A stretch of DNA of 64,000 nt from Lysobacteraceae bacterium (GTDB taxonomy: Bacteria; Pseudomonadota; Gammaproteobacteria; Xanthomonadales; Xanthomonadaceae). The notes under the pieces are model-generated. The model worked only from the letters and a program-made list of their open reading frames with translations, did no database searches and was not told the DNA's origin. Location: assembly GCA_004297225.1 (NCBI GenBank), contig SCUI01000004.1, positions 38,724 to 102,723 on the forward strand, given 5' to 3'. The translations under genes and the position numbers were made by a program. Positions 1 through 64,000 of this stretch are shown here, one piece after another (position 1 is the stretch's first letter; each line of letters opens with the position of its first letter).

Positions 1-417
1 TACCTGGCGGTGAGCTGCATCGCCGGGCTGGCGACCTTCTACCGCGGCAGCCTGATCGAACGCATGCGCAACCCGGTGCAGCTGTTCGACGCGGTGGGCC
101 TGGGACTGTTCGCCGTGACCGGCGCGACCAAGGCGCTGGCCGCCGGGCTGGGGCCGGTCGGCGCGATGCTGCTGGGCATGCTCACCGGCATCGGCGGCGG
201 CATTGCGCGCGACATCCTGGCCGCGCGCATCCCGGTGGTGTTGCAGTCCGACCTCTACGCGGTCGCCGCGCTCGCGGGCGCGGCGGTGGTCGTGGCCGGC
301 CATGCGCTGGGTTGGTGGCACCCGGCGCTGGCGATCATCGGCGCGTTGCTGGTGTTCTTCCTGCGCTTCATGGCGATCCGGCATGGCTGGCGCCTGCCGG
401 TCGCCCGTCCGCATTAA
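1..417 (+). CDS. Trimeric intracellular cation channel family protein (UPF0126/YadS-YicG type), 5' end outside the window
   Basis: The frame is open from base 1 and stops with TAA at 415-417. The product is a glycine-rich multi-TM protein with the repeated UPF0126-like motif (GxxGGxxRD: GIGGGIARDIL). Confidence 0.72.
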   Translation, partial: YLAVSCIAGLATFYRGSLIERMRNPVQLFDAVGLGLFAVTGATKALAAGLGPVGAMLLGMLTGIGGGIARDILAARIPVVLQSDLYAVAALAGAAVVVAGHALGWWHPALAIIGALLVFFLRFMAIRHGWRLPVARPH

Positions 418-1355
418 CCCCAGCGCTGCAGGTCGAGGATCGCGCGCAGGATCGCGTCGATGATGATCACCTCGCCGTTGACGCGGCGACCATAGCGGTA
501 GCGGTCGTAGTACCCGTCCTCGTAGCCGCGCTGGAAGCCCTGGCGGAAGTAGTAGTTGTACTCGGAGCGGCTGACGTAGCCGGGGCGATAGCCGTAGCTC
601 GCGTCCATCCACACGAACGAGCGGCGGTAGTCGTCGTGCCAGCGGTCGTAGCGGTCGGCCTGGCCGGCGCGCAAGCCCTCGCGATAGCCCAGGTCCACCG
701 CGCGGCGCAGCAGGTCGGCGCCGTAGTAGTTCACCCGGTGCCACTGGTTGCCACGGTAATAGCGATAGTTGCCGCTGTGGTACCAGTACGGGGTGTAATG
801 GCGCGACTGCATGGTGCGCAGGCGACGGTAGTAGTCGTCGCGATAGCGCTGGTGGGCGCGGCGCTCGCGCAGGTCCTGGCGGTATTCGCGGCGATCCTCG
901 CGGTAGTCCTGCCTGGCGTCGCGGCGATCCTCGCGGCGGTCGTGGCGCGCTTCGCGGCGATCCTCCCGGCGTTCCTGGCGGCGATCCTGGCGGTCGTCGC
1001 GGCGGTCGTCGCGGCGGTCATAGCGCCGGCCCTGGTCGACCTGCCGGACCACCGGCGGATGGCCTGGGCGCACGATGACGGGCGCCACGGCAGGACGGTC
1101 GTCCCGCCGGTCCTGGCGGACTTCGCGGCGATCCTCGCGGCGCTCCTGCCGCTGTTCCTGGCGCTGCTCGCGGCGTTCCTCGCGCTGCTGCTGGCGCTTT
1201 TCCTTGCGCTTGTCCTGCCGATCCTGGCGCTGTTCCTGGCGATCGTTGTCGTTGTCGCGGTCGCGGGCCGGGGCCGCGGTGGCGCCCAGGCTGGTGGCCA
1301 GCAGCGCGCCCAGCGCGATCGGGAGCACGATGCCGTTGCGGAAGATGTGGTTCAT
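414..1355 (-). CDS. Secreted protein with a hyper-charged Arg/Asp/Glu/Gln repeat region and a Tyr/Arg-rich C-terminal domain (function unknown)
   Basis: Start chosen at MNHIFRNGIVLPIALGALLATSLGATAAP, a signal-peptide-like N-terminus. About 150 aa of DRRxxR-type low-complexity repeats follow, then a Y/R/G-rich domain. Its stop overlaps the stop of the upstream convergent gene within TTAA at 414-417. Confidence 0.6.
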   Translation of the reverse strand: MNHIFRNGIVLPIALGALLATSLGATAAPARDRDNDNDRQEQRQDRQDKRKEKRQQQREERREQRQEQRQERREDRREVRQDRRDDRPAVAPVIVRPGHPPVVRQVDQGRRYDRRDDRRDDRQDRRQERREDRREARHDRREDRRDARQDYREDRREYRQDLRERRAHQRYRDDYYRRLRTMQSRHYTPYWYHSGNYRYYRGNQWHRVNYYGADLLRRAVDLGYREGLRAGQADRYDRWHDDYRRSFVWMDASYGYRPGYVSRSEYNYYFRQGFQRGYEDGYYDRYRYGRRVNGEVIIIDAILRAILDLQRWG

Positions 1356-1528
1356 GACGTGGCCCTTCTGTGCCGCAAGCCCAGCGCTTGCTTCACTTGC
1401 ACTACACGCGACGGCCACTTAACGAATTCTGAGGCTGGCCGGCCCGGGGCCTCGCCTGTCGGCAACCGTTCAGTGTCACCAACCGCACTTGCATCGTCCG
1501 GGCGGGCGACGTATCACGGGACGTTGCC

Positions 1529-3274
1529 ATGCTTGCGGGACTTTCCATGGGCAGGATCCTTCGCCTCGCCGTGCTCGGCCTGGGCGCATTCGCGCTGGGC
1601 GCCATCGGCGGCCCGGCCGGCGCCACGGACACCGGGCCGGCGCCGCTCGCGCCGCGCACCGCGCAATCGGGACTGGCGCGCGCGCCCGAGCAGATGGCCG
1701 TGGCATTCGAGCATGCGGACCTGCGCTTCCGGGTGGATCCCGCGCGGCGCTGGCTCGATGGCGATGCGAAGCTGACGTTCCGCGCGTTGCAACCGTTGCA
1801 ACGGCTCGTCGTCGACCTCGACCCGCGCTATGCGATCGCAGCGGTGGAGGTGGACGGCGTCGCGCTGGCGGGCAGCGCCTGGTCCAATCCGGACGGCCGC
1901 TTGTCGGTGGAGCTGCCTACGCAGGTGGCTACGGGCCGCCCCGTTGCCCTGCGGGTGGTCTACGCCGGAGCGCCGCATGTGGCGACGCGGGCGCCGTGGG
2001 ACGGCGGGTTCGTCTGGGCGACCGCGCCCACCGGCGAGCCGTGGATCGCCAGCGCCGTGCAAGGCGAGGGTTGCGACCTGCTGTGGCCGTGCATCGATCA
2101 TCCGCAGGGGGAACCGGCGCTGGTGGACGAGGCGATCACCGTGCCCGCGCCGCTGGTGGCGCCCGGCAACGGCCGCTTCCTCGGCATGGAGGAACGCGAC
2201 GGCTGGCGCACGTATCGCTGGCGTGCGCGCGCGCCGGACACCTATGCGATCGCGATCCAGGCCGGACCGTATGAATTGCTCTCGGCGGAGTACCAGAGCC
2301 GGTTCGGCAACACCATTGCGCTGCGCTTCTGGCACCTGAAGGGCAACGAGGACCAGGCGAAGGCACTGTTCGCGGAATTCCCGAAGCTGCTCGAGTTCTT
2401 CGAGGGCACGATCGGGCCGTACCCGTTCGCCGACGAAAAGATGGGCGTGGTCGAGACGCCGCACCTCGGCATGGAGCACCAGACCGTCAACGCCTACGGC
2501 AACGGCTACAAGCTCACCGAGTACGGTTATGACTGGCTGCTGCAGCACGAGTTCGCGCACGAGTGGTTCGGCAACCAGCTGACCAATCGCGACTGGGACG
2601 ACATGTGGCTGCACGAGGGCTTCGGCAGCTACATGCAGCCGCTGTACCTGCAGTGGCTGCGCGGCGACCGCGAGTACCAGGCGTGGCTGCTGTCCCAGCG
2701 CAAGACCCTGCGGAACAAGGTGCCGATCGTCAGCGGCCACGGCATGACCGAGGACGCCGTCTACAACGCCGACACCGGTCCCGGCAACGACATCTACTAC
2801 AAGGGCTCGCTGTTGCTGCACACGCTGCGGCAACTGATCGGCGACGATGCCTTCTTCCGCGCCACCCGCGAGCTGGTCTACGGGCGGCCGGATCCGGCGC
2901 CAGGCAACTTCGGGCCCCGCTACGCGGGCACCCGCGATTTCATCGATGCAGTGAACCGCGCCACCGGCCGGGACTACGGCTGGTTCTTCGACGTGTACGC
3001 ATACTCGGCGGCGCTGCCGGAACTGGTGGCGACGCGCGACGCGGCCGGCCTGTCGTTGCGCTGGCAGGCACCGGGCGGCAAACCCTTCCCGATGCCGGTG
3101 GAAGTCCGCGTGGACGGGCGCGACGCCACCGTGCCGATGGCCGATGGCCGCGGTTACCTGGCGATGCCGCCGACGGCGCTGTACACCATCGACCCGCATT
3201 CGAAGCTGCTGCGCGCGCAGCCGCACATCCAGGCATTCCAGCAATGGAGCCAGGCACAGAAGGCCAAGCCATGA
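1529..3274 (+). CDS. M1 family metallopeptidase (aminopeptidase N-like), secreted
   Basis: Has a signal-like N-terminus. Carries the gluzincin motif HEFAHEWFGNQ followed by WLHEGFGSY (HExxH-x18-E). Confidence 0.9.
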   Translation: MLAGLSMGRILRLAVLGLGAFALGAIGGPAGATDTGPAPLAPRTAQSGLARAPEQMAVAFEHADLRFRVDPARRWLDGDAKLTFRALQPLQRLVVDLDPRYAIAAVEVDGVALAGSAWSNPDGRLSVELPTQVATGRPVALRVVYAGAPHVATRAPWDGGFVWATAPTGEPWIASAVQGEGCDLLWPCIDHPQGEPALVDEAITVPAPLVAPGNGRFLGMEERDGWRTYRWRARAPDTYAIAIQAGPYELLSAEYQSRFGNTIALRFWHLKGNEDQAKALFAEFPKLLEFFEGTIGPYPFADEKMGVVETPHLGMEHQTVNAYGNGYKLTEYGYDWLLQHEFAHEWFGNQLTNRDWDDMWLHEGFGSYMQPLYLQWLRGDREYQAWLLSQRKTLRNKVPIVSGHGMTEDAVYNADTGPGNDIYYKGSLLLHTLRQLIGDDAFFRATRELVYGRPDPAPGNFGPRYAGTRDFIDAVNRATGRDYGWFFDVYAYSAALPELVATRDAAGLSLRWQAPGGKPFPMPVEVRVDGRDATVPMADGRGYLAMPPTALYTIDPHSKLLRAQPHIQAFQQWSQAQKAKP

Positions 3275-4095
3275 CCGATTCGCGCAATCCGCAGGCCGAG
3301 CAGATGGGCGACGAGTCCATGGCCCGCAACCTCGCCCACCAGGCCCAGGCGATCTGGCCGCAGGAACAGCATCTGTTCGACCGCTACGGCTTGGACGGCG
3401 CCATCGAGGTGCTGGACCTTGGCTGCGGCACCGGCGAGATCACGCGCCGGCTGGCCGTGCGCTATCCGCAGGCGCGGCTGCTGGGAATCGACATCCTCGA
3501 GGAAAACCTCGCGCGGGCGCGGCAGGCCGGCGACGCGGGCGGCCGGGTCCGTTACGCGCGCGGCGACGCGTTCGCGCTGGACTGCGCGGACGCCAGTTTC
3601 GACCTGGTCGTCTGCCGGCACATGTCGCAGGCGGTGCCCGATTTCCCGCAGGTGCTGGCGGAAATCACCCGCGTGCTGAAGCCGGGCGGCTGGCTGCACC
3701 TGTTGAGCGAGGATTACGCGATGCTGCGCTTCCCGGCCACGGATCCGGCGTTCGACCCGGACCGGTTCTGGCTGGACAACGCCGTCGCCTTCCTGCAGTC
3801 GATCGGCTGCGACGGACGCATCGGCCGGCATACGCCGGCGCTGCTGGAGCAATCCGGTTACCGTGACATCGCCATGGATTACGTCGTGGTGGACACGCTG
3901 CGGGTGCCGCGCGTGACCTTCGCCGGCATCATCGGCGCGTGGCGCGACGGCTACGTCGAGCCGCTGGCGCGCGGCAGCGGCCGCAAGCCGGGGCTGGTCC
4001 GCGCCGATTTCGACCGCATGATCGAGGCGATCGCCACGCCGCCCAATTACGTCGCCTGGCAGGTTCCGATCGCCAGCGCGCGCAAACCTTCCTGA
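3271..4095 (+). CDS. Class I SAM-dependent methyltransferase
   Basis: Contains SAM-binding motif I (VLDLGCGTGE). The ATG overlaps the upstream stop (ATGA at 3271-3274). Confidence 0.85.
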   Translation: MTDSRNPQAEQMGDESMARNLAHQAQAIWPQEQHLFDRYGLDGAIEVLDLGCGTGEITRRLAVRYPQARLLGIDILEENLARARQAGDAGGRVRYARGDAFALDCADASFDLVVCRHMSQAVPDFPQVLAEITRVLKPGGWLHLLSEDYAMLRFPATDPAFDPDRFWLDNAVAFLQSIGCDGRIGRHTPALLEQSGYRDIAMDYVVVDTLRVPRVTFAGIIGAWRDGYVEPLARGSGRKPGLVRADFDRMIEAIATPPNYVAWQVPIASARKPS

Positions 4096-4118
4096 TCCTG
4101 GACAAGGGGACACCCGGC

Positions 4119-5786
4119 ATGCATTGCAAGCCCCAGCCCGCGCTCGCGGCCCTCACCCTCGCCCTGTGCGCCGGCCTGGCGCTGGCCGCGCCACCGCAGG
4201 CCGCGCCGCAAGCGGATGCCGCCGCGGCCACGGCCCCGGCGACCGATGTCGCCGCCCCCTCGGCGCTGGCCGGCTTCGACACCTACGTGGACCAGGTGCG
4301 CGACACCTTCGATGTCCCCGGCATCGCCGTGGCGATCATCAAGGACGGCCAGGTCGTGCTGGAGCGCGGCTATGGCGTGCGCGACCGGGAAAGCGGCGCG
4401 CCGGTGGATGCGCACACGCTGTTCGCGATCGCCTCCAACACCAAGGCCTTTACCGCCGCGTCGCTGCAGATGCTGGCCGCCGACGGCAAGCTGGACATGG
4501 ACGACCGGGTGATCGAGCACCTGCCGTGGTTCCGCATGTCCGATCCCTACATCACCCACGAGATGCGCATCCGCGACCTGCTGGCGCATCGCAGCGGCCT
4601 CAGCCTCGGCGCGGGCGACCTGCTGTACTGGCCGACCACCGACTACAGCAACCGCGAAGTCGCCGAGCGCCTGAAGGACGTGCCGATCACCGGCGGCTTC
4701 CGCGCGCAGTACGCCTACGACAACATCCTGTTCGGCGTCGCCCAGCTGGTGGTCGAAGCCGCTGCCGGCATGCCGTACGACCGTTTCCTGCAGCAGCGCA
4801 TCTTCGATCCGCTGGGCATGGACGAAACGGTCTACAACAGCGACCACCTGGGCGACGCGCAGAATGTCGCCACCGGCTACGCCAAGGCCGACTTCAAGGA
4901 CATCGTGCCGGCACCGCGCATGACCTGGTCGAACGTCGGCGGTGCCGGCGGCATCTACTCGAGCGTGCATGACCTGTCGAAGTGGGTGCGCGTGCAACTG
5001 GCGGGCGGGGCGATCCCGGCCGGTGTCGGCGACGGCGCCGACAAGCGCCTGTTCCCCGAACAGGCGCAGCGCGAGATGTGGTCGATGCTGACCCCGATCC
5101 CGGTGCGCAAGCCGACCTTGCCGGAGTTCGAGCCGATCACGCCCAACTTCCAGGGTTACGGCGAGGGCTGGAACCTGGCCGACTACCGCGGCCACAAGCT
5201 GGTCTGGCACACCGGCGGCTGGCCGGGCATGGTCTCGCGGGTGACGATGCTGCCCGGGCAGGACATCGGCGTGATCGTGCTGACCAACGCCGAATCCGGC
5301 GCCGCGTTCAACGCGGTGACGATGCGCGCGCTGGACGCGATGCTCGGCTTGCCGGCGACCGACTGGAACGCGGCCTACGCAAAGGCGCGGGCGCAGCAGG
5401 AAGCCAAGGCCGACGAGAGCTGGGACAAGCACGTCGCCGCGCGCGACGCGTCGTCGAAGCCGTCGCTGCCGCTGGCGAAATACGCGGGGACCTACGCCGA
5501 CCCGTGGTACGGCAACGTGGTCATCGGCAACGAGGGTGGCAAGCTGCGGATCCGCTTCAGCCGCACCGCCGACCTGGTCGGCACGCTGCAGCACTGGCAG
5601 CACGATACCTTCCTGGTCCGCTGGGACCAGCGCTGGCTCAACGCCGACGCCTTCCTCAGCTTCGCGCTGGACGCCGACGGCAACATCCGCGAAGCCCGCA
5701 TGGTCCCCGCCTCCGAACTCACCGACTTCAGCTTCGACTTCCAGGACCTCCGCCTGACCCCTGTCAAACCGGACAGCGGGGAGTAG
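4119..5786 (+). CDS. Serine hydrolase of the beta-lactamase/PBP (class C-like) family with a C-terminal lipocalin-like extension
   Basis: Signal peptide MHCKPQPALAALTLALCAGLALA. Carries SxxK (SNTK), a Y-x-N element (YDN) and an HTG box (WHTGGWPG). Confidence 0.85.
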   Translation: MHCKPQPALAALTLALCAGLALAAPPQAAPQADAAAATAPATDVAAPSALAGFDTYVDQVRDTFDVPGIAVAIIKDGQVVLERGYGVRDRESGAPVDAHTLFAIASNTKAFTAASLQMLAADGKLDMDDRVIEHLPWFRMSDPYITHEMRIRDLLAHRSGLSLGAGDLLYWPTTDYSNREVAERLKDVPITGGFRAQYAYDNILFGVAQLVVEAAAGMPYDRFLQQRIFDPLGMDETVYNSDHLGDAQNVATGYAKADFKDIVPAPRMTWSNVGGAGGIYSSVHDLSKWVRVQLAGGAIPAGVGDGADKRLFPEQAQREMWSMLTPIPVRKPTLPEFEPITPNFQGYGEGWNLADYRGHKLVWHTGGWPGMVSRVTMLPGQDIGVIVLTNAESGAAFNAVTMRALDAMLGLPATDWNAAYAKARAQQEAKADESWDKHVAARDASSKPSLPLAKYAGTYADPWYGNVVIGNEGGKLRIRFSRTADLVGTLQHWQHDTFLVRWDQRWLNADAFLSFALDADGNIREARMVPASELTDFSFDFQDLRLTPVKPDSGE

Positions 5787-5799
5787 GAGCGGTTGACGT

Positions 5800-6990
5800 T
5801 CAGCCACCCAACGCGGAGCCGCAGGCGTGGGCGGAGGCCCAGGCCCACTGGAAGTTGTAGCCGCCGAGCCAGCCGGTGACGTCGACGACTTCGCCGATGA
5901 AATGCAGGCCCGGCACGTGCCTGGACTGCATCGTGGTGGATGACAGCCCGTCGGTGTCGACGCCGCCGAGGGTCACTTCGGCGGTGCGGTAGCCTTCGGT
6001 GCCGCTGGCGACCAGCGGCCAGGCCTGCAGCACGGACGCCACCTCGCGCAACTGCGGCAGGTTGAACTGCCTCATCGGCCGGTTCGGCAGCCAGTGCTCG
6101 CACAGGCGCTGGGCGAAGCGTTTCGGCAGCAGCTCGCCGAGCACGGTCTTCAATTCCGCCGCGGGGCGTTCGTGCTGGAACGCGAGCAGCACCTCGAGCG
6201 CGTCGCGGCCGGGCAGCAGGTCCAGCTCCAGCGCGTCGCCCGGCTGCCAGTACGAGGAGATCTGCAGGATGGACGGGCCGCTGACCCCGCGGTGGGTGAA
6301 CAGCAGCGCATTGCTGAAACTCGTGCCGTTCGCCGTTGCCGTGACCGGCAGCGCGACGCCGCTCAGGTCCGCCAGGCGCTCCTGGTGCTTGCCACTGAGG
6401 GTCAACGGCACCAGGCCCGCGCGCGTGGGCAGCACGGCGTGTCCGAACTGGCGGGCGAGTTCGTAGCCGAAGCCGCTGGCGCCCATGCTCGGGATCGACA
6501 GCCCGCCGCTGGCCACCACCAGCGCCGGGGCCTGGAACTCACCGCGCGCCGTGTGCAGCCGGAACCCGCCGCCGTCGCCCTGCACCACGCGTTCGACCGC
6601 GCAGGAGGTTTCCACCCGCACGCCCGCCGCGGCGCATTCGTCCAGCAACATGCGCACGATGAGCTTGGACGACTCGTCGCAGAACAGCTGGCCGAGTTCC
6701 TTCTCGTGCCATGCGATGCCATGGCGCTCGACCAGTTCGATGAAATGCGAGGGCGTGTAGCGCGCGAGCGCGGACTTGCAGAAATGCGGATTGGCGGACA
6801 GGTAATTGGCCGGGCCGGCGCCGGTGTTGGTGAAGTTGCAGCGGCCGCCGCCGGACATCAGGATCTTCTTGCCGACGCGGTTGGCGTGCTCGACGACGGC
6901 GACGCGCAGGCCGCGCCGGCCCGCGGTGATCGCGCACATCAACCCGGCGGCACCGCCGCCGATCACCAGCGCATCGAAACCCCGCATCAA
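5800..6990 (-). CDS. NAD(P)/FAD-dependent oxidoreductase, BaiN/YhiN (HI0933-like) family
   Basis: N-terminal dinucleotide fold DALVIGGGAAGLMCA plus SGGGRCNFTN, which is typical of this family. Confidence 0.85.
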   Translation of the reverse strand: MMRGFDALVIGGGAAGLMCAITAGRRGLRVAVVEHANRVGKKILMSGGGRCNFTNTGAGPANYLSANPHFCKSALARYTPSHFIELVERHGIAWHEKELGQLFCDESSKLIVRMLLDECAAAGVRVETSCAVERVVQGDGGGFRLHTARGEFQAPALVVASGGLSIPSMGASGFGYELARQFGHAVLPTRAGLVPLTLSGKHQERLADLSGVALPVTATANGTSFSNALLFTHRGVSGPSILQISSYWQPGDALELDLLPGRDALEVLLAFQHERPAAELKTVLGELLPKRFAQRLCEHWLPNRPMRQFNLPQLREVASVLQAWPLVASGTEGYRTAEVTLGGVDTDGLSSTTMQSRHVPGLHFIGEVVDVTGWLGGYNFQWAWASAHACGSALGG

Positions 6991-6996
6991 GCCTGG

Positions 6997-8766
6997 TCAG
7001 GTGCCGCGGCGAGGCGGACGCGGGGGACCCGGGCGCCGGGCAGGGCCGCCGGGACGCGGCTTGAACGGCCGCTTGCCGCGCGGCGCACCCAGGTCGGCAT
7101 CGTCGGCGCGGCGCATGCGCAGCATCTGCCCGGCCACGCGCACCTTCTTCAGGTGCTGCAGCAGTTCCGGCGGCATGCCTGCGGGCAGGTCCACCAGGCT
7201 GAAGTCGTCGCGGATGTCGATGCGGCCGATGAAACGCGCCTCCAGGTCCGCCTCGTTGGCGATCGCGCCGACGATGTTGCCCGGCTGCACGCCGTGCTGG
7301 TGGCCGACTTCGATCCTGTAGGTCTCCATCCCCGCGTCGCCCGCAGGCCGTGCCCTGGCCGAAGCCCCGGGCGCCCCCCTTGCGGGAGCGCCGCGAGCCG
7401 CGCCAGGTTCGCGACGTGCGTGCGCCGGCGCAGCGACCTCTTCCTTCGCCTCCAGCAGCAAGGGTGTCTTCCCCTGCACCAGTTGCGCCAGCGCCGCGGC
7501 GATGTCCACCATCGGTACGTCGTGTTCGCGCTCGTAGCGTTCCACCAGTTCGCGGAAGACCGGGCGGTCGGTGCTTTCCAGCGCGGTGCCGATCTTGCCC
7601 AGGAACTTGGCCACCCGGCGCTCGTTCACCGCCTCGACGCTGGGCAACTGCATCGGCTCGATCTTCTGCCGCGTCGCGCGCTCGATCGCGCCGAGCATGC
7701 CGCGCTCGCGCGGCGCCACGAACAGGATCGCCTCGCCGCTGCGCCCGGCGCGGCCGGTGCGGCCGATCCGGTGCACGTAGCTTTCGGTGTCGTAGGGGAT
7801 GTCGTAGTTCAGGACGTGGCTGATGCGGTCCACGTCCAGGCCGCGCGCGGCGACGTCTGTGGCGACCAGGATGTCGATGCGGCCATCCTTGAGCGACTGG
7901 ACCATCTTCTCGCGCTGCTTCTGCTCGACGTCGCCGTGGATCGCCGCCGCCGAAAGGCCGCGCGCGGCCAGTTTCTCGGCAAGCTCCTGGGTTCCCAGCT
8001 TGGTGCGGGCGAAGATCAGCATGCCGTCGAAGGGCTCGGCCTCCAGGATCCGGGTCAGCGCGTCGAGCTTGTTGACCCCGCTGACCATCCAGTAGCGCTG
8101 CCGGATGTTGGCTGCGGTGGTGGTTTGCGCCTTGATCGCGACTTCGACCGGATCCTTCAGGTAGGTCTGCGCGATGCGCCGGATCTGCGCCGGCATGGTC
8201 GCCGAGAACAATGCCACCTGGCGCTGCTCGGGTACCTTCTTCAGCACCGTCTCGACGTCGTCGATGAAGCCCATGCGCAACATCTCGTCGGCTTCGTCCA
8301 GCACCAGGCAGCGCAGTTGCGACAGGTCCAGCGAACCGCGTTCCAGATGGTCGATCACCCGGCCAGGGGTGCCGACGACGACCTGCACCCCGCGCTTGAG
8401 CGCCTCCAGCTGGGGGTAATAGCTCTGCCCGCCGTAGATCGGCAGCACGCGGAAGCCGGGCAGGTGGGCGGCGTACTTCTGGAACGCCTCGGCCACCTGG
8501 ATCGCCAGTTCCCGCGTCGGCGCCAGCACCAGCACCTGCGGCGACTTTTGCGCCGGGTCCAGGCGGGCCATGGCCGGCAGCGCGAACGCCGCGGTCTTGC
8601 CGGTGCCGGTCTGCGCCTGGCCCAATACGTCGCGCCCGGCCAGCAGCGGCGGGATGGTGGCGGCCTGGATCGGCGAAGGCGACTCGTAGCCCACGTCGGA
8701 CAATGCGCGCAGCAAGGGCTCGGGCAGGCCGAGGTCGGTGAAGCGGGTGGGGGCGTCGGCACTCAT
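6997..8766 (-). CDS. deaD: DEAD-box ATP-dependent RNA helicase DeaD/CsdA
   Basis: Shows the Q motif, [15 protein letters not shown] and [10 protein letters not shown] motifs. The C-terminus has a DbpA-like RNA-binding region and an Arg/Pro-rich tail. Confidence 0.93.
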
Positions 8767-8789
8767 CGTGCACAGTCTACGCGGCTAGC

Positions 8790-10361
8790 ATGAAGGCCAT
8801 GGCGCGCCCCACCTTCGACAATGCCTTCGTCCGCGAACTGCCGGGCGACCCCGAAGCCGGGTCGCGCGTGCGGCAGGTGGAAGGCGCGGCATGGTCGGCG
8901 GTCGAGCCGACGCCGGTGGCGGCGCCGAAGCTGCTGGCGTGGTCGCGGGACATGGCGGCGCGCCTGGGGTTCGGCGACGAGGAGCTGCAGTCCGGCGAGT
9001 TCGCGCGCGTGTTCGCCGGCAATGCATCGTGGCCCGGGATGCAGCCCTTCGCCGCCAACTATGGCGGCCACCAGTTCGGGCACTGGGCGGGACAGCTGGG
9101 CGACGGTCGCGCGATCACCCTGGGCGAAGTGGTCGCCGCCGATGGTGCGCGCTGGGAATTGCAACTCAAGGGCGCGGGCAGGACCCCGTATTCGCGCACC
9201 GCCGACGGGCGCGCGGTGCTGCGATCCTCGATCCGCGAATTCCTGTGCAGCGAGGCCATGCACCACCTGGGCGTACCGACCACGCGCGCGCTGTGCCTGC
9301 TGGGGACCGGCGAGCCGGTGCTGCGCGACATGTTCTATGACGGGCACCCGCGCGAGGAGCCCGGCGCGATCGTCTGCCGCGTGGCGCCATCGTTCCTGCG
9401 CTTCGGCAATTTCGAACTGCCGTATTCGCGCGGGGACCTGCCGTTGTTGCGGCAACTGGCCGACTTCTGCATCCGCCGCGACTTCCCGCACCTGGGAGGG
9501 CACGGCGAAGCCCTGTATGCCGACTGGTTCCGCGACACCTGCATGCGCACCGCGGCGATGGTCGGCCACTGGATGCGCGTGGGGTTCGTGCACGGGGTGA
9601 TGAACACCGACAACATGTCGATCCTCGGATTGACCATCGATTACGGCCCCTACGGCTGGATCGACGACTACGATCCGGACTGGACGCCCAACACCACCGA
9701 CGCCGGCGGCCGCCGCTACCGCTTCGGCTGGCAGCCGCGGATCGCCGGCTGGAACCTGTTGCAGCTGGCCAATGCGCTGTCGCCGCTGTTCGCCGACGCC
9801 GCGCCGCCGTTGCAGGCGGGCCTGGATGCCTATGGCGAGGCCTTCGCCGCTGCCGAACGCGACAACGTCGCGCGCAAGCTCGGCTTGCGCGAATGCCGCG
9901 ACGAGGACCTCGCGCTGATGGACGACCTGCAGGCGCTGCTCAAGGAAGGCGAAGTCGACATGACCCTGTGGTTCCGCGGCCTGTCGCAGGTGGACATGCA
10001 GGCGCCGTCGATGGCGCCGCTGGAGGAGGCGTTCTACGACGCCGGCAAACGCGCGGCCACCGCAGCGGCATTGGAAGCCTGGCTCTCGCGCCTGGCGGCA
10101 CGGGTGCGCGAGGATGCGGTCGAGCCGGCCGAGCGCAGCGCGGCAATGGATGCCGCGAACCCGAAGTACGTGTTGCGCAACTACCTGGCGCAGGAAGCCA
10201 TCGACCTGGCCGAGCAGGGCGACCTGTCCGGCGTGCGCGCGCTGCAGGAGGTCATGGCGCGTCCCTATGAAGAACAGCCCGGCCGCCAGGCCCATGCCCG
10301 CCGCCGCCCCGACTGGGCGCGCGACCGCGCCGGCTGCTCGATGCTGTCGTGCAGTTCGTGA
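8790..10361 (+). CDS. selO: Protein adenylyltransferase SelO (YdiU family pseudokinase-fold AMPylase)
   Basis: The N-terminus ([12 protein letters not shown]), length and conserved blocks ([44 protein letters not shown]) match SelO. Confidence 0.9.
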
Positions 10362-10460
10362 CTGGCAGTTGACGGGAATTCATGCTGGGGCGCCTGGCTA
10401 ACCGCGCATTCACCGGGGCAGGGCGAAGGTGGGCACGAACCTGCACGGAGCCCCCACGCG

Positions 10461-10919
10461 ATGAAGCCCGTCCTGAAAATCCTCCTGGCCCTGTCCGCTG
10501 CGATGCTGCTGGGTGCCTGCGCCACGCCCGGCTACGGCGGGTACGGCGACCGCTACGGTGGTTACGGCGATCCCTACGGCGGCCGTTCGGGATATCCCAG
10601 CGACCCTTATTACCCGGGCGGCTACGGCAGCCAGTACGGCAGCCAGCGCTTCGTCGCGACGGTCGACAGCGTCGATCCACGCTACGGCCGGGTGCTGCTG
10701 TCGGTCCGTGACTCGCGCAGCTACGGCGCGCGCCGGGTGGAAGTGTTCTACGACAACGGCACGCGCCTGTACTACCAGGGCCGGCAATACCCGGTCGCGG
10801 GGCTGGAGCGCGGCGACGAGGTCTCGGTGGACGCGGTGGAGTCGAACGGGCGCCTGTGGGCGCGGCAGATCGTGGTGGTGCGCAACGTACGCGAGTATGG
10901 GGGCGGGTATCGGTACTGA
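10461..10919 (+). CDS. Lipoprotein with a Gly/Tyr-rich N-terminal region (function unknown)
   Basis: Has a lipobox (LLGAC) after a signal peptide, followed by GYGG repeats. Third-position GC is high. Confidence 0.6.
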   Translation: MKPVLKILLALSAAMLLGACATPGYGGYGDRYGGYGDPYGGRSGYPSDPYYPGGYGSQYGSQRFVATVDSVDPRYGRVLLSVRDSRSYGARRVEVFYDNGTRLYYQGRQYPVAGLERGDEVSVDAVESNGRLWARQIVVVRNVREYGGGYRY

Positions 10920-10927
10920 CGGTGCGC

Positions 10928-10950
10928 AGCCGACCATGGGTCGGCTCTAC
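10928..10950. repeat. REP1 palindromic unit (consensus GTAGAGCCGACCCATGGTCGGCT), reverse orientation
   Basis: agccgaccatgggtcggctctac lies directly after the lipoprotein stop. Six other copies are present in the window. Confidence 0.85.
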
Positions 10951-10953
10951 GGG

Positions 10954-10990
10954 AAGAAAAAAGCCGCTCAACGAGCGGCTTTTTTCTCCT
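10954..10990. terminator. Bidirectional rho-independent terminator
   Basis: The hairpin aaaaaagccgctc-aacg-gagcggctttttt is flanked by A-runs on one side and T-runs on the other. It sits between two convergent ORFs. Confidence 0.7.
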
Positions 10991-11069
10991 TCTTGGCGGC
11001 GCGCTTTTCCTTGAGCGACTTCTCCGGTTTCTTCTTTTCCTGCTTTTTCTGGTCCATCCCCTTGCTCAT
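10968..11069 (-). CDS. Small lysine-rich protein (33 aa, MSKGMDQKKQEKKKPEKSLKEKRAAKKEKKAAR); below the ORF-track length cut-off
   Basis: Hand-translated. It runs from ATG at 11069 to TGA at 10968-10970. Lysine codons are mostly AAG, as expected for this genome, and the stop lies in the terminator loop. Confidence 0.45.
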   Translation of the reverse strand: MSKGMDQKKQEKKKPEKSLKEKRAAKKEKKAAR

Positions 11070-11156
11070 GGCCAAACCCCGTCACGCGCGTTGGTGCGCA
11101 GGGCGATTATGCGCCGGCAATCGCGGGCGGCAAGGGGGGCGCCGGTACAATGCGGC

Positions 11157-12935
11157 ATGCCCCTGATCACCCTGCAAGGCGTCGACCTCGGCGTCGGCGG
11201 CCCGCTGCTGCTGGACGCCGTCGATCTTTCGGTCGAACCCGGCGAGCGCATCGCCCTGATCGGCCGCAACGGCGCCGGCAAGTCCACCTTGCTGAAACTG
11301 CTGGCGGGCGAGGTATTGCCCGATGACGGCGACGTCCGCCGCCAGGGCGGCATCCGCGTCGCGCGGCTGGAACAGGAAGTCCCCGGCGGCCTGGGCGGCA
11401 GCGTGTCCGCGTTGGTCGCCGGGGGCCTCTCCGGGCAACCGGCTTGGCGCATCGGCGAGGTGCTGACCCGGCTCGGGCTCGACGGCGACGCGGCCTTCGA
11501 CGGCCTGTCCGGTGGCATGAAGCGACGGGTGCTGCTGGCCCGCGCGCTGGTGTCGCAACCGGACCTGCTGCTGCTCGACGAGCCGACGAACCACCTCGAC
11601 CTGGCGTCGATCGAATGGCTCGAGGGTTTCCTCAAGTCCTGGGCGGGCGCACTGGTGTTCGTGACCCACGACCGCCGTTTCCTGCGCGCGCTGGCGACCC
11701 GGATCGTCGAGATCGACCGTGGCCAGGTCACCAGCTGGCCGGGCGACTGGGCCAACTACGAGCGCCGGCGCGAGGAGCGGCTGCATGCGCAGGCGCAGGA
11801 AAACGCCCGCTTCGACAAGCTGCTGGCGCAGGAGGAGGCCTGGATCCGGCAGGGCATCAAGGCGCGGCGCACGCGCGACGAAGGCCGGGTGCGGCGGCTG
11901 GAAGCGATGCGGGTCGAGCGCGGTCGGCGCCGCGGGCAGGTGGGCGCGGTGCGCATGGAAGCCGCGGCCGCCGAAGCCTCCGGCCGCAAGGTGATCGAGG
12001 CGCGCGACGTCTCGTTCGCCTGGCCGGGGAAGGCGCCGGTGGTGGGCGACTTCTCGACCACGATCCTGCGCGGCGACCGCATCGGCCTGATCGGGCCCAA
12101 CGGCAGCGGCAAGACCACGCTGCTCAAGCTGCTGCTCGGCGAACTGGCGCCAGGCAGCGGCGAGGTGCGCGTGGGCAGCAACCTGCAGGTCGCGTATTTC
12201 GACCAGTACCGGGCGACGCTGCGCGAGGACTGGAACGCGCTGGAGAACGTCGCCGAAGGGCGCGAATCGGTGACCGTGAATGGGCGCCAGAAGCACGCGA
12301 TCGGCTACCTGCAGGATTTCCTGTTCACCGCCGAGCGCGCGCGGGCACCGATCACGCGGTTGTCCGGTGGCGAACGCAACCGGCTGCTGCTGGCGCGCCT
12401 GTTCGCGCAGCCCTCCAACCTGCTGGTGCTCGACGAACCGACCAACGACCTCGACGTGGAGACGCTGGAGCTGCTCGAGGAACTGCTGGCCGACTACCCG
12501 GGCACGCTGCTGCTGGTCAGCCACGATCGCGACTTCCTCGACCGCGTGGTGACCTCGACCCTGGTGATGGAAGGCGAGGGCGTCGTCGGCGAATACGTCG
12601 GCGGCTACAGCGACTGGCTGCGCCAGCGCCCCGAGCCGTCGGCCCCGAAGCCCGCCCCCGTAGAGCCGACCCATGGTCGGCCGCCGTCTCCTCCGTCGTC
12701 CGTCCGCCGCAAGCTCACCTACAAGGACCAGCGCGAACTCGAGGCGCTACCCGCGCTCATCGAGCAACTCGAGGCCGAGGTCGCCGCGCTGACCGAAACC
12801 ATGCACGACCCTGCGTTCTACCAGCAAGACGGCGCGGCGATCACCGCGCACACCACTAGGCTCGCCGAGATCCAGGCCGCCCTCGACGCCGCCTATGCCC
12901 GCTGGCAAGAGCTGGAATCGCAAACCGGCGGTTGA
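11157..12935 (+). CDS. uup: ABC-F family ATPase (Uup-like) with a C-terminal coiled-coil
   Basis: Has two ABC cassettes (GRNGAGKSTLLK/LSGGMKRRVLLA and GPNGSGKTTLLK/LSGGERNRLLLA), no TM domain, and a C-terminal KLTYKDQRELEALP coiled-coil region. Confidence 0.9.
   Translation: MPLITLQGVDLGVGGPLLLDAVDLSVEPGERIALIGRNGAGKSTLLKLLAGEVLPDDGDVRRQGGIRVARLEQEVPGGLGGSVSALVAGGLSGQPAWRIGEVLTRLGLDGDAAFDGLSGGMKRRVLLARALVSQPDLLLLDEPTNHLDLASIEWLEGFLKSWAGALVFVTHDRRFLRALATRIVEIDRGQVTSWPGDWANYERRREERLHAQAQENARFDKLLAQEEAWIRQGIKARRTRDEGRVRRLEAMRVERGRRRGQVGAVRMEAAAAEASGRKVIEARDVSFAWPGKAPVVGDFSTTILRGDRIGLIGPNGSGKTTLLKLLLGELAPGSGEVRVGSNLQVAYFDQYRATLREDWNALENVAEGRESVTVNGRQKHAIGYLQDFLFTAERARAPITRLSGGERNRLLLARLFAQPSNLLVLDEPTNDLDVETLELLEELLADYPGTLLLVSHDRDFLDRVVTSTLVMEGEGVVGEYVGGYSDWLRQRPEPSAPKPAPVEPTHGRPPSPPSSVRRKLTYKDQRELEALPALIEQLEAEVAALTETMHDPAFYQQDGAAITAHTTRLAEIQAALDAAYARWQELESQTGG
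12660..12682. repeat. REP1 unit located in-frame inside uup (encodes VEPTHGR)
   Basis: gtagagccgacccatggtcggcc matches the intergenic REP1 copies and lies within the Pro/Ser-rich linker of the ABC-F protein. Confidence 0.85.
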
Positions 12936-12943
12936 GGTGCAAC

Positions 12944-12970
12944 GTCGCCGCTTGCGCCGCTCCCACAAGG
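12944..12970. repeat. REP3 unit (consensus GTCGCGGCTTGCGCCGCTCCCACAAGG)
   Basis: gtcgccgcttgcgccgctcccacaagg lies between the convergent stops of uup and the M14 peptidase. Four more copies are in the window. Confidence 0.85.
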
Positions 12971-12974
12971 AGGA

Positions 12975-14753
12975 TCAGGGGAGCAGGTCGGTCCGCAGCA
13001 CGGGATAGCGCATGTAGCCGCTGTCCCACGCCGGGTGCAGGCGGTAGAAGAAGTCCAGGCGCGCGCGCGGGCTGGCCGCGAATCCGGCATCGTCCTTGAG
13101 CTTCTGCTCGAAGCGCGCCTTGAGCGCCGGGTCCTTCGCCAGCATCCCGCGGGCGACTTCCTCGGCGACATAGGCCTCCATGTATTCCTTGCGCTCGAAT
13201 GCGTTGTTGAACTCGCCCCAGCCGGCCATCGAGTCCGGCGCTTGCGGTTCGAGGATATGCACGGCCAGTCGCGCAAGGGGCTGCGCGATCGGCACGAACA
13301 GCGCGCCGGCGCCGAGCGTTTCGTGCGAGGGCGCCCAGGCGCCCTCGAGCGACAGGCGCTGGTGGCCTTCCATGGAGGCAGCCGCGAACTTCGCTTCGTC
13401 GGCGCGGTAGACCTGCGCGTCGACTTCGACCGGGTGCGCGAGCTTGCGGTAGGCGACGCCGTGCGCGTCGAGCCACGACGCCACGATCTTCGCGTACTCG
13501 GGCGGCACCAGGTAACCGCCCTTGGGCGCAGTGACCACGGTGCCAGGCACGATCGTGTCGCGTAGCGGCACCTTCCAGACTTGCGGCGTCGACTCGTCGT
13601 AATGCGTCATCAACGCACCGGATATGTCCGATGGCGTGCGCGTGTAGGCGTAGCCGCGGAAATCGATCGTGCGCACGTCGTCGGTGGCGCGGTAGTCCAG
13701 CGGCACCGGCTGGCCGCCCAGCCCGCGTGCGCGCGCATCGGCCGCGTCGGCCAGCGCCAGCCACTCGTCGCCATGCGCGACGGTCAGCTCGATCGCGTCG
13801 AGCACCGTATTGCGGGTCGCGCGCACGCGCTCGGGGTAGTTACGCCAGGAATGCGTTTCCACCAGGATGGCCAGGCGGTTGCGCAGCTGGAAGTAGCCGT
13901 GCGAGAAGCGCGGCGGCGCGACGCCGTGGACGAAGCCGGTCGCCGGATCGTCGTCCTCGACGAAGCTCGGGTAGAACACCACCGGGTCCGACCCCTGCTG
14001 TTCCAGGCGCGTGGCGATGCCGTCGCGCAGCGCGCGGCCGGCCACGCGCAACGCGGGATCGCCGGAGTTCACCGGCTCGCCGGTGATCGAGATGTCGTGC
14101 TGGAACTTGGCGCCGTCGGTGACGTGCAGGTCGAGCGTGACCAGCGGATCCCAGCGCTGCACCAATGCCAGCATCGCGCGCATCTCCGGCGCGTCGGCCT
14201 TCACGTAGTCGCGGTTGAGGTTGTAGCGCTGCGCGGTGGTGCGGAAGCCCATTTCCTCCGGGCCGCGCTGGTTCGGCCGGTTCCAGGCGCGGAAGTTCTC
14301 GTGGCCGTCGACGTTGAACACCGGCACGAACAGCAGCACCAGTTGGTCCAGCGCGCCCGGCGCGGCCTCGCCGTCGAGCATCTGCCGCAGCAGCTGGAAG
14401 CCGGCGTCCTTGCCGTCGATCTCTCCGGCGTGGATGCCGCCCTGCGCCAGCAGCACCGGGATCTTCGCGGCCGCCGCGGCAGCGGGATCGAAGGCGCCGC
14501 TGCGGGTCGCCACCAGCACCTTCATCTCGCGTCCCTGCGGCGTGGTGCCGAAGCTTTCGCAACGCACCGCGTCCGGATACCGCTCCGCGAAGGCGTCGCA
14601 CAGCGCCAGCACCTCCTCGTAACGACCCGTGCGCTGGAAGCCGGAGCGCTCGGCGACGGTGGCCAGGTCGGCCGATGAAGGCGGGGTGGCGGCCGGGACG
14701 GACATCGGCAGGCAGGCGAGCAGGCAGGCAAGCAACAGGGTGGTGCGGCGCAT
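12975..14753 (-). CDS. M14 family zinc carboxypeptidase-like metallopeptidase, secreted
   Basis: Start chosen at MRRTTLLLACLLACLPMSVPAA (signal peptide). Carries the HxxE zinc motif (GGIHAGEIDG). Confidence 0.8.
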   Translation of the reverse strand: MRRTTLLLACLLACLPMSVPAATPPSSADLATVAERSGFQRTGRYEEVLALCDAFAERYPDAVRCESFGTTPQGREMKVLVATRSGAFDPAAAAAAKIPVLLAQGGIHAGEIDGKDAGFQLLRQMLDGEAAPGALDQLVLLFVPVFNVDGHENFRAWNRPNQRGPEEMGFRTTAQRYNLNRDYVKADAPEMRAMLALVQRWDPLVTLDLHVTDGAKFQHDISITGEPVNSGDPALRVAGRALRDGIATRLEQQGSDPVVFYPSFVEDDDPATGFVHGVAPPRFSHGYFQLRNRLAILVETHSWRNYPERVRATRNTVLDAIELTVAHGDEWLALADAADARARGLGGQPVPLDYRATDDVRTIDFRGYAYTRTPSDISGALMTHYDESTPQVWKVPLRDTIVPGTVVTAPKGGYLVPPEYAKIVASWLDAHGVAYRKLAHPVEVDAQVYRADEAKFAAASMEGHQRLSLEGAWAPSHETLGAGALFVPIAQPLARLAVHILEPQAPDSMAGWGEFNNAFERKEYMEAYVAEEVARGMLAKDPALKARFEQKLKDDAGFAASPRARLDFFYRLHPAWDSGYMRYPVLRTDLLP

Positions 14754-14805
14754 CGATGGTCCCCGGGGTCGGCGCGAGTTCGGATCGATGATAACGTTTC
14801 GGCCC

Positions 14806-15438
14806 ATGACCCTCCTGTACTACTCCCCGGGATCGGCCAGCCTGCTGGTGCACTGGCTGCTGATCGAATTCCGCGTGCCCTACGAGCTGCGCCTGCTGGA
14901 TTTCTCCAGCCGCGAGCAGAAGTCCGCCGAATACCTCGCGCTGAATCCCAGCGGCGTGGTGCCGACGCTGGTGCTGGACGGCCGGCCGATGGTCGAGGCC
15001 GCCGCGATCGCCATGTACCTGGGCGACGCGCATCCCGGGGCGGGCCTCGCGCCCGTGACCGGCGACCCGCGCCGGCGCGACTACCTGCAGTGGATGTTCC
15101 ACCTGGCCAACATGGTGCAGCCGCTGTTCCGAATCTGGTGGTACCCGCACGAGGTCGCCGGCGCCGAGCTCTCCGACACCGCGCTGGAACACGTGCGACC
15201 GCGGATCGAGGCCGCCTGGGACCGGATCGACGCCCACCTGGCGGAGCACGGCCCGTTCCTGCTCGGCGATGCGCCGTCCGTCGCCGACTTCTACCTCACC
15301 ATGCTGATGCGCTGGTCGCGGAAGATGCCGCGGCCGGCCACCGAATGGCCCCACATGGCGGCGCTCGCGGCGGCGCTGAAGGCGCGACCCTCGTTCGCCG
15401 CGCTGTACGCCGCCGAAGGCCTGGAGGAATGGGCATGA
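14806..15438 (+). CDS. Glutathione S-transferase family protein
   Basis: The N-terminal thioredoxin-like fold (LLYYSPGSASLLVHWLL, NPSGVVPTL) and the alpha-helical C-terminal domain match GST architecture. Confidence 0.8.
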   Translation: MTLLYYSPGSASLLVHWLLIEFRVPYELRLLDFSSREQKSAEYLALNPSGVVPTLVLDGRPMVEAAAIAMYLGDAHPGAGLAPVTGDPRRRDYLQWMFHLANMVQPLFRIWWYPHEVAGAELSDTALEHVRPRIEAAWDRIDAHLAEHGPFLLGDAPSVADFYLTMLMRWSRKMPRPATEWPHMAALAAALKARPSFAALYAAEGLEEWA

Positions 15439-17060
15439 GCACGGCCACGCCGATGCCGCGCCAACGCCTGCCCCGGCAGATCCCCTACATCATCGGCAAC
15501 GAGGCCTGCGAGCGCTTCAGCTTCTACGGGATGCGCAACATCCTGGTGCAGTTCCTGATCAGCAGCGTGATCCTGGCCTACATCCCGGAAGCCGACCGCG
15601 AAGGCGCCGCCAAGGACATCTTCCACAGCTTCGTCATCGGCGTGTACTTCTTCCCGCTGCTGGGCGGCTGGTTGTCGGACCGCTTCTTCGGCAAGTACGA
15701 CACCGTGCTGTGGTTCTCGCTGATCTACTGCGCCGGCCATGCCTGCCTGGCCCTGTTCGAGGACAACCGCCAGGGCTTCTACACCGGGTTGTTCCTGATC
15801 GCGCTTGGTTCGGGCGGCATCAAGCCGCTGGTGGTGTCCTTCGTCGGCGACCAGTTCACCCAGGCCAACAAGTCGCTGGCCAAGGTGGTGTTCGATTTCT
15901 TCTACTGGACCATCAACTTCGGCAGTTTCTTCGCGTCGTTGCTGATGCCGTTGTTCCTGCGCGAACTGGGGCCGTCGATCGCGTTCGGCATCCCCGGCGT
16001 GCTGATGTTCATCGCCACCTTCATCTTCTGGCTCGGCCGCAGGAAATACGTGCGGGTGCCGCCGACCCGTGGCCAGGATCCCGATTCGTTCTACAACGTC
16101 GCCCGCACCGCGCTGCTGTCGCGGGCGCCGGGGCAGGGCAGGCCGGGCCTCGCGGTCGCCATGGCCGGCGGTGTGCTGGCGTCGGGCATGCTGCTGTTGT
16201 GGGCGCTGCAGGCCGCCGGCGTCGCGCTGCCGTTCTGGCCGGACGACTTCCACTTCGTGATCACCGCCTGCCTGGCGCTGGGCGCGCTGATCGCGTTCGG
16301 CGGCATCGGCGTGTCCATGCAGCTCCATCGCGCCCGTGGCCGCCATGACGATGCCGCGGTGGACAGCGTGCGTTCGGTGCTGCGCATCATCATCGTGTTC
16401 GCGCTGACCACCCCGTTCTGGTCGCTGTTCGACCAGAAGGCGAGTACCTGGGTCATCCAGGGCCGCGACATGGCGGTACCGCACGACAGCTGGTGGTGGC
16501 CGAGCTGGCTGGTGCGCGAGGCCGCGCAGATGCAGGCGCTGAACCCGCTGCTGGTGATGCTGCTGATCCCGTTCAACAACATCGTGCTGTACCCGGCGCT
16601 GCGCCGGCTGGGCTACGAGCCGACCGCGCTGCGGCGGATGGGCTGGGGCATCGCGTTCTCCGGCATCGCCTGGATCGTGGCCGGGCTGATCCAGCTGCAG
16701 ATCGACAGCGGCGCGGCGACCTCGCTGGCGTGGCAGGCGGTGCCGTACACGCTGCTGACCTTCGGCGAGGTGCTGGTCTCGGCGACCGCGCTGGAATTCG
16801 CCTACAGCCAGGCCAAGGGTTCGATGAAGGGCGTGATCATGGCCTTCTGGTACCTGGCCAGCACCTTCGGCAGCCTCTGGGTGCTGCTGACCAACGTGGC
16901 CGTGCGCAACGATGCGGTGACCGCGCGCATCGCCACCACCGGCTGGAGCGAGAACGCGTTCCTGATGTTCTTCTTCGCGGCGTTCGCGTTCGCCGCCGCG
17001 GCGGTGTTCGCGCTGTACGCGCGCAGCTATCCGATGCAGGACAACTATCGTGTCGCCTGA
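15435..17060 (+). CDS. POT/PTR2 family proton-dependent oligopeptide transporter (MFS)
   Basis: Carries the ExxERFxYYG-like signature (GNEACERFSFYGMRN) and is a multi-TM protein. The ATG overlaps the GST stop. Confidence 0.88.
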   Translation: MSTATPMPRQRLPRQIPYIIGNEACERFSFYGMRNILVQFLISSVILAYIPEADREGAAKDIFHSFVIGVYFFPLLGGWLSDRFFGKYDTVLWFSLIYCAGHACLALFEDNRQGFYTGLFLIALGSGGIKPLVVSFVGDQFTQANKSLAKVVFDFFYWTINFGSFFASLLMPLFLRELGPSIAFGIPGVLMFIATFIFWLGRRKYVRVPPTRGQDPDSFYNVARTALLSRAPGQGRPGLAVAMAGGVLASGMLLLWALQAAGVALPFWPDDFHFVITACLALGALIAFGGIGVSMQLHRARGRHDDAAVDSVRSVLRIIIVFALTTPFWSLFDQKASTWVIQGRDMAVPHDSWWWPSWLVREAAQMQALNPLLVMLLIPFNNIVLYPALRRLGYEPTALRRMGWGIAFSGIAWIVAGLIQLQIDSGAATSLAWQAVPYTLLTFGEVLVSATALEFAYSQAKGSMKGVIMAFWYLASTFGSLWVLLTNVAVRNDAVTARIATTGWSENAFLMFFFAAFAFAAAAVFALYARSYPMQDNYRVA

Positions 17061-17063
17061 CTG

Positions 17064-17678
17064 ATGGGCTTCTCCCTGACCATCGCCCTGGTCGCGGTGA
17101 CCGTGGCGGTCTCCTGGCTGGCGTTCAACAACCCGCGGCTGCTTGACCGGCTGCTGCTGTGGCCGCCGGCGATCGAGCGGCGGCACCAGTACGACCGCCT
17201 GCTCACCCACGGCTTCGTGCATGCCGACTGGCAGCACCTGCTGTTCAACATGATCACCCTGTATTTCTTCGGTCGCGCGGTCGAAGGGGTGTTCACCGAA
17301 CTGATCGGCCGGGCAGGGTTCGCGCTGTTCTACCTGTCGGCGATAGTGGTGGCGATCCTGCCGACCTACCTGCGCCACCGGCACGACCCGCGCTATCGCA
17401 GCCTCGGCGCCTCGGGCGCGGTTTCGGCGGTGCTGTTCGCCTACATCCTGATGGCGCCGTGGTCACTGATCTTCGTGTTCTTCCTGCCGGTGCCGGCGAT
17501 CGTGTATGCGGTGTTCTATGTCGGCTATTCGATCTGGATGGACCGGCAGGGCGGCGACAACGTCAACCACAGCGCGCACCTGTGGGGCGCCGGCTACGGG
17601 GTGCTCTTCACGGTGATGATGGAGCCGCGCGTCATCGCGATCTTCCTGGAGCGCCTGCTGCATCCCTCGTTCGGCTGA
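17064..17678 (+). CDS. Rhomboid family intramembrane serine protease
   Basis: Contains GASGAVSAVLFAY (GxSG catalytic Ser) and HSAHLWGAGYG (catalytic His in a TM helix). Confidence 0.85.
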   Translation: MGFSLTIALVAVTVAVSWLAFNNPRLLDRLLLWPPAIERRHQYDRLLTHGFVHADWQHLLFNMITLYFFGRAVEGVFTELIGRAGFALFYLSAIVVAILPTYLRHRHDPRYRSLGASGAVSAVLFAYILMAPWSLIFVFFLPVPAIVYAVFYVGYSIWMDRQGGDNVNHSAHLWGAGYGVLFTVMMEPRVIAIFLERLLHPSFG

Positions 17679-17760
17679 CCGGCGGTACTCACCCGGCGTG
17701 GATGCCGGGAGTGATACTCCGGTGCGAGCCGCGCATCCGGCGCGGGGCGATGGAGGCGAC

Positions 17761-18330
17761 ATGGCAAGCGCGAGCAGGGCCGCGGCCCGGAAGGCGGCGG
17801 CGAAGAAGGCGACGAAGAAGTCCGTAGCGAAGAAGTCCGTAGCGAAGAAGTCCTCGGCCAGGAAGGCGGCGACGAGGAAGACTCCGGCGAAAAAGGTGGC
17901 CGCGAAGAAATCGGTCGCCAGGAAGTCGGTCGCGAAGAAGACGGCAACGAAGAAGGCCACTGCGAAGAAGACCGCCGCCAGGAAGCCCGCGGCGAAGAAG
18001 ACCGCGGTAAAGAAGACCGCGGCGAAGAAGTCGGCAACGAAAAAGACCGCGGCGAAGAAGACGACGTCGAAGAAGGCCATCACCCCGGGGCGGGCGCTCG
18101 CCAATACCCGCAAGTTGCTGCGCGCCAGGCAGGAACAGGCGCGGCAGGTGCCGGCCTGGCAGGCGCTGGACACCCGCCACGGCACGGTGCCGCAGCCGGG
18201 CTTCCAGTCCGACGAGGCGCGCGTGCAGGCCGGGCACCTGCATGAGGCGGAATCGCGGCTGGAGGGCATCCAGGGCTCGATCAGCACCCACGACCGGCAT
18301 AATCAGGGCAAGCGCGACCAGCGTTCCTGA
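17761..18330 (+). CDS. Histone H1-like Lys/Ala-repeat (AKKxx) protein with a non-repetitive C-terminal domain
   Basis: About 100 aa of KKxAAKK repeats (AlgP/H1-like composition) are followed by a Gln/Arg/His-rich 85-aa tail. The DNA shows the corresponding gcgaagaag periodicity. Confidence 0.7.
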   Translation: MASASRAAARKAAAKKATKKSVAKKSVAKKSSARKAATRKTPAKKVAAKKSVARKSVAKKTATKKATAKKTAARKPAAKKTAVKKTAAKKSATKKTAAKKTTSKKAITPGRALANTRKLLRARQEQARQVPAWQALDTRHGTVPQPGFQSDEARVQAGHLHEAESRLEGIQGSISTHDRHNQGKRDQRS

Positions 18331-18342
18331 GGAATCCCCCCG

Positions 18343-18627
18343 ATGCCAGACCCCGTCGTCCCGATCCACGAACCCGAGCGGGACCGTTTCAGCGTCACCA
18401 TCGAAGGACAGGTCGCCGTCGTCGAGTACACGCTCGACGGCGGCGTGATGACCATCACCCACACCCTGGTGCCGCCGCCGCTCGAGGGCCGCGGCATCGC
18501 ATCGGCGCTGGTGCGCGCCGCGCTCGACCACGCCCGCGCGCAGGGCCTGAAGGTGCATCCCGCCTGCAGCTACGCCGACGCGTGGATGCGCCGCCACCCG
18601 GACTACGACACCCTGCGGGCCGCCTAG
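18343..18627 (+). CDS. Small GNAT-fold N-acetyltransferase-like protein (YjdJ type)
   Basis: The 94-aa protein carries the EGRGIASALV motif and matches the size of the single-domain YjdJ family. Confidence 0.75.
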   Translation: MPDPVVPIHEPERDRFSVTIEGQVAVVEYTLDGGVMTITHTLVPPPLEGRGIASALVRAALDHARAQGLKVHPACSYADAWMRRHPDYDTLRAA

Positions 18628-18631
18628 GCCG

Positions 18632-19348
18632 ATGCGGCTCAACAAGTTCATCGCCGACAGCGGCCTGTGCTCGCGTCGCGAGGCCGATCGCCTGATCGGC
18701 GAGGGCCGGGTCACCGTGGACGGCCTGCGCGCGCGCGTGGGCGCGGAGCTGCCCGAAGGCGCCCAGGTGCAGGTCGACGGCCAGCCGCTGGCCGTGCGCA
18801 AGGCCGCCAAAGGCCAGCGCCGCCACGTCTACATCGCGCTCAACAAGCCGGTGGGGATCACCAGCACCACCGAGGGCGCGGTGAAGGGCAACATCGTCGA
18901 CTTCGTCGACCACCAGCAGCGGATCTTCCCGATCGGGCGGCTGGACAAGGATTCGGAAGGGCTGATCCTGCTGACCAGCAACGGCGACATCGTCAACGCC
19001 ATCCTGCGCGCCGAGAGCAAGCTGGAGAAGGAGTACCTGGTGGCGGTCAACCACGCGGTCACCGACGAGTTCCTGCGCAACATGGCCCGGGGCGGGGTGC
19101 CGGTCCACGGCCAGCCGACCCTCCCGGCCAGGACGGGGAAGCTGGGCCGCTTCGGGTTCCGCATCACCCTGGTCCAGGGACTCAACCGCCAGGTCCGGCT
19201 GATGGCCGCCCATTTCGGCTACCGGGTGAAGCAGCTGGTGCGGGTCAGGATCGGCAACGTCAAGCTCGGCCACCTCAAGCCGGGGCAGTGGCGCAACCTC
19301 ACCGACGCCGAGTTGCGGGGGCTCTTGCCGGGGCACGAGGACTGGTGA
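18632..19348 (+). CDS. rluF: RsuA/RluF family rRNA pseudouridine synthase
   Basis: Has an N-terminal S4 domain (RLNKFIADSGLCSRREADRLI) and the catalytic motif PIGRLDKDSEGLILLT. Confidence 0.85.
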   Translation: MRLNKFIADSGLCSRREADRLIGEGRVTVDGLRARVGAELPEGAQVQVDGQPLAVRKAAKGQRRHVYIALNKPVGITSTTEGAVKGNIVDFVDHQQRIFPIGRLDKDSEGLILLTSNGDIVNAILRAESKLEKEYLVAVNHAVTDEFLRNMARGGVPVHGQPTLPARTGKLGRFGFRITLVQGLNRQVRLMAAHFGYRVKQLVRVRIGNVKLGHLKPGQWRNLTDAELRGLLPGHEDW

Positions 19349-19554
19349 CCCCCCATTCACACTTTTCCCCGAAAGTAGGTTAAGGTTCGCCCACTGTTCA
19401 AAGCGGGATCACGGTACATCGTGGCTCCGATGCGGTAGATCCAACCGATCCGCTTCATCGTTACGCGTCATCTACCCCTTGCTCCGACAGTCCGGTACGC
19501 CTCCATGTGGAGTCGGCCGTGTACACCAAAACCTCGTTTCAAGGAGTTAGTAAC

Positions 19555-19764
19555 ATGTCGGATCGCCAGACCGGTACCGTCAAGTGGTTCAACGACGCCA
19601 AGGGCTTCGGCTTCATCACCCCGGAGAGCGGCGCGGACCTGTTCGTGCATTTCCGCTCGATCCAGGGCACCGGCTTCAAGTCGCTGCAGGAAGGCCAGAA
19701 GGTTTCCTTCAAGGTCGTCCAGGGCCAGAAGGGCCTGCAGGCCGATGAGGTCCAGCCGCTCTAA
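19555..19764 (+). CDS. cspA: Cold-shock protein (CspA family)
   Basis: [15 protein letters not shown] (RNP1) and DLFVHF (RNP2) are present, with an AAGGAG Shine-Dalgarno 8 nt upstream. A ~200-nt untranslated gap lies upstream. Confidence 0.95.
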
Positions 19765-19790
19765 GCGGTACGGTCCACACGACCAATGGA

Positions 19791-19820
19791 AAAGCCCGCT
19801 TCGGCGGGCTTTTTCTTTTT
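19791..19820 (+). terminator. Rho-independent terminator of cspA
   Basis: The hairpin aaagcccgc-ttcg-gcgggcttt is followed by a T-rich run. Confidence 0.8.
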
Positions 19821-19888
19821 CTCCATTCAGGCATCACATCGCGCTCGCTATCGTGACCGCGGAATCCAGGGGCCAAAGGAGCCCGGGC

Positions 19889-20707
19889 ATGTGGCAGGCA
19901 AGGATGGCCGTGGTGCTGCTGGCGATCGCCATCGCCGGCTGCGGCCGTGAAGGCGAGGATCCTGCGCGGACACCCCCCGTCGATCCTGCCGTCGCGACCA
20001 CGGCAGTCAAGCCCGAGGCCCCGGAACTGGAGGACGTGATCGAGCGCGATCCGCGCTACGTCATCGGCATCAGCTACCCGCCGATCGCGCGCCAGTATCC
20101 CGGCCTGGCGCGGCTGCTCGAGGCCTACGCCCGCGACGCCCGCGCCGAACTGATGGTCGCGGTCAGCGGCCTGGGCAACAGCAAGCCGGCGGCACCGTAC
20201 GAACTCTCGCTCGCCTTCAGCGAAGTCGCGGCGACCCCGGACCTGGTGGCGATCGCCGCCGACGGCAACACCTACACCGGCGGCGCGCATGCCAATCCGT
20301 TGCTGGCGCGTTTCGTCTGGTTGCCGAAGGAGCAGCGGCAACTCACCACGTCGATCCTGATCCCGGACCCCGCACGGTTGCAGGCGCTGGCCGACTACCT
20401 GCGCGAACACCTGGCGACGGCGTTGTCCGCGCGCATCGACGGCGAGGAATTGCCGCCTGCCGAGCGTGCCCGCATGCTCGAAACCGGCACCCGGATGATC
20501 GACGCCGGCACCAGTCCGGACCCGCGCAACTTCGCCCAGTTCGAACCCGTGCTCGATGGCGCGGGCCGGATCACCGCGCTGCGCTTCGTGTTCCCGCCCT
20601 ACCAGGTCGGGCCCTATTCGGACGGCATGCAGACCGTCGAAGTGCCGGCCGCGGTGTTGCTGCCGATGGTGGCGCCGGGCTACCGTCCGTTGTTCGCGGG
20701 AGGCTGA
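19889..20707 (+). CDS. DUF3298/DUF4163-like lipoprotein (RsiV-like fold)
   Basis: Has a lipobox (AIAGC) and the YTGGAHANP motif characteristic of DUF3298. Confidence 0.7.
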   Translation: MWQARMAVVLLAIAIAGCGREGEDPARTPPVDPAVATTAVKPEAPELEDVIERDPRYVIGISYPPIARQYPGLARLLEAYARDARAELMVAVSGLGNSKPAAPYELSLAFSEVAATPDLVAIAADGNTYTGGAHANPLLARFVWLPKEQRQLTTSILIPDPARLQALADYLREHLATALSARIDGEELPPAERARMLETGTRMIDAGTSPDPRNFAQFEPVLDGAGRITALRFVFPPYQVGPYSDGMQTVEVPAAVLLPMVAPGYRPLFAGG

Positions 20708-20720
20708 ACGGGGAGGGAGC

Positions 20721-21851
20721 ATGGCCTTGCATCCCTTGAAGCATCGGGTCGTGGCCCTGCTCGAAGCGGCCGGGCTGCACGTGGACGGGCCGGGAGATTG
20801 CGACCCGCAGGTGCACGATCCGCATTTCTACGGTCGCGTCGTGCGCCAGGGCTCGCTTGGCCTGGGCGAGTCGTACATGGATGGCGGCTGGACGGTGCGC
20901 TCGCTCGACGGGATGCTGCATCGGCTGCTGCGCCATGGCATCGACCAGCGCGTGCACGGGCTGGCGTCGTGGGCCGACGACCTGCGTGCCTGGGTCCTGA
21001 ACCTGCAGTCCGGGCGGCGCGCGCTGAGGGTCGGCGAGCAGCACTACGACATCGGCAACGACCTGTTCGAGGCGATGCTCGGCCAGCGGCTGGTCTACAG
21101 CTGCGGTTACTGGCGCGAGGCGCGCACGCTGGACGAGGCGCAGGCCGCCAAGCTCGACCTGGCCTGCCGCAAGCTCGGCTTGCGCCCGGGCATGCGCCTG
21201 CTCGACATCGGTTGCGGCTGGGGCGAGGCGCTCAAGTTCGCCGCCGAGCACCATGGCGTCACCGGTGTCGGCGTCACCATCTCGAAGGAACAGGCCGAGT
21301 ACGCGCGCAGGCTGTGCGCGGGGCTGCCGGTGGAGATCCGGCTGCAGGATTACCGCGAGCTGGACGAACCATTCGATCGGATCGTCTCGATCGGCATGTT
21401 CGAGCACGTCGGCGCCAAGAACTACGACATCTATTTCGACGTGGCCCGACGCTGCCTGCGCGACGAGGAGGCAACCGGTGGCGGCCTGTTCCTGCTGCAT
21501 TGCATCGGCAGCAACGTTTCGGTGCGCCACACCGACCCGTGGATCGGGCGTTACATCTTCCCCAATTCGATGCTGCCGTCGGCCGCGCAGATCGCGGCAT
21601 GCACGGAAGGACGATTCGTCACCGAGGACTGGCACAACTTCGGCACCGACTACGACCTGACGCTGCAGGCCTGGCGCGCCAACATCGAGGCCGCCTGGGA
21701 CCGGCTGCCGCGCTACGACGAGCGCTTCCGGCGGATGTGGCGCTACTACCTGGCCGCCTCCATGGCCGCCTTCCGCGCCCGCCGCATCCAGCTCTGGCAA
21801 CTCGTCCTGTCCCCCCGCGGCATCCCCGGCGGCTACCTCGCGCCCAGATGA
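20721..21851 (+). CDS. cfa: Cyclopropane-fatty-acyl-phospholipid synthase
   Basis: Conserved blocks HYDIGNDLFEAMLG, YSCGYW, LLDIGCGWGE and GMFEHVG match Cfa. Confidence 0.9.
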   Translation: MALHPLKHRVVALLEAAGLHVDGPGDCDPQVHDPHFYGRVVRQGSLGLGESYMDGGWTVRSLDGMLHRLLRHGIDQRVHGLASWADDLRAWVLNLQSGRRALRVGEQHYDIGNDLFEAMLGQRLVYSCGYWREARTLDEAQAAKLDLACRKLGLRPGMRLLDIGCGWGEALKFAAEHHGVTGVGVTISKEQAEYARRLCAGLPVEIRLQDYRELDEPFDRIVSIGMFEHVGAKNYDIYFDVARRCLRDEEATGGGLFLLHCIGSNVSVRHTDPWIGRYIFPNSMLPSAAQIAACTEGRFVTEDWHNFGTDYDLTLQAWRANIEAAWDRLPRYDERFRRMWRYYLAASMAAFRARRIQLWQLVLSPRGIPGGYLAPR

Positions 21852-21860
21852 GAAAAAGCC

Positions 21861-21910
21861 TTTGACGCGGATCCACGCGGATCAGATCCGATGAATGGCG
21901 ATCAATCACG
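21861..21910. repeat. GCGGAT-type MITE-like element, copy A (left arm only, apparently truncated)
   Basis: tttgacgcggatccacgcggatcag matches the left terminal arm of copies B-D. I found no matching right arm. Confidence 0.6.
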
Positions 21911-21987
21911 TGCCAAGAAGAGGGCTTCACGCGGCTAGAACGGCTGGATTGCTGAGATGACGATCCGGATTCAGGGAGTCTGCTTCG

Positions 21988-22260
21988 ATGATCGTTCGGT
22001 TGCCGCATTCGCATTCGAGGGAGTTGGACGAGGGCCGCGCGCGGGCGCGGGTGTTCGGCGAGGAGGCCACGGGCCTTTACCCCGGCCAGGCCTGGGGCGA
22101 GGTCGAGCCGCACATGGCCGGCGAGTGGCGCACGGTGCGCGGCAACTCCTCCTTGTCATGGGCCGACGTCCGCAACGATGCGCATTCCGCCTGGCAGGTC
22201 GCCAAGCTCTACCGCGACGACTGCCTGCGCGACCATGCGCCGGTGACGATGACCGGCTGA
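21988..22260 (+). CDS. Small Trp/acidic protein upstream of ku (function unknown)
   Basis: This 90-aa ORF has high third-position GC and ends 10 nt before the ku start. It carries the motif WGEVEPxxxxEW...W..V..D...AW, reminiscent of small stress proteins. The start codon is uncertain. Confidence 0.5.
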   Translation: MIVRLPHSHSRELDEGRARARVFGEEATGLYPGQAWGEVEPHMAGEWRTVRGNSSLSWADVRNDAHSAWQVAKLYRDDCLRDHAPVTMTG

Positions 22261-22270
22261 AGGCCGCGCC

Positions 22271-23176
22271 ATGCCCCGTCCCGTCTGGTCCGGCACGCTG
22301 TCGTTCGGGTTGCTGAACATCCCGGTCTCGCTGATGACCGGCGAGCGCCGCACCGACATTTCCTTCCGCATGCTCGACTCGCGCAACCAGGCGCCGATCC
22401 GCTACGAGCGCGTCAACGCCGAGACCGGCGAGGAAGTGCCGTGGAAGGACATCGTCAAGGCCTACGAGTACGACAAGGGCAGCTACGTCGTGCTGGAGCA
22501 GGACGATATCGCCTCGGCGGCGCCGGAAAGCCATGACGCGATCGAGGTCGAGGCCTTCGTCGACGCCGGCGCCGTGGGGCCGCAGTATTTCGAGAAGCCC
22601 TACGTGCTGGTCCCGGCGAAGAAGGCCGAGAAGGGCTATGTGCTGCTGCGCGAGGCGCTGGAGAAGACCGGCAAGATCGGCATCGCGCGCGTGGTCATCC
22701 GTACCCGCGAACACCTGTGCGCGGTGATGCCGCAAGGCAACGCGCTGCTGCTGATGATGATGCGCTATCCGCAGGAGCTGGTGGACGTGGGCGAATACAA
22801 CATCCCCGCGGGCGCCAAGGGCGACTACCGCATCAGCGCAAGGGAACTGGCGTTTTCCGAGCAACTGATCGATACCATGTCCGGCGAGTGGAAGCCGGAC
22901 GAATACCAGGACGAATTCCGCGAACGCCTGCAGAAGGTGATCCAGGAGCGGATGAAGGCCGACGGCGTGGTCAGGCGCAAGTCCGAGGAGCCTCGGGTGG
23001 AGGAGGGTGCCGCCACCAATGTGGTCGATTTCATGACCCTGCTGCAGCAGAGCATCGACCGCAACAAGCGCACGCCGGCGAAGAAGGCCGCGCCGGCGAA
23101 GAAGGCGGGGAAGAAGGCGCCGGCGAAAGCGGCGAAGAAGGTCGCGAAGAAAAGCGCCGCGCGCAAGCGCGCCTGA
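22271..23176 (+). CDS. ku: Non-homologous end joining protein Ku
   Basis: The N-terminus (RPVWSGTLSFGLLNIPV) matches the bacterial Ku core, and the C-terminal tail is Lys/Ala-rich. Confidence 0.93.
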   Translation: MPRPVWSGTLSFGLLNIPVSLMTGERRTDISFRMLDSRNQAPIRYERVNAETGEEVPWKDIVKAYEYDKGSYVVLEQDDIASAAPESHDAIEVEAFVDAGAVGPQYFEKPYVLVPAKKAEKGYVLLREALEKTGKIGIARVVIRTREHLCAVMPQGNALLLMMMRYPQELVDVGEYNIPAGAKGDYRISARELAFSEQLIDTMSGEWKPDEYQDEFRERLQKVIQERMKADGVVRRKSEEPRVEEGAATNVVDFMTLLQQSIDRNKRTPAKKAAPAKKAGKKAPAKAAKKVAKKSAARKRA

Positions 23177-23188
23177 CGGGGCCGCGCG

Positions 23189-25672
23189 GTGAGCCTGCGC
23201 GAATATGCCCGCAAGCGCCGCTTCGGCGACACCCCGGAACCCGACGACCGCAGTGTCGCCGGCAAGCGCGGCAAGCGCCCGACCTTCGTCGTCCAGCTGC
23301 ACCACGCCCGCGCCCGCCATTACGACTTCCGCCTGGAAATGGACGGCACGCTCAAGAGCTGGGCGGTGCCCAAGGGACCGTCCTATCGCCTCGGCGAGCG
23401 CCGCCTGGCGGTCGAGGTCGAGGACCACCCGCTCAGCTACGCCACCTTCGAAGGCGACATCCCGGAAGGCAACTACGGCGCCGGCCACGTCGACATCTTC
23501 GACCACGGCGTCTGGAGCGCCAGCGGCGATCCGCTGGAAGGCCTGGCGGCGGGCAAGCTCGACTTCACCCTCCACGGCGAGAAGCTCCACGGCGGCTGGA
23601 AACTCGTCCGCACCCAGCAGGTCCGCAGCGGCAAGCCGCAATGGCTGCTGTTCAAGCGCGACGACGAATACGTGGCGGACCTGGAAGCCGACGACCTGAT
23701 CGAAGGGAACGGCAAGCGCAAGGCCGGGAGGGGGAAGCCCTTGAAGGTGAGTAAAAGAGCAGTCGAACCTTCAAGGGCTTCCCCCTCCCGGCGTGGAGCG
23801 TCCCGCGCCAGCCGCAAGCGGGTGGATTGGGCGAAGCGGGCGGCGGCGCTGGACGGGGCGAAGGCGAAGCGGAATTGGACGCCGCCGCTGCCGCAGCTGG
23901 CGACGCTGCGGCAGGCGCCGCCGTCGGGCGACGACTGGCTGCACGAGCTGAAATGGGATGGCTACCGGATGCTGGTGGACATCGCCGGCGGCAAGGTCAA
24001 GCTGCGGTCGCGCAACGGCCTGGACTGGACCGCCGACTACCCCGACATCGTCAAGGCCTTCGAAGCGCTCGGCATCGACGAGGGCACCTTCGACGGCGAG
24101 CTGATCGCGCTCACCGACAAGGGCAACGACGACTTCGCCCTGCTGCAACGCGTGATCTCGGGCAATGCGAACGCACCGCTGAAATACATGCTGTTCGACA
24201 TGCCGTCGCTGGCCGGGCAGGACCTCACCGCGACCCGGCTGCAGGAGCGAAAGGCGCTGCTCGAATCGCTGCTCGAGGGCGCCGCTCCCGTGCTCGGCTT
24301 CAGCCAGCACATCGTCGGCCATGGCGACAAGGTGTTCGCCGCCAGCCGGAAGCAGGGCATGGAGGGCATCGTCAGCAAGGCGCTGGACGCGAAGTACACG
24401 CCCGGGCGCTCGAAGACCTGGCTCAAGTCCAAGCACGCGCAGTCCGACGAGTTCGTGATCGTCGGCTACACACCGCCCAAGGGCGGGCGCAGCGGCTTCG
24501 GCGCGCTGCTGATGGCCACGCGCGAGCGTGGCAAGCTGGCCTACAAGGGTCGGGTCGGTACCGGCTACGACGACGCGATGCTGCGCTCGCTGCTGGCCCG
24601 CCTGCAGCCGTTGGTGCGCAAGGAAGCCGTGGTGGCGTTGCCGTCGCACACGACACTGCGCCCCAGGCACGTGACCTGGGTCGAGCCCAGGCTCGTCGCC
24701 GAAGTGGAGTATCGCGGCTTCGGCAAGGAAGGCCTGCTGCGCCAGGCCAGCTTCAAGGGCGTGCGCGAGGACAAGACGGTGCAGGAAGTCGGCGACCAGT
24801 CGGAGGGAGTCCGCATCACCAGCCCGCAGAAGCTGGTGTTCCCGGAACTGAAGATCCGCAAGCAGCAGGTTGCGGATTTCTATCGCGACATCGCGCCGCT
24901 GCTGCTTGCCGATCTCGCGAACCGGCCGCTGTCACTGGTGCGCTGCCCCGACGGGATCAAGGGCCAGTGCTTCTTCCAGAAGCACCACGCCGCCACCCTT
25001 GGCGCGAACGTGCGCACGGTGCCGATCCGGGAGAAGGACGGCGGCTTCGAGGACTACCTGTACGTCGACGACATCGACGGCGTGCTCGAGCTGGTGCAGA
25101 TGAACGTGCTCGAGTTCCACCCCTGGGGCGCGCGCATCGACGACGTCGAGCGTCCGGACCGGCTGGTGTTCGACCTCGATCCCGGCCCCGGCGTGGATTG
25201 GCCTCGGATCAAGGCGGCGGCGCGCGAAGTGCGCGACCGGCTCCAGGACGCAAGCCTGAAGACCTTCCTGCGCCTGTCCGGTGGCAAGGGCCTGCACGTG
25301 GTGTTGCCGATCCGGCCGGAACAGGAGTGGGCCGATGCCAAGGCCTTCTGCGAGGCGTTCGCGCGGGCGATGGAGCAGCAGGCGCCGGACCGCTACGTGG
25401 CCACCGCGACCAAGTCGAAGCGCCAGGGCGTGATCTTCATCGACTGGTTGCGCAACGGCCGCGGCGCCACCAGCGTCGCCAGCTGGTCGCTGCGCGCGCG
25501 CAAGGAAGCCGGCGTCGCCGTGCCGCTGGCGTGGAGCGAACTCGGGCGCACCAAATCAGGCCACGACTACCCGCTGGACAAGGCCCTGCGCCGCGCCAGG
25601 TCCGCCAAGGCCGACCCCTGGTCCGCCGAAGGCTGGACCGCCGCCCTCCGCCAGTCCCTCCCGCGCTTGTAG
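23189..25672 (+). CDS. ligD: ATP-dependent DNA ligase D (3'-phosphoesterase, ligase and polymerase/primase domains)
   Basis: GTG start. Shows the PE domain (FVVQLHHARARHYDFRLE), the ligase motif I region (ELKWDGYR) and a C-terminal LigD polymerase domain (CFFQKH, FDLDPG). Confidence 0.92.
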   Translation: MSLREYARKRRFGDTPEPDDRSVAGKRGKRPTFVVQLHHARARHYDFRLEMDGTLKSWAVPKGPSYRLGERRLAVEVEDHPLSYATFEGDIPEGNYGAGHVDIFDHGVWSASGDPLEGLAAGKLDFTLHGEKLHGGWKLVRTQQVRSGKPQWLLFKRDDEYVADLEADDLIEGNGKRKAGRGKPLKVSKRAVEPSRASPSRRGASRASRKRVDWAKRAAALDGAKAKRNWTPPLPQLATLRQAPPSGDDWLHELKWDGYRMLVDIAGGKVKLRSRNGLDWTADYPDIVKAFEALGIDEGTFDGELIALTDKGNDDFALLQRVISGNANAPLKYMLFDMPSLAGQDLTATRLQERKALLESLLEGAAPVLGFSQHIVGHGDKVFAASRKQGMEGIVSKALDAKYTPGRSKTWLKSKHAQSDEFVIVGYTPPKGGRSGFGALLMATRERGKLAYKGRVGTGYDDAMLRSLLARLQPLVRKEAVVALPSHTTLRPRHVTWVEPRLVAEVEYRGFGKEGLLRQASFKGVREDKTVQEVGDQSEGVRITSPQKLVFPELKIRKQQVADFYRDIAPLLLADLANRPLSLVRCPDGIKGQCFFQKHHAATLGANVRTVPIREKDGGFEDYLYVDDIDGVLELVQMNVLEFHPWGARIDDVERPDRLVFDLDPGPGVDWPRIKAAAREVRDRLQDASLKTFLRLSGGKGLHVVLPIRPEQEWADAKAFCEAFARAMEQQAPDRYVATATKSKRQGVIFIDWLRNGRGATSVASWSLRARKEAGVAVPLAWSELGRTKSGHDYPLDKALRRARSAKADPWSAEGWTAALRQSLPRL
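23724..23791. repeat. 24-bp perfect inverted repeat with a 20-nt loop, inside the ligD coding sequence
   Basis: ccgggagggggaagcccttgaagg (23724-23747) is the exact reverse complement of ccttcaagggcttccccctcccgg (23768-23791). The AT-richer loop is tgagtaaaagagcagtcgaa. Confidence 0.9.
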
Positions 25673-25680
25673 GTATTCTT

Positions 25681-25794
25681 TTTGACGCGGATCAACGCGG
25701 ATCAAAACGGATAAGAAAATGGGTTCGCGACGATCGGGGAGATCGCCGCGAACCCATCGTCCATCTGCTCTTATCCGCGTTGATCCGCGTCAAA
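25681..25794. repeat. GCGGAT-type MITE-like element, copy B (complete)
   Basis: The terminal inverted repeats are tttgacgcggatcaacgcggat and atccgcgttgatccgcgtcaaa. An internal 11-bp inverted repeat is atgggttcgcg/cgcgaacccat. It lies between convergent ligD and dcp. Confidence 0.85.
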
Positions 25795-25805
25795 TGGCTC
25801 CTGCT

Positions 25806-27983
25806 TCAGTCCAGGCCGCGGCGTTCGAGGAGGGGCTGGATGTCGGGGGCGTGGCCGGCGAAGTCCTGGAACAGTTCCAGCGCGTCCTTGCTGCCGCCCT
25901 GGGACAGCAGCGTGGCGCGGAAGTGGTCGCCGTTCTCGCGGGTCAGGCCACCGTGCTCCTTGAACCACTGCACCGTGTTCGCGTCCAGCACCTCGGACCA
26001 GATGTAGGCGTAGTAGCCGGCCGCATAGCCGCCCATGATGTGGCTGAAGTACGGCGTGCGATAACGCGGCGGCACCGCCGCGAAGTCCAGGCCGACCTTC
26101 TCCAGCGCCGCCGCCTCGAACGGCATCACGCCCTCGGGCGCCGGGATCTGCGCCTGGTCGGTGAGCTGGTGCCATTCCTGGTCCAGCATCGCCGCGGCCA
26201 GGTACTCGGTGGTGGCGAAGCCCTGGTTGAACTTGCTGCTCGCCAGCACCTTGTCCAGCAACTCGCGCGGCATCGGTTCGCCGGTCTGGTAGTGCTTCGC
26301 GTAGTTCGCCAGCACGCTCGGCCAGTCGGACCACATTTCGTTGACCTGCGACGGGAACTCGACGAAGTCGCGCGGCACGCTGGTGCCGGAGAACATCGGG
26401 TACTTCACGTCCGAGAACATGCCGTGCAGCGCATGGCCGAACTCGTGGAACATGGTGGTGACTTCGTCCCAGGTCAGCAGCGTGGGTTCGCCGTCGGCCG
26501 GCTTGGGGATGTTGAGGTGGTTGGCCACCACCGGCAGGAAACCGGTGAGCCTGGACTGGTCGACGTAGGAGTTCATCCACGCGCCGCCACGCTTGGACGG
26601 GCGCGCGTACATGTCGGCGAGGAAGATCGCCAGCTGCTTGCCGTCGCGGTCGAACACGTCGAACACGCGCACGTCGTCCTGGTAGACGGGCAGGTCGTGG
26701 CGTTCCTTGAAGCTCAGGCCGTAGACCTGGTTGGCGGCATGGAACACGCCGTTCTCCAGGACGTTGTCCATTTCCAGGTACGGCTTGAGCTGCGATTCGT
26801 CGAACGCGTACTTGGCCTGGCGCACCTTTTCGGTGTAGTAGGCCCAGTCCCACGGCTGCAGCTGGAAGGTCGGCTCGCCCTTGGCGGCCTGCTCCTGGTC
26901 GATCATCGCCTGCAGGTCCGCGGCTTCCTTGCGCGCGTTCGCCACCGCCGCCGGCGCCAGCCGCGACAGCATCGCGTTCACGGCTTCCGGCGTCTTCGCC
27001 GTCTCGTCGGCCAGCACGAACGAGGCGTAGTCGGGATAGCCGAGCATCTTCGCCCGCTCCAGCCGCAGTTTCATGATCTGCGAGACCAGGCCGGTGTTGT
27101 CGAATTCGTTGCCGCGGCTGCCGCGCGCGACCGAGGCCTCGTGGATGCGCTGGCGCAGCGCGCGATCCTCCAGGTAGGTGTTCGGCGGCTGGCCGGTGGT
27201 GTTCTGCAGCGCGATCACGAACTTGCCGTCCAGGCCGCGCTTCTTCGCCGCCTCGGCGGCCGCGGTGATGTCGGCCTCGGGCAGGCCGGCGAGCTGTTCG
27301 CGGTTGTCCACCACAACGGCGGAGGCGTTGACCTCGGCCAGCACGTTCTGGCTGAACTTCGTGCCCAGCTGCGCCAGCTCGGCGTTGATCGCCTTCAGCC
27401 GCGCCTTGTCGGCGTCGGGCAGCTTGGCGCCGGAGCGGACGAAGTTCTCGTGGTACTTCTCGACCAGCTTGCGGTCCTCGCCGGCGAGACCGGAGGCGTC
27501 GAGGTTGTCGTAGACCGTTTCGATGCGCGCGAACAGCTTCGGGTCGAGGACGATGGCGTCGTTGTGCGCGGAGAACTTCGGCGCGTATTCGGCGCGCAGC
27601 TTCTCGCGCGTGTCGTTGGTGTCGGCGCTGATCAGCGCGTAGAACACCGTCTGCGCGCGCGACAGCGTGCGGCCGGCGCGCTGCAGCGCGACCAGGGTGT
27701 TCTCGAAGGTGGGCGGCTCGGGGTTGTCGGCGATCTTCCTGACTTCGGCCAGCTCCTCGGCCATGCCGCGGTCGAAGGCCGGGGCGAAGTCGGCGTCCTG
27801 GATCCTGTCGAACTGCGGGTAGTGCAGCGGCAGGGGGCTGTCCTGGAAGAACGGGTTGTCCTGCGCCTGCGGTGCGGCGGCTGGGGCGGGAACCGACACG
27901 GGCGATGCGTCCTGTGCGTAAGCGGAAAGGGGGGCGGCGGTGGCCAGCAGGGCGGCCAGGGCCAGGGCGAGCGGATGCCTCAT
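25806..27983 (-). CDS. dcp: M3 family peptidyl-dipeptidase (Dcp-like), secreted
   Basis: Start chosen at MRHPLALALAALLATAAPLSAYA (signal peptide). Carries HEFGHALH plus a downstream Glu, and the length fits M3A. Confidence 0.88.
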   Translation of the reverse strand: MRHPLALALAALLATAAPLSAYAQDASPVSVPAPAAAPQAQDNPFFQDSPLPLHYPQFDRIQDADFAPAFDRGMAEELAEVRKIADNPEPPTFENTLVALQRAGRTLSRAQTVFYALISADTNDTREKLRAEYAPKFSAHNDAIVLDPKLFARIETVYDNLDASGLAGEDRKLVEKYHENFVRSGAKLPDADKARLKAINAELAQLGTKFSQNVLAEVNASAVVVDNREQLAGLPEADITAAAEAAKKRGLDGKFVIALQNTTGQPPNTYLEDRALRQRIHEASVARGSRGNEFDNTGLVSQIMKLRLERAKMLGYPDYASFVLADETAKTPEAVNAMLSRLAPAAVANARKEAADLQAMIDQEQAAKGEPTFQLQPWDWAYYTEKVRQAKYAFDESQLKPYLEMDNVLENGVFHAANQVYGLSFKERHDLPVYQDDVRVFDVFDRDGKQLAIFLADMYARPSKRGGAWMNSYVDQSRLTGFLPVVANHLNIPKPADGEPTLLTWDEVTTMFHEFGHALHGMFSDVKYPMFSGTSVPRDFVEFPSQVNEMWSDWPSVLANYAKHYQTGEPMPRELLDKVLASSKFNQGFATTEYLAAAMLDQEWHQLTDQAQIPAPEGVMPFEAAALEKVGLDFAAVPPRYRTPYFSHIMGGYAAGYYAYIWSEVLDANTVQWFKEHGGLTRENGDHFRATLLSQGGSKDALELFQDFAGHAPDIQPLLERRGLD

Positions 27984-28140
27984 TGTCGATTCTCGGCTGC
28001 GAAACGTGAACACGAAGCGTAGCGCCCCGGCGCCCGCGGCGCCCATGACGAAAGGCACGGGCGCGGCGGCGGCGGCGGGTTCACGCGCGCGAAACCGCGG
28101 TTTGGCGAGGATATCGGCCTTCCCCCGCAACAGGAGCCCG

Positions 28141-28563
28141 ATGATGGAACTGAACACCGTGATGACCGCCAATCCCGCCTGCTGCGGCCGCGAGACTTCC
28201 TTGAAGGAGGTGGCCCGGCTGATGGCCGACAACGACTGCGGGATGATCCCGGTGGTCGACCAGCAGGGCATGCCGCTGGGCACCATCACCGACCGCGACA
28301 TCGCGGTGCGCGCGGTGGCGAAGGGCGGCGACATGAACAATTGCTGCGCCGGCGACTACATGAGCGAGCCGGTGCGCACGGTCTCCCAGGACAGCACCCT
28401 GGCCGACTGCTGCGCGGCGATGGAATCGGCGCAACTGCGGCGCATGCCGGTAGTCGACAGCCAGGGCCGCGTGGTCGGCGTCGTCGCCCAGGCCGACATC
28501 GCCCTCAACTCCAGCCCCTCCACCACCGCCGAAGTCGTCCAGGAAATCTCCCGCCCCAACTGA
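28141..28563 (+). CDS. CBS domain pair protein
   Basis: Two CBS repeats are present (IPVVDQQGMPLGTITDRDI and MPVVDSQGRVVGVVAQADI). A CAGGAG Shine-Dalgarno lies upstream. Confidence 0.85.
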   Translation: MMELNTVMTANPACCGRETSLKEVARLMADNDCGMIPVVDQQGMPLGTITDRDIAVRAVAKGGDMNNCCAGDYMSEPVRTVSQDSTLADCCAAMESAQLRRMPVVDSQGRVVGVVAQADIALNSSPSTTAEVVQEISRPN

Positions 28564-28603
28564 CGGCGTTCCGGATGCTTTTTTTGACGTCCTGCGTCTG
28601 CAC

Positions 28604-31600
28604 TTACCGGAAGTCGCGGGAGGTGGTGGCGAGGTTGTCCAGCAGCGGGGAGAGGTTCTCGAGGCGGGTGGCGATGAGGTGGCGGGTGCCGTCGGCGGCT
28701 TCCATGCGGCCTTCCACCGCCATCAGTTGCGATTCGAGCAAGGCGCGGCGGTCGCGTTCGGCCAGCGCGCGCCAGACCACCACGTTGACCATGCCGGTCT
28801 CGTCCTCCAGGGTCATGAAGGTCACGCCGCTCGCGGTTTGCGGTCGCTGGCGCAGGACCACCAGCCCGGCGTAGCGGGCGTGGCGCCCGTTCGGCAGCTC
28901 GGCCAGCTCGCGCGCGCGGCGGTAGCGGCGCTGCTGCAATTGCCGGCGCAGCAGTGCCAGCGGATGCGCGCCCAGGGTGAGCCCGGTGCTGGCGTAATCG
29001 GCGCGGGTGTCTTCGTAGGCGCTGGGCGGCGGGATCGCGATCCGCGTTTCCCGGGCCTGCGTCCCGGCGAACAGCGGCAGCTGCTTCTGCGCCCCGGCGC
29101 TTTGCCAGCGCGCGCGGTGGCGATGGCCGGCCAGCCCGCGCAACGCCGCGGCCTCGGCCAGTTTCGCCAGGCTGCCGCGGTCCAGGTCGGCGCGATGCAC
29201 CAGGTCGTCGAGGTCGCGGAACGGCGCCTGCGCGCGCGCGGCCATGATCCGCGCCGCCGCATCCTCGCGCAGGCCGGTGATCATCCGCAGGCCCAGCCGC
29301 AGCGCCGGCTGCGCCGCCGCGTCGTCCCGCGTTTCCAGCGTGCAGTCCCAGTCGCTGTAGCGCAGGTCCACCGGGCGTACCTCCACGCCCGCGCGGCGCG
29401 CGTCGGCCACCAGCTGCGGCGGCAGGTAGAAACCCATCGGCAGCGAGTTCAGCAGCGCGCAGGAGAACACCGCCGGCTCATGGCACTTGATCCAGGCGCT
29501 GACGTAGGTGAGCAGTGCGAAGCTGGCCGCGTGCGACTCGGGGAAACCGTAGTCGCCGAAACCCTGGATCTGTTCGAACAGGCGTTCGGCGAAGGCGGTG
29601 GTGTAACCGCGTGCGTTCATTCCCGCCAGCAGCGCGTCGCGATGCTTCTCCAGGCCGCCGCGGCGTTTCCACGCGGCCATGTCGCGGCGCAGCTGGTCGG
29701 CCTGGCCGGGGGTGTAGCCGGCGGCCTCCATCGCGATGCGCATCACCTGTTCCTGGAACAGCGGCACGCCCAGGGTGCGCTGCAACACCTTGCGCAAGGC
29801 CTCGGACGGGTAGTCCACCGGTTCCAGCCCCTGCCGCCGGCGCAGGTAGGGATGGATCATGCCGCCCTGGATCGGGCCCGGGCGCACGATCGCCACCTCG
29901 ATCACCAGGTCGTAGAAGGTCGCCGGCTTGAGCCGCGGCAGCATCGCCATCTGCGCGCGCGATTCGACCTGGAACACGCCGACCACGTCGCCGCGCTGGA
30001 CCATGGCGTAGGTGGCGGGATCCTCGGCCGGGATCGTCGCCATCTCCAGGTCGCGGCCGCGTTGCGCGCGCATCAGGTCCAGCGCCTTGCGGATGCAGGT
30101 CAGCATGCCCAGCGCCAGCACGTCGACCTTGAGCAGGCCCATGGTGTCCAGGTCGTCCTTGTCCCACTGGATGATGGTGCGCTCGGCCATCGCCGCGTTC
30201 TCCACCGGCACCAGCTGGTGCAGCGGCTGCTCGGAGATGACGAAGCCGCCGACGTGCTGCGACAGGTGCCGCGGCTTGCCCATCAGTTCCCCGGCCAGCG
30301 CGACCAGTTGCCGCATCGCCCGGCTGCCGGGGTCGAAGCCGCGTTCGCGCAGGCGCTCCGGCGGCGGCGCGTGGCTGCTCCAGTGGCCGACGCAGCCGGC
30401 CAGCTGCGCCACCTGGTCCTCGGGCAGGCCCAGCGCGCGGGCGACATCGCGCACCGCGCTGCGCGCCCGATAGCGGATCACGGTAGCGGCCAGCGCCGCG
30501 CGTTCGCGGCCGTAGCGCTGGTAGAGGTACTGGATGACTTCCTCGCGGCGCTCGTGCTCGAAGTCGATGTCGATGTCCGGCGGCTCGTTGCGCTCCTCGG
30601 AGATGAAGCGCTCGAACAGCAGGCCCATGCGCGCCGGGTCGATCGCGGTGACGCCCAGCGCGTAGCAGACCACCGAGTTGGCGGCCGAGCCACGCCCCTG
30701 GCACAGGATCCCGCGCGAACGCGCGAAGCGGACGATGTCGTGCACGGTGAGGAAGTAGGGCTCGTAGCCCTTTTTGTGCACCAGCGCCAGTTCCTTCTCG
30801 ATCAGCGCGCGCGCCTCCTCGCCTTCGCCTTCCGGCCAGCGTTCGCGCACGCCGTCCTCCACCAGTTGCCGCAACCAGGTTTGCGCGCTGTGACCCTCGG
30901 GCACCAGCTCGCGCGGATACTGGTAGCCCAGGTCCTGGTCGAGCCGGAACCGGCAGCGCGCGGCGATGCGCGTGGTTTCCTCCAGCAGTTCGCGCGGATA
31001 CATGGCGGCCAGTGCGCGCGGCGTGCGCAGGTGGCGCTCGCCGTTGGCGAACAGGCGTGCACCGGCGCGGGACACGGTGGTGCGGTGGCGGATCGCGGTC
31101 ATGGTGTCCTGCAGCGCGCGGCGGCCGCGCACGTGCATGTGTACGTCGCCGCTGGCGACGGCGGGAATGCCGAGATCGCGGGCGAGCGACTGCAGTTCCT
31201 GCAGGCGCCGTGCGTCGTCGGCGCTGCGATGCAGTTCCACCGCCAGCCACAGGCGGCCGTCGAAGCGTTCGCGCAGCCAGTGGCCGTCCTCGCGGGAAGG
31301 CCCGGCGCCGGGCACCCACAGCACCAGCAGGCCGGGCAGGCCGTCCTCGAGGTCTTCGCGCAGCAGCCGGTACTCGCCCTTGGCCGAACGGCGGCGGCCC
31401 TGCGTGACCAATCGGCACAGCCGGGCGTAACCGGCGCGATCCTCGACCAGCAGCACCAGCTTCAAGCCGTCCTCCAGCGTGACCTCGCTGCCGACGACCA
31501 GCTTCACCCCGGTCTCGCGCGAGGCTTCCAGTGCGCGGACGATGCCGGCCAGCGAGCATTCGTCGGTGATCGCGAGCGCGGCGTAGCCCTGCTGCCGCGC

Positions 31601-31750
31601 GCGTTCGAACAGTTCGGCGGCGTTGGAGGCGCCGCGGCCGAAGCTGAAGTCGGAGAGGCAGTGCAGCTCCGCATACCCCTGTAGAGCCGACCCATGGTCG
31701 GCTTCATGCAACAGCAGCCGACCATGGGTCGGCTCTACGGGAGTGCTCAT
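28604..31750 (-). CDS. dnaE2: Error-prone DNA polymerase DnaE2 (Pol III alpha paralogue)
   Basis: [17 protein letters not shown] marks the PHP domain start, and the length is about 1048 aa. The ATG overlaps the imuB stop (ATGA). The first ~25 codons are encoded by a REP1 dimer, so the true start is uncertain. Confidence 0.9.
31681..31738. repeat. REP1 dimer (two inverted units separated by 12 nt)
   Basis: gtagagccgacccatggtcggct, then tcatgcaacagc, then agccgaccatgggtcggctctac. It lies just downstream of the imuB stop and in-frame with dnaE2. Confidence 0.9.
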
Positions 31751-33180
31751 GCGAACCAGCCCTGCAGCATCAGCGGGGCATCGGTGTTGCCGGCGGGCCT
31801 GAAGGCCCAGGCACGCTGGCCGTCGCGGGTCTGCACCAGGTAGTAGTCGCGGCGGACGTCGCCGCCGTCCCACCAGCCGCTTTCGATCCGTTCCGGACCG
31901 GCCAGCAGTTGCAGGCCGTAACCGCGCAACGGGATCGGTTGCGGCAGCAGCCAGGTGGGACGCGGCGCGGCGGGCACCGGCAGCCTGGTCGCCGCCGGCA
32001 TCGGCACGCGCCGCCATGCCTGCTCGGGACGGTGGTCGTCGCGATCGGCCAGGCCATGCACCGCGCCTTCGCCCAGGCGCGCGCGCAGGCGTTCGCGCAG
32101 CGTGTCCCAGGGCACGGATTGCGCCGGGCGTTCATCGAACAGTTCGCGGCCGGCCGGCACGAACGGCGGCAGTTCCTCGGCCAGCAAACGCATGCCGCGC
32201 ACCGGTGCGGGCACCTGCGTCTGTTCCAGCCGGCTGCGCGAGAGTTCGAACAGCAACGCCGGGTCGCGCTCGGCGGCGAGCAGGCCGACCACCACCTCCG
32301 TGTCGGCATGGTGTTCGTGTTCCAGGCGCACGACGAAGCGCTGCACGCCGCCGTCGCGGCCGGCCAGGTACGCGCCCAGGTCCGCGGTCATGCGCCGCAG
32401 CGGGAACAGCAGCGCCTGCGAACTCTCGATGTCGTAGGCCAGCTCGATGCGCAGGTCGAAGCGGTCAGGCGGTGCGTAGGCGACGATCGCCTCGGGCGCG
32501 CCGCGCAGCCGGTCCAGGTGCTGCAGCAGGCCCGGGCCGAAACGCTTGCCCAGCGCGTCGCGCGGCGCATCGAATAGCTGTCCGAGCCGACGCAGGCCCA
32601 TCGCGTGCAGCGCCTCGGCCTGCCCGGGCGCCAGCAACGCCCGCGCCACCGGCGTGCGCGCCAGCGCGGTGCGCAACGTCGCCTCGTGCACGATCGCCAG
32701 GCCGTCGTGCATGCCCGCCAGGACCCGCGCCGCGCGCGGGTTGGGTGCCACCGCGATGCGATGGCCGAAGCCGAGCGCGGCCAGGTCCGCGCGCAGGCGC
32801 CGCTCGAACACCGGCCACGGCCCGAACAGGCGCAGGCTGGCCTGGATCTCGAGCACGATCGCGTCGTCGGGGGTGCCGTTGAATGCGGCGATCGCCACCT
32901 GCGAGCTGTAGCGGTACGCCCATGCGGCGAGGAATTCGCGCCAGCGCGCGACTTCGGCGCCGTCGTATTCGGCCGTGGCGAAGTCGGCCAGCAACGCGTG
33001 CGCGGCGGCCAGGGATTGCCCCGCGCGCAGGCCGGCGCGCGCCGCCGCGGCGTTGACGGCGGCCAGCACGCGCTTCTGCGCCGGCCCGGTGACCAGCGCC
33101 AACGGCGCTTCAGGCGCGGGGTGGCGGCGGAGGACGCCGTCGAGCGCCAGTTGCGGCAGGTGCAGGCAGGCCCAGAGCAT
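31747..33180 (-). CDS. imuB: ImuB, Y-family DNA polymerase-like protein of the mutagenesis cassette
   Basis: Start at [14 protein letters not shown] and C-terminal ...LQGWFA match ImuB. It sits between imuA and dnaE2. Confidence 0.88.
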
Positions 33181-33185
33181 GGCGG

Positions 33186-33812
33186 TCAACCATGCAGGTC
33201 GAAGTTGCGGGCGGGAGGCATGCCGCCGCGGCACTTGATGACGCGCAGTTTTGGCGGCGCGCCGTCGATCGACAGCCGCAACGCCGCCGGCGAGGGGTTG
33301 GCCGCGGCGCGCAGGTCGCGGAACACGAAGCCGAGCGCGCGGCCGCTGTCGGCGGCGACCTGCAGGCGGCGCAAGGCGCGGTCGTCGGCTTGGGTGCCCT
33401 TCGACGCCGGCGGCCAGGCCAGCACCGCGCCGGCGCAGCCCGCGCGCAGGCATTGTTCGGCCGCCCACGATGCTTCGCGGGGCGCGGCGTCGACGATGTG
33501 CAGGTGCGCCAGCTCCACGCCGGCCTGGCGCCAACCGGCGGGGAAGGGCAGATAGGGCGGGGCCACGAGGACCACCGGCTGGCCCGCCTGCGTCAACCGC
33601 GCCAGCGTCGGCAGCAGCAGGCGCAGTTCACCCAAGCCGTCGGCGCGCAGCAGCAGTTCGGTCAAGGCCGCTTCCGGCCAGCCGCCTTCGGGCAGTGCGT
33701 CGTCGAGCGCGGCGTGTCCGGTCGGCTGCCGCGCGCGCGGCAGCGCCACCGGCTGGCCGCGCCAGACCCGGTGTTCGTTGAGCAGCGCATCGAGGGCGAC
33801 GACCTGGCCCAT
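33186..33812 (-). CDS. imuA: ImuA (SulA/RecA-fold translesion synthesis accessory protein)
   Basis: Its position in the lexA-imuA-imuB-dnaE2 cassette fits. Motifs VWRG...PTGHAALDDALP-GGWP and TELL are typical of ImuA. Confidence 0.85.
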   Translation of the reverse strand: MGQVVALDALLNEHRVWRGQPVALPRARQPTGHAALDDALPEGGWPEAALTELLLRADGLGELRLLLPTLARLTQAGQPVVLVAPPYLPFPAGWRQAGVELAHLHIVDAAPREASWAAEQCLRAGCAGAVLAWPPASKGTQADDRALRRLQVAADSGRALGFVFRDLRAAANPSPAALRLSIDGAPPKLRVIKCRGGMPPARNFDLHG

Positions 33813-33815
33813 GGC

Positions 33816-34475
33816 CTACGCACGCACCAGTCCGCAATACAGGCCTTCGATGGCGAAGTCCTGGCCGCGCTGCACTTCGATCGGCGCGAACTCCGGGTTG
33901 CGCGGCAGCAGGCGCACGCGACCGCGCGCCAGTTCCAGGCGCTTGATGGTGAGTTCCTCGTCCAGCCGCGCCACCACCACCTGGCCGTTGCGCGCATCGG
34001 CGCGGCGCTGCACTGCGACCAGGTCGCCGTCGAGGATGCCTTCCTCGCGCATCGAATCGCCGTGCACGCGCAGCAGGTAGTCGGGCCGCGGCGAGAACAG
34101 CGCCGGGTCGAAACCGAGCACGCGCTCCACGCCGGCATCGGCGCCCGCGTCCGCGCCGATCGGCACGCCGGCGGCGACGCGACCCAGCACCGGCAGCGAC
34201 AGCGACAGCGAAGCCTCGCCGATCCGGGCATCTCCCTTGTGGGAGCGGTGCAAGCCGCGACTGCTCCCGGGCAACCGGATCCCTCGCGCCTTCCCCGGCA
34301 GCAACACCAGGTGCCCCTTCGCCGCGATCGCCTGCAGGTGCTTCTGCGCCGCGCGCGTCTGCCGGAAGCCGAACGCACGGGCGATTTCCGCCCACGTCGG
34401 CGGCAGCCCCTCGGCCTCGATCCGCTCGCGCACGAATCCCAGGATCGCCCTTTGCCGCTCGGTCAATTCGTCCAT
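33816..34475 (-). CDS. lexA: LexA repressor (cassette-associated copy)
   Basis: Shows an N-terminal wHTH (LTERQRAILGFV), the cleavage site VAAG, and the catalytic GDSM...K (RLDEELTIKRL). The hinge contains a REP3-encoded insertion. Confidence 0.92.
   Translation of the reverse strand: MDELTERQRAILGFVRERIEAEGLPPTWAEIARAFGFRQTRAAQKHLQAIAAKGHLVLLPGKARGIRLPGSSRGLHRSHKGDARIGEASLSLSLPVLGRVAAGVPIGADAGADAGVERVLGFDPALFSPRPDYLLRVHGDSMREEGILDGDLVAVQRRADARNGQVVVARLDEELTIKRLELARGRVRLLPRNPEFAPIEVQRGQDFAIEGLYCGLVRA
34235..34261. repeat. REP3 unit in-frame inside the lexA hinge (encodes SSRGLHRSHKGD)
   Basis: ccttgtgggagcggtgcaagccgcgac matches the intergenic REP3 copies. Confidence 0.85.
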
Positions 34476-34510
34476 GGTCGCAATTTTAGTACCTCTCCGG
34501 GCACGACTCC
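34476..34510 (-). promoter_or_regulatory. Candidate lexA promoter/operator: TAAAAT -10-like hexamer 7 nt upstream of the ATG, adjacent to GTGC-N8-GTAC
   Basis: The minus strand reads GTGCCCGGAGAGGTACTAAAATTGCGACCATG. There is no Shine-Dalgarno at a usable distance. This rests on pattern only. Confidence 0.3.
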
Positions 34511-34598
34511 GCACCCGCAACCGATTCAACGGCTTGTCCGTCTCATCTCAAGCGACACATCAAACGCAGGACGCGTCAAAAGAGAACCCCCAGGCGCG

Positions 34599-35408
34599 TT
34601 ACTTCTCGACGAAGGCGCGTTCGAAGACGTAGTGGCCGGGGGTGCCGATGCGGGGGGAGGCGGTGAAGCCGCGGCCGTCGAGGAGGGCGCGGAAGTCGGC
34701 CAGCATCGCCGGGCTGCCGCAGAGCATCGCCCGGTCGTGGTCCGGGTCCAGTGGCGGCAGGCCCAGGTCGCGCGCCATCTGTCCGCTGGCCAGCAGGTCG
34801 GTCAGGCGGCCGCGATGGCGCTGGCCGTTGTGCACGAAGTCCTCGCGCGTCACCGCCGGGTAGTAGTGCAATCGCCCGCGCACCAGCTCGCCGAGGAACT
34901 CGTGTTCCGGCAGCACCTGTTCGATGTCCTCGCGATAGCACAGGTCCGACGCGCGGCGCACGCCGTGGCACAGCACCACGTGCTCGAAACGCTCGTAGGT
35001 GGCCGGATCCTTGATGATCGACAGCCACGGCGCGAAGCCGGTGCCGGTGCCCAGCAGGTACAGGTTGCGCCCCGGATGCAGGTCGTGCACCAGCAGGGTG
35101 CCGGTCGGCTTGTGCCCGCGCAGTACCTGGTCGCCCGGCTTCACGTGCTGCAACCGCGAGGTCAACGCTCCATCGGGCACCTTGATGCTGAAGAACTCCA
35201 GGTGTTCCTCCCAGCTGGCGCTGGCGATCGAGTAGGCGCGCAGCAGCGGCTTGGTCGAGCCATCGGGTTGCGGGATCTCCAGCCCGAGCATGACGAACTG
35301 TCCGCTGTCGAAGCGGAAGCCGGGATCACGGGTGGTGGTGAAACTGAAATAGGCGTCGGTCCAGTGACGGACGTCCAGCACGGTTTCGGTGCCGAAGGCA
35401 GAGGACAT
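34599..35408 (-). CDS. fpr: Ferredoxin-NADP+ reductase (Fpr type)
   Basis: Motifs RAYSIAS (FAD binding), LLGTGTGFAP (NADP binding) and a C-terminal FVEK match bacterial Fpr. Confidence 0.9.
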   Translation of the reverse strand: MSSAFGTETVLDVRHWTDAYFSFTTTRDPGFRFDSGQFVMLGLEIPQPDGSTKPLLRAYSIASASWEEHLEFFSIKVPDGALTSRLQHVKPGDQVLRGHKPTGTLLVHDLHPGRNLYLLGTGTGFAPWLSIIKDPATYERFEHVVLCHGVRRASDLCYREDIEQVLPEHEFLGELVRGRLHYYPAVTREDFVHNGQRHRGRLTDLLASGQMARDLGLPPLDPDHDRAMLCGSPAMLADFRALLDGRGFTASPRIGTPGHYVFERAFVEK

Positions 35409-35506
35409 GCGGGAATTTGCAGGGGGAAAGTCCCATTTTAGCTTCACGGCCGGGCAACGGGGCGCCAGCCACAATCCAGCACCGGAGGAGTGAACCAGGA
35501 GGGCCC

Positions 35507-35761
35507 ATGGCGAGTTCCCGGCCACAGCCGCAAGACCCGCGCACGCGCGACCAGCTGTTCTGCCTCGAGTTGGCCAGCCAGGCGATGGATGCCTGGTTCG
35601 ACCAGACCTGGGAGCAGCTGGAGCCGCTGCTGGAAAGCACCTGGGAAACCGGCGACCACGAAATGTCCTGGTGCGAGGCGCGCTGGTTCGTGAAGTGCGC
35701 CTGGACCGACTGCCTCAACCGCGGCGCCGCCGCCAAGGGCGATTTCCGCGCGACGGTGTGA
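35507..35761 (+). CDS. Hypothetical 84-aa Trp/acidic protein
   Basis: A CAGGAGGG Shine-Dalgarno lies 4 nt upstream and third-position GC is high. I recognise no family. Confidence 0.5.
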   Translation: MASSRPQPQDPRTRDQLFCLELASQAMDAWFDQTWEQLEPLLESTWETGDHEMSWCEARWFVKCAWTDCLNRGAAAKGDFRATV

Positions 35762-37438
35762 TCACCTGGGGCCGCGTTCCACCCTCGGCCTGGCCTTGTG
35801 GTCGCCGAACAGCGCGCTGAGCACGATCATGATCCCCAACACGGCGCCGACCAGGAACAGGAACAACGCGATCACCGGGTAGCCGCCCAGCTGCCAGCCC
35901 GACTCCACGTCCATCATCATCGCCGAAGCAACGATCAGCGCGGCCGTGACCAGTCCGGCGGCGATGCGGTTGGCGATCTTCTGCAGGCTTTCCATCAGCG
36001 GCGAATCGGCGATCCCGTCCACCCGCACCTGCATCCGGTTCTCCGACAGCAGCGACAGCAGGTCCGAGATCTTGCGCGGTGCCTCGCGCAGCAGCGACTG
36101 CACCTCGATCAGTTCGCTGGCGATGTTCGATGCCGAGAACGAACGCCGGATCCGCTCGCGCATCACGTGTTCCAGGTGGTCCTCGACCACGCACTTCACG
36201 TCCAGCTCCGGATCCAGTGCGTCGGCGACCTGCTCCAGGTTGAGCAGGGTCTTGCCCAGCAGGCTCAGCTCGGGCGGCGAACGCAGGCCGCAGGCGGTGG
36301 ACATCGACACCAGTTCCAGCATCAGCCGGCCCTCGGACTGGGTGGGCGAGCGCGAATGTGCGGCGTAGCGCGCCACCGATTGCCCGACCTCGCGCATGAA
36401 GCGCTCCTCGTCGAAGCACTCCAGGCGCGTGCCCATGGCGATGGTCTCGTTGGCCACTTCCTCGCCGCGGCCGTCGACCGCGGCGAACAGCAGTTTCAGC
36501 AGTCGCTCGCGCTGTTTGGGCGGGACGTGCGCGATCATCCCCAGGTCGAACAGCGCAAGTTGGCCCTCGGGCGTGACCAGCAGGTTGCCCGGGTGCGGAT
36601 CGGCGTGGATCTCGCCGTGGACGAACACCTGGTCGAGGTAGCCGCGCATCAAGGCCTCGGCCAGTTCGTCCGTGCGCACGCAGTCGCGCTGGCCGTCGTC
36701 GAGTTCGGTGACCTTGGTGCCTTCGACCAGTTCCATGGTCAGCACGCGGGTGGCGGTGAGTTCCCAGTACGGCGCGGGCACCAGCAGTTCCGGGTAGCCG
36801 CGCAGGTGTTCGCCGAAGCGTTCCAGGTTCTCGGCCTCGGCGCGGTAGTCGAGTTCGGCCAGCAGCGTCTTGCGGAATTCGTGGACCCAGTCGGAGAAAT
36901 GCACGCGGCGGCCGAGATTGGTCATCTTGTCCGCGCGCCCGGCCAGGCTGGCGATCGCATCCAGGTCGGCGCGCACCTGTTCCAGCACGCCGGGCCGCTG
37001 CACCTTCACCGCCACCGGGCAGCCATCGTGCAGCCTGGCGCGATGCACCTGCGCCAGCGAGGCGCAACCCAGCGGCCGTGGATCGAAGCTGTCGAACAGG
37101 GTTTCCAGCGGTGCGCCGAGGCACTCCTCGACCACCTTGCGCACCTCGCTGAAGTGGATCGGCGCGACGTCGTCCTGCATCCGCTCCAGCGCGGCGATGT
37201 AGGGCGCCGGCACCATGTCCGGCCGGGTGGACAGCGCCTGGCCGATCTTGACGAAGGTCGGGCCGAGCGCCTCCAGGTCGTTGACGAATTCCTCCGGCTT
37301 GCCCTCGGTGGGCGGCGGTTCCGGGGACGGGCTGGCGGCGTCCAGGTCGAGCCCGGTGAATACGCCGGCGCTGCGGTATTTCAGCAGGAAACGCACGATC
37401 TGCGCGGTGCGGGCAAGGCCGCTGCTGGCGTCTGGCAT
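35762..37438 (-). CDS. ABC1/AarF/UbiB atypical kinase family protein with C-terminal TM helices
   Basis: Contains FVKIGQALSTRPD, ASLAQVH and the FVHGEIHADPHPGNLL kinase-like core, with hydrophobic C-terminal segments. Confidence 0.87.
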   Translation of the reverse strand: MPDASSGLARTAQIVRFLLKYRSAGVFTGLDLDAASPSPEPPPTEGKPEEFVNDLEALGPTFVKIGQALSTRPDMVPAPYIAALERMQDDVAPIHFSEVRKVVEECLGAPLETLFDSFDPRPLGCASLAQVHRARLHDGCPVAVKVQRPGVLEQVRADLDAIASLAGRADKMTNLGRRVHFSDWVHEFRKTLLAELDYRAEAENLERFGEHLRGYPELLVPAPYWELTATRVLTMELVEGTKVTELDDGQRDCVRTDELAEALMRGYLDQVFVHGEIHADPHPGNLLVTPEGQLALFDLGMIAHVPPKQRERLLKLLFAAVDGRGEEVANETIAMGTRLECFDEERFMREVGQSVARYAAHSRSPTQSEGRLMLELVSMSTACGLRSPPELSLLGKTLLNLEQVADALDPELDVKCVVEDHLEHVMRERIRRSFSASNIASELIEVQSLLREAPRKISDLLSLLSENRMQVRVDGIADSPLMESLQKIANRIAAGLVTAALIVASAMMMDVESGWQLGGYPVIALFLFLVGAVLGIMIVLSALFGDHKARPRVERGPR

Positions 37439-37538
37439 GGCACGGTCCTGGCTCGGGGCCGCAAAGGGGCGGCGTTGCCCACAGCCTAGCGGCGGCGCCG
37501 TCAAGGCGACTTCATCTTCGTCGCGGCATCATGCCGCG

Positions 37539-38078
37539 ATGCCCGGCACGCTCTACACCATCGGCCACTCCACCCGCGCGTGGGAGGAGTTCACGAAACT
37601 GCTGCACGAGAACGCGATCGATTGCCTCGTGGATGTGCGGCGGTTCGCCGGTTCGCGCCGCAATCCGCAGTATTCGCCGCTGGCGATGGGGCCGGCGCTG
37701 CAAGGCGAGGGGATCGAGTACCTGCCGATGCCGGAGTTCGGCGGGCGCCGCAAGGCCGACGAGGACAGCCGCAACGGCGCATGGCGGGTGGAGGCGTTCC
37801 GCGGCTACGCGGACTACATGGCCACGGCGGAATTCGCGCTGGCCCGCGAACGGTTGATGCAGCAGGCCTCGCGCGCTCGGACCTCGGTGATGTGCGCCGA
37901 AGCGGTGTGGTGGCGTTGCCATCGCCGCCTGATTTCCGACGACTTCACTGCCCGCGGCTGGAACGTCCTGCACATCATGGGCCCGGGCAAGCTCCAGCAA
38001 CACGAACTCAACCCCGCCGCGGTCATGTCCCCCTCTGACGTCCTCGTCTATCCGCCCGCCCAGGAAAAGCTTTTTTGA
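37539..38078 (+). CDS. DUF488 family protein
   Basis: Contains LYTIGHS...LVDVRR...NPQY...CAEAVWWRCHRRLI, the DUF488 signature. The stop codon TGA lies in the first bases of MITE-like copy C. Confidence 0.85.
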   Translation: MPGTLYTIGHSTRAWEEFTKLLHENAIDCLVDVRRFAGSRRNPQYSPLAMGPALQGEGIEYLPMPEFGGRRKADEDSRNGAWRVEAFRGYADYMATAEFALARERLMQQASRARTSVMCAEAVWWRCHRRLISDDFTARGWNVLHIMGPGKLQQHELNPAAVMSPSDVLVYPPAQEKLF

Positions 38079-38199
38079 CGCGGATCAACGCGGATCAAGG
38101 CGGATAAGGGCGGATAAGGGCAAAAGTGGTTCCGATGCAAGGCCGGGATCGCCGTGAACCCCGTGCAAAAAATCCGCTCTCATCCGCTTGATCCGCGTC
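38074..38199. repeat. GCGGAT-type MITE-like element, copy C (complete, with a 10-bp phased subrepeat array)
   Basis: The left arm is tttgacgcggatcaacgcggatcaaggcggataagggcggataaggg. The right arm is atccgctctcatccgcttgatccgcgtc. It lies between convergent genes. Confidence 0.8.
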
Positions 38200-38211
38200 C
38201 TGCGTTTGCCA

Positions 38212-38961
38212 TTATTTCTTCGAGCGGACGAGGAGGGTGGGGGTGCGGCCGTCGGCGGCGGTGCGTTCCTCGAGCTTGAAGTCGGGATGCGCGGCGACCA
38301 GGTCCTTGAGCTTGCGGTAGCCCCAGCTGCGCGAGTCGAAGTCCGGCGCCAGCCGGCTGAGGTTGTTGCCCACCGCGCCCAGCGTCGCCCAGCCGTTGTC
38401 GTCGGAGGCCGAATCCACTGCTTCGCGCAGCAGCAGGTCGAGCTTGCGGTCGCGCTTGAGCGGCTTCTTCTGCGCCGGCTTGCGCGCGCCGCCCTTGCCC
38501 TCGGCGGCGGCTTCCTCCTCCTCGTCCACGCCCAGGTTCTCGGTGTAGATGAACTTGTCGCAGGCCGCGACGAAAGCCTGCGGCGTCTTGCGTTCGCCGA
38601 AGCCGTAGACCGTCATCCCCTGCTCGCGGATGCGCGCGGCCAGGCGGGTGAAGTCGCTGTCGCTGGAGACGATGCAGAAGCCCTCGAGATGGCCGCTGTA
38701 CATCAGGTCCATCGCGTCGATGATCAGCGCGCTGTCGGTGGCGTTCTTGCCGGTGGTGTAGTTGAACTGCTGGATCGGCGTGACCGAATGGGTCAGCAAG
38801 CCGTTCTTCCAGCCACCCAGGTGGCCCGAGGTCCAGTTGCCGTAGGCGCGGCGCACGCTGGCGTTGCCGTACTTGGCGATTTCCGCCATCAGTTGCGGCA
38901 ACCGCCCGGGGTTGCTGTTGTCCGCGTCGATCAGCACCGCGAGCCGTGCGCCATTGGCCAT
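38212..38961 (-). CDS. NYN (LabA/PIN-like) nuclease domain protein with a C-terminal OST-HTH/LOTUS domain
   Basis: The N-terminal LAVLIDADN...AYGNW...TGKNATDSALIIDAMD...IVSSDSDFT matches NYN. An acidic/basic linker follows. The C-terminal GWATLGAVGNNL...DSRSWGYRKL matches OST-HTH. Confidence 0.82.
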   Translation of the reverse strand: MANGARLAVLIDADNSNPGRLPQLMAEIAKYGNASVRRAYGNWTSGHLGGWKNGLLTHSVTPIQQFNYTTGKNATDSALIIDAMDLMYSGHLEGFCIVSSDSDFTRLAARIREQGMTVYGFGERKTPQAFVAACDKFIYTENLGVDEEEEAAAEGKGGARKPAQKKPLKRDRKLDLLLREAVDSASDDNGWATLGAVGNNLSRLAPDFDSRSWGYRKLKDLVAAHPDFKLEERTAADGRTPTLLVRSKK

Positions 38962-38972
38962 GGAGGAACTTC

Positions 38973-38999
38973 CCTTGAGGGAGCGGCGGAAGCCGCGAC
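38973..38999. repeat. REP3 unit
   Basis: ccttgagggagcggcggaagccgcgac lies in the 48-bp gap between two same-strand genes. Confidence 0.8.
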
Positions 39000-39009
39000 A
39001 ACGGGGAGG

Positions 39010-40194
39010 TTAACGCTTCGGAGTGATCCGCAGCAGCTTCCCGTCCTCTGCGTCGGTCAGCACGTACACCGCGCCATCCCCGCCGACGCGCACGTCGCGG
39101 ATGCGTTCGCCCAGGTCCTGCAGCAGCCGTTCCTCGGCCGCGATCCTGTTGCCGTCCAGCGACAGGCGGATCAGGTCCCGGTCGGCCAGCGCACCCAGGA
39201 ACAGGCTGTCGTTCCACGGCGAGTCCGGCTGCCCGCGCAGGAAGGCCATGCCGCTCAATCCCGGCGATTTCGCCCAGACGTGGTACGGCGACTCCATGCC
39301 CGGGGCATCGGTGCCGATGGTTTCGGGGTAGGGCTGGTTGCTGCCGTAATCCATGCCGTTGCTGATCACCGGCCAGCCGTAGTTCTTGCCGGCTTCGGGC
39401 AGGTTGAGTTCGTCGCCGCCGCGCGGACCATGCTCGCTCGCCCAGAGCACGCCGGTCAGCGGGTCGATCGCCATGCCCTGCATGTTGCGGTGGCCGTAGC
39501 TGAAGATTTCCGGGCGTGCGCCTTCGCGGCCGACGAACGGATTGTCGGCGGGAATGCCGCCCTGCAGGTCCAGCCGCACCAGCTTGCCCTGCAGCTTGTC
39601 CAGCTGCTGCGCCAAGGGCTTGTCGTTGCGGTCGCCCTGGCTGATGAAGACGTGGCCGTCGCGGTCGAAGGCGACGCGCGAGCCGAAGTGGTTGGGACCG
39701 CGCACCTTGGGCGCCTGGCGATAGACCACGCGCAGGTCGGCCAGTGCGTCGTCGCCGAGGGTCGCGGTCGCCGCCGCCGTGCCCGCGGTGCCGCCGGGGC
39801 CCGGTTCGGCATAGGTGAGCCACACGCGGCGCGACTGGGCGAAGTCCGGTGCCGGCACCACGTCCAGCAAGCCGCCCTGGCCGTGGGCCCAGACCGCCGG
39901 CACGCCGGCCAACGGTTCGGAGATTTCACCGCCTGCCGAGACGCGGCGCAGGCGCCCGGGGCGCTCGGTGACCAGGAAACCGCCGTCGGGTAGCAGCGCG
40001 ACGGCCCAGGGGTGCTCGAAGCCCTGGGCCACGATGTCCACCTGTACGCCGACAGCGGCGGGCGCAGGGGCGGGCGCAGTTGCATCGGCCCCAGGCGCGG
40101 CCGCAAGCGGCGTCGCCGCCTGTTCGGTGCCGCAGGCCGGCAATGCCGCCAGGCAGATCGCGATCGCCAGTGCTCGCATCGGACTCACCTGCAT
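39010..40194 (-). CDS. PQQ-dependent sugar dehydrogenase (soluble aldose dehydrogenase, YliI/Asd-like), lipoprotein
   Basis: Has a lipobox (ALPACG). The blocks FEHPWAVALLPDG, GQGGLLDV, HFGSRVAFD and GHRNMQG match a beta-propeller glucose/sorbosone dehydrogenase. Confidence 0.85.
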   Translation of the reverse strand: MQVSPMRALAIAICLAALPACGTEQAATPLAAAPGADATAPAPAPAAVGVQVDIVAQGFEHPWAVALLPDGGFLVTERPGRLRRVSAGGEISEPLAGVPAVWAHGQGGLLDVVPAPDFAQSRRVWLTYAEPGPGGTAGTAAATATLGDDALADLRVVYRQAPKVRGPNHFGSRVAFDRDGHVFISQGDRNDKPLAQQLDKLQGKLVRLDLQGGIPADNPFVGREGARPEIFSYGHRNMQGMAIDPLTGVLWASEHGPRGGDELNLPEAGKNYGWPVISNGMDYGSNQPYPETIGTDAPGMESPYHVWAKSPGLSGMAFLRGQPDSPWNDSLFLGALADRDLIRLSLDGNRIAAEERLLQDLGERIRDVRVGGDGAVYVLTDAEDGKLLRITPKR

Positions 40195-40225
40195 GTGGCG
40201 CGCCAGGCGCGATGCCCGGATCGTA

Positions 40226-40753
40226 TCAATCCCCGCCGCGCACCGCTTCGCCCCGGCGGCCGAAGGACGCGGCGCCGTCGTCGACGCGGATTTCATTGCG
40301 CACCTCGCGCACGCCGCTGGCCTCGGCGGCGATGTCCTCGGCGCGGTGCTTCATGCCGCGCTCGGGCACGTTGCCGGTCAGCGTGACCACGCCGTCCTCG
40401 ATCATCAGCAGGATCTGGCTGGCGTCGATGTGGTCGTCGTCGGTCAGTCGATCGACGATGTCGTCGCGGATGCGCTCGTCCGGGCGCACGTAGCCCTGCG
40501 GGCCACGGCCACGGAAGCCGCGCGCCCGGCGGCCTGGCGAGGCGGCGGGATAGGTGAAGTCGCCATAGCCGCCCAGTCCTGGCTGGCCGAAGGTGTTGTC
40601 CGGATCGGCGCGGTCCTCGCCCCAGCTGCGGTTGGTGACCGAGGGCAGTCCGTCGTAGAGCTCCGGATTGCGGGGGCCGGCGTAGTGGCGCGGTTCGCGG
40701 GTGCCGGTGCCGGTGTGCGGGGTGCCGCGGTTGCGATCGTTGCGATGGGCCAT
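40226..40753 (-). CDS. BON domain protein with a disordered Gly/Arg/Pro-rich N-terminal half
   Basis: The C-terminal DERIRDDIVDRL...VTLTGNVPERGMKHRAEDIAAEASGVREVRNEIRV is a BON domain. Confidence 0.8.
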   Translation of the reverse strand: MAHRNDRNRGTPHTGTGTREPRHYAGPRNPELYDGLPSVTNRSWGEDRADPDNTFGQPGLGGYGDFTYPAASPGRRARGFRGRGPQGYVRPDERIRDDIVDRLTDDDHIDASQILLMIEDGVVTLTGNVPERGMKHRAEDIAAEASGVREVRNEIRVDDGAASFGRRGEAVRGGD

Positions 40754-40833
40754 GGCCGTTCTCCTCGTGCCTGCGATCGTTCCCACCCTAGTGACTGCCA
40801 CGTCACGAGCGCGTCGCTTCGGAGTGGCACCCT

Positions 40834-42696
40834 TCAACGGTAGCCGGCCGCCTGGAGCTCGAAGAGTTCGGCGTAGCGGCCACCGGCGGCCATCAGCTCT
40901 TCGTGGGTGCCGCTGGCTTCCAGCCGGCCGTTGGCCAGCACCAGGATGCGGTCGGCCATGCGCACGCTGGAGAAACGGTGCGAGATGAGGATGGCGGTGC
41001 GTTGCTCGGACAGCTCGCGGAAGCGCTGGAACACCTCGAACTCGGCGCGCGCATCGAGCGCCGCGGTCGGCTCGTCGAGGATCATCACTTGCGCATCGCG
41101 CATGTAGCCGCGCGCGATCGCGATCTTCTGCCATTGCCCGCCGGACAGATCCACGCCGGTCTTGAAGCGCCGGCCGACCAGCTGCTCGTAACCCAGCGGC
41201 AGCGACGCCGCCACCTCGTCGGCACCGGAGCGGCGCGCGGCGCGCTCGATGCGCCCGCGGTCGTCCATCCGATCCACCTGGCCGACGCCGATGTTCTCGG
41301 CCACGGTCAGGTGGTAGCGCACGAAGTCCTGGAAGATCACGCCGATGTTGGCGCGCAGGTCCTCCAGGTCGTAGTCGCGCAGGTCGCGGCCGTCGAGCAG
41401 GATCCTGCCTTCGTCCGGGTCGTACAGCCGTGCCAGCAGCTTCACCAGCGTGGTCTTGCCGGCGCCGTTCTCGCCCACCAGTGCGAGCACCTCGCCGGCG
41501 CGCAGTTCGAAGTCGAGCCCGCGCAACGCCCAACGACTGGCTTCCGGATAACGGAAGCCGACGTTCTCGAAGGCGAAGCCGCGCGCGATCGGTTGCGGCA
41601 CCGGGAGCGCGTCGGGCATCGAGCGGATCTCCGGCTGGATCTCGTAGAACGAGTACAGGTCGTCCAGGTACAGCGCCTGGCCGGCGACCTGCGAGAAGCC
41701 CACCAACAGGCCTTCGAGCAATTGCCGCAGCCGGCGGAAGCTGCCGGCGAGGAAGGTCAGGTCGCCGATGGTGAAGTCGCCCCGCACCGTGCGCCAGGCG
41801 ATGTAGGCGTAGGCGACGTAGTAGCCCAGCGTCCCCAGCGAGCCGAGCAGCGTGCCCCAGAACGCGCGCTTGCCGGCCAGCGCCTTGTTGGCCTCGTAGA
41901 ACCTGTCCGCAAGCGCCCGGAAGCGGGCGATGAAGAAGCGGTTGAGGTTGAAGATCTTGACCTCTTTCGCGGTCTCGACGCTGGCGCCGGTCTGGCGCAG
42001 GTAGTCGAGTTGGCGCCGTTCCGGCGTCCACGCGAAGTTGAGCGTGTAGTTGAGCGCGTTGAAGTGCGACTCGCCGACGAATGCGGGCAGCAGCGCGACC
42101 GCGAGCAGTACGATCAGCCACGGCGCGTAGACCAGCAGGCCGGCGGCGAAGCTGACGACGGTGATGATGTCCTGCGCCTGCCCGAACAGCTGGCTCATCA
42201 GGTTCATCCGGCCCATGGTCTGGCGCCGGGCGCGGTCGAGCTTGTCCTGCAGGTCGGGGTCCTCGAAATCCTCCAGGTCGAGCGTCGCCGCGTGCTCCAT
42301 CAGGCGCACGCTGGTGGCGTTGGTGAAGCGCTCGGAGAGCAGTCCGTCGCTGTAGCTGACGAGGCGGCCGAACAGGTCCGAGGCGATCGCCAACACGAAC
42401 TCGGCGGTGAGCAGCCAGAGCAGGTGCGAGAGCGCGCCGCTGGCCCAGGCCGTGGCGAAATCCGCGGCGACGCCGGCGCCGACCAACCGTACCGCCTCGT
42501 CGATGATCAGCTTGCCGATGTACAGGGTCGCGACCGGCACCAGCGCACGGACCAGGCGCAGCCCCAGGCTGGCCAGGGTCAGCGGCTTGCTGGTGGCCCA
42601 GATCTCGCGCAGGAACGGCGGCAGGTTGCGCAGCGCACCGACACGCTCGCGCAGGCTGGGGCGGGGGCTGGCGGGCGAGGGAGCTGGGGCGGGCAT
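40834..42696 (-). CDS. ABC exporter, fused permease/ATPase (type I exporter fold)
   Basis: Has an N-terminal six-TM region, Walker A GENGAGKTTLVK, signature LSGGQWQKIAIAR and Walker B VMILDEPT. Confidence 0.88.
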   Translation of the reverse strand: MPAPAPSPASPRPSLRERVGALRNLPPFLREIWATSKPLTLASLGLRLVRALVPVATLYIGKLIIDEAVRLVGAGVAADFATAWASGALSHLLWLLTAEFVLAIASDLFGRLVSYSDGLLSERFTNATSVRLMEHAATLDLEDFEDPDLQDKLDRARRQTMGRMNLMSQLFGQAQDIITVVSFAAGLLVYAPWLIVLLAVALLPAFVGESHFNALNYTLNFAWTPERRQLDYLRQTGASVETAKEVKIFNLNRFFIARFRALADRFYEANKALAGKRAFWGTLLGSLGTLGYYVAYAYIAWRTVRGDFTIGDLTFLAGSFRRLRQLLEGLLVGFSQVAGQALYLDDLYSFYEIQPEIRSMPDALPVPQPIARGFAFENVGFRYPEASRWALRGLDFELRAGEVLALVGENGAGKTTLVKLLARLYDPDEGRILLDGRDLRDYDLEDLRANIGVIFQDFVRYHLTVAENIGVGQVDRMDDRGRIERAARRSGADEVAASLPLGYEQLVGRRFKTGVDLSGGQWQKIAIARGYMRDAQVMILDEPTAALDARAEFEVFQRFRELSEQRTAILISHRFSSVRMADRILVLANGRLEASGTHEELMAAGGRYAELFELQAAGYR

Positions 42697-42759
42697 CGAT
42701 CAGGATGATCCCAGACCTGAGGTGATGCCGCCTCGGCCTTGTTCGTGATCGGATCGAGG

Positions 42760-42775
42760 TATAACATTGGTTATA
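42760..42775. promoter_or_regulatory. Perfect 16-bp palindrome TATAACATTGGTTATA upstream of the antitoxin gene (candidate operator)
   Basis: It sits 30 nt upstream of the antitoxin ATG in a locally AT-richer stretch. Autoregulated TA operons typically carry such operators. Confidence 0.45.
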
Positions 42776-42804
42776 ACGTCAGGTTACCCGCCAGGCCCGC
42801 CACC

Positions 42805-43026
42805 ATGAAGCTCAAGATCACCGCCATCGGCAATTCGGCTGGCGTCATTCTCCCCAGGGAACTGCTCGCCCGACTGCGCCTGGAAAAGGGCGACGAGTTG
42901 TATGCGCTGGAGACACCCGACGGGATCCGGCTGACAGCGTTCGACCCGGAACTCGCGGCGCAGATGGAAGTGGCCGAACGCATCATGCGCGAGGATCGAA
43001 ACGTGTTGCGAAAGCTCGCGGAGTGA
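42805..43026 (+). CDS. AbrB/MazE/SpoVT-type antitoxin (Phd-like partner of Doc)
   Basis: KITAIGNSAGVILPRELLARL is a swapped-hairpin beta-barrel motif. The gene ends 6 nt before the doc start. Confidence 0.85.
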   Translation: MKLKITAIGNSAGVILPRELLARLRLEKGDELYALETPDGIRLTAFDPELAAQMEVAERIMREDRNVLRKLAE

Positions 43027-43032
43027 TCCTGC

Positions 43033-43461
43033 ATGATCATATGGATCACCCGCAGCCTGGCACTCGCGATTCATGAGCGGCAGCTCGCGGAGCATGGGGG
43101 CGGGGAAGGCGTGAGGGACGAATCGCTCCTTGAGTCCGCCCTGGCTCGTCCCCGGCAGCTGCACAGCTATGGATCACCGACGCCGGACATGGCCGACCTT
43201 GCCGCGAGCCTGGCTTTCGGCCTGGCACGCAACCATCCCTTCGTGGATGGCAACAAGCGGACCGCGCACGTCTGCTATCGCGTATTCCTTGCAATCAACG
43301 ATGTCGAGTTGGTCGCCAGCGAAGAGGAGAAGTACGTACAGATGCTTGCGCTGGCGGAGGGGTCGCTTTCCGAATCGGCGTTCGCCGCTTGGCTGCGGCC
43401 TCGCCTGGACGCGGAGCCGGGGAGCGTGGTCCACGAGCGGCGCGCCAGGTACGCGAAATAG
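43033..43461 (+). CDS. doc: Type II toxin Doc (death-on-curing, Fic fold)
   Basis: Carries the Fic/Doc motif HPFVDGNKRTA. Both its size and its position after the antitoxin fit. Confidence 0.9.
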   Translation: MIIWITRSLALAIHERQLAEHGGGEGVRDESLLESALARPRQLHSYGSPTPDMADLAASLAFGLARNHPFVDGNKRTAHVCYRVFLAINDVELVASEEEKYVQMLALAEGSLSESAFAAWLRPRLDAEPGSVVHERRARYAK

Positions 43462-43467
43462 GGACGC

Positions 43468-43971
43468 TTAGCGCTTCACCGCGATCTTGTGCAGCGCCAG
43501 CCGCGAATCCAGGGATTCGGCGGGCTGCCCCAGGTGGCGGGTGATCTCGGCCATCGCCTCGTACTCGCGGCGGTCGAGCTTGCCGTCGGCGGCGGCCAGG
43601 CGCAGCAGCACGTTGTGCAGGCGGTCGTTCTCGGCGGAGCCACCCGGGTGCGACGCGGTGAACCGCTGCAGCAGCGTCGGTGCGTCGATCTCGCGGCGCA
43701 TGCCGCGCTCGAAAGCCTCCATCGCGATCGCGCGCGCGGCCAGCGACAGGTCGGTTTCGTCCATCACCAGGTTGGCGGCCTGAGACTCGTGGCTGGTGAC
43801 CAGCCGGTCGGACTTGGCCACGTAACCCATCATCCCGAAGAAGACCTCAAGGATCAGCTGCTGCCCGGCATCGGGCTTGCCGCCACCGACCACATCGGTG
43901 AGCAGCAACTTGATGTCCCGCATCGCGCCGCGGATGCCGTCGAACTTTCCGGTGGCGGTGTCTGCGCCCAT
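43468..43971 (-). CDS. TerB-like (tellurite resistance TerB / DjlA N-terminal domain) protein
   Basis: This 167-aa helical protein has VAKSDRLVTSHE and AAADGKLDRREYEAM repeats typical of TerB-fold proteins. Confidence 0.6.
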   Translation of the reverse strand: MGADTATGKFDGIRGAMRDIKLLLTDVVGGGKPDAGQQLILEVFFGMMGYVAKSDRLVTSHESQAANLVMDETDLSLAARAIAMEAFERGMRREIDAPTLLQRFTASHPGGSAENDRLHNVLLRLAAADGKLDRREYEAMAEITRHLGQPAESLDSRLALHKIAVKR

Positions 43972-44131
43972 GTCCCTTTCCCCGTCGGTTGGCCCTGGGG
44001 CCGATCCTAGACCCTCCCGCTGGCCGTGGCATCCCTGCGGCGAGGGCGGACCAAGCCGTTGCGCGCGTTGCCAGAGCTGATCGACCGCGACGGTAGAATG
44101 CACGCTTCGCCCCCCACGTTCGAACGCCACT

Positions 44132-45682
44132 GTGACCCTGCTCCAGCCTCCCGCCACCCGCGCTCCGGTTTCCATCCGCCAGGAAGACCTGGTCCAGTCC
44201 ATCGCCGACGCGCTGCAATACATCTCCTATTACCACCCGGTGGATTACATCCGCGCGTTGTCGGACGCCTACGAGCGCGAGCAGTCGCCGGCGGCGAAGG
44301 AGGCGATGGCGCAGATCCTGATCAATTCGCGCATGTGCGCCGAAGGCCACCGGCCGATCTGCCAGGACACCGGCATCGTCACCGTGTTCCTGAGGATCGG
44401 CATGGACGTGCGCTGGGACGACGCGACCATGGGCGTGGAGGAGATGGTCCACGAGGGCGTGCGCCGCGCCTACAACCATCCGGACAACAAGCTGCGCGCC
44501 TCGGTGCTGGCCGATCCGGCCGGCAAGCGCATCAACACCAGGGACAACACGCCGGGCGTGGTCAACGTCTCGGTGGTGCCAGGCAATACCGTGGAGGTGA
44601 TCGTCGCGGCCAAGGGCGGTGGTTCGGAGGCCAAGTCGAAGTTCGCGATGCTCAACCCCTCCGATTCGATCGTCGACTGGGTGCTGAAGACCGTGCCGAC
44701 GATGGGCGCGGGCTGGTGCCCGCCGGGGATGCTCGGCATCGGCATCGGCGGCACTGCCGAGAAGGCGATGCTGCTGGCCAAGGAAGCGCTGATGGAGGAG
44801 ATCGACATCCAGCAGCTGATCGCGCGCGGCCCCTCGAACCGGATCGAGGAGCTGCGCATCGAGATGTTCGAGAAGGTCAACGCGCTGGGCATCGGCGCGC
44901 AGGGCCTGGGCGGCCTGACCACCGTGCTCGACGTCAAGATCAGGGATTACCCGACCCACGCGGCGAACCTGCCGGTGGCGATGATCCCGAACTGCGCGGC
45001 CACCCGCCATGCGCATTTCGTGCTCGACGGCAATGGCCCGGTGATGCTGGATCCGCCGTCGCTGCAGGATTGGCCGAAACTCACCTTCGACACCTCCAAG
45101 GGCCGGCGCGTGGACCTGGATGCGGTGACGCCCGCCGAGGTCGCCAGCTGGAAGCCCGGCGAGACGCTGCTGCTCAACGGTAAGCTGCTCACCGGCCGCG
45201 ACGCGGCGCACAAGCGGCTGGTCGGCATGCTCGATCGCGGCGAGCCGCTGCCGGTGGACCTGCGCGGCCGCTTCATCTACTACGTCGGCCCGGTGGATCC
45301 GGTGCGCGACGAAGTCGTGGGTCCCGCCGGCCCGACCACCGCCACGCGCATGGACAAGTTCACCGCGCAGGTGCTGGAGCAGACCGGGCTGCTGGGCATG
45401 GTCGGCAAGGCCGAACGCGGGCCCGTTGCCATCGAGGCGATCCGCAGGCACAAGTCCGCCTACCTGATGGCGGTCGGCGGCGCCGCATACCTGGTGTCGA
45501 AGGCGATCAAGGCGGCGCGCGTGGTCGCGTTCGAGGACCTGGGCATGGAGGCGATCTACGAGTTCACCGTGCAGGACATGCCGGTGACGGTGGCGGTGGA
45601 TGCCAGTGGCGAGTCGGTGCACCAGACCGGGCCGCGCGAATGGCAGGCGCGCATCGGCAAGATCCCGGTGGTCGTGGCCTGA
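44132..45682 (+). CDS. fumA: Class I (Fe-S) fumarate hydratase
   Basis: Contains ALQYISYYHP, ICQDTGIV and a C-terminal beta-subunit-like domain (GRFIYYVGP). The GTG start comes from the ORF track. Confidence 0.9.
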   Translation: MTLLQPPATRAPVSIRQEDLVQSIADALQYISYYHPVDYIRALSDAYEREQSPAAKEAMAQILINSRMCAEGHRPICQDTGIVTVFLRIGMDVRWDDATMGVEEMVHEGVRRAYNHPDNKLRASVLADPAGKRINTRDNTPGVVNVSVVPGNTVEVIVAAKGGGSEAKSKFAMLNPSDSIVDWVLKTVPTMGAGWCPPGMLGIGIGGTAEKAMLLAKEALMEEIDIQQLIARGPSNRIEELRIEMFEKVNALGIGAQGLGGLTTVLDVKIRDYPTHAANLPVAMIPNCAATRHAHFVLDGNGPVMLDPPSLQDWPKLTFDTSKGRRVDLDAVTPAEVASWKPGETLLLNGKLLTGRDAAHKRLVGMLDRGEPLPVDLRGRFIYYVGPVDPVRDEVVGPAGPTTATRMDKFTAQVLEQTGLLGMVGKAERGPVAIEAIRRHKSAYLMAVGGAAYLVSKAIKAARVVAFEDLGMEAIYEFTVQDMPVTVAVDASGESVHQTGPREWQARIGKIPVVVA

Positions 45683-45694
45683 ACCTGCGTGGGG

Positions 45695-45765
45695 GCGGCT
45701 CGGGCGTACCCGCGCCAAGTCGCTCCCCGATACTCGCTTGGTTGGCCCGGATACGCCCGAGCCGC
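45695..45765. repeat. Long hairpin (14-bp perfect arms gcggctcgggcgta/tacgcccgagccgc, extendable with mismatches) downstream of fumA
   Basis: The arms lie at 45695-45708 and 45752-45765, with an inner ccaag...cttgg pairing. No T-run follows. Confidence 0.6.
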
Positions 45766-45801
45766 TCCGATTAGAATCGGCCACCAGGGAGGGAATTTGC
45801 C

Positions 45802-46758
45802 ATGAAGGCACGACGGATTCTTTCGATGGACGGCGGCGGCATCCGCGGCCTGGTCACCTGCGAATGGCTGGCCGGGGTCGAGGATGCGCTGGCTGCGGCG
45901 GGCAAACCCGGTTTGTCCCGCAATTTCGACCTGCTGGCCGGCAGTTCCACCGGCGCGATCATCGCCTGCGGGCTGGCGATCGGCTTGTCGCCGCGCGACA
46001 TGGCGGCGCTGTACCGCAGGCATGCGCACACCATCTTCCCGGGCATCGCCGGGCGGCTGTGGTCGCGCGCCGGCCGTTTTTTCACCGAAGGCGTGTCGGC
46101 GCCCAAGTACGACGGCAAGGGCCTGGAAAAGGTGCTGAAGGAAGTCTTCGGCAATACCACGCTGGGCCAGGCCAAGCGGCCGGTGATGATCACCAGCTAC
46201 GATACGATTTCGCGCAAGCCGGTGATGTTCAAGAGCTTCAAGGCCGCGCACAAGGCGATCCCGATGTGGGAAGCCTGCCGCGCCTCGGCCGCGGCGCCGA
46301 CGTATTTCCCGGCCCACGGCATGAGCGTGGAAGGGCGCACGTGCGCGCTGATCGACGGCGGAATGCTCGCCAACAACCCCACCGCCTGCGCGATCGCCGA
46401 GGCCTTGCGCAAGGACGCCGGCGCCGACGTGCCGAAGGACCTGGTGGTGGTGTCGATCGGCAGTGGAGAACACACCCGCAGCATCGACCTGAAGTCGGCG
46501 CGCGAGTGGGGCGCGCTGGAGTGGGCGGTCCCGATCATCGACGTGCTGTTCGACGGCAGCGCCGAGTCGGTGGACTACATCGCCCGCCACCTGGTCGGCG
46601 AGGGCTACTTCCGGCTGCAGGCCGAACTGCGGATCGGCATGGACGACATGGACGACGTCAGCGGCACCAACCTGGCCGCGCTCGAGGCCACCGCGCGCGA
46701 GTACCTGATGCTCCCCGCCACCCGCAAGCGCCTCCGCACCCTCGCTGCGCTCCTGTAG
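45802..46758 (+). CDS. Patatin-like phospholipase
   Basis: Has the oxyanion motif DGGGIRG, the nucleophile elbow GSSTG, and the DGG of the catalytic dyad (IDGGMLANNP). Confidence 0.9.
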   Translation: MKARRILSMDGGGIRGLVTCEWLAGVEDALAAAGKPGLSRNFDLLAGSSTGAIIACGLAIGLSPRDMAALYRRHAHTIFPGIAGRLWSRAGRFFTEGVSAPKYDGKGLEKVLKEVFGNTTLGQAKRPVMITSYDTISRKPVMFKSFKAAHKAIPMWEACRASAAAPTYFPAHGMSVEGRTCALIDGGMLANNPTACAIAEALRKDAGADVPKDLVVVSIGSGEHTRSIDLKSAREWGALEWAVPIIDVLFDGSAESVDYIARHLVGEGYFRLQAELRIGMDDMDDVSGTNLAALEATAREYLMLPATRKRLRTLAALL

Positions 46759-46780
46759 TAGAGCCGGCCCATGGCCGGCT
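46758..46780. repeat. REP1 variant unit (gtagagccggcccatggccggct)
   Basis: It exactly fills the gap between the patatin stop (TAG 46756-46758) and the pldA stop (46781-46783). Confidence 0.8.
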
Positions 46781-47902
46781 TCAATACCACTCCATGAGCG
46801 AGATCCCGAGCCCGATATAGGTCGCGCGGTGGTTGTAATCCACCATGCTCTCGCCGTAGCCGTCGAACACCTGCAGGTGGCCGCGGAAGGTGTCGTGGAG
46901 CGGGAACGCCCAGTCGAACTGCACCGCGCCGTGCGACTGCGCGCCGCCCCGCAACGAGTGCCGCAGCATCAGCGACAGCTGGTGGCCATTGGGCAGCACC
47001 CTCACCAGGGTCGCGTCGCCGCGGCCCATGTAATCGGAGATGTCCGGGTTGTCGTCGCCGCCGCCGGGCTCGGGCATGCGCACCCAGGGTCGCAGGTTCA
47101 ACGCCCAGCCGTCGCGGTCCATGCCGAAGTTGAACACCAGCCGGTTCCAGCTGCGCGACAGCGGGTTGTCGCGGCCATTGGACTGGTGGTTGATGCCGAC
47201 CGCCGCCAGCCGCCCCTTCCAGCCGAGCAGGTTCCAGCCGGTGCGGAAGGCGAGCATCACTTCCGGCTCGTAGTTGGTCTCGCGGAACATGCGCGAGGAT
47301 TCGCCGTTGTAGACCTGCCAGTGCGAGGCCTGGGTATAGGCCATCCAGATGTCGCCGTTGTCGCCGAACAGGTTCTCCACCGCCTTGGTCTTGAAGCTGA
47401 TCTGGAACTTCGCTTCCAGCGAGTCGATCGGCGTGTCGCCGCCGCCTTCGCCCAGCGACGGCGAGAACGGGTCCTCGTTGACGTTGCTGGTGGCGAACAG
47501 CGGGAACAGGTAGACCGGTTTGTAGGCGCGGAAGTTGAAGATGCCGAGCTTGGAACTGGCGGCGAGTTCCCAGCGGTTGTCCAGCAGCGAGCCCTTGCCG
47601 GCATTGGCGATCGCCGCGAGCGCGGCCGGGTCGGTGACGGTCGGTGCGTCGCGGCGGAACAGGCTGGGCGCGCCGTATTCGGCGCGCGCGGCATCGGCGA
47701 CGGCATCGGCCTGCTGCGGCGTCGACAGTTCGCGTTTCATCGCGGCGTCGTAGCAGGCCAGGCGGGTGGCGGCGATCTCCACCGCCACGCAGGCCTCGAT
47801 GCCGGGATGCGCTTCCTCCGTCGGTGCCTGCGCCTGCGCATGCGCTGCCAGCGGGGCAAGCAGCAGCGGGATCGGCAGGCAACGGGCGAGGATGGCGCGC
47901 AT
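46781..47902 (-). CDS. pldA: Outer membrane phospholipase A (OMPLA)
   Basis: Has a signal peptide, the YKPVYLFP dimerisation/beta-barrel start, and the catalytic HQSNGR motif. Confidence 0.9.
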   Translation of the reverse strand: MRAILARCLPIPLLLAPLAAHAQAQAPTEEAHPGIEACVAVEIAATRLACYDAAMKRELSTPQQADAVADAARAEYGAPSLFRRDAPTVTDPAALAAIANAGKGSLLDNRWELAASSKLGIFNFRAYKPVYLFPLFATSNVNEDPFSPSLGEGGGDTPIDSLEAKFQISFKTKAVENLFGDNGDIWMAYTQASHWQVYNGESSRMFRETNYEPEVMLAFRTGWNLLGWKGRLAAVGINHQSNGRDNPLSRSWNRLVFNFGMDRDGWALNLRPWVRMPEPGGGDDNPDISDYMGRGDATLVRVLPNGHQLSLMLRHSLRGGAQSHGAVQFDWAFPLHDTFRGHLQVFDGYGESMVDYNHRATYIGLGISLMEWY

Positions 47903-47913
47903 GGGCGCCCATC

Positions 47914-49350
47914 TTACGGTGGCGGAGGCGCCGCGGCGGGCTTTGGATCGGTTTCCGGCGAAGCCAGGTTCTCGTCGTCGTGGGCGCGCTGGGCGGCGGC
48001 CAGTTGCTCGTCGATGTCGCGGTTGACCGAGGTGTCGCCGCTGGGCTCCGGCGGCGGCCCAGGCACCGGAAGCGGCAGCGGTTCCCGGCTTTCCTCGCGC
48101 AGGTAGCGCACGGTCTCCGGCCCGTGGACGCCGGCCTTGGCGAATGCGCCGCGGACCGCGCGCAAGGCCTCGCTGCGGGTCTTGCCCAGGTCGTTGCGGC
48201 GCTGGTCGATCCAGCCGAAGAAGCGCAGGTCCAGGCCCTTGGCGTTGTAGCCGTCCACCGACGAGGATGGCGCCGGATCGAGCAGCACCCCGTCCACCTG
48301 CGCGATCGCCGCAAGGCCCGCTTCACTGGCGTGGTGCGCGGACTCGGACGGGTCGATCGGCAGCACGAAGTCGAAGCGCCGACGCGGGTTGGCGGTGTAG
48401 TTCAGCACCACCGACTTGAACACCAGCGCGTTGGGCAGCGACAACTGGTTGCCGTCCAGGGTCATCAGCAGGGTCGCGCGCGAGGTCAGCGCGATCACCT
48501 TGCCCTCGTACTTGTCCACCACCAGGTGGTCGTCCGGCGCGAACGGGCGGCGCAGGCTCAGCAGGATGCCGGCCATGTAGTTCTCGGCGATGTCCTTGAA
48601 GGCGAAGCCGACGACCAGGCCGATCACGCCCGCCGACCCCAGCACCGCGCCGACCAGCGCGGTGGCCCCCAGCAGGTTCAACGCCAGCACCAGGCCCAGC
48701 ACCACCACCACCGACTGCACCAGCCGCCGCACCAGCCCTTCCAGGAACGGGTTGCGCTGGCGCCGGCGCAGCCAGGCCATCGGCCGGCGCGCCAGCAGTT
48801 TTCCGGCCAGCACCGACAGGTACACGATCGCCAGGGCGACCACCAGCAGCGGGATCGCGCCGACCAGCCGCACCAGTTTCTGTTGCGTCTGCGCCAAGGC
48901 CGCCCGCATGCGTTCAGGGAGGTTGGCGCTGATCGCGACCTGGTTGGACACCGCGCCGACGCCATCCACCGACTTCGCCAGCGTGCCGGCCAGGTCGCGG
49001 TCGGCATCGGCCAGCACTTCGCCACCCAGGGTGACGATGCCGGAGTTCACCGCCACGGTGACCTGCTGCAGGCGGGGATGTCGCAACAGCCGGGCGGTGA
49101 CCGCGGAGGCGATGCGCGAGTCGCTCTGCTCGCCGGCGCGCACTTCCGCGGCAAGGTCCCTGGCCTCCTGCGACGCCGGTTGCTGCAGGACTTCGGTGGC
49201 CTGCTCGATGACCGGCTGGGGCGCTTCCGGATCTTCGGTCGCGGATTGGGCGTGGGCCAGGAGGGGCGGAATCGAAAGCAGGAGCAAGATCAAAAGCAAG
49301 AGCGGGCGCGGCTTGCGCCGCTCCCACAATGGAGAGTGCGGCGGACTCAT
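47914..49350 (-). CDS. Mechanosensitive ion channel (MscS family) with an N-terminal periplasmic BON domain
   Basis: Shows a signal peptide, a BON-like segment (VTVAVNSGIVTLGGEV...VSNQV), TM helices and the MscS beta-domain (GKVIALTSRATLLMTLDGNQLSLPN). The ATG overlaps the upstream stop (ATGA). Confidence 0.85.
   Translation of the reverse strand: MSPPHSPLWERRKPRPLLLLILLLLSIPPLLAHAQSATEDPEAPQPVIEQATEVLQQPASQEARDLAAEVRAGEQSDSRIASAVTARLLRHPRLQQVTVAVNSGIVTLGGEVLADADRDLAGTLAKSVDGVGAVSNQVAISANLPERMRAALAQTQQKLVRLVGAIPLLVVALAIVYLSVLAGKLLARRPMAWLRRRQRNPFLEGLVRRLVQSVVVVLGLVLALNLLGATALVGAVLGSAGVIGLVVGFAFKDIAENYMAGILLSLRRPFAPDDHLVVDKYEGKVIALTSRATLLMTLDGNQLSLPNALVFKSVVLNYTANPRRRFDFVLPIDPSESAHHASEAGLAAIAQVDGVLLDPAPSSSVDGYNAKGLDLRFFGWIDQRRNDLGKTRSEALRAVRGAFAKAGVHGPETVRYLREESREPLPLPVPGPPPEPSGDTSVNRDIDEQLAAAQRAHDDENLASPETDPKPAAAPPPP
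49306..49332. repeat. REP3 unit in-frame in the first codons of the MscS-family gene (encodes PLWERRKPRP)
   Basis: ggcgcggcttgcgccgctcccacaatgg matches the intergenic REP3 copies. Confidence 0.8.
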
Positions 49351-50651
49351 AGCTGGGTGCGGATGGGGCGGATGAATTTCTCCGCGAACTTTTCCTTCCA
49401 CGGGCGCTGCTTCCAGGTCTCGTAGGTGTAGCGCTTGGTCGGTACCAGGTCCTGTTCGAAGACCTGGGTCATGCGCTCGGCGAACGCCCGATCATAGACG
49501 TTGAGGCTGGCCTCGTCGTTGAGGCGGAACGAGCGCAGGTCGAAGTTGGTCGAACCCACCGACACCAGCTCGCGGTCCACGATCAGCACCTTGTTGTGGA
49601 ACATGGTCGGCTCGTATTCGTACATTTCCACGCCGGCCAGCAACAGTGGTCCCCAGCCATCCTTGGACGCCAGGCGCGCGGCGTCGGAATCGGTGTTCTT
49701 GCCCGGCATCAGCACGCGGATGCGCACCCCGCGATGGCGCGCGGCCACCAGCGCCTTGGTGATCAGCTCGTCGGGGATGAAATAGGCCGCCGAGAGGTCG
49801 ATGCTGTGCTCGGCCGCGGCGATCGACATCAGGAACATCAGGTGCATGCTCTCGCTGCCGCCGGCGGGAGAGCTGATGAACAGGTGCGCGTCCATCCCGC
49901 CGGCCTTTTCCATCGGCGGGAAGTATTCGGCACCATTGAGGATGCGGCCGGTGGACTTGATCCAGTTGTCGTTGAACGCGGCCTGCATCTGCGCCACCAC
50001 CGGGCCTTCGATGCGGAAGTGCACGTCGCGCCAATGGTCCGGGTCCTGCGCGTGGCCCTTCCACGGATCGCCGATGCCGACGCCGCCGGTGAATCCGATC
50101 CGTCCGTCCACCACCAGCAGCTTGCGGTGGGTACGGTTGTTCATGCGCGACAGGTTGTACCAGTGCAGCGGCCGGTAGCGGACCACGTGCACGCCCGCGT
50201 CCTCCATCTCCTTGAGTTGCGACTGGTCCATGCTGGCGCTGCCGACCCAGTCGATGGTCACGTTCACCGTGACCCCGGCGCGCGCGCGCTCGCTCAGCGC
50301 ATCGGCGAACCACTGGCCGACTTCGCCTTCCCAGTAGATGTAGGTCTCGAAAGTGATCGTGTGCTGCGCGCCGCGGATCGCTTCGAGCATTGCCGGAAAG
50401 ATCTCCGCGCCGTTCTCGAGGTCGGTGACGTGGTTGCCGGGCAGGATCGAGGGCCCGAGCATCACTCCCATCTCGCGGCGGAACTGCGGGTCGGCGACGC
50501 CGTAGCGATGCTCGATCTTCCTTTCCAGCTGCTTGGTCGGCGTGGCGAAATTCAGGGCGATGACGACCGCCAGGCCGGTGAGCAATGCGGTGATGACGAC
50601 GGTCCAGATCATGCGTTTGCGGCTCCATCCTGGATTCCAGTGGCGCAGCAT
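49347..50651 (-). CDS. Phospholipase D family protein / cardiolipin synthase-like (two HKD motifs)
   Basis: Has an N-terminal TM helix. The HKD motifs are HRKLLVVDGRIGFTGGVGIGD and HNKVLIVDRELVSVGSTNFD. Confidence 0.87.
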   Translation of the reverse strand: MLRHWNPGWSRKRMIWTVVITALLTGLAVVIALNFATPTKQLERKIEHRYGVADPQFRREMGVMLGPSILPGNHVTDLENGAEIFPAMLEAIRGAQHTITFETYIYWEGEVGQWFADALSERARAGVTVNVTIDWVGSASMDQSQLKEMEDAGVHVVRYRPLHWYNLSRMNNRTHRKLLVVDGRIGFTGGVGIGDPWKGHAQDPDHWRDVHFRIEGPVVAQMQAAFNDNWIKSTGRILNGAEYFPPMEKAGGMDAHLFISSPAGGSESMHLMFLMSIAAAEHSIDLSAAYFIPDELITKALVAARHRGVRIRVLMPGKNTDSDAARLASKDGWGPLLLAGVEMYEYEPTMFHNKVLIVDRELVSVGSTNFDLRSFRLNDEASLNVYDRAFAERMTQVFEQDLVPTKRYTYETWKQRPWKEKFAEKFIRPIRTQL

Positions 50652-50655
50652 GGGC

Positions 50656-51147
50656 TCAGTTCCACCATGCCCATGCGAAGAGGCCCAGCATCGCCAGGGC
50701 CAGCATCAGCTTCAGGGCGATGCCGAAGACGATGCCCATCCACGTGCCGAAGCCGACCCTGGTGGCCTGGCCCAATCCGGCCTGGTCGAGCCGCCGGCCG
50801 TGCAGCAGCTCGCCGGCCAGCGCGCCGAGGAAGGGGCCGACGAAGAGGCCCAGCGGGCCCATGAACAATCCGAACAGGGTGCCGAGCACGGCGCCCAAAA
50901 TCGCCAGTTTGCTGGCGCCCACGCGTTTGGCCCCCATTGCCGTGGCCCAGAAATCCACCGCCACCGACAGCAGCGTCAGCACGGCCAGGGCGACCAGCGT
51001 GCCGGCGCCCACCTGTTCGAATCCGCCGGCGAAGGCCGCAAGCAGCAGGCCGGCGAAGATCAACGGGATGCCGGGCAGCGCCGGCAGCAGGATGCCGGCA
51101 AGTCCGACCAGGACCAGCAGCGCGGCAAGCACGTAGAGCAGGGTCAT
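50656..51147 (-). CDS. DUF456 family membrane protein
   Basis: This 163-aa, four-TM Gly/Leu-rich protein has the typical LPALPG start region. Confidence 0.75.
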   Translation of the reverse strand: MTLLYVLAALLVLVGLAGILLPALPGIPLIFAGLLLAAFAGGFEQVGAGTLVALAVLTLLSVAVDFWATAMGAKRVGASKLAILGAVLGTLFGLFMGPLGLFVGPFLGALAGELLHGRRLDQAGLGQATRVGFGTWMGIVFGIALKLMLALAMLGLFAWAWWN

Positions 51148-51208
51148 CGGGCCTCCATGGGAAAACGGCCCGCCGAAGCGGGCCGTCCCATCCTAACCAC
51201 ATGCCTGT

Positions 51209-51231
51209 GTAGAGCCGACCCATGGTCGGCT
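51209..51231. repeat. REP1 unit
   Basis: gtagagccgacccatggtcggct lies between DUF456 and the M35 peptidase gene. Confidence 0.85.
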
Positions 51232-51243
51232 TCACGGACCCCC

Positions 51244-52341
51244 TCAGTTCTGCGAGGGGTGGTTCTCGGCGAAGTACTCGTGGTTGTCGGCGTTGTTGAG
51301 CGCGCCGGCCGGATCGCTGGCCGCCAGGTTCTTCGCCCCGGTCTGGCCGTAGACGATGTCGTCGGTGCCGGCGACGACGTTGAAGTGGCTCATTTCGTGG
51401 ATCAGGGTGCCGCCCTTGGAGTCGGTGCCGGCCAGCGGCGCGCTCCAGAACGCACGGCAGACGAAGATCTCGTACGGCCGGGTCGGGTAGACATAGGCGT
51501 AGTAGTTCTGGTTGCAGCCGCAGTTGATGGTGATCTCGCCGCTGTTCTGGTCCATCGCCGCGTCGATCGCCTGGAAGTGGTCCAGCGCGGTGGCGTAGCG
51601 CTGGCTGCTGTAGGCGCCGAACCAGGTGGTGTAGCGCGGGCCGACGGTGCCGCCCGACAGGTATTGCTTCGAGTTTTCGCTGTAGGCGCGGGCCTGGTTG
51701 ACGGCATCCATCGCGGTCGCCGCCTGGGTCGCGTCGCAGCTGGCGAAGGTCACGCCGCTGCCGCCGCCACCGCCGCAATCCTGCTTGCGCGGATTGCAGG
51801 GCTTGCCCTTGGCGCTGCGGTCGGGCTTGGCCGCCTGGCCGTCGAACCACACGCGCAACGGCGCGCTGCGCAGCACCATCGGCAGGCCGCGCTCGCCCAC
51901 CAGCATCGCGCCGCCGGACAGCGAGGCATACTGCAACGGCGAGGCCAGCGTCACCTGGTACTGGCCGCGGGCCTGCATGGCGTATTGCGCCGGCAAGTCC
52001 ACCACGGCGCGATGGCTGCGGCCCGGCTGCAGCACCACGAAGTCCCCGGCCTGGGGCAGGCCGCGCTTGGCGAGCTTGCCTTCATAGGCCACCGGCTCGC
52101 CGTCGAGGCTGATGCGGAACAGTTGCGCAGTCGGGTCGCCGCCGGGCAATTGCCACGCCGGCACGCGCACGGCCTTGCGCGCGGTGTTGGTGACGGTGAC
52201 TTCCAGGGCGCCGTTACCCAGGGCCTGCATGCCCACGCGCAACGGATTCGGGGCCTTTGCCGGGGGCGCGGCGATCGCGGCAGCGACCGCGCCTGCCAGC
52301 ACCGCGGACACGGCGAACAACGGGACGAGCGAACCTTTCAT
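51244..52341 (-). CDS. M35 family aspzincin (peptidyl-Lys metalloendopeptidase-like), secreted with a propeptide
   Basis: Has a signal peptide. HEMSH is followed by GTDDIVYG (the aspzincin GTxDxxYG), and Cys pairs sit in the catalytic domain. Confidence 0.82.
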   Translation of the reverse strand: MKGSLVPLFAVSAVLAGAVAAAIAAPPAKAPNPLRVGMQALGNGALEVTVTNTARKAVRVPAWQLPGGDPTAQLFRISLDGEPVAYEGKLAKRGLPQAGDFVVLQPGRSHRAVVDLPAQYAMQARGQYQVTLASPLQYASLSGGAMLVGERGLPMVLRSAPLRVWFDGQAAKPDRSAKGKPCNPRKQDCGGGGGSGVTFASCDATQAATAMDAVNQARAYSENSKQYLSGGTVGPRYTTWFGAYSSQRYATALDHFQAIDAAMDQNSGEITINCGCNQNYYAYVYPTRPYEIFVCRAFWSAPLAGTDSKGGTLIHEMSHFNVVAGTDDIVYGQTGAKNLAASDPAGALNNADNHEYFAENHPSQN

Positions 52342-52444
52342 TCGGAACCTCCTGTTCGTGGATGACGGGTCCGCCGTCCGGCGGACAGCGCACCGTACGC
52401 CGCGGTGAAGGGCCGGCGCATCGTGCAGCGCATCATCGGCGCAA

Positions 52445-52474
52445 GAAAAAAGGCCCGCTCGCGCGGGCCTTCTT
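52445..52474 (-). terminator. Rho-independent terminator downstream of the glycine-zipper lipoprotein gene
   Basis: The minus strand reads aaggcccgc-gcga-gcgggcctt followed by ttttttc. Confidence 0.75.
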
Positions 52475-52503
52475 CGTGCACTGCGTTGCGAGGGCCGTGC
52501 GTG

Positions 52504-52986
52504 TCAGCGCGCCCAGGCGCGGCCGTCGTAGACGCGCACGTACGAGCCTTCGCGGATGCCGCCCAGGTCGTTCTGGTTGACCACCGTGGTGCGGCCGTCG
52601 TCCAGGCGCACCGTCACCCGATAGGTGCCGTTGTTGGCCTGCACCCGGTTCTGGATGGCGTTGCCGGCCAGCGCGCCGGCCACCGCGCCCACCGCCGTGG
52701 CGGTGTTCTGGCGGCCCTTGCTCTCGTCGTCGGCGAGCTCGCGGCCCGCGGCCGCGCCGACCACCGCGCCGACCACCGCGCCGGTGGCGTTGGGCACTGC
52801 ACTGCCGCCGCCGGAAATCACCTCGATCCGGGTGACGGTGCCGCAATCGTTGTAGCAGGCGCCGGCGGGCGCGTTCGCGCCGTAGTAACCATTGTTGGCG
52901 TAGCCGGGTGACGTCGCGCAGCCGGCGGCGGCCAGGCAGGCGGTGAGCGCCGCGGCGCCGAGCAGTCGGTTGGGGGAAAGTTGCAT
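52504..52986 (-). CDS. Glycine-zipper 2TM outer membrane lipoprotein (SlyB/Pcp-like)
   Basis: Has a lipobox (LAAAGC) and the glycine zippers GAVVGAVVGAAAG and GAVAGALAGNA. Confidence 0.8.
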   Translation of the reverse strand: MQLSPNRLLGAAALTACLAAAGCATSPGYANNGYYGANAPAGACYNDCGTVTRIEVISGGGSAVPNATGAVVGAVVGAAAGRELADDESKGRQNTATAVGAVAGALAGNAIQNRVQANNGTYRVTVRLDDGRTTVVNQNDLGGIREGSYVRVYDGRAWAR

Positions 52987-53042
52987 GGGGGCCTCCAGCG
53001 ATGGGATTCGGCCCATCGTCGTGAGGCGGGTGTGCACACCCC

Positions 53043-53065
53043 GTAGAGCCGACCCATGGTCGGCT
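53043..53065. repeat. REP1 unit
   Basis: gtagagccgacccatggtcggct lies between two same-strand genes. Confidence 0.85.
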
Positions 53066-53089
53066 GCCTTCATTCAGGAAACAGGGGCC

Positions 53090-53551
53090 CTAGTTGCGGA
53101 AATCCTGGTGGCAGGCCTTGCACTTGCTGCCGACGGTCTCGATCGCCGCTTCCACGCCGGGGCAGGCGATGGGCGGGCTGGCCAGCACTTCGTCCAGGCT
53201 CGCGCGCAGGTCCGCGGAGTGCTGGGCGAAGCGCTGGTCCTCGCGCAGGTCGCCGAACGCCGGCTCGATGTCGTTGGCCATGATCCGCAGGGTCTGCAGG
53301 TGCGGCAGCGTGTCGGTGGCGGTGCAGCGGTTCTGCTTGACGTTTTCGCCCAATGCGCCCAGGTGCGCGTCCATGACGTGCATGACGCTCTCGTGGAAAT
53401 GGTCCTTGCGCGCATCGAGCGCACGCAGCGCCATCACCGTGGCGACGATGCCGACCACCAGGCCGACCAGGAACAGGAAGAAGTAGCGGGCGGCGGCGTT
53501 GCCGGAAGGCTTCGGCCGCGGCGCGGGCGTGTCGGTTCCAGGCGTGCTCAA
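53090..53551 (-). CDS. Membrane-anchored class II (cytochrome c'-like) four-helix-bundle cytochrome
   Basis: Has an N-terminal TM helix (YFFLFLVGLVVGIVATVMAL) and a CxxCH haem motif (CKACH) 5 residues from the C-terminus, the placement typical of cytochrome c'/c556. Confidence 0.65.
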   Translation of the reverse strand: MSTPGTDTPAPRPKPSGNAAARYFFLFLVGLVVGIVATVMALRALDARKDHFHESVMHVMDAHLGALGENVKQNRCTATDTLPHLQTLRIMANDIEPAFGDLREDQRFAQHSADLRASLDEVLASPPIACPGVEAAIETVGSKCKACHQDFRN

Positions 53552-53599
53552 GGTCCATTTCCCCTAGGTCCGTGACGGGGCGAACGTTAGCATGGCGGG

Positions 53600-54430
53600 A
53601 TGGACATGTTCGACACCGACCACGTGCTGCGGGACCGCTTCGCCGGCATCGACCGGCTGTACGGGCAGGGCGCCATCGAGCGCCTGTCGAAGGTGCGGGT
53701 GGCGGTCGTGGGCCTGGGCGGCGTCGGCTCCTGGGCGGCCGAGGCGCTGGCGCGCAGCGCGGTCGGGCACCTGTCGCTGATCGACGCCGACGACCTGTGC
53801 CTGTCCAACACCAGCCGGCAGTTGCCGGCGGTGGCGGGGCAGTACGGGCGCAACAAGGCGGTGGCGATGGCCGAGCGCTGCCGCGCGATCAACCCGGCGA
53901 TCGAGGCGCGCGCGGTCGAGGCGTTCCTGACGCCGGCGAACCTGGAGGCGATGCTGGGTGACGGATACGACCTGGTGCTCGACGCCTGCGACAGTTTCCG
54001 CACCAAGGTCGAGGCGATCGCGTGGTGCCGCCGGCGCAAGTTGCCGGTGATCACCGTCGGCGCCGCGGGCGGCCGCACCGATCCGACGCAGGTGCGGGTG
54101 CGCGACCTCTCGCGCACCGAGCACGACGCGATGCTGTCGATGATCCGCAAGAAGCTGCGGGGCGAGTTCAATTTCCCGAAGAACCACGATCGCTACTTCG
54201 GCGTGCCGGCGGTGTACTCGCTGGAGAACGTGCGCTACCCGCAGGCCGACGGCAGCGTCTGCGGCCTGCGTCCGAAACTCGACCGCGACGCCGCGCTCAA
54301 ACTCGATTGCGGCGCCGGCCTCGGCGCTGCCACCCACATCACCGGCGCCTTCGCCTTCGCCGCCACCGCCAAGGCCCTGGAAATCCTCCTGAAGGGCCAG
54401 GCGGGCGCAGGACGCGGATCACGCGGATAA
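53600..54430 (+). CDS. tcdA: tRNA threonylcarbamoyladenosine dehydratase (TcdA/CsdL, ThiF/E1-like)
   Basis: Contains RFAGIDRLYG and a Rossmann GLGGVGSW motif, plus LIDADDLCLSNTSRQ. The last 6 codons and the stop lie in MITE-like copy D. Confidence 0.87.
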   Translation: MDMFDTDHVLRDRFAGIDRLYGQGAIERLSKVRVAVVGLGGVGSWAAEALARSAVGHLSLIDADDLCLSNTSRQLPAVAGQYGRNKAVAMAERCRAINPAIEARAVEAFLTPANLEAMLGDGYDLVLDACDSFRTKVEAIAWCRRRKLPVITVGAAGGRTDPTQVRVRDLSRTEHDAMLSMIRKKLRGEFNFPKNHDRYFGVPAVYSLENVRYPQADGSVCGLRPKLDRDAALKLDCGAGLGAATHITGAFAFAATAKALEILLKGQAGAGRGSRG

Positions 54431-54541
54431 GAGCCGATCAACACGGATAAAGACGATAGTTGCTGAGCGCGCGCTTGGAGATCGCAGGAAACCACTACAG
54501 AAGATCCGCGTTCATCCGCTTCTATCCGCGTGATCCGCGTC
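54411..54541. repeat. GCGGAT-type MITE-like element, copy D (complete)
   Basis: The arms gacgcggatcacgcggataagagccgatcaacacggat and atccgcgttcatccgcttctatccgcgtgatccgcgtc are inverted, and their first 19 nt are identical. Both flanking convergent genes terminate inside it. Confidence 0.85.
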
Positions 54542-55321
54542 TAAAAGGGAACCATCCGACGGGAGGTTGAACAGGCGTTCGGCGTTGGCGGTGGTGATGG
54601 CGGCGATTTCGGCGGGGTCCTGGTCGCGGATCACGGCGATGGCATCGAGCACGGCGGTGAGGCGGGCGGGTTCGTTGCGCTGGCCCTGGGTGTGGCAGTC
54701 GGGTTGGTCGGGCGCATCGGTTTCCAGCAGCAGGTACTGCAGCGGCATCGACGCGGCCAGCCGGCGGATGCGCCTGGCGCGTGCATAGGTGACCGGCCCG
54801 CCGAGGCCGACCAGGAAGCCGTTTTCCCACAGCTGCTCGGCTTGCTGCCGACTGCCGGAGAAGCTGTGCACCACGCCGCGCAGGCCGCCGACCCGGCGGA
54901 TGGCCAGCAGCACCTCTTCCACCGCGCGCCGCGCATGCACGATCACCGGCAGGTCGAACTCGCGCGCGATCTCCAGCTGCGCTTCGAAATAGTGCAGCTG
55001 CGCCGCGCGGTCCAGGCCCTCGACGAAATGATCCAGCCCGCATTCGCCCACCGCCAGCGGCCGCTCGCGTTCGATCCACTCGCGCAACTGCCCGAGATGC
55101 TGCGGCGCGTGGCCGGCGAGGAAGGTCGGGTGCAGGCCGTACGCCGGGAACAGGCCTTCGATCGCCGCGCAGACGTCACGCAGCTTCGGCCAGGAGATGG
55201 CGTCGACCGCCGGTACCACCTGCCGCGCGACGCCCGCCGCGCGCGCACGTTCGACGACCGCCGCGCGGTCGGCATCGAACTCGTCGGCATCGATGTGGCT
55301 GTGGCTGTCGACCAGCTGCAT
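54512..55321 (-). CDS. tatD: TatD family metal-dependent hydrolase
   Basis: Contains LVDSHSHID plus the ECGLD, HAR and ETDAP motifs. The last ~10 codons are encoded by the right arm of MITE-like copy D. Confidence 0.88.
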   Translation of the reverse strand: MQLVDSHSHIDADEFDADRAAVVERARAAGVARQVVPAVDAISWPKLRDVCAAIEGLFPAYGLHPTFLAGHAPQHLGQLREWIERERPLAVGECGLDHFVEGLDRAAQLHYFEAQLEIAREFDLPVIVHARRAVEEVLLAIRRVGGLRGVVHSFSGSRQQAEQLWENGFLVGLGGPVTYARARRIRRLAASMPLQYLLLETDAPDQPDCHTQGQRNEPARLTAVLDAIAVIRDQDPAEIAAITTANAERLFNLPSDGSLLDADHADRSG

Positions 55322-55325
55322 GCGC

Positions 55326-55523
55326 TCAGCCCGCGTTCTTCCCGCGGTTCTTCCAGCTCGCCAGCAGCAGCGTGCCCAGGCCCAGCAGGATTTCGTCGAC
55401 CAGCGGGATGACGTCCGGCACCACCAGGTCGACCACGAACAGGGCGGCCGCCAGCAGGAACAGGCGAGGGAAGCTCAACCGCGACAGCCAGCGCAGCGCG
55501 GGGGCAAGCAGTGGATTGGCCAT
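55326..55523 (-). CDS. Small membrane protein (65 aa, one or two TM segments)
   Basis: It ends 4 nt before the tatD start, has a hydrophobic core (LFLLAAALFVVDLVVP) and high third-position GC. Confidence 0.55.
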   Translation of the reverse strand: MANPLLAPALRWLSRLSFPRLFLLAAALFVVDLVVPDVIPLVDEILLGLGTLLLASWKNRGKNAG

Positions 55524-55711
55524 GGCCCGTTCCGGAACGTGGAATGAAGTGTGACCACGCTAGCAGATCGATCCGTCGCACGGCGCGCACGCGGTGCTGG
55601 TTAATCGGGCAGTCATGCACGTCGAGGCGAGGGCAGTTCGTGTTCAGCCTCGCGGTGCTGGAATCCGGATCGAGATGACGAAGTGCGGACGACCGCACCC
55701 GAGGAGGCGAC

Positions 55712-56488
55712 ATGAAGAGCAATACCCTTGCAATCGCACTGGCCGCGTTGCTGGTTGGTGGCGTGGCCGTGGCAGCCTTCCAGAACAACGACCGGAACGA
55801 CAATGCCTTCTTCACGGACGAGAACAGCGTCGGCGAGCAAGGCGCGCAGCGCGCCGGCCTGGAGTACGCACAGGTGCTCGAGGTGGCCCCGGTCACCGAA
55901 TCGCGCGAACGCTATGCCACCGTGATTGGCACCGAGCCGGTGCGCGAGACCAGCACCACCACCGTGCCGCGCGAGGTCTGCGAGGACGTGGTCGTGGCCG
56001 AGCGGATGCCCGAGCGCGACGGCAACGTCGGCGGCACCGTCGCCGGCGCCGTGATCGGCGGCCTGGTCGGCAACCAGGTCGGCGGCGGCAACGGCCGCAA
56101 GCTCGCGACCGTGGGTGGCGCGGTGGCCGGCGGCATGATCGGCAACCGCGTGGACCGCAACCATGTCGGCGGCCAGGTGGTGAACCGGACCGAGCGTCGC
56201 TGCCACACCGCCAACAGCACCTCGTCGTCCTCGCGGACCGTGGCCTGGAACGTGACCTACCGCAACCCGGACGGCACGACCGGCTCGATGCGCACCGACA
56301 GCAAGCCGGGCGAGCGCATCGCGCTGGGCAGCGAGGACGTGCCGGTCGCCTATGACGTGACCTATCGCTACGACGGCCAGGAAGCCACCGTGCGCCTGCC
56401 CGAACGCCCGGCCGGCGACCGCTTGCCAGTGGTCGATGGCCAGGTCGTCACCCAGGTGGCCGCCGTCTCCGGTACCAATCGCCAGTAG
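55712..56488 (+). CDS. Glycine-zipper 2TM domain protein with an N-terminal signal/anchor
   Basis: Carries the glycine zipper GGTVAGAVIGGLVGNQVGGGNGRKLATVGGAVAGGMIGN. A GAGGAGG Shine-Dalgarno lies upstream. Confidence 0.75.
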   Translation: MKSNTLAIALAALLVGGVAVAAFQNNDRNDNAFFTDENSVGEQGAQRAGLEYAQVLEVAPVTESRERYATVIGTEPVRETSTTTVPREVCEDVVVAERMPERDGNVGGTVAGAVIGGLVGNQVGGGNGRKLATVGGAVAGGMIGNRVDRNHVGGQVVNRTERRCHTANSTSSSSRTVAWNVTYRNPDGTTGSMRTDSKPGERIALGSEDVPVAYDVTYRYDGQEATVRLPERPAGDRLPVVDGQVVTQVAAVSGTNRQ

Positions 56489-56514
56489 GCGATACGGGGA
56501 ATACGGCGACTCCG

Positions 56515-56549
56515 CGGGCCCGGCAGTGCCGCCGGGCCCGTGTCTTTTT
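56515..56549 (+). terminator. Rho-independent terminator
   Basis: The hairpin cgggcccggc-agtgcc-gccgggcccg is followed by tgtcttttt. Confidence 0.8.
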
Positions 56550-56589
56550 GCGACAATGGCGGTTTCCAATCCGGGGAACCCGTACCGCC

Positions 56590-57753
56590 ATGGCCCTGCA
56601 CCCCTACGATCTGTTCGACGTCCGCTCCCTGCTCAGCGAGGAGGAGCGTGCGGTGCAGGACTCCGTCGCCCGGTTCACCGATGAGCGCGTGCTGCCGATC
56701 ATCGGCGCGGCCTTCGACGAGGGCCGGTTCCCGAAGGAACTGGTGCCCGAGATCGCCGAAATGGGCCTGCTCGGTTCCTCGCTGCCCGAGGAATACGGCT
56801 GCGCCGGGCTCAACGGCACCAGCTACGGCCTGATCTGCCAGGAACTGGAGCGCGGCGACAGCGGCATCCGCAGCTTCGTCAGCGTGCAGTCTTCGCTGTG
56901 CATGTATCCCATCTACGCCTACGGCAGCGAGGAGCAGCGCGGGCGCTGGTTGCCGGACATGGCGGCGGGCAAGGTCATCGGCTGCTTCGGCCTGACCGAA
57001 CCGCACGGCGGCTCGGACCCGGCCAACATGAAGACCCATGCCCGGCGCGACGGCGACGACTGGGTGCTCAACGGCTCGAAGATGTGGATCACCAACGGCA
57101 ACCTGGCCGACATCGCCATCGTCTGGGCGCAGACCGACGACGGCATCCAGGGCTTCGTGCTGGAGAAGGGCATGGCCGGCTTCAGCGCCCAGGAGATCAA
57201 GCACAAGATGAGCCTGCGCGCGTCGGTGACCAGCGCGCTGTTCTTCGACAACGTGCGCGTGCCCGACGCCAACCGCCTGCCCAACGTCAAGGGACTCAAG
57301 GGCCCGCTGGGCTGCCTCACGCAGGCCCGTTACGGCATCACCTGGGGCCCGGTGGGCGCCGCGATCGCCTGCCTCGACGAGGCGCTGAAGTATTCCAAGG
57401 AACGCATCCTGTTCGGCCGCCCGGTGGCCGCGACCCAGAGCGCACAGCTGAAGCTGGCCGACATGGCCCGCCGCATCACCGGCGCGCAGCTGCTGGTGCT
57501 GCAGCTCGGCCGCTTGAAGGACGCCGGGAAGATGGCGCCGCAACAGGTGTCGCTGGCGAAATGGAACAACTGCCGCATGGCGATCGACATCGCCCGCCAG
57601 TGCCGGGACCTGCTCGGCGCCGCCGGCATCACCACCGAGCACGCCGCGATCCGCCACGGCCTGAACATGGAATCGGTGATCACCTACGAGGGCACCGAAA
57701 CCGTGCACCAGCTGGTGATCGGCCGCGAACTGACGGGCATCAACGCGTTCTGA
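56590..57753 (+). CDS. gcdH: Glutaryl-CoA dehydrogenase (acyl-CoA dehydrogenase family)
   Basis: GLTEPHGGSDP, KMWITNG and the C-terminal YEGTETVHQLVIGRELTGINAF are typical of GcdH. Confidence 0.88.
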   Translation: MALHPYDLFDVRSLLSEEERAVQDSVARFTDERVLPIIGAAFDEGRFPKELVPEIAEMGLLGSSLPEEYGCAGLNGTSYGLICQELERGDSGIRSFVSVQSSLCMYPIYAYGSEEQRGRWLPDMAAGKVIGCFGLTEPHGGSDPANMKTHARRDGDDWVLNGSKMWITNGNLADIAIVWAQTDDGIQGFVLEKGMAGFSAQEIKHKMSLRASVTSALFFDNVRVPDANRLPNVKGLKGPLGCLTQARYGITWGPVGAAIACLDEALKYSKERILFGRPVAATQSAQLKLADMARRITGAQLLVLQLGRLKDAGKMAPQQVSLAKWNNCRMAIDIARQCRDLLGAAGITTEHAAIRHGLNMESVITYEGTETVHQLVIGRELTGINAF

Positions 57754-57755
57754 CC

Positions 57756-58292
57756 GTGGAACTGCGCACCGACCGCTTGCTGCTGCGCCTGCCGCAGACC
57801 GGCGACTTCGACCGCTACGCCGAAACCATCGGCGACGAGGTCGCCGCGCGCTACATCGGCGGCGCGCAATCCCGCGCGGGCGCCTGGCGCCGCTTCCTGC
57901 AGATGCCGGGCGCCTGGGCGCTGCAGGGCTTCGCCATGTTCTCGGTGGTGGAGAAGTCCAGCGGCCTTTGGGTGGGCCAATGCGGCCCGTGGCGCCCGGA
58001 GGGCTGGCCCGGCAACGAGGTCGGCTGGACCTTCCATCGCGACGCATGGGGCAAGGGTTACGCCACCGAAGCGGCGACCGCGGCGATGGATTACGCCTTC
58101 GACACGCTCGGCTGGGACCGCGTGATCCATTGCATCGATCCGGACAACCTCGCCTCGCAGCGCGTCGCCCTGCGCCTGGGTTCGCAGAACCAGGGCCCTG
58201 GCAAGCTGCCGGCGCCGTACGAGCATTCACCGACCGAAATCTGGGGGCAGTCGCGCGCCGAGTGGCAGGCGCGACGTGCATCCGCCGCCTGA
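57756..58292 (+). CDS. GNAT family N-acetyltransferase (RimJ/RimL-like)
   Basis: GTG start 3 nt after the gcdH stop. Contains LRTDRLLLRLP and WGKGYATEAATAAMDYAF motifs. Confidence 0.78.
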   Translation: MELRTDRLLLRLPQTGDFDRYAETIGDEVAARYIGGAQSRAGAWRRFLQMPGAWALQGFAMFSVVEKSSGLWVGQCGPWRPEGWPGNEVGWTFHRDAWGKGYATEAATAAMDYAFDTLGWDRVIHCIDPDNLASQRVALRLGSQNQGPGKLPAPYEHSPTEIWGQSRAEWQARRASAA

Positions 58293-58300
58293 GGGGAACC

Positions 58301-60568
58301 ATGTCCACCGTCGCCAAACCGATCCCAGCGCGCATGAAGGGCCTCAACCGGGCCGAGATCTGCGACGTCAACTTCCAGGAGTTCGTGCGCGACTGGAACG
58401 GCAGCGTTGCCACCACGCCTGGCGCCGGCCACTCGATCCTGCCCGGCAGCGCGCTCGACGCGCGCGGCTTCCGCGAACTGTTCGAATCGCAGCTGGTCAG
58501 CCGCCACCTCGACCTGATGGCGCGCGTGCTGCGCGTGCAGAACAAGGTCTTCTACACCATTGGTTCCTCCGGACACGAAGGCAATGCGATGGTGGCGCGG
58601 GCGACGCGGCATACCGATCCGGCGTTCCTGCACTACCGTTCCGGCGGCTTCATGGCCGAGCGCTTCCGCAAATTGCCGGGCATGGACCCGGTGATGGATT
58701 CGGCGCTGTCGTTCGCCGCGTCGAAGGATGATCCGGCGTCCGGCGGGCGCCACAAGGTGTGGGGCAGCAAGCCGCTGTGGGTGCTGCCGCAGACCTCGAC
58801 GATCGCCTCGCACCTGCCCAAGGCCTTCGGCACCGCGATCGCGATCGAGCAGGCGCGCCGCATCGGACACGCGCTGCCGATCCCGCAGGACAGCATCGCG
58901 ATCTGCTCGTTCGGGGACGCCTCCAGCAACCACGCCACCGCGCAGACCGCGTTCAACGCCGCGGCGTGGACCGCCTACCAGAAGCTGCCCGCGCCGGTGC
59001 TGTTCGTGTGCGAGGACAACGGCATCGGCATCTCGGTGAAGACGCCCGACGGCTGGGTCGCGCGCAACTTCGCGCATCGGCCGGACCTGGACTATTTCGC
59101 CGCCGACGGCCTGGACCTGGCCTCCGGGTACGGCGACGTCGAGCGCGCGGTCGAGCATTGCCGGCGCACGCGCCGGCCGACCTTCCTGCACCTGCGCACC
59201 ACCCGGATCATGGGCCACGCCGGCACCGACTTCGAGATCGAATGGCGCTCGATCGAGGAACTGTGCGCGGTGGAGGCCACCGATCCGTTGCTGCGTTCGG
59301 CGGCGATCGCGCTCGAATCCGGGTTGATGTCCAGGGACGAGATCCTCGGGCTGTACGAGGACACGCGGAAGAAGTGCTTCGCCGCGGCCGAGGCGGCCGA
59401 CCGGCGCCCGCGGCTGTCCTCGCTGCAGGAGGTGATGGCGCCGCTGGCGCCGTACACGCCGGGCGCGGTGAAGGCCGAGGCCGAACGCGCGCCGGCAGCC
59501 GAGGCGCGCGCCAGGGCATTCGGCGGCGAGGACAAGCTGCCGGAGAAGCAGGCGCCCAGGCACCTCGCCATCCAGATCAACAACGCGCTGCACGACCTGT
59601 TCGCCAAGTACCCGGAAACGCTGCTGTTCGGCGAGGACGTGGCGCAGAAGGGCGGCGTCTACACCGTCACCAAGGGCCTGCAGAAGGCGTTCGGACCGCG
59701 CCGCGTGTTCAACACGCTGCTGGACGAGACCATCATCCTGGGGCTGGCGCAGGGCTTCGCCAACATGGGCATGCTGCCGCTGCCGGAGATCCAGTACCTG
59801 GCCTACCTGCACAACGCCGCCGACCAGATCCGCGGCGAGGCGGCGAGCCTGCAGTTCTTCAGCAACGACCAGTACCGCAACCCGATGGTCGTGCGCATCG
59901 CCTCGCTCGGCTACCAGCGCGGCTTCGGCGGCCATTTCCACAACGACAACTCGATCACCGCGCTGCGGGACATCCCCGGCCTGGTGGTCGGTTGCCCCTC
60001 GCGCGGCGACGACGCGGCGACGATGCTGCGCACGCTGGCCGCGCTGGCGAAGGTGGACGGGCGCGTGTGCGCGTTCCTCGAGCCGATCGCGCTGTACATG
60101 ACCAAGGACCTGCACGAGGCCGGCGATGGCGGCTGGCTCACCGAATACCCCGCGCCCGACCAGGCGATGCCGCTGGGGGAGGGCCGCGTCTACGGCGAAG
60201 GCAACAACGACCTGGTGGTCTTCACCTTCGGCAACGGCGTGCCGATGAGCCTGCGCGCCGCGCGCACGATCGAGGCGAAGCACGGCTGGAAGGTGCGGGT
60301 GTGCGACCTGCGCTGGTTGGTGCCGCTCAACGAAGCCTGGATTCGTGAGCAGGCCGCCAGCGCGAAGCGCATCCTCATCGTCGACGAAGGCCGCCGCAGC
60401 GCCGGCGTGGGCGAGGGCATCATCACCGCGGTGGTCGAAGGCGGCTTCGGCGCGCGCCCGTTCCGCCGCGTCGTCGGCGCCGACACCTTCACCCCGCTCG
60501 CCGGCGCTGCGTTCCTGGTGATCCCCAGCGAAGAGGAAATCGTCGCCGCCGCCGACTCACTTGCGTAA
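58301..60568 (+). CDS. Fused alpha/beta E1 component of a 2-oxoacid dehydrogenase-type TPP enzyme
   Basis: The N-terminal half resembles E1-alpha (GDASSNHATAQTAFNAAAW, VCEDNGIGIS). The C-terminal half resembles E1-beta (FGEDV...GGVY, NTLLDETIILGLAQG, transketolase C-like end). No E2 or E3 gene is adjacent. Confidence 0.8.
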   Translation: MSTVAKPIPARMKGLNRAEICDVNFQEFVRDWNGSVATTPGAGHSILPGSALDARGFRELFESQLVSRHLDLMARVLRVQNKVFYTIGSSGHEGNAMVARATRHTDPAFLHYRSGGFMAERFRKLPGMDPVMDSALSFAASKDDPASGGRHKVWGSKPLWVLPQTSTIASHLPKAFGTAIAIEQARRIGHALPIPQDSIAICSFGDASSNHATAQTAFNAAAWTAYQKLPAPVLFVCEDNGIGISVKTPDGWVARNFAHRPDLDYFAADGLDLASGYGDVERAVEHCRRTRRPTFLHLRTTRIMGHAGTDFEIEWRSIEELCAVEATDPLLRSAAIALESGLMSRDEILGLYEDTRKKCFAAAEAADRRPRLSSLQEVMAPLAPYTPGAVKAEAERAPAAEARARAFGGEDKLPEKQAPRHLAIQINNALHDLFAKYPETLLFGEDVAQKGGVYTVTKGLQKAFGPRRVFNTLLDETIILGLAQGFANMGMLPLPEIQYLAYLHNAADQIRGEAASLQFFSNDQYRNPMVVRIASLGYQRGFGGHFHNDNSITALRDIPGLVVGCPSRGDDAATMLRTLAALAKVDGRVCAFLEPIALYMTKDLHEAGDGGWLTEYPAPDQAMPLGEGRVYGEGNNDLVVFTFGNGVPMSLRAARTIEAKHGWKVRVCDLRWLVPLNEAWIREQAASAKRILIVDEGRRSAGVGEGIITAVVEGGFGARPFRRVVGADTFTPLAGAAFLVIPSEEEIVAAADSLA

Positions 60569-61234
60569 CCGCGACGCATCCACCCATTCGTCCCAGGCGC
60601 TGCCCCAGCCGTCGTAGGTGACCAGGTAGCGGCCGTTCTCCGCCCGCAGGATCTTCCCCGGGTACCAGCCGCCGCTCCATGCGATCTCCACGCGCATGCC
60701 GGTGGCGTACGCACTACCGCCTGGCGCGCGCGTGCCGGCAGTCGGCGCCGGCGCGGGCGCCGCAGCGCTGCCGCCCAGGCGCGTACCCGTCGCCGCGTGT
60801 CCGCCGACGCCACCGAACAGCACCACCAGCGTGTCGCCGGCGCGGTAATAGAACTCGTATTCGTCGCCGCTCGCGTGCACGACACGGAAATAGCGGCGAT
60901 CCGCCTGCGCGTGCCACGGCCGCACTTCCTCCAGGCGTCCCTGCCTGTCGCCCCAGCGGTATCGCCCGTCGGACGCGATCTCCAACCGGTTCATCGCCGC
61001 GCCCGGCTGGTAGTGCTGCGCGATGCGCAATCCGTCGGTGGTGTAGTAGACCGAACCAGGGATCCATACTTCCCACGCGCCGACGATGCGCGCGTCGATC
61101 GGGCCGGCATCGGGCACGCGCGCGGCGCGTTCCATCGAACGCGGATCGACCTGTTGCCCGCCGGAGACGGAAGCGACAGGCACGGTGGCGACGACGCCGA
61201 ACAGGGCGGCGTGGAGCAGCACGTTGCGACGCAT
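60557..61234 (-). CDS. Secreted protein with a C-terminal Tudor/agenet-like (SH3-fold) domain
   Basis: Signal peptide MRRNVLLHAALFGVVATVPVASV. The C-terminal GMRVEIAWSGGWYPGKILRAENGRYLVTYDGWGSAWDEWVDASRLR follows the Tudor-like pattern. It overlaps the E1 gene 3' end by 12 nt. Confidence 0.6.
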   Translation of the reverse strand: MRRNVLLHAALFGVVATVPVASVSGGQQVDPRSMERAARVPDAGPIDARIVGAWEVWIPGSVYYTTDGLRIAQHYQPGAAMNRLEIASDGRYRWGDRQGRLEEVRPWHAQADRRYFRVVHASGDEYEFYYRAGDTLVVLFGGVGGHAATGTRLGGSAAAPAPAPTAGTRAPGGSAYATGMRVEIAWSGGWYPGKILRAENGRYLVTYDGWGSAWDEWVDASRLRK

Positions 61235-61257
61235 GGAATTCCCCTGGAAACATGGCC

Positions 61258-62103
61258 TCAGGCCGGTCGCGCCAATCCCCCGAGGAATCCACGGGCGGGC
61301 GCGGTGCGCCCGTGGACGCGGAAAGCGTCGTCGGCCGCGTCCAGCGGTGCCACGACCTGGATCAAGTGCAGGCCATCGGTCCCGGTCGCCACGCAGACGA
61401 CTTCGCCCAGCGGTTCGCCCGCCGCGTCCTGCACGCGCTCGCCGGGTGCCGGCGCCACGTCGGCGGCCAGCAGCCGCAGGCCACGCTTGGCCTGGCCGAG
61501 GAAATGCGTGCGCGCGACGATCTCCTGGCCCGGATAACAGCCCTTTTTCACGCTGAAGGCGCGCAGGCGCTCCAGCGAAAGCTGCTGCGGCGTCCATTTC
61601 TCCGCCTGCGCCGGCGCCAGCCGCGGCAGGCCGTGGGCGACGTCGGCGGCGCGCCATCGGGCGAGGGCGGCGGGGTCGGGAGCAGCTGGATCGCCGCCGA
61701 TGAGCAGGGTGCGCGGGCCGCCTTCACCGGACATGTCGAGGGAGAGAACCCCGTCGCGGCTTCCGCCGCTCCCACAACCGAGGAGTGCGGAAATCGGCAG
61801 ATCCGGCGTCGCGATGGCCACTTTGCTGCGGAACACGAACCGCCGCAGCGCACTTGCGAACGATTCTCGATCCGCGTCCGGCAGCACCAGCCACACCGAT
61901 TCCGGCGCGCGCCGCAGCAGCGCGAACAGCGCCAGCACGCGGCCTTTCGGCGTCAACCAGCCGCTCCAGTGCCATTGCCCATCGCCCAGCGAAGTGACGT
62001 CGCTCATGAACTGCGCGTGCGAAAACGCGATGGCGTCGCGCCCCTCCAGCGTCACCAGGCCATGGCCCGGCAGGGCGAACGGAACGTGCGGCTTGTCGGT
62101 CAT
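61258..62103 (-). CDS. ygfZ: YgfZ folate-binding Fe-S cluster repair/tRNA-modification protein
   Basis: Carries the KGCYPGQE signature and a GcvT-like N-terminal fold (LVTLEGRDAIAF). It contains a REP3-encoded segment. Confidence 0.85.
   Translation of the reverse strand: MTDKPHVPFALPGHGLVTLEGRDAIAFSHAQFMSDVTSLGDGQWHWSGWLTPKGRVLALFALLRRAPESVWLVLPDADRESFASALRRFVFRSKVAIATPDLPISALLGCGSGGSRDGVLSLDMSGEGGPRTLLIGGDPAAPDPAALARWRAADVAHGLPRLAPAQAEKWTPQQLSLERLRAFSVKKGCYPGQEIVARTHFLGQAKRGLRLLAADVAPAPGERVQDAAGEPLGEVVCVATGTDGLHLIQVVAPLDAADDAFRVHGRTAPARGFLGGLARPA
61753..61779. repeat. REP3 unit in-frame inside ygfZ (encodes LGCGSGGSRDGV)
   Basis: gtcgcggcttccgccgctcccacaacc matches the intergenic REP3 copies. 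Confidence 0.82.
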
Positions 62104-62143
62104 CGGGCGCGGGTCGTACACTTTCACGGCTGTGAACGACACG

Positions 62144-62308
62144 ATGATAGGCGAAACCGTTCCCGATCCCGAGGCCACGCACGGCGAGGCCGAGGCGACG
62201 ATGCCGACGCCGGCCGCGCCCCAGGCGCCCGAGTACGGCGGCCGCGAAGGCCCCGACCCGACGCGTTACGGGGATTGGGAAAAGAATGGCCGCTGCATCG
62301 ATTTCTGA
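62144..62308 (+). CDS. DUF1674 (SDHAF4-like succinate dehydrogenase assembly factor) small protein
   Basis: The C-terminal EYGGREGPDPTRYGDWEKNGRCIDF is the DUF1674 signature. It lies immediately upstream of sdhC. Confidence 0.75.
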   Translation: MIGETVPDPEATHGEAEATMPTPAAPQAPEYGGREGPDPTRYGDWEKNGRCIDF

Positions 62309-62347
62309 CGTCGACGACGTCGCAACGAACCGCCAGGACGAGCCCTG

Positions 62348-62737
62348 ATGCCGACCCGCGAACGTCCCCTGTCACCGCACCTGCAGGTGTATCGCTGGCA
62401 GATCACGATGACGATGTCGATCCTGCATCGCGTCACCGGCGTGATCCTTTCGGGCGGCGCGTTCGCGCTGGCCGCGTGGCTGCTGGCGCTGGCCGCTGGC
62501 GGCGATGCCTATGCCAACGCCGCCGAATGCCTGGCCTCGCCGCTGGGCCAGCTGTTCCTGTTCGGCTTCACCCTGGCGCTGGCCTACCACCTGTTCAACG
62601 GCATCCGCCACCTGCTGTGGGACGCCGGCTGGGGTTTCCAGATCCCCGAGTTCTACGCCTCGGGCTGGACGGTCGCCGCCTTGTCGGTGGTGTTCACCCT
62701 GGTGATCTGGATCGTGGCGATGGGAGCGGGCGCATGA
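62348..62737 (+). CDS. sdhC: Succinate dehydrogenase cytochrome b556 subunit
   Basis: RPLSPHLQVYRWQITMTMSILHRVTG is the SdhC N-terminal signature, and there are three TM helices. Confidence 0.92.
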   Translation: MPTRERPLSPHLQVYRWQITMTMSILHRVTGVILSGGAFALAAWLLALAAGGDAYANAAECLASPLGQLFLFGFTLALAYHLFNGIRHLLWDAGWGFQIPEFYASGWTVAALSVVFTLVIWIVAMGAGA

Positions 62738-63183
62738 GCAATCTCGGCACCACGGGCACGCCGCGTCGCGACCCACACGCCGGCACCCGGCTGGACTCGA
62801 TGCGCTCGCCGATGAAGCGCGCGCGCGGGCTCGGTTCGGGCAAGAGCGGCACCGGCCACTGGTGGTGGCAACGCGTGACCGCCGTGGCGCTGGTCCTGCT
62901 GATGGCCTGGCTGGTCGGGCTGCTGGTGTCGTTGGTCGGCGCCGACCTGGCGCAGGCCCGCGCGACCATCGCCCGGCCGTGGAATGCGATCCTGCTGGCG
63001 CTGCTGGTGGTCGCGATGTTCTGGCACGCCAAGCTCGGCCTGCAGGTGATCATCGAGGACTACGTGCACACGCGCCTGGCCGAGGTGCTGCTGCAACTCC
63101 TGGTCGTCTTCGCCTGCGCGGCCGGCGCGCTGGCCAGCCTGTACGCGATCGCGCGCATCGCGGTCCTCGCCCCCATTTCCTGA
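62734..63183 (+). CDS. sdhD: Succinate dehydrogenase hydrophobic membrane anchor subunit
   Basis: The ATG overlaps the sdhC stop. Contains [13 protein letters not shown] and [14 protein letters not shown] motifs. Confidence 0.88.
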
Positions 63184-63190
63184 GTCCGCC

Positions 63191-64000
63191 ATGCCCGCCT
63201 ACCAGATTACCGAACACAAGTACGACATGATCGTGGTCGGCGCCGGCGGCGCCGGGCTGCGCGCCACCTTCGGCCTCGCGCAGAAGGGGCTGAAGACCGC
63301 CTGCATCACCAAGGTCTTCCCGACGCGCTCGCATACGGTCGCCGCGCAGGGCGGCATTTCCGCCGCGCTGGGCAACATGGGCCCGGACGACTGGCGCTAC
63401 CACTTCTACGACACCATCAAGGGCAGCGACTGGCTGGGCGACCAGGACGCGATCGAGTACATGTGCCGCGAGGCGATCCCCGCGGTGGTCGAACTGGAAC
63501 ACCAGGGCGTGCCGTTCTCGCGCACCGACGACGGCCACATCTACCAGCGCCCGTTCGGCGGCATGACCACCGAATACGGCAAGGGCGTCGCCCAGCGCAC
63601 CTGCGCCGCGGCCGACCGCACCGGCCACGCCATCCTGCACACGCTGTACCAGCAGTCGCTGGCCCACCACGCCGAGTTCTTCGTCGAATACTTCGCGCTC
63701 GACCTGATCATGGACGAGCAGGGCGCCTGCAAGGGCGTGCTGGCGCTGGACATGAACGAGGGCACGCTGCACCTGTTCCGCGCCCACGGCACGGTGATCG
63801 CCACCGGCGGCTACGGCCGCGCCTACTTCAGCTGCACCTCCGCCCACACCTGCACCGGCGACGGCGGCGGCATGGCGCTGCGCGCCGGCCTGGGCCTGCA
63901 GGACATGGAGTTCGTGCAGTTCCATCCCACCGGCATCTACGGCGCAGGCTGCCTGATCACCGAGGGCGTGCGCGGCGAAGGCGGCATCCTGCGCAACGCC
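63191..64000 (+). CDS. sdhA: Succinate dehydrogenase flavoprotein subunit, 3' end outside the window
   Basis: Hand-translated as [25 protein letters not shown]...[12 protein letters not shown] (covalent FAD His)...[21 protein letters not shown]. The frame is open to the window end. Confidence 0.93.

Follow-up and report, generated by a model that had tools for sequence, protein, structure and literature searches.

Palindromic repeats that are translated within genes are classically described for Rickettsia, an obligate intracellular alphaproteobacterium, whose palindromic elements (RPEs) are AT-rich, with a length of 100-150 bp for the classical RPE-1. They were reportedly defined by Ogata and colleagues in 2000 as palindromic selfish DNA lying in frame in functional genes, at surface or linker sites and read in different frames, and Bertels and Rainey are said to have treated REP/REPIN-RAYT systems in 2011. 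A catalogue of intragenic GTAG/CGTC REPs was published by Di Nocera, De Gregorio & Rocco (2013, BMC Genomics 14:522; PMC3733652), in which RPEs are also summarised. The hosts recorded there are S. maltophilia (12 ORFs with intragenic REPs in the supplement), X. campestris, X. oryzae, Opitutus terrae and others, and the targets include dnaE2, DNA ligase, uvrA and recB, the last with different REPs at approximately the same site in two Xanthomonas species. A minority of those REPs lie wholly inside ORFs, coding for 7-30 residues, and stop codons are sometimes provided by REP termini (PMC3733652). The translation of REPs inside genes is therefore already described, Xanthomonas relatives included, and the claim of novelty made in a first-pass annotation of the present DNA, according to which such insertions were unrecognised outside Rickettsia and in Xanthomonadales, fails.

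The material analysed here is one window, a 64 kb stretch of a REP-rich Lysobacteraceae genome (Luteimonas/Lysobacter-like host, 69% GC). It contains two families of short GC-rich imperfect palindromes, dispersed within the 64 kb in identical or near-identical copies: REP1 (GTAGAGCCGACCCATGGTCGGC), found seven times when up to 3 mismatches are allowed, and REP3 (GTGGGAGCGGCGCAAGCCGCGAC), found five times, where 100 shuffles of the window gave an expectation of 0 for each. REP1 is 22 nt long and folds into a 7-bp stem (GCCGACC/GGTCGGC) with a 3-nt loop; REP3, of the type GTGGGAGC...GCGAC, has 23 nt and a GCGGC/GCCGC stem. All REP1 copies start with a GTAG head, so that the tag is clear for this family, and it is only partial for REP3, with a GTGG head (GAGG in one copy) and CGTC at the opposite-strand end in two of the five copies. 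The copies are the following:

10929-10950, minus strand: intergenic REP1, 5' of uup and 10 nt past the preceding gene's stop
12660-12681, plus strand: REP1 in uup, coding for VEPTHGR in a Pro/Ala-rich linker
31681-31738: REP1 inverted dimer in dnaE2, codons 5-24 (31717-31738 on the minus strand, 31681-31702 on the plus strand)
46758-46779, plus strand: REP1 variant that occupies the entire spacer between convergent patatin-like and phospholipase A1 genes
51209-51230, plus strand: intergenic REP1, 14 nt past the stop of an M35 peptidase gene
53043-53064, plus strand: noncoding REP1 in the 5'UTR of a glycine-zipper lipoprotein gene
12944-12966, minus strand: intergenic REP3 between convergent uup and M14 carboxypeptidase genes
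34239-34261, plus strand (read antisense): REP3 in lexA, coding for SSRGLHRSH
38977-38999, plus strand: intergenic REP3, 11 nt past the stop of a glucose/sorbosone dehydrogenase gene
49305-49327, minus strand: REP3 in a BON-MscS channel gene, codons 8-16 (LWERRKPRP, which includes WERRKPR)
61753-61775, minus strand: REP3 in ygfZ, coding for CGSGGSRD in a hypervariable surface loop

When the coordinates were read against our own gene models, eight of the twelve copies were found no more than 26 nt past a stop codon, which is where REPs usually reside: directly behind ORFs, between unidirectional or convergent genes. Six copies lie within real coding sequence, one each in uup, lexA, ygfZ and the MscS-family gene and two in the dnaE2 dimer, so that REPs are nonetheless depleted in coding DNA with respect to a coding density of about 0.9 (rough gene models of our own). 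S. maltophilia is said to carry about 1,650 REPs in all; with the 12 listed ORFs this would imply an intragenic share of roughly 1% or less, against 6/12 here, a high value that may reflect the sampling of 64 kb of a genome. As in PMC3733652, the units are short GC-rich GTAG-headed palindromes, single or as inverted dimers, and mostly post-stop. They differ from those REPs in their consensus sequences and host lineage (Luteimonas/Lysobacter-like), both new, in targets that are new or hit elsewhere (Uup linker, LexA hinge, YgfZ loop, a signal-peptide n-region, the extreme N-terminus of DnaE2), and in N-terminal cases that are demonstrably coding via a start overlapping the upstream stop. The GTAG hairpin and the many near-identical copies are shared with REP/REPIN-RAYT systems (Nunvar et al. 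2010, PMC2817692; Ton-Hoang et al. 2012, PMC3333891), and short-spacer inverted doublets of the REPIN/BIME kind were found at 31681-31738, in L002 (7467-7548) and in the ygfZ loop of L102; unlike these systems, the 64 kb window has no RAYT gene, and a Pfam scan of its approximately 50 ORFs revealed no Y1_Tnp domain.

In uup (11157-12935, plus strand), REP1 lies between the second ABC domain (ABC2) and the C-terminal coiled-coil ABC_tran_CTD domain. Relatives with at least 85% identity (P0122-P0127) share the motif, and it is missing from those at or below 81%; the window linker is no longer than REP-free Uup linkers, and in further orthologues this spot is taken by another palindrome. In lexA (33816-34475, minus strand), REP3 sits in the hinge that joins the DNA-binding domain to the cleavage-site strand and S24 domain; the window shares it with L002 and L006, whereas L004, L005, L009 and others lack it. 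In ygfZ (61258-62103, minus strand), a perfect REP1 inverted dimer takes in L102 the place that REP3 has in the window; in the YgfZ model this is a loop between two strands, with a pLDDT of 71 in the 10-residue block versus 96 and 86 in the neighbouring blocks. The fourth internal case is a hairpin:

23724-23791, plus strand: 68-nt hairpin in ligD, with a perfect 25-bp stem (23724-23748/23767-23791) and an 18-nt loop

Its stem is part of 39-nt arms, and it codes approximately for GRGKPLKVSKRAVEPSRASPSR in the linker that connects the phosphoesterase domain of LigD (23189-25672, plus strand) to its ligase domain. The hairpin is real and single-copy within the window, as annotated at first, with a stem one had read as 24 bp. 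The residues that it codes for are missing in P0243-245 at 84% identity, and in other orthologues another palindrome stands at this point of the LigD linker. Orthologue alignments gave presence/absence polymorphism site by site, though not as a clean indel in Uup and YgfZ, whose insertion sites are hypervariable loops.

At the remaining coding copies the repeat follows a stop codon which overlaps the next start. The BON-MscS channel gene (47914-49350, minus strand) has its ATG overlapped by the stop of a cardiolipin-synthase-like gene, and REP3, about 20 nt past that stop, codes for the basic n-region of the predicted signal peptide. The L081 orthologue, with a GTGA overlap and an n-region of 3 residues, lacks REP3, and the window copy is 13 codons longer; a normal signal peptide would need the basic residues coded by the REP. 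In dnaE2 (28604-31750, minus strand), whose ATG overlaps the imuB stop (ATGA), the dimer begins 8 nt past this stop and sits between the ATG and the conserved YAELHC motif, with a 23-bp stem and a dG of about -61 kcal/mol over the 81-nt junction. The norm in about 60 loci is the ATGA overlap, 3-5 codons and then YAELHC, and in almost every match to 150 DnaE2 representatives the homology begins at query residue 21-26. Since L001, the closest relative (93% ImuB identity), and L003 carry no insert at this junction, the DnaE2 insert is dispensable. The same REP1 dimer is present in L002 with a spacer 27 nt longer, and unrelated palindromes, all in frame and stop-free, are found in L004, L006, L007, L016 and L053. 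Across Lysobacterales lineages, at least six unrelated palindromes occupy the imuB-dnaE2 junction, the large ones with a dG of -59 to -96 kcal/mol, and the frame is kept by at least seven palindromic insertions at the ATGA overlap. All seven inserts are multiples of three (P of about 0.0005 under an unconstrained frame; 7/8, P of about 0.003, when the L034 derivative is counted).

The third kind of element is built on GCGGAT motifs, and four examples were mapped:

54411-54545, no strand: MITE-like element between convergent tcdA (53600-54430, plus strand) and tatD (54512-55321, minus strand)
38072-38205, no strand: element between a DUF488 gene (ending at 38078, plus strand) and an NYN-domain gene (38212-38961, minus strand)
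25679-25795, no strand: wholly intergenic element between convergent ligD and M3 peptidase genes, the reference copy of the family
21859-21895, plus strand: half copy with one terminal repeat, 8 nt past the stop of a cyclopropane-fatty-acid-synthase-like gene

The three full copies (115-135 bp) all lie between convergent genes and have 35-45-bp terminal inverted repeats composed of 10-bp GCGGAT(C/A)A sub-repeats; the elements form long hairpins, with folding z-scores from -4.8 to -12. In size, terminal repeats, noncoding content and copy number they are MITE-like; in their alignment no clearly duplicated flank (target-site duplication) was seen, and neither a parent insertion sequence in the window nor relatives in 101 loci searched were found. 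The two terminal repeats of the first element give the C-terminal codons and stops of tcdA (last 5-6 codons) and tatD (about 10 codons), and the left end of the second gives the TGA stop of the DUF488 gene (38076-38078), two bases of which it overlaps. The mapped overlaps agree with what had been annotated, and the elements merely overlap the 3' tails of genes. In giving C-terminal codons or stops by hairpins they resemble coding-overlapping MITEs (Coxiella, PMC5896051; Delihas 2011 review, PMC3184786), from which they differ by their sub-repeat-built termini and by the convergent genes around every full copy.

The best explanation, and in our opinion a probable one, is that mobile palindromes persist only at permissive, disordered sites. 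It builds on the repeat identity, the gene models, the presence or absence in orthologues and the preservation of the frame. Both REP families, the longer hairpin and the GCGGAT family would act as mobile or duplicating palindromes, spread by a RAYT or a similar process, a mobility suggested by presence and absence among relatives. Insertions that disrupt genes would be purged, and the survivors would be those in frame in structurally unconstrained segments, namely linkers (Uup, LexA, LigD), the YgfZ surface loop and N- or C-terminal tails, where the inserted residues are presumably translated and selectively near-neutral. Two classes may be distinguished: insertions truly inside a linker or loop (uup, lexA, ygfZ, ligD), and what would be ordinary post-stop REPs (dnaE2, MscS gene), which become N-terminal codons because the next ATG overlaps the upstream stop (ATGA) and there is no intergenic space. 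In-frame insertion with conserved flanks in Uup, LexA, YgfZ, LigD and DnaE2 is RPE-like; however, the units are GC-rich REPs of 22-23 nt, one 68-nt hairpin and MITE-like elements of 115-135 bp, likened to RPEs by behaviour alone. They are not members of the RPE family, homology being very unlikely from composition, length and host.

That the overlaps are due to wrong starts or frames, with all repeats extragenic, is highly improbable and largely refuted already. Di Nocera et al. (PMC3733652) warn that many N-terminal cases are wrong starts, and this is true here of one copy: the longest lipoprotein ORF takes in REP1 at 53043, which was rejected as coding because the true start is ATG 52986, with GGAGG before and a lipobox after it. 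In Uup, LexA, YgfZ and LigD the repeat is flanked on either side by conserved domains that share one frame; in dnaE2 no in-frame start follows the dimer ahead of the essential YAELHC motif, the sole alternative being a TTG in the spacer between the REP1 copies, from which the second copy would still be translated; TTG starts in the MscS gene either keep the repeat or leave no n-region, on which the signal peptide would depend; and the dnaE2-junction inserts keep to multiples of three. The coding positions annotated for REP1 in the Uup linker and at the DnaE2 N-terminus, and for REP3 in the LexA hinge, YgfZ and the MscS n-region, were confirmed in coordinates and reading frames. For conserved peptide motifs or repeat mis-assembly no support was found, and their probability is negligible: the units also occur in intergenic DNA, lexA reads REP3 antisense while ygfZ and the MscS gene read it sense, each in another frame, unrelated peptides arise from shared units (VEPTHGR/ADHGSAL; SSRGLHRSH/CGSGGSRD/WERRKPR), and the units are absent or replaced in orthologues, which argues, as first proposed, for mobile insertion and not for a protein motif. 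Mis-assembly is contradicted by the same insertions in independent assemblies (L002, L006, L102, P0001, P0122-127, P0241-242).

An unlikely alternative of another kind is that the hairpins are selected regulators, post-stop stem-loops in coupled operons (imuB-dnaE2, cls-mscS) which tune translational coupling, mRNA decay or ribosome stalling and set the dose of the error-prone polymerase, with the extra residues as a by-product. This would fit the unrelated strong palindromes at one Lysobacterales junction, given that none were seen in about 55 readable Pseudomonas/Stutzerimonas imuB-dnaE2 junctions (start-to-YAELHC spacers of 15-33 nt), the compensatory stem pair formed by the two differences of the REP1 variant at 46758 from the other copies, the excess of REPs in repair genes noted by Di Nocera et al. 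(PMC3733652), and the distance of the dimer from the imuB stop, within the 15-nt range that a passage of PMC12306157 ties to REP translational control. Repeated use of one junction by unrelated palindromes could mean targeting or selection, not mere tolerance. However, the two relatives without a dnaE2 insert speak against a regulatory role, as do the LexA-hinge REP3, with one stem mismatch in the window and apparently decayed in L003, and a further shared site, in the dnaE2 finger-HhH linker, which favours permissive linkers over a junction-specific function; tolerance alone, in REP-rich genomes without intergenic space, predicts the same pattern. A broader and rather doubtful proposal is that the imuB-dnaE2 overlap is, throughout Lysobacterales, a recurrent landing pad for palindromes of unrelated kinds, whose very stable, always translatable hairpins have been co-opted to uncouple or throttle the error-prone polymerase with respect to ImuA/ImuB, that the lexA-hinge REP in the same operon is part of this tuning, and that REPs are generally a routine source of linker and signal-peptide residues in the family. 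If junction hairpins did modulate the SOS mutagenesis operon, mobile repeats would be linked to the control of mutation supply.

Under the preferred reading of tolerated mobile palindromes, the window would be a clear, well-controlled example of selfish palindromes becoming protein sequence in free-living GC-rich bacteria, with REPs contributing residues to the LexA and Uup hinges as well as the basic n-region of one signal peptide, and start/stop-overlap junctions would offer a natural test for the translation of inserted palindromes. For annotation, DnaE2 and the MscS-family protein would be mis-called by REP-masking or start-codon heuristics. Sharing of bases with a gene is also seen at the REP1 variant at 46758, which begins on the final G of the patatin TAG stop.

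Half of the REP copies in the window (6 of 12) lie in coding sequence, which bears out the first-pass annotation's claim that palindromic repeats sit in-frame inside CDSs; they encode residues of Uup, LexA, YgfZ, DnaE2 (as a dimer) and an MscS-family channel. REP1, a 22-nt GTAG-tagged palindrome (consensus GTAGAGCCGACCCATGGTCGGC), occurs seven times, with six identical copies and a seventh that differs by a compensatory stem pair, and REP3, a 23-nt palindrome (consensus GTGGGAGCGGCGCAAGCCGCGAC), occurs five times with one or two mismatches per copy. Neither was found in shuffled sequence. Eight of the 12 copies lie no more than 26 nt past a stop codon, the classical niche of REPs. It was also correctly noticed that REP3 copies are read in either orientation and in different frames (antisense in lexA, two sense frames in ygfZ and the MscS-family gene); REP1 is likewise read in two orientations. 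An Rfam scan of the window returned no family at threshold, and no RAYT/Y1 transposase was found among its approximately 50 ORFs by Pfam and NCBIfam scans. When 101 loci were searched by consensus, REP1 was present in L002 only and REP3 in L002 and L006 only. Only a single 22-nt REP1 unit stands between the patatin-like gene and the convergent phospholipase A1 gene (46756-46783); its two differences from the other copies, A→G and T→C, are compensatory and keep the stem.

The window has a GC content of 69%, and coding sequence makes up roughly 0.9 of its bases according to our own rough gene models from third-position GC, Pfam and NCBIfam. The genes relevant to the repeats are uup, the lexA-imuA-imuB-dnaE2 cassette, ku-ligD, tcdA, tatD, a DUF488 gene, ygfZ, and a BON-MscS channel gene located behind a cardiolipin-synthase-like gene. 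When genomes were scanned with ImuB, none was identical; the nearest relatives were a Luteimonas MAG (L001, 93%), a Lysobacter MAG (L002, 90%) and, at 82%, Cognatiluteimonas lumbrici (L003), which places the source among the Lysobacteraceae. Throughout the cassette there is essentially no intergenic space.

Several copies fall between or beside protein domains. In Uup, REP1 encodes VEPTHGR (residues 502-508 of 592) in the stretch that joins the second ABC domain to the C-terminal one, and this peptide is limited to relatives of at least 85% identity. A different REP-like motif, VEPSHARL, is found in Uup of another lineage and resembles AEPSHAR, a peptide listed for the S. maltophilia GTAG-7 REP (PMC3733652). 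At the protein level, other Lysobacteraceae Uup linkers (P0141, P0130, P0131 and P0142) contain the short motifs VEPSHARL, GARLARD and SGARLVRAP, which resemble what further REP families would encode. In LexA, REP3 is read in antisense as SSRGLHRSH in the hinge, past the DNA-binding domain and ahead of the LPVLGRVAAG strand with the cleavage site; the hinge is 18 residues longer than that of E. coli LexA. These residues are common to the window, L002 and L006 and are missing in L004, L005, L009 and remoter relatives, while L003 lexA seems to retain a decayed REP3 remnant. In YgfZ, the residues encoded by REP3, CGSGGSRD, lie in a loop that connects two strands. An AlphaFold model with a mean pLDDT of 82 gives the ten-residue block containing this loop 71, versus 96 and 86 for the flanking blocks. 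The same loop carries REP1-coded peptides in three orthologues (P0002, P0003 and P0010). DNA was compared for two of them: L102, which encodes P0002, has a perfect REP1 inverted dimer precisely at the window's REP3 site, and L103, which encodes P0010, has a degenerate one in the loop.

The perfect hairpin that had been placed in the ligD linker is real and lies between the phosphoesterase and ligase domains, although its stem is 25 bp long rather than 24:

23724-23791, ligD hairpin, 25-bp perfect stem and 18-nt loop, inside 39-nt arms

The residues that it encodes are present in LigD proteins of 98% and 85% identity and missing at 84%; two further LigD proteins have, at the same position, a peptide that appears related and palindromic (PLK...SPSKGS), as judged from protein sequence.

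A third, MITE-like family, the GCGGAT-type element, is 115-135 bp long and has terminal inverted repeats of 35-45 bp that are made up of 10-bp GCGGAT(C/A)A sub-repeats. Folding energies range from -66 to -76 kcal/mol. The copies are:

25679-25795, full copy between convergent genes
38072-38205, full copy between convergent genes
54411-54545, full copy between convergent genes
21859-21895, half copy

These elements do supply C-terminal codons of tcdA (the last five to six and the stop) and tatD (about ten and the stop), as well as two bases of the DUF488 stop codon, as had been claimed, but at gene ends only; in tcdA and tatD the overlap is at or past the end of the conserved profile. The element was absent from the 101 loci when searched by consensus, so that no relatives of the family were found there, and no parent element was found in the window. 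Its hairpin has T-runs before and A-runs after, the opposite of a bidirectional terminator.

At the imuB-dnaE2 junction, the dnaE2 ATG overlaps the imuB TGA as ATGA (31747-31750) and is followed by a REP1 inverted dimer of 58 nt with a 23-bp stem. There is no in-frame start codon between this dimer and the conserved YAELHC motif, exactly where the NCBIfam error-prone polymerase profile starts. In about 60 readable junctions, the usual layout is ATGA or GTGA, three to five codons and YAELHC; since L001 and L003 conform to it, the dimer counts as cleanly inserted in the window. The L002 junction has the window's dimer plus a 27-nt nested hairpin, that of L006 one REP3-like unit, and those of L004, L007, L016 and L053 unrelated palindromes of 108-171 nt. 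All seven inserts, the window's included, are in frame and free of stops. Their length is a multiple of three in 7/7 cases, or in 7/8 with L034, whose element is that of L016 minus 37 nt by internal deletion, is out of frame from the coupled ATG and keeps an in-frame ATG in its loop. Chance would preserve the frame with a probability of about 0.0005 to 0.003, which argues for translation that begins at the coupled ATG and continues across the palindromes. When the first 200 residues were used in an exhaustive search, DnaE2 homology was confirmed to begin after the dimer: of the best 150 representatives (clustered at 50% identity; many matches are fragments with unreliable starts), nearly all align from residue 21-26 onwards.

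Independent landings of the same element at a single site, an argument for targeting, were considered for L016 and L034 and rejected: with 93% identity between their ImuB proteins, the two represent one event. L034 is labelled Rubrivivax and L016 Arenimonas, yet they share this ImuB identity and the junction palindrome; either the Rubrivivax contig is mis-binned, therefore, or a recent transfer took place. A second common palindrome site is the finger-HhH linker of dnaE2 (approximately residues 817-848), where the Arenimonas-like L016 (9881-9962) and L053 (9871-9924) have different GTAGGAG-type REP dimers, in frame; the window's dnaE2 has no REP dimer there. A hairpin within L010 dnaE2 was rejected as an insertion, as it looks like ordinary coding sequence.

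As in dnaE2, the ATG of the MscS-family channel overlaps the upstream TGA (ATGA, 49347-49350). Here REP3 encodes LWERRKPRP; no other basic stretch precedes the hydrophobic core of the signal peptide and its AHA cleavage site. Because the orthologue at L081 has a GTGA overlap and starts with MRSLLL..., the window's channel has 13 extra codons; among the MscS-family relatives in the metagenome scan, L081 alone shares the upstream neighbour and has a start junction that can be compared directly. REP1 at 53043 was rejected as an in-frame case, the glycine-zipper lipoprotein starting at ATG 52986 with a Shine-Dalgarno sequence and a lipobox.

Tolerance of insertions very probably accounts for everything seen. 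Palindromes would spread through the genome, selection would spare only in-frame copies in unconstrained segments, and in REP-rich lineages such segments would be struck repeatedly. The dnaE2 and MscS-family copies are a separate class, ordinary post-stop REPs that had no other place, given the overlap of the next gene's start with the preceding stop. It is improbable that the hairpins instead adjust translational coupling or mRNA decay within the SOS mutagenesis operon: the REP1 dimer does lie 8 nt past the imuB stop, inside the 15-nt range discussed for translational control by REPs (PMC12306157), but the nearest relatives lack any insert at the junction and the LexA REP3 copy has a stem mismatch. 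Three further readings, gene-model error, a conserved protein motif and an assembly artefact, are all contradicted by these data. Comparison with orthologues gave a clean insertion at the dnaE2 junction, but not in the hypervariable YgfZ loop. The observation made in the first-pass annotation is confirmed and its interpretation partly supported.

The annotation was wrong in holding such insertions unrecognised in Xanthomonadales-like genomes, since Di Nocera et al. (2013, PMC3733652) already reported GTAG and CGTC REPs sometimes wholly inside ORFs, including cases in S. maltophilia, X. campestris and X. oryzae. They described intragenic dimers coding 20-30 residues, stop codons supplied by REP termini, repair genes as frequent hosts (dnaE2 and a DNA ligase among them), different REPs at about the same site of recB in two Xanthomonas species, and N-terminal cases that were often misannotations (PMC3733652). 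Novelty is limited to the lineage and consensus sequences, the host sites (LexA hinge, Uup linker, YgfZ loop, signal-peptide n-region and extreme N-terminus of DnaE2), the start/stop-overlap argument for translation of N-terminal copies, and the finding that unrelated palindromes recur at the imuB-dnaE2 junction, on which a literature search found no publication.

Other repeats were observed in the window. The ORF at 414-1418 (-), of 334 residues, has good third-position GC, a long 9/12-bp periodic repeat array (799-1258) and no Pfam match. The ORF at 17698-18330 (+) matches the histone H1-like nucleoprotein HC2 and consists almost entirely of 15-bp tandem repeats, being Lys/Ala-rich, and a few repeats of this type make up the C-terminal tail of Ku (23076-23143).
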